From assembly GCA_963924565.1 (NCBI GenBank), contig OZ004613.1, forward strand, positions 25,048,001 through 25,112,000: a stretch of 64,000 nucleotides of DNA. The letters run 5' to 3'. This DNA is from Ascidiella aspersa. Taxonomy: Eukaryota. Under the pieces are notes generated by a model. The model was not told the origin of the DNA and searched no databases. It was given only the letters and a program-made list of their open reading frames with translations. A program made the translations under genes and the position numbers. Below, piece by piece: positions 1-64,000 of the stretch (its first letter is position 1; every line of letters starts with the position of its first letter).

Positions 1-235
1 GAAGAGTTATTTCAGTATTTGAATTCAGTATTTAGTTCAGTTTTGCAGGTTAGTATAATTTAGTTCAATCCCTATAAAAAAATTAGCTTTAAGATTCCGC
101 AAAAAGTTATGAACCTCTCGATTTTGCTTTCCGTGATTAACGACGACGCTTTTGTCTTTTTAGAATGGTCAACCTCTAGAGTGGTGAATCCACATTCCAC
201 AGGCTTAGTAAAACCTTGCTTCCTTGCAATCGGAC

Positions 236-338
236 ATGGACTGTAAGCTGTGCGCCTTTCTGGAACTTCTGCTGCTGCTCGTGATTTGGAACGGACCAAT
301 CGCCAAAGTATCCGCGAATCCTTGCTTATCCTTGACAG
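236..338 (+). CDS. RTK exon 1: signal peptide MDCKLCAFLELLLLLVIWNGPIAKVSANPCLSLT
   Basis: ATG at 236, hydrophobic core, donor ACAG|GTAAAA, phase 1 matching the next exon. An upstream polypyrimidine acceptor (tttgtctttttag, 151-163) suggests a 5' UTR exon or trans-splice site. Confidence 0.7.
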
Positions 339-3300
339 GTAAAACATGTAAATTCGCATTTTTATGCGTAATTTACGAAACATGGCAGTGGGCCAGAGAG
401 GTTTTTGTGAAAGCTCCGTAGAACTAAAGGTTCGAAGAAACAGTTAGCGTCTAAGAAAACTAATTTTCGTCAATAAATTGACGAAATACTTATTTAAGTC
501 AACTTGTTTGGGGGTCAATTTGCTATTGGCATTGTATTTATACAAAGACTGTAGTTGAATTTGTTATGCTCTTAAATATGTTGGTTAAATGATCATCGGG
601 GTATTCGTGAACAACTGGTTATAAATTGGTTGATTCAAAATTATTTTTTTTGATCAAACACGATTTTTTGTGTCTTAAAACCTGTACGGCCTGCATTAGT
701 ACGAATGTGCAGCTAAGCCAATCCAGGACACGGCACATTTCTTGTAAAATCGCCCAGAATTCGTGATATTGGTCCGGACAGACAGAAAGAGAAAAGCAAC
801 CGGCTTGTTTCAACGACCACGTGTGTATGCCGCAGGTTTAAAAGTCGGGTAGCACTTGGCGTTACAAAACTCACGTACTGTGTTTCTCAAATGTTCCACA
901 GCAGCAATGTAGAGTTGAACGTGCGCTTTGATGCTGGCCGATAAATGCGAAATCCGGCCAAGAGTTAATCGGGATTAGAGAGCAGTTAGTACCAGGGCAC
1001 GGTCACCTGAGCAGTCCTGTTGTTCCCATCTCCTTTATCGGCGGAAAAATGTTGTCTCTGTTTCTTTCGTCTGCATAAAGCAGTGGTTCTCAACCGGGGT
1101 GCCGCGGCGCCCTGGTGTACCATTTCTAATGCTTAAGAGTGTCGATAAGTATTCGAGAATTTTTAAGAATCTGAATTTTGTTCAATTGTTAAGCTTCTTG
1201 ATACAACTGTTTGTGTAACCATGCGATTAGAGACCATTATATCAAATGACATTTTCCAACATGTTTTAAGTTGATTCCGTTGTCCCAGTTCCATTAATAG
1301 TGACACTTCAGTAAAACACTTATCGAAAATTCAAGTAGGATTGCCGAAAATCGATTTATTATATTAGAGGTGTGCCCGTAAGCCATTAAAGGTTAAAAAT
1401 CACTCGCTTAAAGCTTTACTTTTGTGTCCTCGCTTTCCGCAACTGCTAATCTAAACAAACGGCTGTCACAAACGCAGCGTTTGACCGCGATTGCGTTGCG
1501 CATTTGTTTACGTTGTGTTTTTTAGGCCGACACGTTTTTGGCGACAATGCATGATGCCGGCTTAGAGACGATCGCCGTGAATAAAGACAAAATAGGTTCA
1601 TGGGTTAACATAATTTATATTTGATTTTTCAATGACCAAAGCAAATAATTTTGTTAGCTTACAGATTAGTATTTTTTAAAGCGAACCTTAGAATATATGT
1701 TGTGCATAAAAACCGAATGTGAATTTCTGCCAAAAAATCGACAACTTGGTGATGCAATTTTGTAAGAGCGCACACAGGTGGCCACGCGAATTAAGCGTTG
1801 TCGGTTTGCGTGTTTGTTGTTTGTCTATTAAGCGCAGCCAAATTTGGTCACAGTAGGACGAGGAAACGCTGCAAGGCCACCTTTACCGAAACACCCTGTC
1901 GATATGCGAAGTCATTAGACCGATATGCATTGCGATTTCAAAGTTTTTCTCACTTCTTAGATCCACGCTGATGTGAGTTTCCCGCACCGCTAGCCTATTC
2001 GCTTGAACACTATATGATGTCCCTGGCTTTATTTTATAAATCGCCTTGCGAAAAAATGCTGCAGTAAAAGTCGTTAATCAATCAGAATCATGCTAGTTTT
2101 TCAAGCGGGCCACGAACTAGCTTACTGTAGGCCCTGAAGCAGGGTCGGATTCCAAAGGCTAAGACTGGGAGTAGGACTGAATGAGGCCATACACTAACGT
2201 ACAAGTAATCTTATCGTTTGTCTGTGTGTTGTTTTTGCCCTATGTTCACTATTGCGTTTTCACTCACTGTTTTTGTGGGCAACAATTCGGTTAACGTGAG
2301 AAACGCTAGCCGTGGTTTGGGGGTGCGATTAGTGGAAGTTTAAGGCATATTTGTCCTTCCCAAGCCTGTAGCATAGGTTATTCGCGTCCAACGCTCTGTT
2401 TAACGGTCCAAGGGTGAGGCGGAAGATGTTTATATAGGCGTAAAAGTGCACGCGATGTATGAACGCGGTGTATTGAAAGAACTATAGACTAATCGGGGCC
2501 GGATTTGGCGCAGCGCTGTATACATGACAACAAGCTGGTCCACGGGTTCAAACCTTATGCAGGTAAAACACAAGGAGATACTGTTGTACCTGCACATCGA
2601 AAGCGTGCTGCTGTAAGGGTGGGGCAAGGTGGGGATACTACAGTCGCGTCAGTGGAGTCACGTTGTGCTTTCTTACTAAGGTGTACAACCCATGACGTCT
2701 ATTTCGCGAGTTTGCATTGCTTTGGCATGAAGTAAGCGGGTATATAGTCCAGGATAAGCTTTACCGTCTACATCATTTCAAGTGAATTTTTTAATTTTGC
2801 AGAAAGTTGAACTTTTTATTCAACTAAGCTGACACGTGTTTTTCAAATTATGTAGGTTTAAAAAAACTTGCTAACCGCCTAAAAAGACTATTAACATAAT
2901 ACTCTTTCAGTTTCCTATACATGTATCAAATTGCATTTTCGTAAATGTATGCATGTCGATAAAGCCAAACTTTTTTTTAATTTTTCAGAAAAACATAAAA
3001 ATTAGTACTCCTGTACTGTCGTTGCAAAAGCGGTGTTTAATCAGAAGTGCGATCACTGCTGAGTTAATTTGAACAGAATCTCACACGCAAAGCGATTTTA
3101 GCTTGCTTGGATTTACACCAGACGCAAACCGCGTTTGAAGGCATATTGCATGTCACGCTGGCAATTAAGCCCAATTAAATATACTGAGTGCCGTGCGGCC
3201 TAAACTGGCGGTCGGTCCACTTTGCGATGGGATTTTAAAACGTCCCTTCTGAGAATTCGCGTTTTTTGGACAATAGAATGTCGATTTTGTCGATTTGTGC

Positions 3301-6300
3301 TTTTCTGAAAAGCAGTTTTAACGACTGTGTGTATTGTTTTATTACGCTGGTAAAAGTCCTCCGAAGAAACCTTGTCACACTGACATAATCACGTCTGTTA
3401 AGATTAACGATGTTTTTACAAACTTTATAATCTTAATTTAGGCCAAGTCGTGATTTAATTTATTCAACTTTTCAAGTTTTGGAAACTAACGAGATATAGT
3501 AAAACAGCGTTAATCGGTATGTTATATCAAAACAGGCTTTTTTGAGCAAACAAGTTCTATTGTTTTCTCAAATAAGTTTCTACATTTTCGGCTTGTGAAT
3601 CGCATTTCATTGACGTTTAGAGATGGACAAAAATATACAAAATATTACAATCGGTGAAGCAAATTAACTAACGGAAAATAACAAACGGAAAATATACGTG
3701 GACTTAACTAGTGAGTTAATGAAGTGTCAAACTAAAGCAAAACAAAAAAGGGACAAATGCCCTGGATTACTAGTGTAATGCGTAACACCCCACCGACGAC
3801 ATGTAAAGACGCCTGATTCAGCAATTGCGTGCTAACAGACGCCGCGCATTGACCGTGATCGCTCTGTCAACTTTGCCCAGGCGCCGCTGAGCCCCTTTTA
3901 CGCCGCCTCTGGAGATTGCACAGTCACGCAGGAAACGTACCATGCACTGCACCCCCAACCCTCGAACGAAACGCGCCTATGCGTTCAATAAGTTAAACGG
4001 CGCCTAAAACGTGCCGCCGCGACAATTGCCACGCACAATGTTGTGCGATTCTCGGAAAGCCGTCGCACTATTATTATTATCGGTCTGGCGCACTTTGCAA
4101 GTCGCCAGCAGTGCACCCGTCTGGGTCCGAACCGCAAATCTATTAAAGGCTGTACGTTTTTTGGCACGACTTGGCCCAATAAAACTGTGGGTCGTGATTC
4201 TGCGCGGCTATTTGCGCGGCCAGTGCGTGCGTTTGTGTGTTTTGGGGGCTATGGTGTGTGTATGCAAACTCACGACCATTTTCAGCGTTGTATGTCAGGT
4301 TCACCATAACGTGAAATGCCTCCCAATGTCGCTAATGTTGGGCAAAGTGTATGTCGTGTAAAATTGCAAGCACCCTGCAAGGCGCGATGCAGAAAAGCAA
4401 CCAAAACAGTAGAATCTCGAACCGATTAAAATCCGTGCTTTCTAGGAACGGGTCGCCATTAACGCTTGGATGCTGACGTGCTTGTGTGACATTAATCGAT
4501 CCGGAACTTGGGGTGTTGAGCAAATGCTAACAGAGTCGAGGCTGTATACAGCAGTCGCCCCTTCGCACGCATAACACAATTTAGCATTTGTGCCAGGCGA
4601 TCACTGGGGCCGTTGAACGAATTTTGTCTTCGAAATGAACTCACAGTGTTTCAATTTAACCTCTCTAATTAAAAATATCCCTCGGAAAAGTTTTCGAAAG
4701 TCGACTCTGCTATCAGTAGGTACTTTCCACTCGATCTCTACTAAACTGTGGTGTATTTCCGTACCGTATTGGCTACATATTTTTGTACATACTTGTTTTT
4801 CCGTACATACGTTTAAGTAAAGGAGCTGCGTATTTTTGGCGTTCTGTCGTTTTAATTACGGATAGGCCTTTAAGATTCAGATTACAAATAGGTCGGTTCG
4901 AGATGTGTTACACGAAGTTCAAGTATGTGTACACTGTACACTTACCATGTTTATACATCGTGAGTGGTCATGAGTTCGATTCTCACCGCAGGCTATTATT
5001 TTCGACCCCTTGGCCTGTACGAAAATCTGCAAAAGTCTCCCAAAAGTCTACCGTTGGATTATTAATTATTATTGATGTGGCGCCGTTACAATTGGACAGT
5101 TGGTGTTCGTAAGGGCCCGAATCGAGATGTTGCATACACTTAAGGTTTTAAATTTACAGCAACATTAAGATAAACCCGTTATAGCTGTAACGTATGGAGA
5201 TGAAATCATTTCCGAACTTGAGCCGATTCCTCGAATGGAGCCTTCTTCATTTCACGTTGTTTCGCTGATAATAATTTATTTCCACGATAATCTTTCCGGA
5301 CATCTTGTCCATATACAGTCGTTTGGTCGAAATGTCCACCTTCGCATTGTTTGTACAAGATGCTGGCTGAAACGTGCACAGCCAAGATTGACACAGAACT
5401 CACGTTTTTTTGGAGTTGGTGCTTCGATAAGTCTCGTTTTGTTTTTTTCTGTGTGAACAAGGTTAATAACAAAATAATACCATTTAACATTTCCTTTTTT
5501 GTATACCCTCTTTTGACTCTAAATGTGCTTTACTACACTACTAGAGCTTCAAAACATTCTACTTTTAACTCGCGGATTAGCAAAATTGCCTTATCTTGTT
5601 ATGTAGACATTTGTCATGGGAACAATAAACTTGTGTTTCTGCGCCATTTACTGTAAATGTAGGATTTATAGGTGTGTAAACGATACCTCGCGTTTGTTTT
5701 AAGTATTTTTATAGTTTGTTTAGAATTAATAGTTATTAACTCATTCAATGTGATTGAATACTATAGCTTTTGCGAAAAAAGAAGGATAAACTTTTTTATG
5801 AATATTTAATTATTATATATAGTTGGGTGTTCTGGAAAGGTAACAATATTGTCATCTGTCTTCAGAAAAGATGACAAAAAATACGGCTTGTGGCCTACAT
5901 TTAACCAGTTAAATAATATATCTTTGAAATCAGTGACTCATTCGCTATTTATACAAATTGCTAAGTGAATGTGGGGTCCGATTGGACTTTTAGTATAGAA
6001 ATCCCGTGACGCTATTTCCGGCTTATGCACCCGTTTAGCCTTGCAACGAAAACCTAAGAAGTGTTTTTTTCAATGCAATTGTACAGACGTTCGCATGACG
6101 TCATATTACGACAGTTTGAGTACGTCACTTATTTGGGGATTTCCCGTGTTTTGTCGCGCTATAGTAGCCATTATCACAAATTCGCGTTAAAACATTTAAA
6201 CCTGGATATGTCCAATATTTACTATTTTAATATACCGATACCCGTAATTTTACCAAATATAGGAATATCTATGACGGAATAATCAAATTAATGGTATAAA

Positions 6301-9300
6301 AACGTGAGAATGTAATATTTTCAGGTTGACAGGCAAAAATTTTCGCAAGCGTGAAAAGTACGTTTCGAAAATAATAGAATACAACTGGCGATAAACGGAA
6401 TTTCGCTTGATAGGCTGTAGTAGTAAGAGCACGGTAAACCTGATCTGGTTGTTTCCGAATTTCAGCCACGGGCGCTGTAGGGTATAAGGCGGCGAATAAC
6501 AGCCGCCAATAGGCCGCAAACAATAGACGGTGGGATAAATATCGCCCGAAATGCCGTCACGACACAGCGTGTGCGGTTCAAGACCAACACTGACTTAAAT
6601 GTCGTCAGTTCAACTTCTGTATAAAATCTGTGATTAGCGAGACGCTAGCTTTGTTGCTGTTTGTCAAGCTCCTATTCGCTACGGTTTCCGAGTAAGGCGA
6701 ATATAATTTCCCCGTGTCCTCTCGCTTGAACTCGCTGGCAAATAAAGTCTGGATCTATGGCTATCTATGGAGTTGTTTTGTTTTCGCCTATTTGTTTAGG
6801 TTTGCGTGGGTTCGGTCGCTATGAATTAAGAAAGGTTGAACTGGTAGCGGAAGTAGCTCGGTATAAATTTGTAATCTCCTCTTTCTTGCAAGTTCGTACC
6901 TAATCCCTTAGTGAAGCATCGGATCTTGACATTTGCTTTACAACAAATATAGTTTGCATTTTGACCTTAAGTTTTTAATAAGTTTGGTGTGACTTAATAA
7001 TGACAACAAGCAATCAAAGTAACTTTCTGTTAGGTATCAGGGAAATCTTAACGTGAAATTGCTATCTTATTTTTAAGGCACCGACATTGCAATGACGCCT
7101 CCAATGTACGGACCGATATTTGCCAGTTGAACAATTGATTTTTGTCATTGTTGTTAAAGTTATCCCTTCGGTCATTCGCCTGTGCATTATACATAACTTT
7201 CGCAAACCCTCTGCACGTTTTCTAATGCTTGTCCTTTTCGTTTTGGCATTTTTGTTCAGTAATTTAGGCTTGCATATGTATGTATCGCTATTGTCTTTAA
7301 GTGTCGTTTGATAGCACGAAAACATGTGAAGTAAAATTGGTAACGTTGTGCCAAAAGTTTCTTCCAAAATGTAATTTTGTATCTCTTGTGTGACATGGTA
7401 AATCTATACAATGCCCAGACGTTGACTTTTATTAATGACTCTACCGTTTCGGCTTCCATTAGCAAAAGCATATTTCATCAGGGCCATCCATTGTCGTCAT
7501 TTCCGTGCTTTAAGCTGTACGCCCATTCCAAATTTCCTGGTCGACACTCTTACTAAAATAGCTTTCAGGAATTACATTCATTCAACCTTATCTCAATATT
7601 GGATTTTAAAGATTATACGAAAATTATACAAAAAAAAAAGACTTTTTACGTTCTCGGCCGGAATTGATATATTTGCAATTAAATATTTTTCAGTATTGAA
7701 TTTTACGAGACAACTAAAATAGAGCTTACTATAAAATGAATTCACGTAAATGATCTGTGATTTATTAGATCAACGTTTTTAATTCCTTTGTTATTCAAAA
7801 GGAATTTGTCTAACAAAGAATCAGGATTGTTAAGTCTCAAGTACAGGCCACAGGTCCAAAAACTGTCATGCCTAAAAAATCATGAAAAGTCGAACGTTTG
7901 CCATTAACGCTGAATTGTTTCGAACCCGTTTATCGTTATCAACTTTTCACCTTTGGGTTGGCCTATTCCTAACTGTCACCCGTTGCTTTTAAAGTTTTTT
8001 CAGAAATATATCCTTCATTAGCCTGGTGTTAAATGGTATTAACTTCGTTGTGTATTGAGGCCAATAAGATTTTTTATAATTTTTGGCAATGATGAAAACA
8101 ATGTTACCCAAACGTGTTTTAAAATGTTTAAAGCCATGATTAATTTAAATTAATGTTTTTAAATAAGCTTGGACTTTTTTCTGATTTCTTGGTCAGCGTG
8201 TTTCAATGCACTTCTACCAGCATATGTATAGCTTAAGCAAGGTTAAAACCGGTTTATAGAACAGTTAATAATTTTTTACTTTGTAAAACGGCAATTTACC
8301 AATCTCTCAAGTTCAAGTGTGTTTTTAATTAGGCACAGCAAAAAACTCTGATTAATATTCCAATCGTAAAACACTGTGATGTTTTACAGTATTGCCGCAG
8401 AAAAACAGCGCGAAATAAAAAAAAAACAAAAGTCGGTCACCTTTACCGTTTAACCGGCTCAATAGAAATCAAGAGAACATAATCGCACTTGATAACCAGA
8501 TGTGGTTTAGCTTTAGAGCAAACGACTATAGTTGACGTGCCCAGACATTGTTTTCTCCCACTGTACACGGAACAACGATCGCACGAATGTTTATTTGCGA
8601 ATTTATTTCTATTTAAAGTGAGTCACGCCACATCTAGACGTAGAAGCAACCGGTCTCTTTTTTTCCTTCTGTGGTCCGAAAACGGCACCAATTCAGGCTA
8701 TAGGGAATTTTACTTTTGCTCGGCCACAATTTTAGGAACGTGATACGGCCAATCAGGGTTATTTTTAAGGTTTGGTTTGGGTGACCGCTAAGTAGTTTTG
8801 AGAGACCGCAAGTGTTTCATTTAAATACCAAAAAGTTCAAAATTTGGGAAACCGCTGGAGAAAGTTGGGAGACCGTTTCGGTCCTTCAAAACACCTTGAA
8901 AAAACACTGCGGCCAATTAATGTCGTCTTCAAACTGGGTAGAAAAAGTATGTTAATCCGTTGAGTTGAGTCGATACTATACTTCTTATATATTCTTAAAA
9001 AAAAACGAATTAATGCTTTCATCAACAATCAAAGTCCAATGTTTTACAAAGGGAATAATCGCCACGAATTAATGTTCACCGAGAAGATGCTATTGAGCTT
9101 TACCGTGATGATCGAAGTAATGCTATGGAATGTTCATGTCATAATTGGTTTCCATAAAAAATACATTTCTTAAAAGAACACGTTGGTTCCCTTTGAAGCT
9201 AAAGATAATTATTTAAACACAATGGTGATTAGCATTGGCCAAGCCACATTTCATATTAAAATAATCCCCACTGTTGACGCAAACTCTTGATCTAATTTAC

Positions 9301-12300
9301 TAGTGATCTATGCACAAAACGTGCAGGCCGTCCTCGCCCAATATTAACATACTATGCCAAATCAAGGACGCGGTGCGTTTTCGCCTATCAGCGTATGTAA
9401 TGTGCATGGGCCAAAACCCGTCTACAAAGCCTAATTAGTCGTCATAAGTGGTTTCCATCTTTGAAAACTAACGGGAAATCGGAGAAAATGGTAATAACTT
9501 TGGTTCAAGCTACATTTCATAATAAAAAAAATACCCGCTGTTAACGCGAACTCTTGATCTAATTTATGAGTGGTCTATGCACAAAACGCTTATTCCGTCC
9601 TCGCCCTATACAAGTTTACAATATAGTAAACCAAATCAAGCACGCGCTGTATTTTCTCGGTAATGCCTTTCGGCCCAAACCCGTCTTCAGGGCCTTATCA
9701 GTCGAGCCTTGGTGGAAACAACATGAAATCGGGCTCGACACGTTACTTAAACCGCTTTCACCTACAGGCCGCGAATATAGCAGCGCGGTTGCACCTGTGG
9801 TATTCTTCTTTGGTCGACACGTTTTGTTAAAGGTTGGCGTTGACACAGAGCGTTAGCGTGGCCAGGTGGTGCGGCGCGTGTTAGTGGGATTAAGTTGCCC
9901 GCGATTTGTGACGCTACGAAGCCACTGTTTTTACTGAATATACCTCGCCGCAAAAACGGCCGCCGTCGGCAAACGATCGGTATATTTGCTGCATACGTTG
10001 CTCTTCTCGGATGAACGCTATTATGTATTCCTGTGCTTGCCAACCTTTTTTAGAACATTACACAGTTTTACGTTTACTGAAGAACTTGTACACGCCAATC
10101 CACGCAATGCACTGAACGTATAGAAACATACACGCTGTTGTACTGCAAAAAGATTTGTTTACCGTTATGAAGAACCAGTTAGTACCTAACAAAACGATTT
10201 ATCAAGAGAAATATTTTGTTATGATGTTACAAATAGAATATATTTACTCTATTCATATTGTAGTATCTTACAAGCTACGTCGCTTAAATACATGTTGTGC
10301 CACGTATTAAGCACTCCAGCATTCAGTCTGGTAATAAACGTGTTTGTTCATTATGATACCTGATCACAGGCTTAATGTAATGCGGTATCTTGTACACCCC
10401 AGTACACCTCATCAATGTGGTACACCATTTAACAATTTTCTAGTACATCCTGAGGTGTACACTACACCCGGTTAAAAAGCACTGATACAATCGAAGCCTT
10501 TTTGTGATGAGTAACTTTTAAAAAGCATGCTAAGTTCGCAACACAATTCGAATGACCCAACTGTCAACTGTCTGTTTGTCAAAATCAGTGGTTGCTAAAC
10601 TTTAGTCTCCTTATCTAAGCTTTTTAGATTTTAATTAAGTTTTTAACAAAATAACAATGGAGGACTTGTAAGCAAATATTGACAAAAATACATTTTCATA
10701 AACAATAAAACAAAAAGATGATATATCTTGTTAAAATAGTTACTGTGATTCTTTCTAAGCAACCAAAAAATATTATTTGCTGAAATTCGCTGTAAACAGT
10801 CAGCAAGTCGATTCTTGTTAAGAGTGATGCATACAACTGCTGGCTATAAAACCTCCAAAACGAATTAAATTCCATTAAAACCAAATCTTTCAATAAATAT
10901 CTTTTAACAAACATTTTAATAAATAAAAAACGGTTAAATATAGCTTTAATTTTTGTCCATTTTTGCTATTTAGTTTGAAGTCGTTGCTTTAAAACAGGGG
11001 TCAACACACTGCGGCCCGTAATTTATGAAGTTAAATCTACCCGCGACATATTTTCCTAATGAAGTAGAATTGAAATGTGGGCGGATGCAAATTCCCATAA
11101 AATCTTGAATAAATCCTAAACTTGACGACAATTTTTTGACGCTCAGTTATCCGGCCCTTGAAATGAGTTACTTTAAAATACTTTATTTTTAAATACGTAA
11201 ATATGCGTTTGCGTGTATCACGCCTGCGTGGAAATTAAAATTAAAACAAAAACAATCCAATGTAGCGAGCTTCTATTTTTGCGCTCAAATTGTTCCGTTT
11301 CTGTTCCGGGCGTGCTTATATATTTTTAACAAAAAAACCTTTACGCAACGCAACCGCGTAATATCTGGCGCCGAGTCATTTTCCGGCCTCTAAATTTATT
11401 TTGGGCGCAGACGGCAATTAGTGAAAATTGGAATTGTTCGCAAACGATTTTTTTCTCAATGCAGGAATCAGCATGAACTTATCGGATCACGTGACCTTCT
11501 CGCTGCCCAATCGAAGCGATTTGTCGTCCCACGTTATCAGCGTCACTTACAAATGGGACGTAACAGTCGAAAAAGGTATAACTGCATTATTTTGAACTGG
11601 GTGTTTAAAGGCCTATATACAATATTAAACTGTATTAGGTTGAATGAGTGTTTCGCTAGTGCCCTAAAAGGAAGCCGGATAAAATTTGGTAATATAATTT
11701 ATTTTAAGGAAACATTTAAGTTTGTTTGAATTTGTACAGCTTATTTTACACAAAGATCATTGTTGTGTAAATCCGAAATGCGTTTTTAACGACATGTTGT
11801 TTGCACTAAAAAATTCCCAATAAAAAATCTTTTAACTAGCCCTCTTATTTTATTTATTATTTTGCTACCTTTTTTCCATTTAAAGTGTCGACAAAACCAA
11901 CAAAAGCAAATATATTAAAACTGTATTGTTATTTATAAATAATGATCTCATAAAAAGAAAAAACCCTATTCCAAGAGTTCTTTCAACCTTTTACAAGGCT
12001 ATTAGTTTTATCTCAAAAAGCTCGACAACATTACACAAAATTACTTTGGGTAAAAAATTTCCGAAAGATTGCATCACAGAAATGTTCTAAACGCGGTCAC
12101 CGCTGACGAAAAATTGGCACAACAGTTTGCCGTCTTGTTCATAATAATTTTAAATATTTATAGCGAATGCTTTTTTTCTCCCAGGTGTGGACTACGATGG
12201 CTTCCTGTACAGATTTGTTGACACAGACGCAAACACAATCAACAACCTGAACAAGAGAAGCCTGTCTGAGGTTCCGCTAGGTAATTACAAACCTGTGAAA

Positions 12301-15300
12301 TAACATAATAACCTGTGAATAACACCGCGCCTTTAAAAATAGCATACAGTAGCGCTATAATGGCACCGAATTTGCATAGTAGCCAGTCATTTTGGCGGTT
12401 AGAGATACTTTCGCTATCAGCGGACTCCGCTATTGTTAAACTTTTACAAGAAATACTCATTGTGTGAATTCGATTCTTCAAAAGATTACCTCGAAACGCA
12501 AATGGCGATTTGAGCGCTCCATAAGATCGCTATTTCCGGCGCAACAAGCAATTCTGAGATGTAGATTTGTTTGCGGCTTCTAGCTGTGCGCTTTAACGAG
12601 AAGGCTGAGGCGCTTTTAGTTGAAGAATGGAGCGAAAATAAACAGCGAATTATGTTTTATCGCTTTGTTTTGTGCATATTTTGCTCCTAATGCATGTCAA
12701 CCTACTGCTTTGTTTTGTGCAAAGTGCAGGTGTTTTTCGATCGTGCCGATAAGATAAGATTTCCTTTATTCGCGTAAACAAAATTGAATTGTTAGAATAT
12801 AGCAAGAAAGGAAATATAAAGAATGGGAGAGTTGCAGCAGCGATATATAATCTTGCAAAAATGCCTACAGCGCCAAACTTAGCGTCATCTATAATAATCC
12901 AGCTGCATACGTAATTAATTAGCTCCACGCATCTGCGAGAAACAATTAAAAAGACCTACCTTACTCACTGTGTGCGAAGTAGAAAAAATTCCATAGCTAA
13001 GTAGCCAGAGCGTCAATAATACGCGGAATCGGCGACCGGGTTCAGCCATTTTGTTTGTCTCTACATATTATCGCGGCGCTATAACAACGCGTTCGGTTCG
13101 CGGTATTCGGGGAAATCCCACCCAACCAATCGCGCCGCGGCATTAAAGCTTGAGAGCCTTGTTGCTAAGCCTTCACGATACAACGCCGCGAGGGTTATTC
13201 TTTTGGCCGCCGCGGCTTGCGAGCTGCCCGACACAGCACATACGCGCTTGTTTTTTCGACACCTGTTTTCCCTTCTTTGTACGAATGCGGCTTCGGGATT
13301 AGGCTGATCAACTCAGCGAAGCCGCCCTTTGTTTTTGCGCAAGTTTGATCGCCTTGTAAGTAATATTAGTACGTGCGGTTACTTTTACGTGGCCAAATTA
13401 ACTTGTCGTATTGGGGATACAAACCAGAGTTTTAGATCCACAGCTGTCTAAGGATTCATTTGAAAACCCATTTAACATATTTAATTGCTTTCCATTACCT
13501 GAAGATGATACAATTTCGTATCGAAACGTCTTAATCAAGATGATGTCGATCTACTCGGTTTGAAATCCATTATCAAATTTTTCATTTACTCCAATTAAAA
13601 ACAAATTCGTTTGACCGACCGGATTGTGGTCTCGCAAATAATGTTTAATTTTAATTATAAAAAATGGATTAGCTCCATATTTACGTCCAGCGATATGAAG
13701 AATATACTGTGGCATGATATCCGGTATCGATTCCTATCCGATAGTATCAAAAATTGCTGCCGTGCTTGTACTAATAAAGGCGCTTAATGACACAACTTAC
13801 AACCGTCATTCTCGTGCTGCAGTTAAGCAAACAAAAAAATCCTGGAAACAACATTAGTTTAAGTTCGTTTAATTGCCATTTGTCCTTTTTTTTTGATATT
13901 TTTTTTGTATTTTTACACAGAAGATTTTCCCTCTAGCTTGGTTCCTTTGCCCAGCAGTCCTCGCGTTGATTTTGCGTTACTGAGGTAAGTGGAAAATGTG
14001 TCGATGTTTGGGTGTTAAATATAGACACTTTTGCATAAATGCCAACAGCGGGCTCCACTTCTCAAAATCTGACTCAAGGTTCCCAGGCAATGATTAACGT
14101 CGCTTTGTTGTGATTATCTCGCCCGAACTAAATTTAGATACCGAAAGGAGCTAAGACTGTAATTGCGGGTGGGAACAAAACAAGGATTTAAACTGTTGCT
14201 TTTAGAGCGTATATAGGTATTTGTTATGTTTAAGGGTTTTTTTGTCTCCTTTTATGATCCTAGATTGGAATTGTATAACAACTTTAAATGTTTTTATATT
14301 TGATAAATGTGACAAATTGTAATGGACATGTGCTCAACGAAATCAGTCGGTCTTCCGGCTTTTCCGAAGGCATCTTGCTCATATAATGTGTGACGTTATC
14401 CTTGGCCAGTACGACTTTAGAAGGACTTGATAACAGATTGTACACCTTGTGTGTATGGATGTTTCGACATCTAATGTATATAACTTTTGTGCAACTAATT
14501 CAGTATTTTAACCATTAAACTTCTACAGACCAAAACTATTGCTGAGCTTATCCTGGTAAATTTGCAAGAATATTGATTTTGTTATTCATCCATCTCATTC
14601 GTTATGTTTAGCTTAAGAAAACATTTTTGCCTGTTTTAGACCATGGACTACAACTTTTAGATTTTGCTATCGTTTTGTTTTGTTACCGTATACTGCATGT
14701 TGCTTGATTCAAATGGTATTTTTTAACATTGCCTATAGATATTTGTTTTTCAATTATCGCTGAATGCCAAAGCTATTGCAAATAGTTTGTGTATGGGATG
14801 AGAACCGCTTATGTTAACCTATAAAAAGAAATAAAAGTATATCTGTTTTCTGACGTATTTTATTTTTTACGTCTTATCGTTGTATTTACTAAAAATGACA
14901 ATGCTACGATTTATTACCTTTATTAATATATACAAGTAAACATTTATAATTACTGCAAATCCATATTTTTTATTAATGCTTTTTTTTGGCTAAAAATATA
15001 ATTTTTGTATAGCGTGTTTCATATTCACATGGGATATAAGCCGCAGTAATTAAATAGCAGGTTAAATAGCAGAAACGATAACGCATACAAACAACAGCGC
15101 GCGTATAACTACATCTTTAACAGAAATATCGAAACCCTCGCAACTGGAGAAAAAACGCCGAGTTTTTATTTTTCCACCCCTTACTTTGACCGCTTTACTA
15201 CCGCATCTTTCTTTCAACACGTTTCAGGTGCCAGAAACATATTGGTTCTAATATTTACGTGACGGCGGCCAACGGCAGCTCAGTGAAATGCGCTTTCCCG

Positions 15301-18300
15301 TGCAAGCACATGCTGGGTCAACCCTGTTCCGTTGGCACGGGCCTATGCAACAGACTAGGAACAAACTTCCAGGTTTTGAACAAGGTACGCGGCCGTGCAG
15401 GAGTTTTAACACCTATTCCGACGCCCTATTTTCAATAATTGCGTTTGTGGAAATAGAATGTAAAGCAAGATTGTTTCCACCTACCTTTGTGTTGAAATTG
15501 TAACTTTTAGAAGTCATATAGCGTGTTAGAACATGGTAATTGGAAATAATGTGTTACGTTTTGGGATTTGTAGTATTTTTGCACTTAATTGAGCTTTGAT
15601 TATATATGATTATATATATAGACCAACTTAACCGATTATCCCCCCCTTAAGATTTGTCTATGGGTGCGTTGTATTTTACTAATGTTTATTTGTTTAACCT
15701 GCTGAACAATGTTTCTGATGAAATAAAGTTTAATCTATACTAATACTATATTATATTATAGATAATCCTCCTTTAGATATTGTTGCCTTGTATAGGTCTA
15801 ATTGGGTGCCCCCTATTTACTTCGCAGGACGAACGCAACATTACCCTTCCGATTAGCTTTGGCCGCACCTACTCGTTCGAGGTGCTTCCATACCAGGGTT
15901 TTCGTACCAGCAAGGTCAGCTACGGTGGAGGCGACGATAAGGTCTACCTCTACTGCGCCCACCACCTCATAGAGGAACAGGGAGTCGACAGGGGAAGGGC
16001 GTACGATTTTTGTCGATCCACGCAGGACATGAGCGGTAAGTTTATTTTGAATCCCACAAGACAGGTTGTAAGTCAAACCAAAAGGGGAGTTCGGGTTATA
16101 TATTCCTTTCTAAATTTGCCAGCCACAAGCTTATTGTTAAGTGCAACCCTGAATGATTTATTAGTGATTTTTGACAGAAATATATTTTTTTTTATGATTT
16201 TAATTATATCTTATTTCTGGCAATCAAACTGTTCCAAGGGGCAGGTGTAAATTTCCTAAAAAAAAAACTATAACAAAAATGTTGACAACCAACGTATTTA
16301 AACGAATTAGGGTTTAGGGTAAATTTTAATCGAACTTAATCGAACAATTTTTTTAAGGGAGTAATATATAAAAAAAAGATTCGAGCCAGTAACCGTCTGT
16401 CATAGGTTTGCTACGAACAGCTATTTAAGGCCAAATAAAATATCCTAAAGTTCATTGACTTGCTTATAGCGTCCAGTAAAACGTAATTATGCTCGGTTTG
16501 TTGGTTAACATTTGGATTTGACGTTGCCAACGCTAACGTCGTGTGACTCTGCGAGTAGAACTATAGGCAGACTTTAGACAACCAGATTATTGAGTTGTAT
16601 GCCCGTTTACACTACAGCTGCACTGAGCGGAGCTGAGCTGCACTGGGCGTGGAATTGTTTTCACTACAGCTGCACTAAGCTGCGCTGGGCGTAAAAATCG
16701 CGACAAAACGTAATGTTTTTCTATAGCTGCACTGGGCTTGAGTTTAGCAAAGCGTGAAAATCGCTCCAAAGCGTATTTTTTTCAGCTGCACGGGGCTGTT
16801 TAGCAAAGCGTAACTTTAAGCTAGCTGCAGCTGCTGCACGGGGCTTGAGTTTAGCAAAGCGTGAAACGCTCGCCACAATAGAATTTAAATGCAAATTACG
16901 CCCAGCGCAGCTCAGTGCAGCTGTAGTGTAAACGGGCCTTTACACTTAAGATCCGTTCACTGTTAACTACTCGTTCAGAACGTGAAGCTTCAAGTTCGCC
17001 GGTCGATCTGTCCGTCGAAGACTTGACGCCCGATCTGACCACCAACCGGGCCAACGTGGTGGTCCGCTGGAAGTCGCCCCACGACGTGCTGGCCGGCCGC
17101 AGGGTATTGCGATACATGGTCCGACTGCTGCCCAGGACGCCTGGGGTCGTTTTGCCACTGTCCGTGGTAAGTGGTTTGCTTGAAATTTATATAGAAGGTG
17201 AATAATGTTCACAACGGTAATAATATGGACTTGTTCGGTGACCGGAGTGTTATTATTAAGACCCAGTATTGTAAACAAGTCATTTGGCGACCAAGTCGCA
17301 ATTAAAGCAAGTCAATACCACGTCAAGTCCTTGTCATAAAAATTACACGTCAAACTATTGAAATTGGCTAAACTCGCAAAATTGTTTTATGTGTAAAAAT
17401 TAGAACATTTTAAAACAAGTCATTTGTCTAAAAGACTCATGTCAAGTCAAGTCATTTGTCTAAAAGACTTAAGTCAAGTCAAGTCATTGAAAACAAACTT
17501 ACAGTAAGTCATTACTACACTGTTAAGACCTATAGTAAGGCATTAGGTAAGGCTGTGTCATAGCTTTGGTCGTCAGTTCTAATGCCACAACAGGCCATAT
17601 TAACGTTGCATGAGGCGCTGCGTTGCGTGTAAATCCCTCATAGAAGTACATAGGTTAAAGGGACTTATTCTTTGTACGGGTTGCCATATCCTTCCAGGTG
17701 TTTGTTTATATGCAGATGCGAAAAAGTGGTCTTTACTAATGTAAAACCTTCTTTTTAACTTTAAAATTAGAAACACGCTTTTAAAACGCCGACACAAATT
17801 GGCCTGCTTTAGATATTGTTTGAACTATGAGTTCTGTAAGGTTTTGTTGCTTTGACGACCGTCAAGAAAAAAATATACCAAACAACATATAACTTATCAA
17901 AACGACCCTAACTTACTATGTGATTTAAGCGATCGTTTGATGGGCGAAAAGTTAGTCTTCGCCAAATAAGACCAAAAATTGCTTTGTGCGCAATTGTGCC
18001 GGCTGTACATGCGCTTAAAAGGCATAGGGCTTACTGAACTATCATGAAAACGTTTGAGTGACCCTTTGGCAGAAAGGCAAGACAGAAGCAGAGGAAAAAT
18101 TGAATCCTTTCTACAACTGGACGTTGAACGGACTGGAGCCGAACACCGCCTACGAGATCCTATTGACCCCTTACGTGGACAGGACAGGCGATTCGTGCCA
18201 AGTGTGGGATACTTGTAACTATCATGGAGCTGGTGGAACCGTGTCCTTTGTCAGCGCTGGTAAGTCGACATGGGTTGCGTTTGGCTGCTGTTGGTATGGT

Positions 18301-21300
18301 ACTTTTTTATTTTCGTGTGAAAAGTGGTTTTGGGCCTAACGTGAAAAACAACCGGCACGATTTAGGCATGAAATTTAGGTTTTCATTTCGCGTTTGGTTG
18401 CACAGATTGCACAGCTTAGACTTCGTTCAGAAAGCAAACACTATTGAGGAGAACTTATAAAGAAGGCTTGTAAATTATTGAATAGAAAAGTTTACCGGTA
18501 CCTAATGAATATAATTTTTCCGACCGATTTTCCGAAGGTCGTTTTACTTTTCTAGAATAACAGATACGTTTAGTATAATGCTTCCGAATATTTTTGAGTA
18601 TAAAGCTTTCCGAATATAATATCGGGAACGGCCGTGTGTTAATAATCAAACCTGGGTTTGTTTATGTTGACCAGTGCCTTTCTTACCGTTTTTGGGATCA
18701 TTGAGGGAATAGTATTTAAAGCGCCATAAGCACTCGTTCTATTTTGTTTATTACAGTCAACACACAGCAAGATATTCTTAGGGAAATTACGTTTTTGAAA
18801 AGCAGAAATCTAAATAGCGTGGCTTGGGTTTTGGTTTACAACTGAAAAGTAACCTTTTAGATTTTTTCTTTTCAACTGATCTGGGCGCGACTTTGGCAAC
18901 AGAGCAAATGTTTACGCTTTGCCAAGCCCTCTTGTCAGATTATGTTTTTTGCGGAGATTTGTACTCTTTACGGTAAACAGATTCCGGGAAAATAATATTG
19001 TTTCTAAGAAACGTATACTTGTTTTTATTTACCTGGTGAATTTCGATGAACTCAAAGGTTCAATAGGTTGGCTTGAGTACTGCCCAATATCACAATAAAG
19101 CGATATCGCTGTTATAATTTTTTTTTTATGACTTAGTGAATGGCTCAGGCTGGACTGCTGGGGGATTTGTAAGAAAGGCTAACTGAACTACGATTGTAAA
19201 AAATCTGTCTTTTATGTATAAGAACCACTACGAAAACAGAGGGGGTTTCAAAAGTAACGCTCGGTCTCGGAAACAAACGACCAAAAAAAGAAAACATATC
19301 CCGCCTACCGTTTTTCAGATGTGAACGCTTGCGAGCTGGGCTACTGCTCGCAGGACGCCGACTGTCTGGACCTGGCCGTGTTCGCCAACTGCACCTGCAA
19401 GCCGGGGTACACAGGAGACGGGGTCAGCCTGCGACTTAACGGTACGGGGTGCCAGGACTTGGACGCCTGTCTCGACATGGACTCTTGCTCGGACGCTGCC
19501 ACCTGCGTAGACGAACCGCCGCCTAGCTTGGGCGTGTCGTGCCAATGCGGGTAGGCTTGGATTATTATGGTTTTTGTTTTATTTTACGTTGGTTTAAATA
19601 TTGTATTTACGCCAATGACGTTGTTGTGCCATAGATCGAGGCAGTGTTGTTAACCAGTCATTTTGTAATGTCTCAAGTCCCAGTCAAGTCATTTGTTACG
19701 AAACTTAACTCTGAGCCTTTGTAAAAGATCGTATGTCCAAGTCAAGTCTATAAATAACAAGTCAATTCCAAGTAGATAATCCTTGTCATTAAACGTTAAA
19801 CTATTACAATTGGTAAACTCTTTCGGTTATAAGCGATAACTCAACTAAATATACCACAAAACTTCAACAGGTCAACATTACAACACTGGATCGCGGTGTC
19901 GTTGCTATATATCAAGGGTTATTCAACTGGTGTCCGTGGACCCCTCGGGGGTTTGGGATGAAGGCCCAATTGAAATCCCAATATATAATTTGAAATATGA
20001 AATTGGGTTTTTAAAAGAACACCTTCCCCTAGGATTTAAACTTTATTTCAGTTTCACATTTGTTGAAACACAAACAGCAGGTTTCTTAATTCTACTTGTT
20101 TTGTGACAGCTATTTATTACGTCACATCCTAAAAATCCATGTCGAAACTGGTTCACGCGAGCCAAAAGTTTTCAGGGGTCTGCGTTAAAAAAGTTTAAGA
20201 ACCCCCGCTATAAATCAAGGTAACGATTTGAGAGTTCTTCTGTGAAGTAGGAAAACTAATTAGCTGTGTAGCTTGTTGTGATTTTTCTCGGTAATAACTT
20301 GAGTATGATGATTATACTGTATTGCAGTTAGTATTTTGTTTATAATTTTATATTTAAGTTTATGTTTATATTTTTATATAATTTCAGTTTAGATATGCGA
20401 TGGCGTGGGCTCAAGCACACACAATTACTTGCGATAATACACTGCAATCAACGCTGGTTAACAGTATTAACTTTGGTATATCAAAATACATGACTATTTT
20501 ATCAATTCCAAAATTTTGCTTGATCATATGACATTTATTACATTAAACCAAACATTGAGAGCCGTTAGAAAATGTCATTGTGGAGGTCAGAAAGCGGCCA
20601 TTTTTCAACCATTTAGTTCTATCTATGCTTTTGTGGTTTTAGTCATTGTAACATCCACGCCGTGCATCAGACTCCCCGTGTTAGTTTTCAAAGTTTAAAA
20701 GTGTTGTGCTGTGTTCCAGGCCCAATTACTTCGGCGACGGTTTGCGCAACGGAACCGGATGCACGGAGCGCCGCCTGGTGGTCGGAATAGCTGTTGGCGT
20801 CCCAATGGTGGCGCTGTTCGTTTGTGCGGCCTTCCTCTTCGTGTGGAGATATCGGACCACCAAAAAGAGGTGGGTTCATTTTGGCGGAAAATGGAAAAAT
20901 TTTAAAGTGGAAAATTGTTAGGAAAGTTTAATGTAATTTTTTTTCAGTTTTTTTTATTTGAGTATGACGTCGCCAGGTGCAAGTTTCTGATTGTTTAGTT
21001 TGTGTTTAGCTAGAAGTCAATGGAAAAACTCAGAACATATTGATGAAAACACCGAACAGTAAAATATAATTTCTTATTTTACTCTTCTTAAGTTTGTGTT
21101 TTATTGGATTTTAAAATTTTGAACCGAAATGCGATGGCTTCAAATACTAAATAAAGTTGAAGCAAAAAATTAGAATATGTTTCCTAAAATGCATCAAATA
21201 TGGAAGTGAAGTCATTAAATTTTTTACATATTTTTTACATTTATTCCGATAGCTTTTCGTCAATGAACTTTTTTATAGAAAACCTTGATGACATACGTAC

Positions 21301-24300
21301 CTATTGGTATATAGGTTCAATGCATAACTCTAACTAATTAAATAGTTACTAACAACCAGATAAAAATTGTTTAAAATTTGTCCAAAGGGACAGATTTTGA
21401 TCAGATTTTCAAGTGAAATACTCTGACGAATATCGATCTTATGGAAGTTCAACAGATTCTTTGTTTAAAAGATAAATTTCTTGTTTTGTTGCTCTCAAGC
21501 TGTAGTTAGGATTGTTCTCGTTCGGTGTTGTTCGTGGAAAATTTTTTACCTTCTTTTTAATCGCTTTATTGCCCACGACGTTCCACCTTCCTACGGCTTT
21601 CCACACTCACGTTGTTCATGTTATTTTGGAAACAAGCCGTTTTTTGGCATTGAAGTACCACAAAGGCAGAAAATAATGATGATCGCACTTATACCGCTTT
21701 TAATACTTACTATTTGTAGGGAATAAGTTTTTGAAAACTTTGCTACGATTTATGGAAAACTTGAGATGGTTTAAACCAGTCGCGTGCGAATAGAATTTAA
21801 ATTTTACAGATCGCTTTGAGAACACGCCAAAGCTTAATACCACACCACAAACCATTTTTACCACGTAAAACGGGCTATTGGCTACTCTTTTTTCCGAAGA
21901 ACCGCAAAGGGCCCATAAAAGCCTATAGAAATGTCAAGCAAATGTCTGAAACCGATTTGACGACTATAGGCTTCACGACTACTGGCTTTATCACACGACA
22001 GTTGCGCATGCTTTACCGGCTGACCTATCAACCTCGTCGACGCCGTGCAAAAGACACAAGTGTCTGCGCTAAACTGTAAAATGTCGCCGGCATGTAGAGT
22101 GAAATACCGCAGTGTAATGCCAGGGATACTTAAAGATGCCAAACTTTCACGAAAGATTGTTCCAACAACCAAACTGTCAAACGTGCCTGCTGGGCTTGAT
22201 GTATTTCTGGTTAATTGCCCGGTTTGCTGAAAGTTTGACACTTGAGTTTTATTGAAAATCTTGGAAATTTTCAGTTTACATGATGTAATCCTGCAAATCC
22301 GTTTCTTATCCAAGTCAAATATTCAATTTGGGCGGGTCTGTTTGGCAACGCCGTGGCATTCAAGCGGTAAGATTACTTAAGCAGATCAAATTTGTGTGCA
22401 ACAAATAAGAAAAAAAAACAGCCTGACCAATAAATCCACTTTCGTTATATACGCTAATGCGACGTATGACAGGTTTTGACTGACTTTTGGCGATGGATAT
22501 TGCTCAAAATCCGCCCACAACCTAGTAATTACCACGTTTCGCCGTTGCATACTTTTATTTAATCCTTGTCGGCAAATTTTACTTGTGTTTTTGACTGGCG
22601 GAGAACTTGTAGTAGACCAACGGATGCTGCAATTATACGCCCGGCCTTAGCGGATTTGGTCGGCGTAATTACAACCCAAGATCCGACAGCTATACTCGCG
22701 ATTAGCAATATTGCCTATAACCCAATGCCGACTTTTGTCCGGATCTTTGAGAAGAACGCCTACTTGTCATCTTTAAAATATGCAAATAGCCAAAATAAAA
22801 ACAGAACGCCAATATTGTCGGTGTGGAAATTCGGATTTAAAAAAATTAGAGCAAAGCCCCCATGAAAAATAAACTTAAAAAACGATGATGTGCGGCCTGA
22901 TCCTCACCGTTGATTAGGAGTAGAATTCACGACGTGCCTCTGGGATTCCGATCCTTCGTTTTTTATTTCTAGTTCGACATCCAATATTTCAGCAAAAAGT
23001 ACTGAGGTCCGATGAGCAACCAACTGACGTCAATAATGTGACCACTCACAGCATACAAAGTTGTTTTTTAAATTGTAGGAACACACTTTTTTGGGTGTTG
23101 AAAAACTGAGTTTCCTTCGACTGATAAGTCACTATTTGGTAAAAAAAAATATTTTAAATAACGGAAAACGTTTGGTTGGATAGCAAACGATGGCTGAAAA
23201 GCACACATTACTGGATCGACACCCGACCATCCTTTGTAATATGGACATCCTGAACTCCAACCTTGAAACGAGTCTTTTTATCGGCAGGGCGCGCAACCTG
23301 AAGTTTTCCAAGTTTGTTCCTCTGCGAAGCGGGACCTACTCGACGCCACAAGTTATCCAGAACGACCACGCTCAGCGGGAAATGGCACAGAACGGGCCTG
23401 TGTTCGGAACCAAGTGGGAACTGCAACGGAACGACATCGAAAAGCAAGGTATGTGCGCGCTTGTAATTTTAATTTTTTTTGCTTGGGATTGAGCCCTGGT
23501 GGAGAGGTCTTGATTCTATTTAAGCAGTGCACAGTGTTTACAGTGGCTAGCCTTGTTTTAACTATGAGTTTTCGCACCTTTTCTGGTCAATTAATTTTTA
23601 GTGCTGAATATTATTCGTTTTAAGTTAGCTTCAGTAAATGTATTTCTTCAGAAAACAAGTCAATTTAAATTATAAAAAAAAAATTTCGACGTCAAATCAC
23701 TCTCTATATTATAGTTAAGAAATAAATTATTAGACTCGTATAAATGGCTTTTTTTAGTCGCCAGTAAATGCATGTTTTGTGTAAAGTTAAAACTCGATGA
23801 AACCGATTGATGTTTTGCTCAGACATAAATCTTGACGCCAATTGTCTTATATGAAATAAATTCGGCTTGTGGTAAAATACTTCCAAAGCTGAACAGCAAC
23901 ACCTAAACTACTATTTTGTAACATATTTCCAAATAAAACCAACTTGTTCTCGTTTAATTTTTACTCAACGTTGTGTTACTTTCAGACTGTTTTTTGTCTT
24001 CTTAAAGGGTTCAGAAACTTCAGGTTTGGTGGGATTAGTAATTTGCTAACCCCCTTGGCTTTGGGCTCGTCATTGCTCTTGTGGTTTTATTTTATTTAGT
24101 GTGCGAAAAATAAAAAAGGCGAACAAGGAGAAAAAGGGGGAGATGTATAATCAAATTTGGCCAAGGCCTGCCCTTCTCACCCTACGTGGAGAACTATGCA
24201 TATGGCGGGTCTGGATAATGGCTAACAGTGCTCGCATTACTCCCCTATTGCAAGGATGTGCTCCTTGAGTGATGTTTGAATTTCCGCTAATTCTAGGCTA

Positions 24301-27300
24301 CTTCCGGGGCCGTTTTTTGTCCCAAAGACTTAACCTTACTCCAAAGCGTCGTTCCGTTAGTTCCAAGCGAAAAAGGTGAGCGGCGAATCCAAAGCTGTTC
24401 CGTCTCGCACGAGCCGCAAACACGCTCGGCTATAGAAGGAAGCGTTCCCTCCCGAGGCGAAATGTATCGATCGCGATAAAACGCGTGATTATCCACTCTC
24501 GCGCGGAATGGCCTGTGTGTTTATTGTCGTCCAGTCGCGGTCGCTAAGCACATCAGCCGTTTTTCAGCTCGCCATATTCCCCTGTTTTTGCTTTAGGTGT
24601 CAGGTTAGAAGAGTGACATAGGTATGCTCGCGGCTTATTGTTTTGCGGGGCATATGAGGAAAAATGGTGTGGAGGTTTTCACCACCCAAACTGTTTAACG
24701 GCAGACCACTCAAAGTACATAACTTTAAACTCATTAGTTTAAAAAAGCTTTACCTTTAATAGGTTTAGGTAAGCAACCCAACGTTGGAAAGTTTCATCCT
24801 GTCGATCTGGGAAAAAAACTAAAATACGATAAAAAAATACAAGGTAATCCAACAGAGGTATCACTCAAAATTATTTGTTATTACCTTAAAAATGCCTAGG
24901 TTGCCGCATGTTAATAGTAGATGTGTTAAAACTGTGTTTAATACTAGAAACAAACTAATGTTACATTTACAACCTATTGTGCATCATACCCTCAATTCGT
25001 GGCCATGTTGAAAAAGCAGTTGTTTATACACAAATCATTTTAAATAACTTCGGCGCTCCTTAGTAAAGACAAAAAACAAACCTTTAAGATATATTTATTA
25101 GATTTGCTGACCATTCACCCAAGCGTGACATAAAAAATAAGGTAAAAAATAAGGTAGGCTAACTTATTACTTAACAAGTTTAAAGACCTTTAGTAATCTT
25201 TTAGAAACATAAAATCGTGAAGGTTTCAAACCCTACAGTTTTGCGGACATGCGCCTAAGACTAGTAAAAACAGGCCACCCACCTTAAATCCACTTAAATT
25301 TTAAGATAATTCACTAATCCAATGTTCAACCTTCCCAGTTTGTTTTGCCAAACCAAAAGCGCGAAAAAAACTTTGATTTAATAGCGTCACAACCTCTGCC
25401 TCCTCGCGTAAAATCGATTTGATCGATTTGAACTTGGCCGTGTCGGTTCTGGACACCCCAAGATTGTGACGTCACAATGCGCAGCGCTGTCCATCGGCTT
25501 TGTGACGTCGTTTGGACACGACGCGCGATCCGGAAGTGGAATTGGGAGAAAGTGTAAAGCTAGAGAGCCAAACTAAATATGAGACCGGCAGCGATTCCAA
25601 GCCTTACACAGATTCCGATCTTGTATGTATGTTAGAGTAATCAGAATGGGTGAGTTTGCGATGGCTTTCGGTGTACTAATGATACGTAAGCCGCCGTAAT
25701 CTTTGGTCAAAAAGCAGATTCAGAAGGGCTAGATAACAGTTGTTGAACACATATATGCGTGGGTATCTTTTATTGTGTTTTAGAGGCCATTCTTTTGTTT
25801 CAAAATGGTTTTTATTTTGATCTAAGTGTAAATCGGAATTTTCTTTTCAGCTAAAGTTTCTTCTGTTTTGTTAAGACTTGGGTTGATTTTTAGTTACTTG
25901 TCTCGGCCTGTTTTTTATTTCAATTTACCTTATGCTGTATCATTTTTTAATTTGTTCTCTTTTTTTATAGAGGTTAAACTTTAAAGTACACAACATAACA
26001 TACTTTGTGCTGGTGAAATCTTTTCAAACTGCAAAAATAGTTTGTGGATCTCTAATTTCATTAAATATCCCGATTCCTTACATCACAATATTATTCATGC
26101 TTTTTTCCACTGGATTTCAGCTAAATAACAATGTTCCGAACAAAATTAAGCTTTAACAAAAAATTGCAATAAATGTCGCTCAACCACCAACGCCGGAAAA
26201 GCTACTTCAAATTGCAATACTACAACCACATACCGACCGTAGGCTGTCAAGTCCAACCTCGCAATTTCACCACCGGCGAGCGTGTAGATCTTCTCCTACG
26301 CTCTTAATCCGATTTAATTATTCCGCGGTCCGGCTGCGGCCATCCATGCAAATCCGCCTGGTCAAGGTGAAAGGCGATTTGCCACTCGGGCTGTCATGCT
26401 TTATTGACAGGCCTTAACGACCTTGGTCGCCCACAGACGTGATTAGCGCACGTAGCACTCTTCTGTTTTATTTACAGTTTTAAATGCCGATCTTTGGACA
26501 ACATACAACAAAATCTGGACAAAAATTCTGTGCTTCAGGTCGTTGTCGGACAAACATGCAGTATACGCTTCGCAATTTTTTAAAGTTCGTGTTACTTTGT
26601 TTTGGGCATCGTTTGAGATAGAATCATCGTTTGAGATAGAAATTTAATTCTTGGCTGAAGGCTTTCACTTTTTATTGGACATTTAATGATCGCTGGATTT
26701 TTTCTCAATTACTCTATCTTATAGCGCGGAATAGTTGTTACAAGATTAAATGGTTTGCGGGGCTTAAATGCCACACTCTTCAACAAGCTGAATATTTACG
26801 AAAAACATAAAAGGCGGGAATCGACTGTTTTTTTTTTAATGGCGATAGAAAGAAAAAACACATACCGTAAAGACCACAACATTTCGCTGCAAACTGTACT
26901 CTGTTATATGTGATCGACACTCAGTGTACAAATTGTGGCGAAAATGTGTTTTGCACACGTTTGGCGGTTGCTTGATTGCGATCGATCCAGTCTGAACAAC
27001 CCCTTGCAGGTGCAAACCGGTTCAGGCCTTGAAAAAGTACCGCAAAATTGCACTTGTTCGGCATGAAGTCTTGCTTGCAACCCGGTTCTTAGTATACTCT
27101 TTAAAATTGGTATTATACATTTTATAGTGATGAGTGAATAAAATATCAACATATACTTGATGCTAGAAGTCCTAAACCAATCCAAATAATTCAAGAAGCG
27201 ATTCAAGGCCTGTGAAGTGTGAATTGACCGCTGTGTTAAAGGTTACATACGCAGAATTTTGAAAAATCTAGTTTTCTAATTCGACGATTAGAAGAAAATG

Positions 27301-30300
27301 CGACTAATTGTAATTGTGGCTGAACAAGAAGGAAGTTGGTTAACCCAAGCTCTGGGATTTTTAATGTTGTTGTTCTTTCAATTTTTTTGATTTGCTTTTG
27401 CGATTGATTGACATATTTTGTTGAATTTAATGGTCTTCTGTACAACTCTCGGTTTTTGGCGCTTTTGGTTTTCTGCTTTCTGTCTGCCTGGCTATTACTC
27501 CATTGCAACTTATGGTTAGAGTCAGTTTCAACCCAATACACATGCAGAATACACAACATCATATTGATAGCAGCCTGTGTTTTCCCTGTCGTTAAGTAAG
27601 TTCGAACCGGTTAAAACTGGTTTTCTGTCCCATCCGCAGCATTGTTTACCTTCAAAATTCCGTCAAGCGCCGCCGATCGATTGTTGAGCCAGGCCGAGTT
27701 CAAAACAGCTACAAACGCAGCGACGCAAAGACCGGTTCAAGGCGGTCTAAGGCGGTTTGGTTGTGTTGGTCCGAAGAAGTCGTGCCTTTACGGCGACGCC
27801 CAGCTCTTGGATCCGCGTCGTCCATAAACAATAAACAAGTCTTTGTTTGACCGCCTTTGGGTTGTTTCCAGGTGCACATTATTTAGTGGCCGGACAATGG
27901 TTTTTGAAAACTAGGCCTGAACCGCATACGACCCCGCCTTTTAGTGCGGCCACGATGTAAGAGAGTTTGTTGGTTTAGTATTTTGATTTTTATAAATTAA
28001 TGCACATTTTCGTGTATTGCACGATATCTGCTATAACATCGTTAAAAATACGGACTTTCTTGTGTTTACTGCTTGATCTCTACAGTAGGACAATGGTACT
28101 TTCCTACCTTTTTCTCAGTAAACGAAGAGACCACATGGCATTGTATACGCGTTACAATGGTTTAACAAAATGTTTCACTGTTGCGGCACTGTTTGCGTTG
28201 GACAGGCCTGTCGTAAGCTCTCCATTCTTTAGCATGATTATAGCGCAAACATAATAAAAATAGATAGATGTACGAAAATAAACAGCCCCTATCAAAAAAC
28301 GACAGGTTAGGCTAAAGGCCAGCCCACATAACTTTAAGCTGTTGATCATATCCTTACTTTGACTCTCCAGCTCCCACTAACGACCACATTGGTCGTTTTG
28401 TTCCTTAAGCCCGTCCAGTTTACGTAAGCGGCCCAATTTCAAAGCGATGCTTTCGTGAGAGCGATTGCAGCATCAAACCACAATTAAACTTTCGCATTCT
28501 GCTGCTGCGGGCGGCCACAGCTGTCCCAAGGACCGCGATAATCGAACAGAAGCCGCACAAGTTGCACACAATCTCTTGGTGACTCGCGTTCACCTTTCGC
28601 CACGCCTAATCTTTTCTGACGCAACGGCCAACTCGTGGCAGGCGCGCGCTTCGAAAAGGGTATAGCGTGCGAGCGTAATATGCGTAGGCAATGGGACGCG
28701 ATATCCTTGTTTTTTACTTTACGGCTAGGGTCTTTCGAGCAGTAAACAAACGGCCGATATTAAATTGCGTGGTTTTCTTTCTGTTTTTTTTTAGTCCATC
28801 CCACATAGACTTCTAGAGTTGCAACCTAAACTTGGCAGAAGCTGGCTCATCGTTTTGTTTACTGTTGTACGCCTGACAAACTTTATGAAATTGGAAAAAG
28901 CAGCTTTCGAATGAATAATCGCTTAAACAAAGCGTTGGAAAATGGAAACAGTTGTATTTCAAAGGGAAAACGGTGGACAAAGATTTACTTACACGTTAGC
29001 AGATGGAGATCCTAAATAGGCATAAAATGAATAACCCATAAGACATATAATCCACTCTTGACTCCATATTTTGGAGTGAAATATCCGGGTTGTTATGGGG
29101 CCGATACTGTACATGTATTAAGTCTTGTACAAATTAAATAAGTTAATATATTTTGTATTTTGCATTGTTTCATCTCAACCATAACTGAAGGAATGGTAAG
29201 ACTAACATTTAGATGAAACAGCTCTAACGTTACACTGTTCTGACTACCTTGAAATGTTTGCTCTTTCGCGAGGAAGTGCGATTGAATTTCCATTACTTAA
29301 GCCAATTGGTAATATTCTTGCAGAATTAAACCTTTGAAATGCTTAGATAGGGAATAAACACCTGGCCGTGTGTCTTATCGATTACGCATTAGCGGGTAAA
29401 GGGATATGCGGTTGTTTGATAAATTGCAATAGAAGTTACAGTTTATTTGCCAGAGCACCTGTTGTAAAACGATCTTAAGACCATCGTACACGATTTACGA
29501 TAAATCGTCTTGTGTTTCCATCGTGAAAAAGATAAACGTCATTCAAGGCTTGAAGCGGAAAATTTCATTTGCCCATTCACTTTGCAAACTATTGTGACGC
29601 TTAAAATTTAACCGACCCCCAACATACAAGACTAGATGTTAGTTTACGTTTAAGGAAATTTATATTTCGGCCTGCCATACTAAGTGACATCACAAGTTTT
29701 ATAGGAGCAAGCCTATAATCTTAGTTGGTTTTCAGTTTCAATAAGTGCACCTTTCAGCCACTGCTCAAACTAAGGAATTGCCCTCTAGCAGTTAAATAAA
29801 GCGCACGAAATAATTTGGCATTACACACCTATATAATCCAATTATTGAAAAAAGCCAAGATTTTAATTATCGAAATGTTATATCGGTTGCATTAATACAA
29901 CAAGCGGCGTAAAAGGCGTCACCAAATTTGGATGTATGTTTACTGCAAATCTAGCACCGCGGCCGTGTTATTAGCGTAAATTGCAGTCCCGACCATCGTC
30001 GCACATTAAATCGCCAAAAGATCAGAGCAAAGACTTAAAAACTTACTTTTTCGTTCAACAACACAGTTCCGGCGCCGACCTGGCAACCTCGAACCGACCT
30101 GAAACCGTATCGTCGCAGCGGCGACTATGACGTCATAAGCGACCGCGACGCAGCGGATTAGTGTCGCGCCGTCGTGACAAGGCTTTAGTGCGTATGGTAG
30201 AAGCGTTACCGCCTATGTGCCGTTGTTGGTTCAAAGTGCAATATACGCCTCGGTTTACTGTGTTTTTCCTATAAGTTGCTTGTGGCTGCTGATTCTGATT

Positions 30301-33300
30301 AATTCGCTAAGTCGTTTGTCAATATTGCCACCGATTTTTTTTGCGATTTAAGCCTTCTATAGACATTCCGATAAACTGCAAGCTATGAGGATCCTCATCC
30401 TGTAGTAAAACCGCGTTGTAAAATTAAACGCCTTTTCGAGAAAATGTTGAGGGATATAGTTGCAGTTTATTAACCTATACACCTTTGGTACTTGAACTTT
30501 TACCCGGCGGACCGTTTTGTTTTTTTATAACTAAGACGACCCTTTTAAACAAGGAAAATCTAATAGACGTTACAATAATTAAACTAACATTAACCTATAT
30601 TCACACAATGCTGCATGCATCTGTCATTTGATGTACGCAAAAGATGTCGCGCAGACCCCAGTTTTTCAAAGGTTCCTTTACTTTTGTTCACTTACCCATT
30701 GGGAGAAATGTTATATATTTGTATATCTTGCATGCATTTCTTTAAAAATTTTCCTCGAATTGCTAATGTTTTATTTTTTTACAGTGATAACTTTAAAACA
30801 AAAATACGAATGATTTTGTAATAAAAATAATTTAAAAATATACGGCCTTAAAAAAATTTGTAAATTAGGCAGTTAAAGGGAGTCAAATTGATTATTCGTA
30901 ATTAATTGAAACGCAGAATATTGTCATGTTTAAGTGCTAATTAAAATTTAGAAAAGTTATTCTTGTGGAGACTTGCAATACAAGGGGTTAAGCAAAATTA
31001 CCAAAAAGATTATTATTTTTAGTAGTAGATGGCTAAATTTTGAATGGTTAAACGTAGTTTGTATCAGGAAGCAAAATTTATACCCGAAGTAATTCCCGTT
31101 ACACAATCTCTTACAAACAACTTCAAAACTCAAATGTCACGCTGATAATTCACAATATATGTCGGTTAAAACTTGTAAAACTCGTTCAACAATAAATGCA
31201 ACGTGCTCCTGCATACATTACATGCGTACAACAGCTGAACTTTTATGTTGGGTGCGTTGTGAGGTTTACCTGATGCGATCTGTTTACAAATAGAAGCGTA
31301 TACGCTTGTGGAACTCGGTACCACGTCGCATTTTTTGCGTTTCACAAAGGCTTTTACGTGTTTATATTTGCAATGCCCTGGGCCAACAGCTAAATTGCGC
31401 TGAACCGGAGTTGCTGATAAACTTTACGGATCGTTAACAGAAAGGTATAGTTTGAAAATCGTTTGCCGCAAAGGCCCAAAACAGTTATTGCATTTAAATC
31501 CCTTAGGTTGTCAGTCTCCTAAATAAAGTAGTATTCAATCGCGTTTTCTGTCGCTTTTTTGTTAGTAGATGTCCGTTACAAATATAAATACCACAGTTAA
31601 TCAATTTAGGTTAAAGGAAGGCGTTTACTAAAGGTATTTCGTCATCTGGATTAGCGCCCGACGCCTAAATATTTGTGTGCAGGGCGTTTCCATTTTTCTA
31701 CATCTGTGTTTGAAGTAATGCTAGCAGAAAAACTGCGTCTAAAATTAAAGCAGCCCGCACTTTGAACCGTCCATATGTGAGCTGCCAATTCGCTGTTTGA
31801 CTTTCAGCGACGAATGTTACTCAATTCAGTCGTTCTTTCTCGCATGTCAAGCCTCGCTGATATGAAACGCCGATCTCGTTAAGATTTCGCGATCCCGTTG
31901 CCTTGTTTCCGTTTGCGCATGTGGGCAATCGCAAAGCTGCGTTGGCTTTTGAATGCTCATCAAGCTGTTTTTTCAGTACAGCCTTAAACAACTCGGCGCG
32001 TAATTTTACTCGCTCCTCGTCCAAATCTGTTTTGTTTCCTGTTGCGCACAAGCGAAGGAATTGCGTGTGACGGGACCCTGGATACGATAAGATCGTAAAA
32101 GGTTCGTTTGTTGAACGTTATTGGGGAACACACAATAAGACCTAAAAAGCAACAATACATAAAGCCCAAAAAACTATAAAACCATAGTATTAAGACAAAC
32201 GACATAATAAAGCCAAATACGCAGTAATATCCAGTACAGCATACGATCAAAATCGTCTGACTAAGACCTAAATCTGTCGGAATAAGGCCTAAATTCATCA
32301 GAATTAGTTCTAAATTCATCGGAATTAGTTCTAAATTCATCGGAATAAGGCCTAAATTCAACGGCATAAGGCCTAAATTCTTTGGAATAAGTTCTAAATT
32401 CATCGGAATAAGGCCTAAATTCAACGGAATAAGGCCTAAATTCATCGGAATAAGTTCTAATTTCATCGGAATAAGACTTAAGTTCATCGGAATAAGGCCT
32501 AAATTCATCGAAAGAAGGCCTAAATGGCCAGAATAACGCCCGAACCTGTAAGTAGAGGGTATGGGACGATCGGGGGCCATCGGTCTGGCATCGGCCGTTT
32601 TGGTGACTACGTTTGGACGCCCTAGTCTGACCGGCGCCGTCAGGGCGCCGCTGTTTCAGCACCGGATTTTTTGTCCTGTTTGGGGTTATTGGTGGGTAAT
32701 GGGTGGGGTTAGAAAATGGGTTAGTGTTGAAACTTTTAGGGGAGTTAGTGATGTACTTAGGGGTGGGGTTTGGGGTTAGTTAAAGTGTTGTTTAGGCCTG
32801 ATTTTGACCTTTTAGGTCTTATTCCGACGGATTTAGGACTTATTACGATTTAGACGGTACTAATACCATAGGTATTAGTGCTATTTTGGTCTTATTCCGA
32901 ATTGTGTTTTATTCTGACATTGGTGTTGTTCTTATCTTGGTCTTATGGCTGGAGTCCCGTTATTGCACACAATATCGTGTTCGTCAATAGTAGCCTTATA
33001 GACGGATGTCCGATACTTTTCATTCGGATTCCCAAACCCGATATTTTGGGATAAATTACCTATTCCCAACGCTTACGAAACTACCTCGTAACTATATATT
33101 GTTTGTAAAACGTGGAAGACCAAAACATGCATACGCTAATGTCCCCTGATGCATACGTTAATGCCCCCTGCGCAAAGTATCATTCTCGATTATTAAGCTA
33201 AAATACGCTTGATTTATACGAAGCCTAAATCCAACTTTGATTCCTAAATTTTTGGGGAAAATTAACGTTTGTAGAGAAAGCGCTGATCTCAAACCACGGC

Positions 33301-36300
33301 TGAAATATACAACTGGCTATCAGATCGGAGCCGATACCACCCTATAGTATCGTATCGCTACATATGTAACAGTTTGGCATCGGGTATCGGCTCCGGTCCG
33401 ATATTATCGGAAGCTCTGTTATCTGGTACTTGAAACACAAAGTGAAGATAAACTGATCCGCTGCTATGACAGCGGATAATAGCAAGTTACGAATGTGGCT
33501 TCGATCCAAACGTACACAGCGCCCTATAGTTCCGGCAAAGCTTCGAGTCAACTGTGACGTAAGAAACGTCACGGTCCGTGTGACGCGCGTCACGTGCGAC
33601 ACGATTGGGGAAAGTCCCTCCACTCAACGGTGGACATTAAACCTGAGATTTTGTCTTGACAAGTTTAAGCTCACCAAATGGTGAAACGTCCTATTTTCTC
33701 TAAAAGCGACCGATTTCGGAGCACTTCTTAGCCCTCTGGGCCACTTTATTACGGCCCTAATAGCGTCCAAATGTTGACACTAAGCTTTAAAAGGTTCTTA
33801 TCTCGTGAACCCTTCTGTTCAAAACACAATTCCCCCTAAAAACAACATCTGTAAATTTGTCAAAACGAAATGTGTTTTAAAATTGATAAAAGTGTTTAAA
33901 GTTAAAAGTGTTTTAACTCTTTAAAATTGCAGGCTTTTTCAATCGCACAATTGTTTTACGGATCTTACCAACAGGGAAAATCAACTTCCAAAGAACTCAC
34001 AGTATCTCGCTGCAACCTGAAGCTTTAGAAGCGACACTCCGGTTTGGAAGAACTTAGCCAAGCTTTTCTATTCCAAGACGTTAAAACTTACCCTATAGGA
34101 AAAAGAGCAAAACGCCTGTCGCGCAGGCGCAGATCGCGTGTCGCGATAAATGCATTCCGTTGTGTCGCTTAGCTGATTGGCTCCATGCACGGGCCACGAT
34201 AACACTCTACTTATACCGTGGACCTATGCCGATATTGAAAAAAATCGGATTGGTTTTCATGGGGACTTCAAAACCACAGACCTTTTTCAACCTGGTTTCG
34301 TTTGTGCTTCAAAGTTGATCTTTTTTCATTTTGGCAGTGCATCCCGGGCTGTTTTTTATTGGTGTGTGTATAAAGTATATGTTGGTTTTGGGTTTGTATT
34401 ATTCACGTTTTAGGTCAAGGTTTTATCACGCCTCATAAAGAGAAATCGCGACCCACAGTTTGATGCAAATGAGGACAAACCTCGCATTGGGATGATCGTC
34501 TGACTTAATATCAGTAAAATACATCAATGCGCCAATTTGCTGTTTTGTATATTTTGTGTCTATGCCGAAACTCGGCCGTCAAAATTTTCCACTGATTTGT
34601 GTACGCTTTGGTTTAGTGCTGGCAATACATGTCACGCGGTGTGAAGTGCACATTAAATCTCAAGGATATTTTTCACCAATTCAGAAAAGGCTATGTAAAA
34701 TATTGTAATATTAGGAATGCTCTCATTTAACTACAAGGTTACTAACAGGCAACTTTGCATAAAATATTAATCCAAAAACACCACACCGGAATAGTGAGTA
34801 CTAGTTTGCATGACGCGTCTAACTCTCTAATGGCTTATGGGTTGTACAACTTTGCTAAAAAACAAATAAGTTGCGCGTTTAAAATGGATAAACAATCCAA
34901 ACGTCGTAAACAGTGCAACCAAATGTAAATTGTTGCCCCGAGCAGCATACACGCGGGGTTGTAGTGCCTCATTCCTGTTTCAGTCAAGCCTTGTTTTCTA
35001 AACATGGTGTTCGACGCGACGAGAGCTGCATCCATCGGATTAGAGGCCCGAATTAGCGGCGGCCAATCTACAAAACACAAAAAACAAAGACAGGCCAAGG
35101 CAAGGCACGACAAACAAACAGCGCGCTTAATTAAACGCAAACCGTCGACGCCCTGTTCAATCCTTCTGGCCTGTGTTTTGCTCGCGCATTGGAACGCCCT
35201 GTTTCTACTGTCTACTTGTGGAAACTCGTATGTATGTTCGCGGGACATGGAGTGGTGACCTGCCATACTGGTTTGGCGAAGAACAGCCATATTTTACTAT
35301 TGACTGTTTCTTAAAAGGTAATCGAAAAAAGGAGGGGATAGATTTTAGGGTGCTTCAATTTGCCAGGAAATACCAAACAACTGAAAAGTGCGGTTTTAAA
35401 TAGCGCTTTAGACTATTGGCAGTTGTCAAAAAAATACAGGACCCATTTGCTCTAAAACTAGAAAAAAAAAAATTAAAAAACTTTCCTCCTTTAACGTGTG
35501 GTATAAATGGGTTATCGAAAAAATGTTTAAACCTCCCCTCCCTTGATTGAAACGTCCCACAGACTCCTAGCGATGCCAAGACAGGCAGATACGATCTTTG
35601 GCGGCACCACGTGTACATCTTGCGGAGACCCGGTGCCCGATCGCTCGCTGAGATTGCAACAGTTGCGATTGGAAACCTTGATTGCGCATGTTTTGTGTCT
35701 GAAGCCATTCGCCACGCGGTCAAGGTCAAATAGTTTCGTGCCAAGGTCAAATGTTCTTTGCGTTGCCGGGTAGTCAATAAAGTCGCATTTATGATTTTAC
35801 ATTCCTTAAGATAAGGATCATTATTAAATCTATATGCTTGTAACAAATTTTGAAAGACGCATTTGCGTTAACTGCTAAAGTATCAAAATTATCATACTAT
35901 TAAACGTTAAAAAGTGCCAGAAACATATAGAAGTATTAACGGGTCGGGAAAACAGTGTCCTTTAACCTGAAATGACCAAGCTCGAGTGGATGAGTATTTC
36001 TAGTAGATCTGTTTACTATAAAAGGGACCTTGGTTGTTCTCAGCCTCTCACAGGCATTTAACGTTGGTTTAGGATGAGTAATCTCCGACACTTTGCATTT
36101 ATTTTTGATGAGATCACAATGCGTCTCTAGAATAGTATTAAACAGTGTTGTACAAAAGTCTCAGTCAAGTGATCGATTGCTCAAGTCAAGTTCCATTTTA
36201 GTCTTTATTATAGTACAAGTCAACTTTAAGCCATGTCATTGACGTACAAATTAAACGTTGAACTATTAAAATTGGCAAATTTGTACGTATATCAGCAATA

Positions 36301-39300
36301 ACCAAACTAAAGAGCAACAAAAACCCAAAATATAGACAGCTTATTGTTTTACGCGCAAAATTTTAGAATAATAAATTAATTTTATAAAAAAATGTGAAGT
36401 GAAAACACTTTTTGACTGAATGACTTAAGTCAAAATTAAGTCATTTGTCAGGAAGACTTATGTCAAGTCAAGTCATTTTACCGAAACGACTTAAGTCAAG
36501 TCAAGTAATTTGAAAACAGTGACTTAAGTCATTACACTTACAGGGTAGTCAGGTGGCCCTATATAAAATAAATTGTATTGAGTTGGGGTTTCGATACAAT
36601 TTGTCTTTATGTAGTGCAACCTGATTACCCTATATCTATATAGTATTAGACAAAAACGGCCGTTTGCAAAAATTAAGACATTGTAACACTTGTATTAATT
36701 AACTTTTATACAAACTTGGCACGACCGGTCGCTCGCCTCCTACGCTTGTGTTGCGAACACAACAGATCGCAAAATAGCGAACAGAATTCCCCGGATTACG
36801 GCAAAACAAAGCCAGATGCGATCGCCTTTGCTAGGCTTAGCGTTAAGCCAAAACTTACGTCAGCTGCTGAGGCATACCGAGCCTTTCGGCGTAGTTGATC
36901 ATACCCTCAGCTGTTTGTGTTTAGCTCCGATACCGCAGATAGTGCTGCCTTGGGTCCACCGCCGACGCCGCCCGTTTGTAAAGCGAGTGGTTATTGTGCG
37001 GATGAGAAACGCCTTTATTTACGCGGCCCCGTCGCTTTTACGGCGAACGAGCGTCTTATCTTTATACCGATCTATTCCACAAACGAACGTGCGTTGCACA
37101 GATTCACAAATGGCTCAAAAGATGCGATTTTTTTGCCATCTGCGTTTTGCCAAGTTGGACGTGTTTTCCGTGTATTGTTTCGTAGCCTTTAAATAGTTTT
37201 TTTTCCTCTCGACACACCGTTAATCTCTGATTTAAAGGCACTTTTTGCCCGACATATTGGATATCGGAATAAAAACGAACTATCGGAAACGGGATTTATA
37301 ATGTTTTTAATATTTTACCTAAGTGCGCACGAAAGTCAAAACTGAGAAATGTGTTTACCTAAACACATTTCCTTGTTTCGAATATTTCACAAAACTTGGT
37401 AGCACACAATTTGGCAAAGTCAACCTTACCCGGATTGTAAACGCCCATCACGCGTTCGATTTATTGTATCTGGTTTCGTCCGTCGGTGTCATGGTTTTAG
37501 TGTTTTAGTGTGGAAGCATTAGTGTTTGCACGAACTTCAGCGCACTTTCCTTAAGGTATATTGTTCCTACGTTTTTTGTGTCCTTACAAACGTTTTATTA
37601 GAAAATAATGGTTGGAGGCTGTAGTAAGACGTATAGGAAGAAGATCAAAGCCCATAGAGCAGTAGGTATCATTTTGAACGTTTCGAATGTTGAACATGAA
37701 TGAGTTATTCAGAACATTCACAATGATACGTACTTCGATATGGGCGTTGATATTCTTACTACGTTTCCTTAATAGCACACAGAAAATCCATCGCAAACTC
37801 GCCAAATCTGTCGATCTATGATGCAAGCAGGGCAGGACAGAAAAACAACTATAGCCTGCAGTGAGGTTCGAACTCACGACCTCCGGTCCTACCGGCACCG
37901 TTATTTCCCCTTAAGTTATGATGTTTATATGACACGCTCAGTGTCCTTATAGCGTTTGATGACAGTTTTGACGAAACTTTAAATCGTCGTGTTTGTGTTC
38001 AGACGTGATCGGACGAGGCAACTTCGGTGTGGTCCATCGGGCAACCTTAAGGAAGGATGGAACGGAGAAGACCGTGGCCGTTAAGGCTCTTACTGGTAAG
38101 ACCTGTTATAACATCTTGAGTGGTTTCCGTGAAAAATTTTCTAAATAACTGGTAACATACATGGAACAGTTTTCAAATGCCGCCTATATGTAATTGTCAG
38201 AACGTAAATATTTACCCTGTTGTCTATCTATAGTAATAGGCCATTTTAAACGCCTTATTTATTCTTATCCGCTAATCCGTTAAATTTTATTAACTGATTT
38301 CGGTTCACACTATAAGAAATCTCCCAGTGTACCAGCGTTGTAATGACTTAAGTCGTTACCTTACTTGTATATACTCAAGTCACTGTTCGCAGATTACTTG
38401 GCTTGACTTAAGTCTTTTGGCCAAAATTACTTAACTTGACTGAAGTCTTTTGGACTAAAGTAGTTTGCTATAAAATTGGGTTATTTATTTTATTTTTGCA
38501 CATAAAACAATTTGCTTGCTATACGTTGCATTTATTATTTCTTTTACTTGAGGAATTGCTCATAATCGGACGAGTTTAATAGTTAACGTTTTATTTTTAG
38601 ATTTTATTTTATTTTATTTATTTATTTTTTTTTCTTGACTTATTTATTCGAAAAGACTTGACGCGGACTCAAGTAATTTTACGAAAGACTGTTACAAAAT
38701 TTACATAACTGTGGGTGTACTCTGCAAGAGTAAACTCTTTATTCTCTACAATAGCCTCTCCCAAGCAAAAGTAAACCCCTGTGATCTTTTACACACAGAA
38801 GCTTACGCGTTGCGTTTATGATATCTTTACTTAAGGTATTGCTCGTAATCGGATGAGTTTATGACAAAGATTTTACTTGCTCTAATAATGACTTGACTTG
38901 GGCAACCGATGACTTGGACTAAAAAATGACCTGTTATTTATTCGAAAAGACTTGACTTAGACTTTAGTCATTTCAAAATGACATGTTTGCAACACTGGGG
39001 GTGTATAATCTGCAAAAGTGAACCCCTTATTCCCCTGATAATATTCCACCGAGCAAAATTAATCCCCAGTGATCTTCCACACACAGGAGCTTACGCCTCC
39101 TGTTACCGGGACGACTTCCTCGCCGAGATGTCGCTGCTCATCTCGCTCGGTTGTCATGACAACGTGCTGGGCGTGGTGGGGGTGTGTACGTCGCAGATGA
39201 ACAGCGCGGAAGAGCAGCAATCCCCGTTCCTCGTCACCGAGTTCATGACCTACGGCGATCTCCTTCACTTCCTGTGGGACGCGAGAGAGGTAAGAAATCC

Positions 39301-42300
39301 GGCAGTGTTCTAATAACTTAAGTCAATGACGTTGTAATGACTTAAGTCAATGAAATGAATGACTTTAATTAAGTGCACTTAAGTCATTGTTTTGGAATGA
39401 CTTGCCTAGACTTAAGTGCGCTTAAGTCACTGTTTTTAAAGGACTTGCCTTGACTTAAGTACGCTTATGTCGTTGTTTTTAAATGACTTGACTTGACTTA
39501 AGTATGCTTATTTCACTGTTTTTAAATGACTTGACTTGACTTAATTGGTTTTTAGGTAAAAAATACTTAACCTGACTTAAGTCTTTGTGACAAAGGACTT
39601 GACTTAGACTTAAGTCATTGATTCAAATGACCTGTATTGAAATTCCGTGTTTTCATTTAGCATTTTATTCTAAAACTGAGCTACTTATCTTAAGTATTGC
39701 ACGAAAAAGGATTATGTTGCTAAATGTTTTATTTAGTATTGTTGTTTTGAGTTAAATACTGCGCAAAATCGGACGATTTGTTTTATTTTTATATCAGTGA
39801 TTTGGACTTGAAAATTACTTGCTCTAATAATGACTTAACTGAGACTGGACGTGGGCTGGGACTTAGTATTTTTTTATTTTTTTTAAATGACTTGTTTATA
39901 GCACTGAAATCCGACTCTCAAACAGTCTTCTTATGAACAAATTTACGGTTTACGCCGCTTTCGCGGTTTGACAGCGATACGCGCTTATAGGACGTTTCGC
40001 CATGGGAACCGGATGCGCATGCGCACTTAAAGGTATTCCTCATGGAGGTGCAAGCCCATTGAAATTAATATTGGCTTTTAAAAGATTAAATGCAGCAATT
40101 TCTAATTTATCGCCTTGACATGTTAACCTTACTAGATCTGAAGCTCTTTATATTGTATGTTGGTGACTTGGTTAAAAATAATTTGACAAATTTTTTTACC
40201 ATTGGTTTTGGAAGGAAGACATATACTTGATTTGTTATTAAGGACCTCCCTCTTTATTCGTTCTTAGCTTTTTTCTTTTTTGCCCAATGTTTTCCCATAG
40301 CGAAAGTGCTAATGTCCGGGGTGAAAAGCCACTTATAATCATTTTCAACAAACAAACTTCACAGTCGAGTCATACGGCAAAATATCCATAAAACAAAACA
40401 GGCATTCGTTTGCCGTCAACACAACAAACAAGTCCAAGTCAATTCACACGACAAAATATCTTGAAAACAGAGATTCGTTTGTTGTTTATTTCTAACTATA
40501 GTTACATTGTAACGGTCTTCTAAAGTTTGGGATTTAGCTACACACTGCTTTAGATTAAACATGTTCAAAAATATTACATGCAAAATATTATCCAAGCATC
40601 CTGCAATAGGTTGTAATGAGGATGGGTGACATGTGAGATAAATATGGGCGTTTTTTTCATTTTTTTAATACATTACATTTTTAAACAAGCAAATCACCCC
40701 TCAGTGTAATAGGAACAACAATTAAGCTAAAAATATTCCTCAGAGCAACTACGTGTGACATACCTAAAATAGTCAAGCGCTCTGTCGGACTGAAATTTGG
40801 TTAGCGACGAAGTTTTGTTTTATGCCCAAATATGGCAACTATCTTGTGGTAGGCGATTCGCGGAAGTCGGCTTAAGCAAGAATAACGCTCGCGCCTTGAG
40901 CTGTGCAATAACAACCGGGCCGTGCTATGCAACTTATACCAACCTTGTATTGATTAACGAGAAATATATTTGCTGTTTGAGTTTCGTATCGGTTGATAAG
41001 GGAGCAAACTTTGCATAAATTAAAAGTTAGATTTTCTTAGCAAAATTTGAAGTGCCCGTTTTCTCGTTTGAACGATGTTTGGCCGCCATATATTTTTTTG
41101 TGAAATGAAATACATATAAATGTGGAGCGTTGTCGTTGATAAACTGGGCGGTTTCTGAAGGAAGCGATCACTGTTGTACACATGTGTGACGTGTGTGTAT
41201 GATTGTTTCAGTGAAATGTGGAAAACTTATAAAAAAAATAAAATAAAATACTGACTTGATTTGCTGCAGTGCGTGATATTTAGACAAAACTTTTAAGTGC
41301 TTAGCCTGCAAGACCCGCAGTTCGCCAGAAATCGAACTTTGGACCTTGGAATATTGCCACATTGCAGCAATGCTTTCGTTATGCTATAGTCGGCAATTCG
41401 ACAATGCGTTGAACTAAGGCCAAAGGATTAGAGACGCCCTTCTTCAGTTCTACGTCCTCGCGATTAAAGTTTAAATATTCCGCTTCACCCGTCCCGGCGC
41501 GTATTGCGTAACAAATACTTCGCATAAGTAGTTACGTAACGATTATACTTCGTTACATAAGAACCGCTCGTCATTCGCATACGTTTATATATACACGCGA
41601 CTTGCAGCCTGTGCCTGACACAGTAGCGTCTTATGTGGCTAACCTGCTGACTTTTAGCGTATTCGGCGAATTAGCTAATCGAGCTTGCGTTTTGCAACTC
41701 TTGATCTCTTTTTTGGTAAACGACACACTGGTCTCAACCTAGGATCTAAAATCTCTATTCGTCATGTTAAGCTGCCACTAATATGTTTTTTTTATCTATG
41801 GGCAAAACCAATCCATTTACATTTGCTATACATTAACAATTAAAAACATAAAACAAGAAGATGACAATCACAAACAATAACCTGGTGAGAAATATGCGAG
41901 GACAGTTTTCTTCAGGATTAAATTTAATCAAGTTTTAGCTTGTATGTGCACTCGACAAACATTTCCTTATTCAAACTTCATTAGGACAACGGTAAACTTT
42001 CTTTATAAAAGCAATGTCGAAGAGTTTAACCAGCGGGCCATATATGGCCAACGTATATAGCTTGGGATTTTTTGAGATGACGTCATGAAACAAGTGAACT
42101 TGGAAAAACTGCTTTATTGGGTCAAAAAAAAAGTGAACCTGAGATAAAGCTTAGTTTACATATAGTTGTAGACACCAAACGCTTTTTCGTATTAAAATAT
42201 TTTTTGTTCCACTTTTCTAATTACAAACCACGATTTCGATAAGGCTTATATAGACCCCTTACTCAAAACTAGTCAACGTCCAGTTAAGAACCATTCGAAC

Positions 42301-45300
42301 CCAGTTAAGAACCATTGTTTTAGACGTTAGCCGGACCGCCAAGTATAGTCTCTGTGATGTAATAGTAAGGTTAATAGGTCGATCGCGAAATTGCGGTTGA
42401 TTTTGAATGTTGTAAGATGGAGTAGGCTTAGATCGGCAAGTCCTTAAGTCAAGTGCTTCAAGACTCCTGCGAATTTTACGTTTTTATTTGGCTGGAATTT
42501 CCACTAGATTGCCGCCGGACCGGTTCATACCGCTCTCAACGCGTTGACAAAGCTGCGGTGATGTCCATTCGCCCGCATATACCGCATTCTATGCTCTCAA
42601 ATGGGCCGAACTAAACATTTGCGTTGAATTTCAACTTTCGGATATTTCATTGTAAAAGCTATTGCTTGGCATCTAAACAAAAATGTCCGGATTTAAAGGA
42701 AGAGCTTGTTAAATTATTAGCAAGTTTTATCAACTAACTATTTTTATCTATAGTTTCGTGTTATCCGAGTTTTCTTTTTAACAAATATAAAAAAATAAAC
42801 AGATAAAAACTATTTCAGCCACGATGAGCACTTAAATGTGGATATTTAGTCATTTTCCATACCTTCTTTATTTGTACACATTAAATATCCATTAAACTGT
42901 TATGGTACGACGTCACAAGCATATCAAAGCCATACTGATATGGGCATCATTTTGAGCGTTTTGAATAACTCTTGAATCAATGAATTAAGTTACTGATGAT
43001 GCTTTTAGTAGGGAAATATATATTTATCATATTACAACATCCAAACAAACTGATTTTCGGTTTACTAAGTTCTGAATTTGGATTGATCTTTATCATTGAT
43101 GTGCAAACAGAATCGTTTGCTTTCAATATTCGGACTCAGGCGGATTCTGTCATTCGAAAAACGTCTGTTAACTTTTGTATGGGCTTTGATATTCTCGTTA
43201 CGTCTTACTACAACCTCCAACCAATATGCTCCAAAATGCTATGGTACGCTTTATAGGAATAGTTATATATATTTTTTTGTAAATATATATATTTTTTACA
43301 TGTGAAAACAAAAATAGGTATAACCATCACCTTTTGAGGTCATATATATATTTTTATATAAAAAACAAAATTTTACACTTTTTTTGTGCAGACGGCCAAA
43401 CGTCAGTCTGACCCGACGTACGACTTCAACGAGAACAGTTTGTACAACATTGGCCACCAGGTGGCCAGCGGACTTCAGTTTCTCTCCAGCTCGAAGATAA
43501 TTCACGGCGACGTCGCTGCCAGGAATATACTGGTCGGCGAGGTAGGTTTACAAAAATTATAAGGGTTATCTCTTTAAGGTTTTCAGTGAAACGGAGGTTA
43601 TATTCCATATGGTGGTTAACTGGCTATGTTGCTTTTAAGGTGTGTAGTTGTGCGTAAAACCGCAAAATAATATTTAAAAATATTGCTGCTAAACATGTTG
43701 GAACACATTAGTTCCCAATAAAACACTTAATATAATAACCCTTAACTTCCACAGAACCAGATAAGTGTGTGTGGTTTCGTCCATTTCAAGGTTACACCTT
43801 TAATGATTTTGAGTGAAACGGAGGCTATTACATTTTTTAGTGAAATTGAGGTTATTCCATATGGTTAAAGTGTTGTTGTGCGTAAAACCGCAAAATTGTA
43901 ACTAAAAATAGACTTTCCATAAAATGTAAAGATATAATCTTAAGCAGATAACGATATTACAATTAAGGGTCGCCTCGAATTGTTGACAAGTACAGAAATA
44001 AAGCATGTTGAAAACATAAATAAATAGGTAGCGTAAGGAGGCATTTTGCGGTAATTTGTGGTTACTCTCCAAAAAACAACGTTTCATACATCGTTGTAAG
44101 AATATTATGGCTCGGATATTTCCCAATATACAGTGCTTTGCTTTCCCTGTACATAAAGTAAACTGTTGTGTTACTGGACGAGTGTTTTGCATAGTTTTTC
44201 AAAGCAGCTTAACTCACCAAAAAGTCGTGAGTTAATTTCCAAATGTCAAACAGATCGTCCTACACACCAGGGTTTGTAACCTTCGCTATAATTTGTCAAG
44301 TCGAACTTAAAATAAAACGTGCAGTTTTATTAAACCAAGTTCTAATTATCGCAGAACCTCCATTGTTAGATCTCCGCCGTCAACCAGCATGATAACTACC
44401 CCCCCCCCCCCAAAAAAAAAAAACTAAATCCTGAAGCTTTTATTTCACCTGCAGAACCTCCAGTGTAAGATCTCCGACTTCGGACTCGCCAATGACGTCT
44501 ACCGCTATGGCATGATCAAGGGCGCCACCGAGCGACGGGTGCCTTTCAAGTGGGTGAGCCCGGAACGCATGATGGGAGGGAAAGTACCTATTACTTGGAG
44601 GAGCGACGTGTAAGTGAAGATTTCCCAGTAGGATGGAAGATAGATTGGGATTTTGCCTTATTTTACTAACGATGAGATAAATTCCCGGGCTTTAAACTCT
44701 TACTTATCAGTAATTTACTTGCATAAATTTTGTATCGTGGGTAGATGAATCGAGCGTTGCCTAATTTTTGCATTTAAATGCGATGAATTTTTATGTCTAT
44801 ATTACTGAAAGGTCGCTTCATACTCAATTGCATTTCAAAGCTAAAAATTTCACTTCTTGGCGCTGTAAAAGTGTACTACACGAAATGAAGTGTCAAATCG
44901 CTTCTGATAGGGGACACATACTTTGCAATGAGCTAAATATGAGATTGGCAACCAATGATTTTATCAACGCGTGAAAATCTGTTTATTACGTATACCACAA
45001 TTATAGTGAAAAGGATTGTAGTCACCTTCACTATACGACAGATAAAACGAAAAATATAGACCCTTAACTGTGATGAATGATCAACAGGTCATTAATCTTT
45101 CAAATAACAGCGGGCGGTTCGAACTGTATGGCAAAATCGCCTATAGCAGTTAGGCAAAATATTCACTGATGGACTTAAACAGGGGTTCTTAAACTGGTGT
45201 CCATGGCCCCTTGGGGATCTGTGAACTAGTTTTAGGTGGTCCATGAAAGCCTCGTTGAAGTAGAAGTGTTTTATTTAAAATGTTATCAAATCTTTAAAGA

Positions 45301-46617
45301 AAAGAGTTTTATTAAAAATAAAGCGTTTTTACACAGAATATAATTGAGACTTCATTTCGCTTTCACATTTTTCGGATCGGAAAAAGCAAATTTCTGAAGT
45401 CTATTTGTTTTGTGACGTAAATTTATGACGTCACCTCTAAAAATTTGTTGCCGATGCTGGTCCATGCGAAGCCAAAAAATTCATTAGGGGGCGGGGTAAA
45501 AAAGGTTTAAGAAACCCTGCACAAAAATCAGAATTAATCACCCAAAATTTACCCTGTGTTATTTTTGCAGTTGGTCGTTTGGAATCCTTCTCTACGAGAT
45601 GGTTACCCTAGGTGCGGCTCCCTACCCCTCAATGGAACCCCGGTCTATCTTTGGCGCGCTACAGGAAGGCTACAGAATGGAAAGGCCGTCATCTTGCAAC
45701 GAATACCTGTAAGTTGGCCTAATCGGCTATGTAGTGCTTAATGCTATACACAAAACATATGTCTATGCGTAATGAATAAAATTCTTGTTTCTAAAGTATG
45801 ACTTTTATCAGTAATTATTTCGACCAATCTGAGTTTTGAACTGACTTCATTGAGTCACGTTTAACGTGTGTGCTGATTAAGTTGTCCTTTGCTGTTGCAA
45901 CTTTTTTATTGATATATTGTGATGAGACAGTGATGCAAGATAAACATTACACGATTTATAACTTTGAAAAAAAACAACAACATAAAAAGCGTCGCAAAAG
46001 TAGAAGCTGTTACTTTCTTTTTTTCCAGCTTTCAGGTTGCCGCATCTTAGACAACCTGAGAAATTTTTTGAGTAATTCAATTCATTTTAAATATTTATTT
46101 TCAGTGTCGGTTTACTTCATTTCAGTTTATTTATAAATATAATAAGTTCAAAATCGGTTACACAAAACATCGTTTTTACAGCTACGACATCATGACTCAA
46201 TGCTGGAATTGGAACGCCCTCCAGCGGCCGACCTTCAAGCAGCTCAAGGACAAACTGGCCAAGCCGCTGTCCCAACACGTGGACCCGGCTCACTTGACCG
46301 AGCAAAGGGCCATTCAGTCCACAGAGGGCCTTGATATACAGAGCTACGAGGCCGACATTGGCCGACGAGACAATGACTGCTCGTCGCCACCTAACGGCCT
46401 GCTGGAGAATGGATTTCCCGTCGGCAACGGCACTAATGGGCGACACGTGGTCGGCAACGGAATTGTGGCCACCGACGAATCGTCGCGGGCGGGAGACGAA
46501 CCCGCGACCCTTCACATTCTGAACGGATGCACAACGCACAATTGGAGCGGCAACATCCCGGTACGAATTGACTCACAGGATCAAGTGATTGACAATTTCC
46601 AGAGCGATGCAGTTTAG
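236..46617 (+). CDS. STYK1: Receptor tyrosine kinase, STYK1/NOK-like kinase domain with FN3 + 2xEGF ectodomain; 16 coding exons, ~906 aa (whole-gene span)
   Basis: Join 236-338,12185-12280,13921-13984,15228-15384,15828-16035,16979-17166,18073-18259,19319-19550,20720-20869,23288-23448,38003-38095,39087-39289,43392-43541,44455-44609,45571-45708,46182-46617 = 2721 nt. All introns are GT-AG, all phases match and there is no internal stop. Motifs [48 protein letters not shown]..RPTF. The STYK1 assignment comes from remembered motif similarity, not a search. Confidence 0.8.
1081..1405. mobile_element. hAT-like MITE
   Basis: CAGTGGTTCTCAACC...GGTTAAAAATCACTC degenerate TIR; near-TSD gcataaag/gcttaaag. 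Confidence 0.6.
9240..9690. repeat. Diverged local tandem duplication (~265 bp period) in RTK intron 1
   Basis: AACTCTTGATCTAATTTA..AGTG.TCTATGCACAAAACG and CCAAATCAAG.ACGCG appear twice. Confidence 0.75.
12185..12280 (+). CDS. RTK exon 2 (GVDYDGFLYRFVDTDANTINNLNKRSLSEVPL)
   Basis: tttttttctcccag acceptor, CTAG|gtaatt donor, phase 1-1, open frame. Confidence 0.75.
13921..13984 (+). CDS. RTK exon 3 (EDFPSSLVPLPSSPRVDFALLR)
   Basis: Long poly-T acceptor ending acacag, GAG|gtaagt donor, phase 1-2. Confidence 0.8.
15228..15384 (+). CDS. RTK exon 4, Cys-rich (CQKHIGSNIYVTAANGSSVKCAFPCKHMLGQPCSVGTGLCNRLGTNFQVLNK)
   Basis: tttcag acceptor, AAG|gtacgc donor, phase 2-0. Confidence 0.8.
15828..16035 (+). 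CDS. RTK exon 5 (DERNITLPISFGRTYSFEVLPY...DFCRSTQDMS), FN3-like C-terminal strands
   Basis: cttcgcag acceptor, GCG|gtaagt donor, phase 0-1; GC-rich coding bias. Confidence 0.85.
16600..16938. mobile_element. Non-autonomous TIR element (Harbinger-like termini) with internal CTGCAC/TTAGCAAAGCGT repeats
   Basis: GCCCGTTTACACTACAGCTGCACTGAGC ... GCTCAGTGCAGCTGTAGTGTAAACGGGC, perfect 28 bp TIR. Confidence 0.8.
16979..17166 (+). CDS. RTK exon 6, FN3 N-half (SPVDLSVEDL...VVVRWKSP...RYMVRL)
   Basis: ttcag acceptor, GTG|gtaagt donor, phase 1-0; FN3 pattern P..L.V...V.W..P...Y.V. Confidence 0.9.
17264..17522. mobile_element. hAT-like MITE, AAGTC/GACTT-repeat family
   Basis: CAGTATTGTA...TACTACACTG termini; perfect 8 bp TSD TTAAGACC. 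Confidence 0.85.
18073..18259 (+). CDS. RTK exon 7, FN3 C-half (WTLNGLEPNTAYEILLTPY)
   Basis: Classic FN3 LxPxTxY motif; CTG|gtaagt donor; phase 0-1. Confidence 0.9.
19319..19550 (+). CDS. RTK exon 8, EGF-like repeats (DVNACELGYCSQDADC...CTCKPGYTGDG; DLDAC...CQC)
   Basis: EGF cysteine spacing with DxN/DxD-type starts; phase 1-2. Confidence 0.9.
19642..19888. mobile_element. hAT-like MITE, AAGTC/GACTT family
   Basis: CAGTGTTGT...ACAACACTG TIR; TSD gatcgagg/gatcgcgg. Confidence 0.8.
19913..20207. mobile_element. hAT-like MITE (same family as 45180-45519)
   Basis: CAAGGGTTATTCAACT...TTTAAGAACCCCCG; TSD ctatatat/ctataaat. Confidence 0.7.
20720..20869 (+). CDS. RTK exon 9, end of EGF2 plus transmembrane helix (LVVGIAVGVPMVALFVCAAFLFVW) and basic stop-transfer RYRTTKKR
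   Basis: ttccag acceptor, GAG|gtgggt donor, phase 2-2. Confidence 0.9.
23288..23448 (+). CDS. RTK exon 10, juxtamembrane (ARNLKFSKFVPLRSGTYSTPQ...KWELQRNDIEKQ)
   Basis: tctttttatcggcag acceptor gives the required phase 2; WE-x-x-R pre-kinase motif; CAAG|gtatgt donor, phase 1. Confidence 0.85.
25463..25655 (+). promoter_or_regulatory. Candidate intronic promoter and alternative first exon in RTK intron 10
   Basis: 16 bp palindrome ATTGTGACGTCACAAT (CRE), a second TGACGTC, ETS site CCGGAAGTG, CpG-rich, followed by ATG G|GTGAGT. Confidence 0.35.
32124..32958. mobile_element. Non-autonomous TIR element carrying a 21 bp minisatellite
   Basis: Imperfect GGGA...ATAAGACC termini, flanking direct repeat GTTATTG on both sides, inverted copies of the 21-mer near the right end (~32813-32900). 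Confidence 0.65.
32262..32525. repeat. 21 bp minisatellite (GGAATAAGGCCTAAATTCATC)n, ~12 units
   Basis: Direct inspection; explains the repetitive ORFs MNLGLIP and DEFRPYS. Confidence 0.95.
36143..36537. mobile_element. MITE, AAGTC/GACTT family
   Basis: CAGTGTTGTA start, GACTTAAGTCAAGTCAAGTC arrays, similar to 17264-17522. Confidence 0.7.
37845..37898 (-). mobile_element. tRNA-like SINE head remnant (related fragment at ~4965-4997 on +)
   Basis: Shared GGTC.TGAGTTCGA..CTCAC.GCAGGCTAT containing a B-box. Confidence 0.45.
38003..38095 (+). CDS. RTK exon 11, kinase subdomains I-II (DVIGRGNFGVVHRATLRKDGTEKTVAVKALT)
   Basis: GxGxFG and VAVK; phase 1-1; too short for the ORF track. Confidence 0.93.
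38333..38996. mobile_element. Degenerate, partly duplicated MITE copies, AAGTC/GACTT family
   Basis: CAGCGTTGTAATGACTTAAGTC start; two similar right ends (~38710 and GCAACACTG ~38996). Confidence 0.6.
39087..39289 (+). CDS. RTK exon 12, subdomains III-V (DFLAEMSLLISLGCHDNVLGVVGVC...[18 protein letters not shown])
   Basis: alphaC Glu, HxNV, GDL; GAG|gtaaga donor; phase 1-0. Confidence 0.93.
39303..39906. mobile_element. hAT-like MITE, AAGTC/GACTT family, inserted 13 nt after the exon 12 donor
   Basis: CAGTGTTCTAA...TTATAGCACTG; TSD aaatccgg/aaatccga; internal ~44 bp GACTTAAGT repeats. Confidence 0.85.
43392..43541 (+). CDS. RTK exon 13, catalytic loop ([41 protein letters not shown])
   Basis: HGDVAARN tyrosine-kinase catalytic loop; phase 0-0. 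Confidence 0.93.
44455..44609 (+). CDS. RTK exon 14, DFG and activation loop ([36 protein letters not shown]...RSDV)
   Basis: DFG, P+1 loop, SDV split at a gtaagt donor; phase 0-2. Confidence 0.93.
45180..45519. mobile_element. hAT-like MITE
   Basis: CAGGGGTTCTTAAAC...GTTTAAGAAACCCTG TIR; internal similarity to 19913-20207. Confidence 0.75.
45571..45708 (+). CDS. RTK exon 15 ([19 protein letters not shown]...GYRMERPSSCNEYL)
   Basis: Subdomains IX-X; phase 2-2. Confidence 0.93.
46182..46617 (+). CDS. RTK exon 16, subdomain XI and C-terminal tail to stop (YDIMTQCWNWNALQRPTF...FQSDAV*)
   Basis: tttttacag acceptor; matches ORF 46192..46617; TAG stop. Confidence 0.92.
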
Positions 46618-47158
46618 AATGAAGCCAACGCGACGCCTCGTTTTCCCAGTTCCTTTTGCCCAAGGGGCTTAATCCTGTTTAAGACGAATTTTCCGGCCGA
46701 GCAAACTTTTTCTATGCTTTTATCAGGGTGTGTTTGATTCGTGATATTGTTTGTTGTACACAGTAGACCAAATACATTTTTGGCAAGTTAGGAAAGTATT
46801 TTACATTTTTAATTAAGGGTTTAAAAATGATCATGTGCGTTTTTTGTTTATTTTGTTCACTTCGTTTTACTGTAGAGAAGTTGGTTATCAAAAATCTACG
46901 GCCGTATAAATTATATTGTTTAAGTTTAAAATATTTTACTGAGCTAAACCAGCAAAAAACGAAGTTCATGTTTATCACCCTAGGCACAAATTATTTTTGT
47001 TAAGCCCAAGTGCCGTGTTTTGCGTATAGCACGTTTTACATATGTCCACTGCCTCTTTGTCGTATTTTTTTCGCTGTGCGGATTTACGATTCGCCCAATG
47101 TTCAAAACCGCTTCTTGTCAGGTGCGGACCAGGTTATCGTTGTAAAAGCACTCTAAGC

Positions 47159-47634
47159 CAGTGGTTCTCCACCTTTTTAGCTTGCTGACCGGTAAAATTC
47201 CAAAACAAATTTTGCGGACCGGCGGACCTTCATAAATCAAATCGACCCAAAACTTATTTACGACACAAGTATGCAACTTAAAAGCAAAGAACGGAAACTT
47301 CAATTTAATGAGCAATTCGCTGCTGTCTTTTTGATATCATACGTGTTATACGTGGTTCTATTGGAGTTTTTCACATACAACTGGTCTTAAAGTTTAACAT
47401 ATTGTATAGCCAACTTTTAAACAGTTGGGCACAACACTTCAGTATTGTGACGTACGATAAAGTCCAGAGTAAAGCATTATCTCTATGTTACGTCACAAAG
47501 CTGCAAATTACGGAGCTAGCGAAGTTCTAAATTTGATCTTCCACATCTTGAATTTTGCAATTGAGATACAAAATTGTAATATATTTGGCGGACCGGCCGG
47601 AAAGTTGACGCGGACCGGCGGTTGAGAACCAGTG
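47159..47634. mobile_element. hAT-like MITE in the probable RTK 3' UTR
   Basis: CAGTGGTTCTC...GAGAACCAGTG TIR, subterminal GCGGACCGG repeats, perfect 8 bp TSD CTCTAAGC. Confidence 0.88.
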
Positions 47635-47710
47635 CTCTAAGCGAACTAGTGTGTGCTGCTCAAGGTAAAATCAATTTAAAAACATATTCAGTTTTTGACA
47701 CGATGGATTT

Positions 47711-47716
47711 AATAAA
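47711..47716 (+). terminator. Candidate polyadenylation signal of the RTK gene
   Basis: AATAAA about 1.1 kb after the stop codon; not verified. Confidence 0.35.
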
Positions 47717-48044
47717 AAACATGCGAGTTAAATAGACAATATAAGGTTATGTATATAGGTTGGCGACGTGATCTGTTTTTAGTGCTCAACTTGTAACTGT
47801 ATGTCAAAACTCGCGTTTTTTTCGCTATGTTGATTATACTTTTACTTACATAACCGTAGAATTTATTTTGACCAATAATATTGAAACTGTTCGTTATTTT
47901 TCTATCGTAAATCAGCGTCCACCTTTATCGCAAACGAGAGATTTGCTGTTACTTTCGCAGCGTATTTAGATTTCTGCACAGGCGTTGACCGCTTTCAAAA
48001 CTTGTTGTGTGCTTATTTTTGTGTGCGCAGTTAAGCCATACGAA

Positions 48045-48364
48045 GTGGGCGCGTTGGCGAAGTGGTTACCGCCACTGTCCAGCAATCCTCAGATCCGGGG
48101 CTCAACTCCCGGCTGAGCACTGTACGCGTGGTGCTTGTGGGCTGAGCACCTGAAAACCGTAGCCCGAAGATCAAGCAGAGAGCGCAAGTCGCAATCAAGT
48201 TAATAATCTCTGCAACAGCGCGTCTACGAGCTGAGCTGGCGGCCGTGGAAGGAGAAGAACATCTCTCACTACTTTACAGACTTGTGTGCATGCCAGAAAT
48301 GTATGGAAACGCGTGCATTGTATTGTGGTGTATATGTAACGCGCACTCGAATATGTGTGTATGT
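48045..48364 (+). mobile_element. tRNA-derived SINE, full length
   Basis: A-box TGGCGAAGTGG, B-box-like GGCTCAACTCC, unrelated body, (GT/ATGT) tail, flanked by 11 bp TSD AGCCATACGAA (48034-48044 and 48365-48375). Confidence 0.85.
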
Positions 48365-50243
48365 AGCCATACGAACATTGCCACGTGCACGTGTTTGGTC
48401 TAAAGTACGTTTTGACTTGTTGTCGCGTAAGCCGTTCAATCCGATCGCAATAGCCTTAAAACATTATTATGTTTGACCTATCCAGCTTCTAACAATCCCC
48501 AAAACATTTTCACTGCTTATCGCGTCAACCCAAACGACAGTGCTAAATTTAAGTTTTTTTAAAGGCTTAAAACTCGAGGACCCTGATATTTGCATTGGAG
48601 AGTATTGTGAAGATTTATTGGTCACCCAAACCCGTCCGCATAAGTTAGGGTTGCCGCAAAGTCTTTGAATCTTTAAAAGTCTTTAAATGCCTTTATTGAT
48701 TTACGTATTAAAACGACTTCTGGAAACCCTATATGTTTTTCAAACGTCTTTGAATTTATTTTATGCTGTCAAAAAACAATTCCATAATGATTTAGTCGTG
48801 TTGACCATGGCACCTATACTGTTTGTTTTTTGATTCAAAAAACCTCAAACGATTCAATTTAAGGTTTTTTAAAACCCTTCGAATCGTTTTTAAAAAGTTG
48901 TTGAATGTTTTAAATTTTTTTTTTGTGTGACAATAAGGTCGACGTTCTATTAGTTTCTCAGTTTTGTCGATATTATTTATTCAACTACTCTCCTAAAAAT
49001 GTAGATGGTAATGTTATAGACTGGTTGATGAACGATACGTGATTCGATAGCATTTGACGATCTAAGTTTGTCTCCTAAAGTGATTAACGACTCTGCACAT
49101 TCTATCCAACCCATTCCCTCAATGTTTTAGTGTGCGCAATTTGGAGGCGTGCAATTTAGCGAACTTCCCTTGCTCATTTTTAAACTGTTTTATTTCTCGT
49201 TTTTGATGTGTACATATCTTTAATTGACCTGCAGTTTTGCCTACCGAATTTATCTACTTTTCCTTTTTTTCGCAAATCACGTGATGATATGATTGTTCCA
49301 TTTTTGGTCGGCAAGAGATTATGTTGCACGCCTAATCCTGTGGCAGAAGGCAGTGCAATTATTTTTCCCACCGCCGCTGTTTTGTTGCTTTCTTTCAAAC
49401 TGCGTATAGTTATATCTCGCAAGGGCGCATCCATCAGTGTAATAGATGACTTCGCTTAAGATATTGTGAATTTTGCGCGAAAATACAATATACCTCCGGC
49501 TGTAAATCCTTTGTGACAAAGTTTAAAAAAGATCTTTCGATCGTGTCTTAAAGCTTCGCAATAAGAATATGACTGAAATTTATTAGATTTGTTTAGTTTA
49601 GAAATTTCACGTTTAAATTCAAAAAGAAAAGTTCGAACTGAAAATCTGCTGCAGTAACAATCAGGAAAACAATTATATTAGCCCTATTACCACAACAACT
49701 TATGCTTGAAGCCTCTAATCGCCCATTACCTGCGCGCTTCTAAAATGGCTGCGTTTGGTTTAGTGCAGGACACAACTATGGGCAATTTTAGTTGAGTTTC
49801 ACATGGAAATCTTTAATCTCATCTTTGTAGTAAGAAAATTACACAGAAAAATCAATTTGGAGCTGTAAAGGTAAGTGTTAATGTGCTGTGTGCGACAAGT
49901 ATTGACGGCAAGTTTAAAAAAATGCTAAACCAAAGTGATAGGTGCAGACCGTAGAAGGTAATCCACTGTGTTAAATGGATTAAACTACATTAAACTTTGC
50001 CTCCTAAAGATTTGAAACATGTTGTTGAAGTTAGACAAATACTTAACGTGTTGTGAGTTTTGGATGAGCATTGAGCATGTAGTATATAGTACTTAATGCA
50101 TTTTCTAATTTACCTGTGCAACTCGCTTTTAATAGTTTTTATTAATTCGTTATAATTCGGCGTCTTCTAAGCAATCAAAAAAACAAATAAAGCATATTTA
50201 CCCAACACAGAAACAGACATCACTCAATTTCATGCTATATATA

Positions 50244-50249
50244 TTTATT
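50244..50249 (-). terminator. PolyA signal of copy A
   Basis: AATAAA on the minus strand ~115 nt after the stop; the equivalent AATAAA in copy B is near 58282-58287. Confidence 0.6.
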
Positions 50250-50362
50250 TATTTGGAAGGGGAAAGGAACATTATATTACACAAAGTAATACAACGAGGT
50301 AGAGACACATTTCAAGATGGAAATTTATATTGGCTTCTTTCCCCGGGAAGCTAGACTTCTGT

Positions 50363-53178
50363 TCAATAGTAGACGTAGTAGTTTCCGCAGGTGCTGAGCT
50401 TGTAGTACGAGCTACGGCTGTAAAATGGAGAATAGTGTATGTTTATGGAAACTACAAATCGCAATGTGACTAAATCAAGACAACTAGAGACTCTTTAAAA
50501 AAGAACGAGTTGAACTAATTGCAATGATATGAATCCTAATTGTAAATATGAAACAGAAATTAATGTATTTATATATGAGTTGCAATACTCACCAGTACTG
50601 GGTGTAGTAGTAGCAGTAGGACTGGCTGGTGGGGTAGCACACACTCCAGCGAAGGTATCCTCCGAACATGTATCTGGGGTAGCAGTAAGAGACTCTGCAC
50701 TTGGAGCAGCAAGAGAAGTGCTGGACAAGGGCGGGGATCAGCTTAGCGTAGTAAGCATCGAACTCAGCCATAACAACGTTGCAGCCAGAGACAAGCTTGT
50801 TGGCGTAGGCGGAACGGGATTGGGAGACGTAATACAAGTTGTAGTAGTACTCTCCGTGGAACTTCTCGAGCATTTCGTTGTACTTGTTCCAGTGGGCGAC
50901 CTTGGCCTGCAATCCGATAAAGCAATATGTTGAATATATAATACTTTCATATCGTTATATTCAAATTGCAACTTACATCCCACATAGCGTCGTAGAAAGC
51001 GGTCCTCTTGGCGTCACGGTCATCTTCGAGCTTCTTCTTGTAAGCAGCAATGGAGGCGGCCCTCTTGCTAAGGCATGTGCTGTACTTTCCGATGACGGAC
51101 TTGATGAGCTCAGCGGCCTTGGTCTTGTAAGCGGCGATGCTCTTGTCGAAGGTGTCCACGCATTCGATGAGCCTCTGGGAAAGTTGTTCCTTGTAGAGAG
51201 CGACGGCATCGTCAAGCTTCTTCTTGAGGTCAGCGCTAAGTTTGGCAAGCTCCATACGCTGGGCATAGGTCAAATAGGTGCTGCCGTTCCTGTATTACAA
51301 AACTGGTTATCTATTTGTTCAAACATAAATAAAGGTAGTTTTTGGTTTAGTGAACTTACTGGCACACGAAGTAGGAGTACTTCATTCTGTAGATGAAGGC
51401 GTGTCTCTCCTTAATGATGGCCTCGTATTTTTCAAGGTATTCGTTGTGGTATCCGATCCACTTGAGCTTCCAGGCAACGAAGGTAGCGGTGTAAGATTTG
51501 ACGAATTCGTCAACCTTGGCCTGCATTTCGGATTCAATCACAGCGGGGGTCTTATGAAGGGCATTGAGATCTGAAAGAAAATAATGTCATTGCATCATCT
51601 GATAATATACAATTAGATAAAAGTAATGTCTACTTACCACAAGTCTTCAAGTTCTTGAAAGTCATTCCCCTGAAGCAGTAACGGAAAGCACACAAGTTGA
51701 ATCCAACGCGGCAGTATTTGCGGCTGAAGGAATACCAGCATCCGAGGGAGGCACTAAAAATACAATAACATTAGATATGACACTATTTTACAAATCTTAT
51801 ATGACTTATTGAATCGCACCATCCGTTGTAGTAGCTCTTCTTGTAGAAGTTGAGGCATCCGTTGGTCATGTAACAGCGGTAAGAACAAGTGTAGAATCCG
51901 ATGAGCTTAGACTTGTAGGAGTTAAGTTTGGTGGTGTACTCGGCCATGCATCCACGAGCAATGTTGAGTTCGCTGTTGTAGTAGTATGAGGTGACGTAGT
52001 TGATGTAGTAGTCGGTGGTGCTCTTAGTGCCTGGTAATCAAAAGTAAGGCATTCATTGTATTTTAAATCATTCAAGGTAATTCGAAATGAACTGAAAACA
52101 ATTACAAATAAACTTACAGTAAATTTTCTGCAAAAGGTTCCTGTAGTAGCTGGTCTTGGTGGTGGCAACAGCAACCTTGAACTTCCAGAAGTTGGCAACG
52201 TAAGAAGCGATCCTCTTCTCCAAAGCGGTCTTGTATTCGGCGATCTTGGTGAGACGAGTTTCAAGGCACTTCTTGGCACTGAGAAGGAATCATTTGTCAT
52301 TTAGCATTATTTTGATTTACATTAGTTAAATTTAATCCTTACTTTTCGACAATCTTGGCGTGGAAGTCGATGATCATCTGAAGCTTCTTGCTGAGCAAAG
52401 CGTTGTAAGCAACCAAGGCGTCGTATCTCATTTTGATAAGCTTGGCGGTGTATTCAACGATCTTCTCATCCCGCTCCTTGATAAGGGCATCCCTGTCAGC
52501 AGTGGCGCAGCTGAAAACGAATATAACGCAAAAGTCAGCAGTGTATTTTTTAAAACTTAAACTAGAAGGGAGATAAATTAATGTAGAAAGTTATTACTTT
52601 ATATGAAAAAAGCGATATATAAAAATTGTCTTTCTGTAACTTACGACATCTTGTAGTCGTAGTAGATGGTGATGAACTTCTTGTAGGCTTCGATGTATTC
52701 GTTGGTCTTCTCGTAAAGAGCGTTGTACCAGGCAACACGCTTGGCAATCATCTCACTGGAGATCTTGAAAAGACTCTCCTTGAGGAGGTTCTTAAGTTCT
52801 TCAACGACATCATCGACGGATTTCTCTGCACACAAGAGAAGTTTGAGTCTCTTGTTTTGAGAAAAATTTGTTGCATTTACCGTTTACTTACCAGACCATC
52901 CGGTCTTTCCGCAAGTATCATCGGGGTAAACCTTCAAGATGGGCTGGTAGAATTTGGTGGAACACCAGGCGCTGTTGAAACTGATGCTAAACCTGTAGAA
53001 GGAGGAGCAGGGGAACACATTGAAGTTGCGTCCGCAGTAGTAGGAGTAGTTGCATTGATATGCGTTGGTGGCCTGCAAAGAAACAATACGTTATTTATTG
53101 ACGATACATTTATTATTCAAATGTAGTACGTTTATTACTTACTGCAATGCAAGCCAAGAGAACGAGTAATAACTTCAT
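50363..53178 (-). CDS. Secreted Tyr/Cys/Lys-rich helical protein, copy A; 11 exons, ~648 aa; no recognisable family domain
   Basis: Minus-strand join 53178-53143,53072-52892,52825-52645,52510-52343,52278-52118,52030-51820,51753-51638,51570-51360,51289-50977,50906-50593,50417-50363 = 1947 nt. All introns are GT-AG (mostly ~65-90 nt) and phases are consistent. Starts MKLLLVLLACIAATNA (signal peptide) and ends CGNYYVYY*. Strong C/G-ending codon bias. Confidence 0.92.
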
Positions 53179-53220
53179 CGCTGTCGTTTTTCAACTTTCC
53201 TTCTTGGATAATCGAAACTG

Positions 53221-53255
53221 GACTGATTTCTTGTTTAAATCTCCCTGGTTATATA
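53221..53255 (-). promoter_or_regulatory. TATA box plus initiator core promoter of copy A
   Basis: Minus-strand TATATAA at 53255-53249 and TCAGTC Inr at 53226-53221; A(+1) lies 31 nt from the first T of TATA and 46 nt before the ATG. Confidence 0.75.
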
Positions 53256-53619
53256 GGCTTTTCCCGGACTTAGTTGCACGGACAAAAGACACAAATTGTG
53301 CACTCGAAGTGGTATTGTTTTGCCTGGCGCTCATCAGAGCAAAGTAGTTTTCCATTTCAAATTGGTTGTTTGCACAGTATAACAACCTCTTACTGCATGT
53401 TGGTGTCGAAGCTGCAGTAGAGTGGCGGTTTCCATAGATCTGTTTTGCAAAATAGTTCTTAGATGAGCGATGAGTGGTCCTGCTGAGCTACATTATTTTC
53501 GTAATTTTATGTTTGTTCTGTAAATCGTCAAATTAAACCCTATTGCGATTGGATTGCATAAAACAACATTACTGGCACTTATTCCGTTACGGCAGTGGAA
53601 CAATTCACCCTGCATCAAT

Positions 53620-54720
53620 GAAGGGTGTTTGTTCAACGCATTTGACTATTTTTCATCGCGACATCCTTTTTATTAGGGCTGTTTGTTCAAGATACATTGC
53701 CTAGAACAGCGTTGTTTCTTTAACACGTTCGGCTGTTTTTTCATCGCATATCCAAGTGGTTTAGAATGCGGATGTTGGACTTGGATCGAATATTCTTTAG
53801 GATAACAAGCGTTATTTGATGCTGACGAATTACTTGCAGCCAGGTAAAAAACAAAACAAAATATAACTGATTTTGCTAACGATACCCAGGGGTAAATACA
53901 ATCGTGTTTGTTCTGAGGGCAGAGAGGTTTTTGTTGTAACACACCCACTCCTGGATAAACATTCATTCTTCTATTAATACTACACGAACATTTCGTATTT
54001 CTTTTAAAATTTGCAATATGACCTTTACGTTATTAAAGCCGTTTGTTCAAGATACATTGCGCAGGGTTGTTTCTGTAAATCGTTCGGCTGTTTTTTCATC
54101 GCGACATCCAAGTGGTTTAGAATGCGGATGTTGGACTTGGATCGAATCTTCTTTAGGATAACAAGCGTTATTTGATGCTGGCGGAATATGTTCAACCAGG
54201 TAAAAATAAACAACAAATATAGCTGAATTTGTTAACGGTACACACGGGTAAATATTGTGTTTGTTGTGAGATAGGAGAGGCTCTTGTAGTAACACTGGCG
54301 GTCCTGGAAAAACAGTTTTTTATCGAACCAACCAGAATAACTCGTATCTTTTTTAAAATTTGCAATAGTATCGACATCTACGTTATCAGGGCCGTTTGTG
54401 TAATTTATATTGCCTATAGAGCAATTAAGGGTGTTTGCTTAACGCGCTCGGCTGATTTTGTTTCGCCGAATCCAAGTGGTTACAATTGCGGATGTTGGAC
54501 TTGGATCAAATCTTGTTTAGGATAATAAGCGTTATTTGTAACTGGCAGAATAATGTAAAAGAGTAAAGCAAACAAGTAGAGATGTCCGAATGTGCATACG
54601 ATTGTACATACGGCGCGTCCCAACAACAGCTAGATATAATTGTTTTGGTTTGGGCAAAGGTTCTTAAATTTGGCCCTTCCAGGAAAACCTTTCCTTTTAA
54701 TATACAGATAGCTCGGATCT
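53620..54720. repeat. ~360 bp diverged tandem repeat (about 3 units) upstream of copy A
   Basis: Core CCAAGTGGTT(T/A)..A.TGCGGATGTTGGACTTGGATC recurs at ~53752, ~54108 and ~54472. Confidence 0.85.
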
Positions 54721-55223
54721 GTTTTAACATTTCAGGACTGTTTTCCTTCGTTTGATATTTTCTTATTTAGCCTTCAAGAATATTACATGTAGTATATTGT
54801 TCACCACTTTTATCATTTTTTATCACAAGTAAATATTTAGTTTCTTTTCAGTTTTTTTTGTTCTTTTTTATGTAAAAAAAATAATGCCGATTTTGACGTA
54901 ACTGCGGTATTCTGAATTTTAGTGAGGTTGTATTAGATATTTTGTAACCTTCGTAGTTTGTTTTGCATAGCTCCCCTAGGCCTGATAAGAGTTTGTCTGA
55001 TCGTGTATTTTCCCAAGACTCTTTACTCTATTATTTGTACACAAACCAGCCATGCATAAGACTAACGCATGTTTGGCGTGATATGAATAGGTTCATGTTT
55101 TTATTGGTGTATTAAAAAAAATTTGAAACTATTTTGTCGCACTGTAAACAGCAAATATAGGCCACACAATTTCCTACAAATATGCCGTATCGTATAGTAT
55201 GCATTTCAAAAACTGCAATTTGC

Positions 55224-55658
55224 CAGTCTTGTAATGACGCACTTAAGTCGTTTTGGTAAAATAAATTGACTTGCCCTAATTCGTTTTTGACAAGTGATTT
55301 GACTTGGGCTTAAGTCTTGAGTATAATGAGTTAGGTTTAAATTTATAAGCGTTTTTTTCAACAATTATTTATAAAATTTAGCAATTTATCTTAAACTTTT
55401 CACGTAAACCAATTAAATTGCTACGATCGAGTTGTTTTTTGTTGGTATTGTTCTTGGTTTTGTTTTATAGAGATATAAGTGATTTGGCTTGAAAATTACT
55501 TGCTCTAATTATGACTCGACTGGAACTTTACTTAGACAAATAATGTTTTGAACTGGGACTTGACTTGTTAATTTCTATAGAAGAATTGCCTAAACTTCGG
55601 ATGCTTTTAAATGACTTAACTGGGACTTAAGTCTATTAAAAATGACTTCTTAACACTG
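55224..55658. mobile_element. hAT-like MITE, AAGTC/GACTT family
   Basis: CAGTCTTGTAATGAC...TAACACTG; TSD caatttgc/caattttc. Confidence 0.75.
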
Positions 55659-55948
55659 CAATTTTCATTTTGTTGTAGGTGGTGAATCCAAACTAGAACC
55701 TCTAAAATCACAGTTCATACCGAAACACATAACTGTAAACCTTTGTAAAAGCTTTTATCACTTATATGCCTATCTTTACCGAAATCGTAATAGTTGTAAC
55801 GCTCTATCGATTTGTGCAAAGGGAGATATGACTTAACCACGCATCATGTACCGCCACAAAACTAACCAAAGTCAGTCGGCCATTACCAGAGTGATCAAAC
55901 TAGTTTTAAAATCAATATGCATACTTTTGTTTTAGTGAAACTCCTAAA

Positions 55949-56317
55949 TAGATATGTCCGATATTTTACATTGTATTCCGATACCGATACCTGATATTTG
56001 AAGCAAATAACTATCGCGATCTGATCAGTTATAAAATAACGTCAATATTAGCCTATGCACAAACAACCAAAAACGTTAAGTTGAAACATTCAAAAGTATT
56101 TTTTAGCATTTTACTTAAAATTTTCTTTGACAGTTAACATTTTTCTTACTTAATTTTAGTTGAATCTACTATTTTTTTATAAAATTGCATTTAAGGTGAA
56201 ATCCGGTCTTAATTTGATATTGCACGGCGACCGATACCACTGAAGTATCGGACGAGTAGCGATACCACCACTGGCATCAGATATCGGCACCGATCCAATT
56301 TTATCGCACATTCCTAA
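55949..56317. mobile_element. CCGATA/TATCGG-rich TIR element (related remnant at ~33000-33415)
   Basis: TAGATATGTCCGATA...TATCGCACATTCCTA imperfect TIR with subterminal CCGATA repeats. Confidence 0.55.
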
Positions 56318-56529
56318 TAATGATCAAACAAGCAAAATAGATGAACATAAAACGTTCAAGGCAATTGTTACCTGGTTATTTGAACAAAATTCCCTTTAGC
56401 GTTAAGAAGTTTATTTACCTCCAGTTGTTTTTTAAATATTTTTTGACAAATTTACATTTTAAAAAAAATATCAAATTTTTACATTTTTGAAATACTAATC
56501 CAATGCTTTTACCAAAATACAAAATACGT

Positions 56530-56830
56530 GTGGGCGCGTTGGCGAAGTGGTTAGCGCCACTGACCAGCAATCCTCAGATCCGGGGCTCAACACCCGGTTG
56601 AGCACTTTACTTACGCGCGGTGCTTGTGGGCTGAGCACCTGAAAACCGTAGCCCGAAGATCAAGCAGAGAGCGCGAGTCGCGATCAAGTTAATAATCTCT
56701 GCAACAGCGCGTCTACGAGCTGAGCTGGCGGCCGTGGAAGGAGAAGAACATCTCTCACTACTTTACAGACTTGTATACATGCTAGTGCAATGTATGGTGA
56801 CGCGTGCATTGTATTGTGATGTATATGTAT
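56530..56830 (+). mobile_element. tRNA-derived SINE, second copy of the same family
   Basis: Highly similar to 48045-48335; 3' end shorter, no clear TSD. Confidence 0.85.
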
Positions 56831-57113
56831 TTCCTCCATGAACTAATACAACTGGTTTACCTATTCAAAGGTTTTTATTTTTAAGTTAACTTTCTTTTAG
56901 TTAACTTAGGGTTTTTCGTAAGTTTACTTTTAAGTATTTATTCAGATTAATATTAATTTCAGGAACAAATTTAAGTAAAAAATTCCGCCTACTAAAACCC
57001 GTAGATATAATGAAAACCAATCCATATATCTTGTGAGATATGAACAAACAATATCTTCAGCGAATATTGTTAAATTCATTACAAAATACCAAAATATTTC
57101 TAGATGTCAGTAG

Positions 57114-57744
57114 CATGGCTGTGGAGCTGAAGCCGGAGCTGGAGCCCGGAGCCCGGAGACCGGAGCCAAGCATTTACTCTGGAGCCAGAGCCGGAGCCAT
57201 TTTTATTACTTTTGTGGATCTGGAGCCGGAGCCAGAGCCCTTTTTATTATATTTGTGTAGCTTGAGCCAATTTTCTATTTGTGATGCTAAAGCTAAGAAA
57301 TTATATTTTGTTCCATCTCCAACGTTAGTTAGCCAAAAGCAATTTTTAAAACTTTTCTTTTTTAAACTTTTTAAAAAAAAAGCCATTCAATAAGTGACTG
57401 GTGGCACCGGAGCCGAAGCCGGAGTCATTGGGTGTGTGTTTGATGGCTCCGGAGCTGGAGCCGGAGCCGGAGACAAAGGATGTGAGTTTTACTACTCCGG
57501 AGCTGGAGCCGGAGCCGGAGCCAAAGGATTGAGTTGTACGACTCCGGAGCTGGAGCCGGAGCAATTTAATAATTGCCTCATGGCTCCGGAGCTGGAGCTG
57601 GAGCCGGAGTTGGAGCCGGAGCCAGAGCTGGAGCCGGAGCTGGAGCCGGAGCTGGAGCCGGAGCTGGAGCCGGAGCTGGAGCCGGAGCTGGAGCCGGAGC
57701 TGGAGCCAGAGCTAATGCTATTTTACGGTGGCTCCCCAGCCCTG
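57114..57744. mobile_element. hAT-like MITE with (GGAGCC/GGAGCT)n hexamer arrays
   Basis: Termini CATGGCTGTGGAGC and GGCTCCCCAGCCCTG; 8 bp TSD GTCAGTAG. Confidence 0.88.
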
Positions 57745-57761
57745 GTCAGTAGTCCATAATA

Positions 57762-58091
57762 CAGGGCTGGGGAGCCACCGTAAAATAGCATTAGCTCCGG
57801 CTCCAGCTCCGGAGTCGTAAAACTCATATCCTTTGGCTCCGGCTCCAGCTCCGGTGCCACCAGTCACTTATTCAATGGCAAGTTTTAAAAATTGCTTTTG
57901 GCTAACTAACTTTGGAGATGGAACAAAATATAATTTCTTAGCTTTAGCACCACAAATTGAAAAATGGCTCCAGCTCCACAAAAATAATAAAAATGGCTCC
58001 GGCTCCAGCTCCACAAAAATAATAAAAATGGCTCCGGCTCCGGCTCCAGCTCCACAAAAATAATAACAATGGCTCCGGCTCCCCAGCCCTG
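57762..58091. mobile_element. Second, shorter copy of the hexamer MITE in opposite orientation
   Basis: Perfect 15 bp TIR CAGGGCTGGGGAGCC; 8 bp TSD CCATAATA. Confidence 0.9.
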
Positions 58092-58392
58092 CCATAATAG
58101 ACCATAATTTTGAAATAAAGACATTTTTGAAAATATCTTTGAAAACTTTTCCTTTCGTATAAATTATTTCTATTTTTTCAGCGAGGCGACAGTTTTCAAA
58201 ATAGTGATCTCCCTGAACAACAAACTGTAAGTGGATTGTTGGATAAAAACAAACAACTCAAACAAATGGATGCTATAATATATTTATTCGGAAGGGGAAC
58301 ATTATATCACAGGAAGTAATATAACGAGGTAGAGACACGTTTTAAGATGGAAATTTAAATGGGCCTCTTTCCCCGGAAAGCTAAACTTCTGT

Positions 58393-61192
58393 TCAATAGT
58401 AGACGTAGTAGTTTCCGCAGGTGCTGAGCTTGTAGTAGGAGCTACGACTGTAAAATGAAGAATAATACACATATTTAAAATTTTTCTGCTCGATGATTTA
58501 GAAATATAAAAATAAGCATTTTGAAAAAGAGTCAATTTATAAATTCAACATTTGAATATAAAAAAGATAGCATGGCTATTGTATAGAGGTCTGAATAACT
58601 CACCAGTACTGGGTGTAGTAGTAGCAGTAGGACTGGCTGGTGGGGTAGCACACACTCCAGCGAAGGTATCCTCCGAACATGTATCTGGGGTAGCAGTAAG
58701 AGACTCTGCACTTGGAGCAGCAAGAGAAGTGCTGGACAAGGGCGGGGATCAGCTTAGCGTAGTAAGCATCGAACTCAGCCATAACAACGTTGCAGCCAGA
58801 GACAAGCTTGTTGGCGTAGGCGGAACGGGATTGGGAGACGTAATACAAGTTGTAGTAGTACTCTCCGTGGAACTTCTCGAGCATTTCGTTGTACTTGTTC
58901 CAGTGGGCGACCTTGGCCTGCAATGCGATAAAGCAATACAGTGAAATACAGAACATTTTTTTATATTGTTATATCTAAATTGTAACTTACATCCCACATA
59001 GCGTCGTAGAAAGCGGTCCTCTTGGCGTCACGGTCATCTTCGAGCTTCTTCTTGTATGCAGCAATGGAAGCAGCCCTCTTGCTAAGGCATGTGCTGTACT
59101 TTCCGATGACGGACTTGATGAGCTCAGCGGCCTTGGTCTTGTAAGCGGCGATGCTCTTGTCGAAGGTGTCCACGCATTCGATGAGCCTCTGGGAAAGCTG
59201 TTCCTTGTAGAGAGCGACGGCATCGTCAAGCTTCTTCTTGAGGTCAGCGCTAAGTTTGGCAAGCTCCATACGCTGGGCATAGGTCAAATAGGTGCTGCCG
59301 TTCCTGTATCACAAAACTGGTTATCTATTTGTTCAAACATAAATATTGGTAGTTTTTGGTTTAGTGAACTTACTGGCACACGAAGTAGGAGTACTTCATT
59401 CTGTAGATGAAGGCGTGTCTCTCCTTGATGATGGCCTCGTATTTTTCAAGGTATTCGTTGTGGTATCCGATCCACTTGAGCTTCCAGGCAACGAAGGTAG
59501 CGGTGTAAGATTTGACGAATTCGTCAACCTTGGCCTGCATTTCGGATTCAATCACAGCGGGGGTCTTATGAAGGGCATTGAGATCTGAAAGAAAATAATG
59601 TCATTGCATCATCTGATAATATACAATTAGATAAAAGTAATGTCTACTTACCACAAGTCTTCAAATTCTTGAAAGTCATTCCCCTGAAGCAGTAACGGAA
59701 AGCACACAAGTTGAATCCAACGCGGCAGTATTTGCGACTGAAGGAATACCAGCATCCGAGGGAGGCACTAAAAATACAATAACATTAGATATGGCACTAT
59801 TTTACAAATCTTATATGACTTATTGAATCGCACCATCCGTTGTAGTAGCTCTTCTTGTAGAAGTTGAGGCATCCGTTGGTCATGTAACAGCGGTAAGAAC
59901 AAGTGTAGAATCCGATAAGCTTAGACTTGTAGGAGTTAAGTTTGGTGGTGTACTCGGCCATGCATCCACGAGCAATGTTGAGTTCGCTGTTGTAGTAGTA
60001 TGAGGTGACGTAGTTGATGTAGTAGTCGGTGGTGCTCTTAGTGCCTGGTAATCAAAAGTAAGGCATTCATTGTATTTTAAATCATTCAAGGTAATTCGAA
60101 ATGAACTGAAAACAATTACAAATAAACTTACAGTAAATTTTCTGCAAAAGGTTCCTGTAGTAGCTGGTCTTGGTGGTGGCAACAGCAACCTTGAACTTCC
60201 AGAAGTTGGCAACGTAAGAAGCGATCCTCTTCTCCAAAGCGGTCTTGTATTCGGCGATCTTGGTGAGACGAGTTTCAAGGCACTTCTTGGCACTGAGAAG
60301 GAATCATTTGTCATTTAGCATTATTTTGATTTACATTAGTTAAATTTAATCCTTACTTTTCGACAATCTTGGCGTGGAAGTCGATGATCATCTGAAGCTT
60401 CTTGCTGAGCAAAGCGTTGTAAGCAACCAAGGCGTCGTATCTCATTTTGATAAGCTTGGCGGTGTATTCAACGATCTTCTCATCCCGCTCCTTGATAAGG
60501 GCATCCCTGTCAGCAGTGGCGCAGCTGAAAACGAATATAACGCAAAAGTCAGCAGTGTATTTTTTAAAACTTAAACTAGAAGGGAGATAAATTAATGTAG
60601 AAAGTTATTACTTTATATGAAAAAAGCGATATATAAAAATTGTCTTTCTGTAACTTACGACATCTTGTAGTCGTAGTAGATGGTGATGAACTTCTTGTAG
60701 GCTTCGATGTATTCGTTGGTCTTCTCGTAAAGAGCGTTGTACCAGGCAACACGCTTGGCAATCATCTCACTGGAGATCTTGAAAAGACTCTCCTTGAGGA
60801 GGTTCTTAAGTTCTTCAACGACATCATCGACGGATTTCTCTGCACACAAGAGAAGTTTGAGTCTCTTGTTTTGAGAAAAATTTGTTGCATTTACCGTTTA
60901 CTTACCAGACCATCCGGTCTTTCCGCAAGTATCATCGGGGTAAACCTTCAAGATGGGCTGGTAGAATTTGGTGGAACACCAGGCGCTGTTGAAACTGATG
61001 CTAAACCTGTAGAAGGAGGAGCAGGGGAACACATTGAAGTTGCGTCCGCAGTAGTAGGAGTAGTTGCATTGATATGCGTTGGTGGCCTGCAAAGAAACAA
61101 TACGTTATTTATTGACGATACATTTATTATTCAAATGTAGTACGTTTATTACTTACTGCAATGCAAGCCAAGAGAACGAGTAATAACTTCAT
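58393..61192 (-). CDS. Secreted Tyr/Cys/Lys-rich helical protein, copy B (tandem duplicate)
   Basis: Join 61192-61157,61086-60906,60839-60659,60524-60357,60292-60132,60044-59834,59767-59652,59584-59374,59303-58991,58917-58604,58447-58393. Exon sizes equal copy A; only synonymous differences noticed. Confidence 0.92.
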
Positions 61193-61234
61193 CGCTGTCG
61201 TTTTTCAACTTTCCTTCTTGGATAATCGAAACTG

Positions 61235-61269
61235 GACTGATTTCTTGTTTAAATCTCCCTGGTTATATA
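61235..61269 (-). promoter_or_regulatory. TATA box plus initiator core promoter of copy B
   Basis: Identical to the copy A promoter at +8014. Confidence 0.75.
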
Positions 61270-61633
61270 GGCTTTTCCCGGACTTAGTTGCACGGACAAA
61301 AGACACAAATTGTGCACTCGAAGTGGTATTGTTTTGCCTGGCGCTCATCAGAGCAAAGTAGTTTTCCATTTCAAATTGGTTGTTTGCACAGTATAACAAC
61401 CTCTTACTGCATGTTGGTGTCGAAGCTGCAGTAGAGTGGCGGTTTCCATAGATCTGTTTTGCAAAATAGTTCTTAGATGAGCGATGAGTGGTCCTGCTGA
61501 GCTACATTATTTTCGTAATTTTATGTTTGTTCTGTAAATCGTCAAATTAAACCCTATTGCGATTGGATTGCATAAAACAACATTACTGGCACTTATTCCG
61601 TTACGGCAGTGGAACAATTCACCCTGCATCAAT

Positions 61634-62734
61634 GAAGGGTGTTTGTTCAACGCATTTGACTATTTTTCATCGCGACATCCTTTTTATTAGGGCTGTTTGT
61701 TCAAGATACATTGCCTAGAACAGCGTTGTTTCTTTAACACGTTCGGCTGTTTTTTCATCGCATATCCAAGTGGTTTAGAATGCGGATGTTGGACTTGGAT
61801 CGAATATTCTTTAGGATAACAAGCGTTATTTGATGCTGACGAATTACTTGCAGCCAGGTAAAAAACAAAACAAAATATAACTGATTTTGCTAACGATACC
61901 CAGGGGTAAATACAATCGTGTTTGTTCTGAGGGCAGAGAGGTTTTTGTTGTAACACACCCACTCCTGGATAAACATTCATTCTTCTATTAATACTACACG
62001 AACATTTCGTATTTCTTTTAAAATTTGCAATATGACCTTTACGTTATTAAAGCCGTTTGTTCAAGATACATTGCGCAGGGTTGTTTCTGTAAATCGTTCG
62101 GCTGTTTTTTCATCGCGACATCCAAGTGGTTTAGAATGCGGATGTTGGACTTGGATCGAATCTTCTTTAGGATAACAAGCGTTATTTGATGCTGGCGGAA
62201 TATGTTCAACCAGGTAAAAATAAACAACAAATATAGCTGAATTTGTTAACGGTACACACGGGTAAATATTGTATTTGTTGTGAGATAGGAGAGGCTCTTG
62301 TAGTAACACTGGCGGTCCTGGAAAAACAGTTTTTTATCGAACCAACCAGAATAACTCGTATCTTTTTTAAAATTTGCAATAGTATCGACATCTACGTTAT
62401 CAGGGCCGTTTGTGTAATTTATATTGCCTATAGAGCAATTAAGGGTGTTTGCTTAACGCGCTCGGCTGATTTTGTTTCGCCGAATCCAAGTGGTTACAAT
62501 TGCGGATGTTGGACTTGGATCAAATCTTGTTTAGGATAATAAGCGTTATTTGTAACTGGCAGAATAATGTAAAAGAGTAAAGCAAACAAGTAGAGATGTC
62601 CGAATGTGCATACGATTGTACATACGGCGCGTCCCAACAACAGCTAGATATAATTGTTTTGGTTTGGGCAAAGGTTCTTAAATTTGGCCCTTCCAGGAAA
62701 ACCTTTCCTTTTAATATACAGATAGCTCGGATCT
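61634..62734. repeat. ~360 bp tandem repeat upstream of copy B
   Basis: Duplicate of 53620-54720. Confidence 0.85.
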
Positions 62735-63237
62735 GTTTTAACATTTCAGGACTGTTTTCCTTCGTTTGATATTTTCTTATTTAGCCTTCAAGAATATTAC
62801 ATGTAGTATATTGTTCACCACTTTTATCATTTTTTATCACAAGTAAATATTTAGTTTCTTTTCAGTTTTTTTTGTTCTTTTTTATGTAAAAAAAATAATG
62901 CCGATTTTGACGTAACTGCGGTATTCTGAATTTTAGTGAGGTTGTATTAGATATTTTGTAACCTTCGTAGTTTGTTTTGCATAGCTCCCCTAGGCCTGAT
63001 AAGAGTTTGTCTGATCGTGTATTTTCCCAAGACTCTTTACTCTATTATTTGTACACAAACCAGCCATGCATAAGACTAACGCATGTTTGGCGTGATATGA
63101 ATAGGTTCATGTTTTTATTGGTGTATTAAAAAAAATTTGAAACTATTTTGTCGCACTGTAAACAGCAAATATAGGCCACACAATTTCCTACAAATATGCC
63201 GTATCGTATAGTATGCATTTCAAAAACTGCAATTTGC

Positions 63238-63672
63238 CAGTCTTGTAATGACGCACTTAAGTCGTTTTGGTAAAATAAATTGACTTGCCCTAATTCGTTT
63301 TTGACAAGTGATTTGACTTGGGCTTAAGTCTTGAGTATAATGAGTTAGGTTTAAATTTATAAGCGTTTTTTTCAACAATTATTTATAAAATTTAGCAATT
63401 TCTCTTAAACTTTTCACGTAAACCAATTAAATTGCTACGATCGAGTTGTTTTTTGTTGGTATTGTTCTTGGTTTCGTTTTATAGAGATATAAGTGATTTG
63501 GCTTGAAAATTACTTGCTCTAATTATGACTCGACTGGAACTTTACTTAGACAAATAATGTTTTGAACTGGGACTTGACTTGTTAATTTCTATAGAAGAAT
63601 TGCCTAAACTTCGGATGCTTTTAAATGACTTAACTGGGACTTAAGTCTATTAAAAATGACTTCTTAACACTG
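63238..63672. mobile_element. Duplicate of the 55224-55658 MITE
   Basis: Carried in the +8014 duplication. Confidence 0.75.
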
Positions 63673-64000
63673 CAATTTTCATTTTGTTGTAGGTGGTGAA
63701 TCCAAACTAGAACCTCTAAAATCACAGTTCATACCGAAACACATAACTGTAAACCTTTGTAAAAGCTTTTATCACTTATATGCCTATCTTTACCGAAATC
63801 GTAATAGTTGTAACGCTCTATCGATTTGTGCAAAGGGAGATATGACTTAACCACGCATCATGTACCGCCACAAAACTAACCAAAGTCAGTCGGCCATTAC
63901 CAGAGTGATCAAACTAGTTTTAAAATCAATATGCATACTTTTGTTTTAGTGAAACTCCTAAATAGATATGTCCGATATTTTACATTGTATTCCGATACCG

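What the first reader, a model, noticed from the sequence alone, without database searches (positions are those of the whole stretch)
236..46617. STYK1/NOK-like kinase that is still a full receptor, with FN3/EGF ectodomain and intact catalytic motifs
Seen: the assembled kinase has KAL after the beta3 Lys, [58 protein letters not shown] and RPSSC. Knowledge, from memory: vertebrate STYK1/NOK has GDLLxFLW, [50 protein letters not shown] and RPSSC, but has almost no ectodomain, a degenerate Gly loop and GLG in place of DFG. Here the signal peptide, ~400 aa ectodomain, [10 protein letters not shown], alphaC Glu and DFG are all present. Inference: this may represent an ancestral, ligand-binding and catalytically competent state of an orphan vertebrate RTK, which would imply an unidentified ligand-receptor system.
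Basis: partly seen in the sequence, partly recalled or inferred. Interest (0 to 1): 0.85.

Follow-up and report, generated by a model that had tools for sequence, protein, structure and literature searches.

The report
Sea-squirt full-length relative of STYK1
This sea-squirt gene encodes a complete cell-surface receptor kinase that is the closest invertebrate relative of STYK1/NOK, a vertebrate "dead" kinase with almost no outer part, so it shows what STYK1 looked like before it lost its outer domain and catalytic residues.

Summary
Window 236-46617 (+ strand) carries a 16-exon gene (2751 nt, 916 codons, every junction GT..AG). It encodes a signal peptide, an ectodomain of about 410 aa (two FN3-like modules plus EGF), a TM helix and a complete tyrosine-kinase domain. 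Spliced contigs of a public run confirm the E6/E7, E7/E8 and E9/E10 junctions.

The genome is an ascidian's. The closest ortholog is a Phallusia mammillata protein mislabelled "VEGFR3".

In a 92-sequence ML tree, vertebrate STYK1 falls inside a 100/100 clade with tunicate, amphioxus, hemichordate and echinoderm receptors, and is sister to the tunicates (98/93). All 47 clade members have HGD in place of HRD in the catalytic loop; all 45 others have HRD. A phase-0 intron is shared by the clade and absent from FGFR and RET.

The invertebrate members keep GxGxxG, VAVK, the alphaC Glu and DFG. Vertebrate STYK1 lost them, along with the ectodomain. The FN3 part of the ectodomain is homologous across invertebrate deuterostomes; the EGF part is a tunicate addition.

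Limits:
- No TIE, VEGFR or PDGFR sequences could be put in the tree.
- Kinase activity and ligand binding are inferred, not shown.
- Brunet et al. 2016 had already placed non-vertebrate deuterostome genes in the Styk1 subfamily.

The parts
236..338 (+). Exon 1: ATG and signal peptide; ends in phase 1
   Evidence: Sequence read; ORF; donor GT at 339; the phase fits the exon 2 acceptor
11465..11575 (+). Exon 2: start of the first FN3-like module
   Evidence: tblastn of P0012 residues 36-67, 66% identity; junctions
12185..12263 (+). Exon 3; its 3' end is unsure (12263 in phase 2, or 12280 in phase 1 followed by an unseen mini-exon as in Styela)
15228..15384 (+). Exon 4: Cys-rich part of ectodomain module 1
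   Evidence: the conserved Cys is kept only with the acceptor at 15228
15828..16035 (+). Exon 5: ectodomain module 1
16979..17166 (+). Exon 6: first half of the second FN3 module (Trp of strand B)
   Evidence: its end is fixed by the loose end of an X3 contig that matches 17136-17165; aligns with the Pfam fn3 hit of the sea-urchin ortholog
18073..18259 (+). Exon 7: second half of the FN3 module (LEPNTAYEI motif)
   Evidence: X3 contig joint 18258/9 -> 19318/9, GT..AG; low-depth X4 RNA-seq reads
19319..19550 (+). Exon 8: two EGF-like modules
   Evidence: Pfam EGF_3 E 1.4e-7; joined to exon 7 in an X3 contig
20720..20869 (+). Exon 9: transmembrane helix
   Evidence: X3 contig 21 joins it to exon 10
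23288..23448 (+). Exon 10: juxtamembrane segment ending in the WELQR lead-in to the kinase
   Evidence: X3 contig 21 covers it and continues 53 nt past the donor at 23448
38003..38095 (+). Exon 11: Gly loop GRGNFG and beta3 VAVK
   Evidence: Pfam PF07714 positions 5-40
39087..39289 (+). Exon 12: alphaC Glu, hinge, GDLLHFLW; followed by the clade-specific phase-0 intron
43392..43541 (+). Exon 13: catalytic loop HGDVAARN (non-RD)
44455..44609 (+). Exon 14: DFG, activation loop with YRY, SPE
   Evidence: (98% identity to P0012)
45571..45708 (+). Exon 15: [14 protein letters not shown] ... RPSSC
46182..46617 (+). Exon 16: end of the kinase domain, C-terminal tail of about 110 aa (conserved YEAD), stop codon
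   Evidence: three runs of the same species hold this stretch

Best explanation
The window holds a real, spliced, weakly expressed ascidian gene for a type-I receptor tyrosine kinase of about 916 aa. Its layout is signal peptide, two FN3-like modules, two EGF-like modules, TM helix, juxtamembrane segment, kinase domain and C-terminal tail. It belongs to a deuterostome-wide receptor family, present in tunicates, amphioxus, hemichordates and echinoderms, whose vertebrate member is STYK1/NOK. Shown here: STYK1 is sister to the tunicate copies; the family is marked by HGD in place of HRD in the catalytic loop, by GDLLHFLW, and by a shared phase-0 intron; the invertebrate members keep every residue needed for catalysis and a homologous FN3 ectodomain. 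Inferred: the receptor binds an unidentified extracellular ligand through the FN3 modules, dimerises, autophosphorylates (YRY in the activation loop, tail Tyr) and signals as an active, non-RD kinase. Also inferred: on the vertebrate stem the ectodomain exons were lost and the Gly loop, alphaC Glu and DFG decayed, leaving the pseudokinase STYK1. In amphioxus and a sea star both the signal-peptide exon and the TM exon border phase-1 introns, as do STYK1 exons 1 and 2, so removing the exons between them keeps the reading frame.
For: Gene model: the collinear ortholog P0012 maps onto 15 exons. All exons are open with GT..AG junctions and sum to 2751 nt. Spliced contigs confirm E6/E7, E7/E8 and E9/E10, with a continuation past the E10 donor. 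Full-length orthologs exist in Phallusia, Ciona, Clavelina and Styela. Phylogeny: careful ML tree of 92 kinase domains; the clade of 47 has 100/100 and tunicates+STYK1 98/93, bootstrap frequency 0.977. STYK1+RET is rejected, AU p 0.008. The result is stable without tunicates. Reciprocal similarity: STYK1 of bowfin, shark and turtle scores 203-236 bits against amphioxus and tunicate members. That compares with 170-190 bits against FGFR and RET in the local panel and 166-174 bits against human FGFR1 and RET in PDB. TIE2 lies below the 165-bit cut of the bowfin list. Rare changes: HGD in 47 of 47 clade members against HRD in 45 of 45 others. The phase-0 intron after FLWDARE is shared by the window, Styela, amphioxus, sea star and STYK1 of gar and bowfin, but not by FGFR or RET. 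A phase-1 intron in LLYEMVTL|G is shared only by STYK1 and amphioxus. Catalytic motifs are intact in the window and in almost all invertebrate members (one Styela paralog has a weakened Gly loop) and degenerate in all 10 STYK1. Ectodomain: the tunicate profile against the amphioxus+ambulacrarian profile gives 98.1% probability, E 9.5e-14, over 255 columns; RET and FGFR ectodomain controls give 0.1-0.3%. The Pfam fn3 hit of the sea-urchin ortholog maps onto exons 6-7. The AlphaFold model of the ortholog shows confident beta-sandwich modules. The STYK1 ectodomain is only about 21-25 aa.
Against: No TIE, VEGFR or PDGFR sequence was in the tree; they were compared only by bit score. STYK1 sits on a long stem branch (1.0-1.2 changes per site) and tunicates evolve fast, so the exact sister relation could be inflated. 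Two STYK1 introns (phase 0 before QFLSSSK, phase 1 in LLYEMVTL|G) are absent from the tunicate genes. The E10->E11 junction across the 14.5-kb intron was not seen directly. RNA-seq depth is very low. Kinase activity and ligand binding were not tested. HGD lacks the Arg of HRD, so regulation may be unusual. The window gene is one of at least six paralogs in this genome and carries tunicate-specific EGF modules, so it is not literally the ancestral form.
Confidence: 0.82

Rival explanations
1. The gene belongs to another RTK family (FGFR, RET, VEGFR/PDGFR, TIE or Torso, as automatic names of its orthologs suggest), and the STYK1-like motifs are convergence or long-branch attraction.
For: Orthologs are labelled VEGFR3, FGFR3-like, MuSK-like and so on. 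Per-exon and whole-protein PDB searches put RET, FGFR and TIE2 at similar scores of 178-200 bits. TIE has EGF and FN3 modules too (from my own knowledge). TIE, VEGFR and PDGFR were not in the tree.
Against: RET, FGFR and Torso form separate clades, while the HGD clade has 100/100 support. The AU test rejects STYK1+RET. HGD and the phase-0 intron are absent from FGFR and RET, and HGD is absent from Torso. No Ig or cadherin Pfam domains were found, and no match to the ectodomains of RET or FGFR. Hemichordates carry both a Torso-clade gene (P0101) and HGD-clade genes. TIE2 scores lower than STYK1 against P0012, and under 165 bits against STYK1.
Confidence: 0.06
2. The ectodomain exons and the kinase exons are two neighbouring genes wrongly joined across the 14.5-kb gap (23448-38003).
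For: The E10->E11 joint was not displayed. The intron is long for an ascidian. Only 21 RNA-seq reads were laid.
Against: Exon 10 ends in the WELQR lead-in that precedes the Gly loop in RTKs, and its phase-1 donor fits the phase-1 acceptor of exon 11. The X3 contig runs from the TM exon through exon 10 and 53 nt beyond its donor. The Styela gene, mapped exactly onto its genome, has the same phase series in one gene. Orthologs in Phallusia, Ciona, Clavelina and Styela are full-length. No ORF in the gap matches Pfam.
Confidence: 0.03
3. The gene is a derived, lineage-specific paralog (for example an immune-type non-RD receptor) whose function says little about the ancestor of STYK1.
For: The family is expanded in tunicates: at least 3 copies in Ciona, at least 5 in Styela, and at least 6 loci in this genome including a tandem copy just upstream. 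EGF modules are found only in tunicates. Amphioxus members carry swapped Ig or LRR ectodomains. Non-RD kinases are often pattern-recognition receptors (from my own knowledge: Dardick and Ronald 2006).
Against: The FN3 ectodomain and its intron phases are conserved from sea star to amphioxus. The kinase is 76-98% identical per exon to Phallusia's, which indicates purifying selection. No immune evidence of any kind was obtained.
Confidence: 0.25

Closest known systems
Vertebrate STYK1/NOK (receptor tyrosine pseudokinase)
   Same: It is the sister group in the kinase tree. It shares HGD in the catalytic loop, Gx[18 protein letters not shown]..PYP and RPxxC. Four of the six kinase-domain introns are shared, including the clade-specific phase-0 intron. 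Both have a single TM helix.
   Different: STYK1 has only about 21-25 extracellular residues (22 aa in human per PMC13259870). It has lost the Gly loop, the alphaC Glu and DFG, which became GLG, GLS or GLD. The window gene has an ectodomain of about 410 aa and all catalytic residues. It lacks two STYK1 introns and has two tunicate-specific ones.
Uncharacterised HGD-clade receptors of amphioxus, hemichordates and echinoderms (e.g. Branchiostoma lanceolatum CAH1252685.1 'FGFR3', Patiria XP_038 'MuSK-like')
   Same: They belong to the same kinase clade, with HGD and intact catalytic motifs. The FN3-like ectodomain is homologous (98% hhalign probability).
   Different: They have no EGF modules and a shorter ectodomain (125-370 aa). 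Their ectodomain intron phases are 1,1,0,0,1,1,0,0,1, conserved between amphioxus and sea star but not in tunicates.
Insect Torso (PTTH/Trunk receptor)
   Same: It has an FN3-based ectodomain, a TM helix and a tyrosine kinase. It shares the phase-0 intron before QFLSSSK with STYK1, amphioxus and sea star, and has a phase-0 intron 3 residues from the clade-specific one. One FN3 module gives a weak profile match with the ambulacrarian ectodomain (92.6%).
   Different: It forms a separate clade together with a hemichordate, a mollusc and a Hydra gene. It has HRD rather than HGD and a kinase insert. The tunicate ectodomain does not match it (32%).
RET, FGFR, TIE2 kinases
   Same: These are the best solved-structure matches at 178-200 bits. 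Three introns are shared by all of these families (Brunet 2016).
   Different: RET and FGFR have HRD, different ectodomains (cadherin-like, Ig) and different intron positions in the hinge and catalytic-loop region. They form separate clades. TIE could not be tested in the tree.

Membership tests
STYK1 subfamily (as an orthology group) | The kinase domain groups with vertebrate STYK1 to the exclusion of other RTK families | tested here: met
   Clade of 47 at 100/100; tunicates+STYK1 at 98/93. AU test rejects STYK1+RET. Stable without tunicates. TIE, VEGFR and PDGFR were absent from the tree.
STYK1 subfamily (as an orthology group) | Signature residues: HGD catalytic loop and GxLLHFLW after the hinge | tested here: met
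   The window has [10 protein letters not shown] and GDLLHFLW. HGD is in 47 of 47 clade members and HRD in 45 of 45 others.
STYK1 subfamily (as an orthology group) | Family-specific intron positions in the kinase domain | tested here: inconclusive
   The phase-0 intron after FLWDARE is shared with STYK1 and absent from FGFR and RET. Two further STYK1 introns are shared with amphioxus (one of them also with sea star and Torso), but the tunicate genes lack both.
STYK1/NOK as described in vertebrates | Vestigial ectodomain of about 22 aa | tested here: not met
   The window gene has about 410 aa between the signal peptide and the TM helix. STYK1 has 21-25 aa.
STYK1/NOK as described in vertebrates | Pseudokinase motif state (degenerate Gly loop, alphaC Glu lost, GLG for DFG) | tested here: not met
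   The window has [10 protein letters not shown], FLAEM and DFG.
Receptor tyrosine kinases in general | Signal peptide, ectodomain, single TM helix, PF07714 kinase with the catalytic residues | tested here: met
Torso | The kinase groups with insect Torso; HRD; Torso-type FN3 modules (PF23006/PF23008) | tested here: not met
   Separate clade; HGD; no Torso FN3 Pfam hit in the orthologs; tunicate against Torso ectodomain 32%.
VEGFR/PDGFR (automatic name of the Phallusia ortholog) | Ig-domain ectodomain and a kinase that groups with VEGFR/PDGFR | tested here: inconclusive
   No Ig Pfam domain in P0012, P0159 or P0148. No VEGFR or PDGFR protein appeared among the best 120 hits of the P0012 kinase. 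No VEGFR or PDGFR sequence was available for the tree.
TIE | Ig-EGF-Ig-FN3 ectodomain and a kinase that groups with TIE1/TEK | not testable with these tools
   No TIE sequence could be fetched. TIE2 scores 181 bits against P0012, compared with about 200 for RET and about 203-214 for STYK1, and under 165 bits against STYK1.
FGFR / RET | Ig or cadherin-like ectodomain; the kinase groups with FGFR or RET | tested here: not met

The most novel reading that the evidence does not exclude
Invertebrate deuterostomes carry an unnamed, ligand-activated, catalytically active non-RD receptor kinase system (FN3-FN3-TM-HGD kinase). It would be the active progenitor of the pseudokinase STYK1. Vertebrate STYK1 would have arisen on the vertebrate stem by in-frame loss of the ectodomain exons between two phase-1 introns, followed by decay of the catalytic motifs. 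This implies an undiscovered ligand that vertebrates lost or stopped using. The family's lineage-specific expansions and ectodomain swaps (EGF, Ig, LRR) could point to a recognition or immune role.
Probability: 0.45. Interest if true: 0.72.

Novelty: new variant of a known kind. Interest (0 to 1): 0.6.

Why it matters
STYK1/NOK is a cancer-associated orphan. A 2026 review of receptor tyrosine pseudokinases (PMC13259870) calls it highly unconventional, lists no ligand, and names no active relative. The results here give STYK1 a family of kinase-competent, full-length relatives in experimentally tractable animals (Ciona, Phallusia, amphioxus, sea urchin). That turns three questions into testable ones: what STYK1 was before it lost its ectodomain, what ligand the family used, and how an RTK becomes a ligand-independent pseudokinase. 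It also corrects misleading automatic names (VEGFR3, FGFR3-like, MuSK-like) and offers HGD as a simple family marker. The evolutionary idea of secondary ectodomain loss is not new (Brunet et al. 2016). The architecture, motif states, intron evidence and ectodomain homology were not found in the papers searched.

Tried and rejected
- Pfam on single ectodomain exons found no FN3. FN3 was instead supported through orthologs, profile comparison and the model.
- The third homolog search (amphioxus P0015) was meant to bring in TIE or VEGFR. It returned only amphioxus CUB-Ig receptors and FGFRs. Naming 29 further hits also yielded no TIE, VEGFR or PDGFR, so these families are missing from the tree.
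- The fold search of the 971-aa model returned only kinases. The ectodomain could not be folded alone because no reference exists for a part of a protein, so its fold was not searched.
- The look-up of encoding contigs had no record for the Ciona and Lytechinus proteins.
- Torso orthology was considered because Torso ranked high and shares introns. It was rejected because Torso forms its own clade, which includes a hemichordate gene, and has HRD.
- Paper searches for STYK1 together with torso, ascidian, tunicate and similar terms found nothing beyond Brunet 2016. Two searches failed on syntax.
- The supplements of Brunet 2016 are not held, so their non-vertebrate Styk1 accessions could not be compared with these proteins.
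All searches used single exons by reference, or orthologous database proteins. In the sandbox only neighbouring exon pairs were translated, to place splice sites.


Full report
**What is in the window**

The window contains no N and is about 39% GC. Six + strand open segments between 38.0 and 46.6 kb together cover the tyrosine-kinase profile PF07714 from position 5 to 258, in order.

One kinase exon (window 45500-45709) was searched against 1.84 billion proteins. It found a 971-aa protein, P0012, at 81% identity. P0012 is Phallusia mammillata CAB3246203.1, automatically named "VEGFR3".

P0012 maps collinearly onto 15 segments of the window between 11.5 and 46.5 kb. With the ATG and signal-peptide exon at 236-338, this gives 16 exons. 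Splice sites were placed by GT..AG, reading frame and fit to P0012. The resulting model is open in every exon and sums to 2751 nt, or 916 codons.

The genome is therefore an ascidian's, of a relative of Phallusia. Kinase exons are 76-98% identical to P0012 and ectodomain exons 34-66%. Orthologs of the same architecture exist in Ciona intestinalis (LOC100183178), Clavelina and Styela.

**Transcript evidence**

One RNA-seq run of the species (X4) gave only 21 reads on 17900-23500. They lie on exons 7, 9 and 10 and on an intronic repeat.

Run X3 has contigs that cover exons only, and they show the following:
- A GT..AG joint at 18259|19319, which is exon 7 to exon 8.
- One 313-nt contig joining the TM exon (to 20869) to exon 10 (23288-23448) and continuing 53 nt past the donor at 23448.
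- A loose end before 18073 that is identical to 17136-17165. This fixes exon 6 as ending at 17166.

The step across the 14.5-kb intron (exon 10 to exon 11) was not displayed. However, exon 10 ends in the WELQR lead-in to the kinase, and the phases fit. The exon 3/exon 4 junction remains open: either 12263|15228, or 12280 plus a mini-exon as in Styela.

**Which family**

Solved structures rank RET, FGFR and TIE2 at about equal scores, 178-200 bits. That does not settle the family.

A search with the kinase region of P0012 found, in order of score: tunicate paralogs; amphioxus proteins of about 790 aa; many echinoderm and hemichordate receptors, some with a Pfam fn3 domain; and only then insect Torso, RET, FGFR and MET. 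A search with bowfin STYK1 gave vertebrate STYK1 of about 400 aa from sharks to reptiles.

I built an ML tree of 92 kinase domains (LG+C20+F+G4 PMSF, 1000 ultrafast bootstraps).

Results of the tree and its checks:
- A clade of 47 sequences has support 100/100. It contains all STYK1, all the tunicate, amphioxus, hemichordate and echinoderm receptors, and amphioxus genes with Ig or LRR ectodomains.
- Within it, tunicates + STYK1 has 98/93, with a bootstrap frequency of 0.977. This matches the species tree, in which tunicates are sister to vertebrates.
- Holding STYK1 together with RET costs 45.6 log-likelihood units and is rejected (AU p 0.008).
- Without tunicates, STYK1 stays in the clade (SH-aLRT 98).
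- STYK1 of bowfin, shark and turtle scores 203-236 bits against amphioxus and tunicate members and 170-190 against the panel's FGFR and RET. In the bowfin PDB search, human FGFR1 and RET score 166-174 bits and TIE2 falls below the 165-bit cut.

**Rare changes**

All 47 members of the clade have HGD where all 45 other kinases have HRD, and most of them also have GDLLHFLW.

Exon maps were made exactly for eight genes on their genomes and projected onto the alignment:
- Three introns are common to STYK1, the window gene, FGFR, RET and Torso. These are probably the three that Brunet et al. [quoted passage not shown]
- A phase-0 intron after FLWDARE is shared by the window gene, Styela, amphioxus, sea star and STYK1 of gar and bowfin. 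FGFR and RET lack it.
- A phase-1 intron in LLYEMVTL|G is shared only by STYK1 and amphioxus.
- A phase-0 intron before QFLSSSK is shared by STYK1, amphioxus, sea star and Torso. The tunicates lack it and have a different phase-0 intron, plus one phase-1 intron of their own.

**Motif states**

The window gene and almost all invertebrate members keep GxGxxG, VAVK, the alphaC Glu, the catalytic Asp and Asn, and DFG; one Styela paralog (P0172) has a weakened Gly loop (GRGKFA). In all ten vertebrate STYK1:
- The Gly loop is degenerate.
- The alphaC Glu is gone.
- DFG has become GLG, GLS or GLD.
- The three tetrapod sequences (crocodile, turtle, caecilian) also have Arg for the beta3 Lys.

This agrees with the 2026 review, which treats STYK1 as a pseudokinase with a 22-aa extracellular segment and no ligand (PMC13259870). 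Table 2 of that review prints HKD for human STYK1. I did not check the human sequence. Eight of the ten non-mammalian sequences read HGD; crocodile reads HGN and a caecilian HGY.

**Ectodomain**

STYK1 has 21-25 residues before its TM helix, whereas the invertebrate members have 125-500.

The profile of tunicate ectodomains matches that of amphioxus plus ambulacraria at 98.1% probability, E 9.5e-14, over 255 columns (P0012 50-390). RET and FGFR ectodomains used as controls give 0.1-0.3%.

The Pfam fn3 hit of the sea-urchin ortholog aligns with P0012 281-353, which corresponds to window exons 6-7. An AlphaFold model of P0012 built from 30 sequences has confident beta-rich modules at 31-228 and 267-382, small EGF-like units at 404-490, a TM helix, and the kinase.

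EGF is found only in tunicates. The ancestral layout is therefore two FN3-like modules, a TM helix and the HGD kinase, and EGF is a tunicate addition. The fold search returned only kinases. The ectodomain could not be folded alone.

**How STYK1 may have arisen (inference)**

In amphioxus and sea star the signal-peptide exon ends in phase 1 and the TM exon begins in phase 1. The ectodomain introns between them follow an identical phase series in the two animals. STYK1 of gar and bowfin has a first exon of 17-18 codons ending in phase 1, a TM exon bounded by phase-1 introns, and then the exon that runs to the VAVK intron, exactly as in amphioxus. Loss or skipping of the ectodomain exons would therefore keep the reading frame.

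**Context**

The window is G000:C7:25048001-25112000. A paralog lies 11-16 kb upstream of it, and further copies lie elsewhere on C7. The family is thus expanded in tunicates, and the window gene is one co-ortholog of STYK1, not the ancestor itself.

**Prior knowledge**

Brunet et al. 2016 (PMC4898815) report that 18 of 20 RTK subfamilies generally have a single gene in non-vertebrate deuterostomes, all but Eph and Pdgfr, so Styk1 is included by implication. They propose secondary loss of the Styk1 ectodomain, arguing from introns shared with other RTKs. Their supplements are not held. No paper in the library links STYK1 with tunicates, echinoderms or Torso beyond this one. The 2026 review names no active relative.

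**Limits**

- TIE, VEGFR and PDGFR are missing from the tree.
- The E10/E11 joint was not seen directly.
- Kinase activity and ligand binding are inferred from sequence.
- The joined spliced model was never searched. Only single exons by reference and orthologous proteins were used, and neighbouring exon pairs were translated in the sandbox only to place splice sites.

Noticed in passing
window 50500-63400: A tandem duplication with a period of about 8.01 kb; the compared copies are 97-100% identical. Each copy carries a multi-exon minus-strand gene with helical, Lys/Glu/Ala-rich ORFs. These have no Pfam match above cut-off, only weak DUF4455 and DUF6106 hits.
   Followed up: partly
outside the window: G000:C7:25031645-25037078 (+); also C7:10438468-10457602 and C7:67055-81900 (-): Further copies of the same receptor family, one of them in tandem 11-16 kb upstream of the window. 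Their exons are 46-95% identical to P0012.
   Followed up: no
outside the window: G000:C1:33174214-33175284 (-), C1:3417126-3417902, C1:31716627-31717406, C5:19585686-19586510: Tyrosine-kinase matches inside long uninterrupted open frames of 606-1118 aa, 31-34% identical to P0012. These may be intronless kinase genes in this ascidian genome.
   Followed up: no
window 19670-20210 (intron 8): A repeated element. DNA contig depth is 5-20 times that of its surroundings, with many rearranged joints. It also attracts RNA-seq reads that run on into other sequence.
   Followed up: no
proteins P0195, P0199 (Ig ectodomain) and P0205 (LRR + sushi), amphioxus: Amphioxus receptors named 'FGFR-like' or uncharacterised carry an HGD-clade kinase behind Ig or LRR ectodomains. 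Ectodomains have therefore been swapped within this family.
   Followed up: partly
proteins P0101 (Saccoglossus 'RET-like'), P0264 (Hydra EGF-rich RTK), P0124 (Mactra): These group with insect Torso (SH-aLRT 97 in the quick tree). Torso-type kinases therefore seem to exist in a hemichordate, a cnidarian and a mollusc.
   Followed up: no
window 31984-32662 (-) and 57040-58124: Long ORFs made of short tandem peptide repeats (LGLIPMN-type; GAGA and ELEP-type). These are simple-sequence DNA rather than genes.
   Followed up: no
literature, PMC13259870 Table 2: The 2026 review prints HKD as the catalytic-loop motif of human STYK1. Eight of the ten non-mammalian STYK1 sequences examined here read HGD, crocodile reads HGN and a caecilian HGY. 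The human sequence was not checked.
   Followed up: no

What the first reader, a model, noticed from the sequence alone, without database searches (positions are those of the whole stretch)
50363..61192. Tandemly amplified secreted Tyr/Cys-rich helical protein: candidate ascidian biomaterial or endostyle secretion
Seen: signal peptide, about 78 Tyr in 648 aa (~12%, hand count) with YY/YYY clusters, many Cys and Lys, and long amphipathic helical stretches alternating with Tyr/Cys-rich blocks. It also has strong codon bias, tiny introns, a TATA+Inr promoter and gene duplication, all consistent with very high expression. Knowledge: ascidians use Tyr-derived chemistry (DOPA/TOPA, halogenation) in tunic, blood-cell and adhesive proteins, iodinate endostyle products although no clear thyroglobulin orthologue is known, and have endostyle-specific secreted Ends-type proteins lacking known domains. 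Inference: this could be a cross-linkable feeding-net, tunic or adhesive fibre protein, or an iodination scaffold.
Basis: partly seen in the sequence, partly recalled or inferred. Interest (0 to 1): 0.8.

Follow-up and report, generated by a model that had tools for sequence, protein, structure and literature searches.

The report
Amplified ascidian endostyle-type secreted protein genes
The window holds two near-identical copies of a sea-squirt gene for a secreted, tyrosine-rich rod-like protein. It belongs to a tunicate-only family whose Ciona member is known as "endostyle-specific", and this genome has about 38 copies of the family, so it is a new member of a known but functionally unstudied family.

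Summary
Two minus-strand 11-exon genes (50363-53178 and 58393-61192) encode the same 648-aa secreted protein: 78 Tyr (12.0%), 31 Cys, 68 Lys. They have introns of 64-175 nt, strong codon bias, and a TATA box 31 nt upstream of an Inr-like site.

They are copies 1 and 2 of an 8-copy mirror-image array, and part of a family of about 38 genes in six arrays on four contigs.

Full-length relatives occur in Ciona, Clavelina and Styela, and in polyadenylated marine metatranscriptome contigs. One Ciona relative is RefSeq "endostyle-specific precursor" (GenBank AB010896), at 38.7% identity over 626 aa. There is no 1:1 orthology, and expression in this species could not be tested.

The protein is an internal duplication. 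Each half is a long helical bundle with an 11/3 hydrophobic periodicity, followed by a Cys/Tyr-rich block.

It has no Pfam domain. It shows a consistent but sub-threshold resemblance to apolipoproteins A-I, A-IV and E.

My best reading is a mass-produced endostyle secretion that acts as a cross-linkable component of the feeding mucus. The iodination-scaffold idea is weakened by the 2026 report of a Tg1-domain thyroid-hormone precursor in Styela.

The parts
50363..53178 (-). Copy 1 of the Ends-family gene (start to stop codon, 11 exons, 648 aa)
   Evidence: Exons: 53178-53143, 53072-52892, 52825-52645, 52510-52343, 52278-52118, 52030-51820, 51753-51638, 51570-51360, 51289-50977, 50906-50593, 50417-50363. 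All introns are GT..AG. The protein is identical to copy 2.
58393..61192 (-). Copy 2 of the Ends-family gene (start to stop codon, 11 exons, 648 aa)
   Evidence: Exons: 61192-61157, 61086-60906, 60839-60659, 60524-60357, 60292-60132, 60044-59834, 59767-59652, 59584-59374, 59303-58991, 58917-58604, 58447-58393. Introns are 70, 66, 134, 64, 87, 66, 67, 70, 73 and 156 nt.
61234..61269 (-). Core promoter of copy 2: TATATAA (61269-61263) and Inr-like TCAGTCC (61240-61234, A at 61238)
   Evidence: TATA starts 31 nt upstream of the Inr A. The inferred leader is 46 nt. No transcript-start data are available.
53220..53255 (-). Core promoter of copy 1: TATATAA (53255-53249) and Inr-like TCAGTCC (53226-53220)
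   Evidence: Same spacing as in copy 2.
58283..58288 (-). AATAAA polyadenylation signal of copy 2
   Evidence: It lies 104 nt after the stop codon.
50248..50253 (-). AATAAA polyadenylation signal of copy 1
   Evidence: It lies 109 nt after the stop codon.
50569..55986 (.). Tandem unit A: most of gene copy 1 plus its upstream spacer
   Evidence: 99.3% identical over 5,424 nt to 58579-64000. The start-to-start period is about 8,011-8,014 nt.
58579..64000 (.). Tandem unit B: most of gene copy 2 plus its upstream spacer; it runs off the window end
   Evidence: The array continues beyond the window, with six more copies at G000:C7:25.115-25.158 Mb.
60907..61086 (-). Exon 2 of copy 2: N-terminal Cys/Tyr block, the best-conserved exon of the family
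   Evidence: 42-57% identity to all paralogue clusters. It gave 37 matches in the genome.
58606..58917 (-). Exon 10 of copy 2: end of helical domain 2 plus the C-terminal Cys/Tyr block with the conserved C-x3-C motif
   Evidence: Alignment A1. This was the profile used for the 1.84-billion-protein search that recovered the ascidian family.

Best explanation
These are two adjacent, recently duplicated or homogenised members of a tunicate-specific family of secreted proteins. The only named member of the family is the Ciona intestinalis 'endostyle-specific' gene (AB010896).

Each protein has five parts after the signal peptide:
- a short Cys/Tyr block;
- a helical domain of about 170 aa;
- a Cys/Tyr block of about 110 aa;
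- a helical domain of about 215 aa;
- a Tyr-rich (22%) Cys-containing tail of about 80 aa.

The two halves are an ancient internal duplication. Each helical domain is predicted to fold as three very long antiparallel helices (about 45-110 residues each). They have an 11/3 (hendecad) hydrophobic repeat and conserved Cys that could staple the bundle.

Most likely mechanism (inferred): glandular cells of the endostyle make the protein in bulk and secrete it into the pharyngeal feeding mucus. There the stiff two-module rods are linked to each other, or to other mucus components, through the Cys/Tyr-rich blocks. The links could be disulfides, aromatic contacts, or peroxidase-made Tyr cross-links. 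The mucus is made and eaten continuously, so demand for the protein is high. That would explain the roughly 38 gene copies, the near-identical arrays, the strong codon bias, the tiny introns and the TATA promoter.

Step-wise odds: member of this family, about 0.97. Mainly an endostyle secretion in this species, about 0.65. Structural or cross-linked mucus component, about 0.4.
For: Shown:
- Gene models and composition.
- Duplication at 99.3% identity.
- Codon bias ENC 35.1 and the TATA/Inr spacing.
- 37 genomic matches with each of two different exons, in arrays on C7, C4, C3 and C1, with shared exon architecture.
- Purifying selection among array copies, dN/dS 0.10-0.27.
- Full-length homologues at 30-44% identity in Ciona, Clavelina and Styela.
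- The Ciona homologue P0055/P0058 is named 'endostyle-specific (precursor)'. It matches the AB010896 primers of PMC7347631 at residues 83 and 120, which fits the stated 132-bp amplicon.
- A distant family member sits on a 2,011-nt intronless contig ending in at least 32 A's in a JGI environmental sample, so the family is transcribed and polyadenylated.
- Internal duplication, E 8e-8.
- AlphaFold2 model, pLDDT 79.9, with helices 75-133, 137-243, 250-293 and 361-428, 435-547, 554-596.
- Hydrophobic period of 3.65 residues, z 12-15.
- Nine Cys conserved across the family, and 27 of 78 Tyr conserved in at least 7 of 9 ascidian homologues.

Background from papers: the endostyle secretes the feeding mucus (PMC8462739; PMC10980280). 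Also, 56% of Ciona endostyle-specific genes have no vertebrate homologue.
Against: - No expression data exist for these genes in this species. The only RNA run on offer gave 0 reads out of 7.8 million sampled, and its tissue is unknown, so the tool rates it as no test.
- The tree gives lineage-specific expansions and unresolved deep forks. Endostyle specificity is documented for one Ciona paralogue only and may not hold for every cluster.
- I could not read the primary 1998 paper, so the endostyle zone and any protein data are unknown to me.
- Nothing shows that the protein is in the mucus net or that its Tyr or Cys are cross-linked.
- Tyr content drops to 3.7-6.3% in the distant metatranscriptome members, so Tyr-richness is not essential to the family fold.
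Confidence: 0.6

Rival explanations
1. A structural protein of another secretion (tunic cuticle, larval or adult adhesive, egg envelope). Some of the roughly 38 paralogues, including this array, would have moved to a tissue other than the endostyle.
For: Tyr/Cys-rich secreted proteins in amplified arrays are typical of hardened extracellular materials (general knowledge). There is no 1:1 orthology to the Ciona endostyle gene. The paralogue clusters are deeply diverged, at 32-51% identity, which leaves room for different expression domains.
Against: The only member with a documented expression pattern is endostyle-specific. No chitin-binding, cellulose-binding, EGF or ZP domain, or any other matrix domain, was found.
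Confidence: 0.15
2. A lipid-binding or hydrophobic-surface-binding protein that works like an exchangeable apolipoprotein, and may be distantly related to that family. The helical bundles would open and coat lipid droplets, particles or mucus filaments.
For: - The family profile searched against PDB sequences returns almost only apolipoproteins: ApoA-I at E 3.7e-7, ApoE at 1.5e-4, ApoA-IV at 2.7e-4. These fill most of the top 40 and match both helical domains.
- Pfam PF01442 is the top hit for distant members: P0014 at 48 bits (E 1.6e-12) and P0012 at 40.8 bits. The precomputed annotation agrees.
- The 11/3 periodicity is the apolipoprotein type.
Against: - All scores are far below Pfam's 90-bit cut-off. 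The window's own exon 9 scores 14.4 bits.
- There are 0-1 Pro in the helical domains, so no Pro-punctuated 22-mers.
- No solved apolipoprotein A-I, A-IV or E appears in the Foldseek rows shown or the VIA top 50.
- Periodic amphipathic helices can converge.
- The Cys/Tyr blocks have no apolipoprotein counterpart.
Confidence: 0.12
3. An iodination substrate. The Tyr-rich protein would be secreted past the peroxidase-positive endostyle zones, iodinated, and digested in the gut as an exocrine source of iodotyrosines or thyroid hormone.
For: Tyr is 12% overall and 22% in the C-terminal tail. A Ciona paralogue is expressed in the endostyle. A 2026 review argues that hormone synthesis began with iodination of secreted protein destined for gut proteolysis (PMC13078365).
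Against: A Tg1-domain protein in zones 7-9 has been shown to yield T3 immunoreactivity on in vitro iodination and to be needed for hormone levels and metamorphosis in Styela (PMC12992692). The present family has no Tg1 or ChEL domain. Tyr content is not conserved in distant members.
Confidence: 0.08
4. Non-functional repeated DNA or a mis-built gene model.
For: Two of the eight array copies are damaged. One has a stop at codon 521, and one lacks the promoter and exon 1.
Against: - Six copies have intact 648-aa ORFs with conserved splice sites.
- dN/dS is 0.10-0.27.
- All 10 differences between the window copies are synonymous.
- Annotated proteins of four other ascidian species align collinearly over the full length.
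Confidence: 0.02

Closest known systems
Ciona intestinalis 'endostyle-specific precursor' (NP_001107601.1 / BAA24830.1 / UniProt O44237; mRNA AB010896). It is one of the CiEnds genes of Ogasawara and Satoh 1998; which CiEnds number it carries I could not verify.
   Same: It has the same length class (650 against 648 aa) and the same signal peptide. The alignment is collinear over 626 aa at 38.7% identity, E 1e-144. It shares the two-repeat architecture and the conserved Cys. Neither has a Pfam domain.
   Different: It is not a 1:1 orthologue. Its Tyr content is 9.2% against 12.0%. Ciona has a handful of family genes, whereas this genome has about 38 in long arrays. Expression of the window genes is untested.
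Uncharacterised ascidian paralogues: C. intestinalis LOC100186110 and LOC104266762; C. savignyi H2YRI4 and H2YML8; Clavelina lepadiformis LOC143452698-701; Styela clava LOC120332193-5, LOC120332836/848 and others.
   Same: They are the closest sequences, at 44%, 43.6%, 40.8%, 40% and 30% identity over the full length. Many family loci lie on one chromosome-sized contig, and in Clavelina four carry consecutive LOC numbers, which suggests clustering.
   Different: None has a described function or expression pattern that I could find.
Vertebrate exchangeable apolipoproteins A-I / A-IV / E (Pfam PF01442)
   Same: Both are secreted proteins built of long amphipathic helices with an 11/3 periodicity. 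The sequence similarity is weak but selective.
   Different: The Pfam threshold is not reached. There are no Pro-punctuated 22-mers and no structural hit to A-I, A-IV or E. The Cys/Tyr-rich blocks and the 11-exon gene structure have no counterpart. I know of no lipid-related context.
Styela clava ScTG-like (Tg1-domain thyroid-hormone precursor, PMC12992692)
   Same: It is a secreted protein associated with the ascidian endostyle.
   Different: It is a completely different architecture (many Tg1 domains, 630 kDa) and localises to the thyroid-equivalent zones 7-9.

Membership tests
Tunicate Ends family (type: Ciona AB010896 'endostyle-specific') | Full-length collinear sequence similarity to the Ciona protein | tested here: met
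   38.7% identity over 626 aa, E 1e-144, by local BLASTP of the joined model against P0058. Independent support comes from an exon-10 profile search of 1.84 billion proteins, which recovered the ascidian family.
Tunicate Ends family (type: Ciona AB010896 'endostyle-specific') | Architecture: signal peptide, two helical domains, three Cys/Tyr blocks, conserved Cys pattern | tested here: met
   Alignment A2 has an invariant M1 and seven invariant Cys. Window Cys 66, 193, 291, 295, 301, 351, 494, 592 and 596 are conserved in at least 8 of 9 ascidian homologues. The internal repeat scores E 8e-8.
Tunicate Ends family (type: Ciona AB010896 'endostyle-specific') | Endostyle-specific expression | not testable with these tools
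   The one RNA run laid gave 0 reads and its tissue is unknown.
Exchangeable apolipoproteins A1/A4/E (PF01442) | Score above Pfam's gathering threshold (90 bits) | tested here: not met
   Window exon 9 scores 14.4 bits. The best family member, P0014, scores 48 bits.
Exchangeable apolipoproteins A1/A4/E (PF01442) | Amphipathic helices with 11-residue (3.67 per turn) periodicity | tested here: met
   The spectral peak is at 3.65 residues, z 12-15, with no shuffle reaching it in the full-domain tests.
Exchangeable apolipoproteins A1/A4/E (PF01442) | Tandem 22-mers punctuated by proline | tested here: not met
   The two helical domains contain 0 and 1 Pro. The model shows unbroken helices of up to 113 residues.
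Exchangeable apolipoproteins A1/A4/E (PF01442) | Structural similarity to solved apolipoprotein bundles | tested here: inconclusive
   Foldseek found no match at E <= 0.001. The best VIA Z is 9.5, to generic helical hairpins, below the roughly 13 needed for helical folds. The model is of a paralogue and covers 642 residues; single domains were not searched alone.
Thyroglobulin / TG-like hormone precursors | Thyroglobulin type-1 repeats (with or without a ChEL domain) | tested here: not met
   No Pfam hit of that kind in any exon or in seven full-length homologues.
vWF-like / gel-forming mucin net proteins (CiVWFL type) | VWD, VWA, C8 or TIL domains | tested here: not met
   No such Pfam hits.

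The most novel reading that the evidence does not exclude
The helical domains of the Ends family are true remote homologues of the vertebrate exchangeable apolipoproteins (ApoA-I / A-IV / E). That vertebrate-only family would then descend from a hendecad-repeat protein secreted by the pharyngeal endoderm of the tunicate-vertebrate ancestor. In tunicates the protein would have gained Cys/Tyr cross-linking blocks and become a bulk component of the feeding mucus.
Probability: 0.1. Interest if true: 0.75.

Novelty: new member of a known kind. Interest (0 to 1): 0.45.

Why it matters
The protein make-up of the ascidian feeding mucus is poorly known. The Ends genes have served as endostyle markers since the 1990s without any functional or structural description that I could find.

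This locus adds four things:
- The family is far larger than the name suggests, with about 38 genes here in mirror-image and tandem arrays.
- It is under purifying selection.
- It has a clear modular design: two hendecad helical rods, each followed by a Cys/Tyr block.
- It is the kind of gene an animal amplifies for bulk secretion.

That gives concrete candidates for proteomics of the mucus net and for tests of Tyr cross-linking or iodination. The selective resemblance to apolipoproteins is a testable lead on where that vertebrate family came from.

Tried and rejected
- **Pfam on nine single exons:** nothing above threshold.
- **ESM Atlas with exon 9:** best score 0.80, no lead.
- **Word search with exon 10:** only one 94-aa Logan fragment, because full-length kin fall outside the length window. 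Its contig could not be fetched.
- **Word search with Styela P0009, to reach Halocynthia HrEnds:** only the query itself. A link to HrEnds1/2 is therefore untested.
- **Reads:** RNA run X5 gave 0 reads, which is no test. X1 and X2 are unspliced genomic contigs of the same organism. X3 and X4, which carry other organism labels, hold near-identical pieces at low depth and are uninformative on expression.
- **Foldseek and VIA-align against the PDB:** only generic long-helix matches.
- **Hydrophobic moment at 100 degrees on the Eisenberg scale:** z of about 1. The spectral test supersedes it.
- **Paper searches:** searches for family LOC numbers and accessions found only the primer table in PMC7347631. 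The 1998 Biol. Bull. paper is not held. The supplements of PMC8462739 did not list these genes by name.
- **Earlier notes of this scan:** nothing on this family.
- Those searches used single exons by reference or database proteins by id. The joined model was used only inside local scripts (composition, local BLAST against fetched proteins, tree).

Full report
**What is there.** On the minus strand of the window I built two 11-exon gene models. Copy 1 runs from its ATG at 53178 to its stop at 50363, and copy 2 from 61192 to 58393.

- Both models give a 648-aa ORF. All introns are GT..AG and measure 64-175 nt. Intron 6 has a weak donor, GTGCGA, and a GT at that donor position is kept in all eight copies of the array.
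- The N-terminus (MKLLLVLLACIAATNA, then YQC) looks like a signal peptide by inspection and is conserved across the family.
- The two copies encode the same protein. Their 10 CDS differences are all synonymous.
- The duplicated unit is 99.3% identical over 5.4 kb and runs off the window end.
- Codon usage is strongly biased: ENC 35.1, GC3 0.72 against intron GC 0.26, TAC 72 of 78, AAG 59 of 68.
- In both copies a TATATAA starts 31 nt upstream of the A of an Inr-like TCAGTCC, leaving a 46-nt leader. AATAAA follows the stop by 104-109 nt.

**The array and the family in this genome.** The window is G000:C7:25,048,001-25,112,000 of a 308.6-Mb assembly.

- Exon 9 and exon 2, searched separately in the assembly, each give 37 matches.
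- The matches fall into six groups:
  - eight copies on C7 at 25.098-25.158 Mb;
  - eight on C4 at 6.08-6.15 Mb;
  - two on C4 at 11.56 Mb;
  - one on C1 at 3.77 Mb;
  - about thirteen on C3 at 7.47-7.61 Mb, with an 11.2-kb period;
  - six on C3 at 8.07-8.17 Mb.
- Paralogues from every group share the exon 2 to exon 10 architecture at 25-57% identity.
- The C7 array is mirror-shaped. Four minus-strand copies are followed by four plus-strand copies, transcribed away from a centre near 25.124-25.129 Mb. The main C4 array has the same shape.
- Of the eight C7 copies, six have intact 648-aa ORFs. One has a stop at codon 521. The copy next to the centre has lost the TATA box and exon 1.
- Pairwise dS reaches 0.077 and dN/dS is 0.10-0.27, so the protein is under purifying selection.

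**What it is related to.** Single exons hit no Pfam family. The ESM Atlas gave no lead. The word search could not see full-length kin because of its length window.

I then built a profile of exon 10 from nine paralogues and searched it against 1.84 billion representatives. It returned 19 proteins. Every hit that carries a name is from an ascidian: Ciona savignyi, Clavelina lepadiformis or Styela clava. The rest are unnamed Logan fragments or metatranscriptome sequences.

A word search with the closest full-length hit added the Ciona intestinalis proteins, one of which is named "endostyle-specific". This is NP_001107601.1 / BAA24830.1 / O44237, "endostyle-specific precursor".

The published qPCR primers for accession AB010896 (PMC7347631, Table 5) translate to LLKESLL and NITRYYA. 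Both occur in that protein, at positions 83 and 120, which matches the stated 132-bp amplicon.

In local alignments, the window protein matches its relatives over essentially its whole length:

| Relative | Identity to window protein |
|---|---|
| C. savignyi H2YRI4 | 44.2% |
| C. intestinalis LOC100186110 | 43.6% |
| C. intestinalis LOC104266762 | 40.8% |
| Clavelina proteins | about 40% |
| Ciona endostyle-specific protein | 38.7% (E 1e-144) |
| Styela proteins | about 30% |
| Metatranscriptome proteins | 22-23% |

A maximum-likelihood tree on five exon-sized blocks shows lineage-specific expansions and unresolved deep forks. The window genes therefore belong to the family but are not 1:1 orthologues of the named Ciona gene.

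In Styela and Clavelina, many family loci lie on a single chromosome-sized contig, and in Clavelina four carry consecutive LOC numbers. This suggests that clustering is a family habit.

**Anatomy of the protein.**

- The two halves are an old internal duplication. Residues 85-295 align with 354-596 at 26% identity, E 8e-8.
- The reading order is: signal peptide; N block (17-72, 12.5% Tyr, 5 Cys); helical domain 1 (73-241, 8.3% Tyr); middle block (242-351, 16.4% Tyr, 11 Cys); helical domain 2 (352-566, 9.8% Tyr); C block (567-648, 22% Tyr, 9 Cys).
- I folded the Ciona paralogue LOC100186110 with AlphaFold2, using a 17-sequence family alignment. Mean pLDDT was 79.9 and pTM 0.41. Each half has three long helices (75-133, 137-243, 250-293 and 361-428, 435-547, 554-596). 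The middle block has lower confidence, and the two termini have very low confidence.
- In the window protein itself, the hydrophobic pattern of both helical domains has a sharp spectral peak at 3.65 residues (11/3), with z of 12-15 against shuffles. That is the periodicity of straight, non-supercoiled amphipathic helices rather than of heptad coiled coils.
- Nine Cys are conserved in at least 8 of 9 ascidian homologues. They include one in the long middle helix of each half (193, 494) and a C-x3-C at the end of each third helix (291/295, 592/596). This pattern would suit intradomain staples, but that is inference.
- Of the 78 Tyr, 27 are conserved as Tyr and 39 as aromatic residues in at least 7 of 9 ascidian homologues. 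Tyr content falls to 3.7-6.3% in the distant members.

**Resemblance to apolipoproteins.** No solved structure matches specifically. The best Foldseek E-value is 1.7, and the best VIA Z is 9.5, to generic helical hairpins.

By sequence the picture is different. The family profile searched against PDB chains returns almost only ApoA-I (E 3.7e-7), ApoE (1.5e-4) and ApoA-IV (2.7e-4), as long, essentially ungapped alignments in both helical domains. Pfam PF01442 is the top hit for the distant members, at up to 48 bits and E 1.6e-12.

All of these scores are far below Pfam's 90-bit cut-off. The helical domains have 0-1 Pro, so they lack the Pro-punctuated 22-mers. I therefore record "works like, in helix design" and not "member". 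Convergence of periodic amphipathic helices is the simpler explanation.

**Expression.** I could not measure expression in this species.

- The holders of the sequence among public runs are genomic contigs that still contain the introns.
- The one RNA run with the same species label gave no reads among 7.8 million sampled. Its tissue is unknown, and the tool itself calls this no test.
- At family level, a 2,011-nt contig from a JGI environmental sample carries an uninterrupted 603-aa ORF and ends in at least 32 A's. It derives from a polyadenylated mRNA.
- The Ciona member was deposited as an endostyle-specific mRNA. I could not read the 1998 primary paper, so I make no statement about endostyle zones.

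**How it most likely works.**

- Shown: a secreted-type protein of a tunicate-only family, made of two hendecad helical rods, each followed by a Cys/Tyr-rich block. It is amplified, under purifying selection, and has the codon, intron and promoter features usual for very highly expressed genes.
- Inferred: it is a bulk product of endostyle gland cells that enters the feeding mucus, and the Cys/Tyr blocks link the rods to each other or to other mucus components. The mucus is produced and swallowed continuously (general knowledge; see also PMC8462739), which would explain the gene dosage.
- Odds: family membership about 0.97, endostyle secretion in this species about 0.65, cross-linked structural role about 0.4.

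Rivals:
- A different secretion (tunic, adhesive, egg coat) after paralogue divergence: 0.15.
- Apolipoprotein-like binding of lipid or hydrophobic surfaces: 0.12.
- An iodination substrate: 0.08. This last option has lost ground. A Tg1-domain protein in zones 7-9 was shown in 2026 to act as the thyroid-hormone precursor in Styela (PMC12992692). Bystander iodination of a Tyr-rich secretion remains possible, and fits the idea that hormone synthesis began with secreted protein destined for the gut (PMC13078365 abstract).

**Novelty and verdict.** This is a new, heavily amplified member of a family known by name since the 1990s but never characterised. To my knowledge, three things have not been described before: the size and mirror-array layout of the family here, the two-module hendecad design, and the selective apolipoprotein-like signal. 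None of them overturns current views. Interest is moderate.

**Limits.**

- Searches used single exons by reference or database proteins by id. The fold is of a 43.6%-identical paralogue.
Its relatives show that it is an ascidian, with family members closer to the Ciona and Clavelina sequences than to the Styela ones.

Noticed in passing
G000:C7:25,098,977-25,157,354 (window 50363-64000 and beyond) and G000:C4:6,082,553-6,149,801: Both arrays are mirror-shaped. A block of minus-strand copies is followed by a block of plus-strand copies, transcribed away from a centre. This suggests an inverted duplication of a tandem array, and it happened or was maintained in two separate clusters.
   Followed up: partly
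L022 (G000:C7:25114000-25117700) and L024 (G000:C7:25129050-25132750): Two of the eight C7 copies are damaged. One has Tyr521 changed to a stop. The copy next to the array centre lacks the TATA box, the leader and exon 1 (a deletion of about 150 nt).
   Followed up: yes
window 53713-54552 and 61727-62566: A 356-nt unit is repeated 2.3 times (78% matches) in the spacer upstream of each gene copy. Its nature was not examined (mobile element or regulatory repeat).
   Followed up: no
window 57178-58082: The spacer downstream of copy 2 holds a CCGGAG hexamer microsatellite (57586-57713) flanked by 35-48-nt minisatellites built of the same GGAGCC/GGCTCC motif on both strands.
   Followed up: no
window 38978-39313 (+) and about 46192-46617 (+): Exons of a protein tyrosine kinase gene lie upstream of the array (PF07714, 29.3 bits against a cut-off of 23.1). 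Its introns span kilobases, unlike the tiny introns of the Ends-type genes.
   Followed up: partly
window 31984-32662 (-): Long open frames on the minus strand are made of a degenerate repeat of about 24 nt (LGLIPMNL-type translation). It is probably a minisatellite rather than a gene.
   Followed up: no
P0018 / P0048-P0050 (JGI metatranscriptome proteins, 835-848 aa): A distant family member carries an N-terminal extension of about 250 aa, made of MGGKS and WSAVPNYNH-type repeats, ahead of the usual architecture.
   Followed up: no
window 58200-61400, runs X3 and X4: Contig sets filed under two other organism labels hold pieces 95-100% identical to this gene, introns and promoter included, at low depth (2-10). 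Possible causes are the same species complex, mislabelling or contamination.
   Followed up: no
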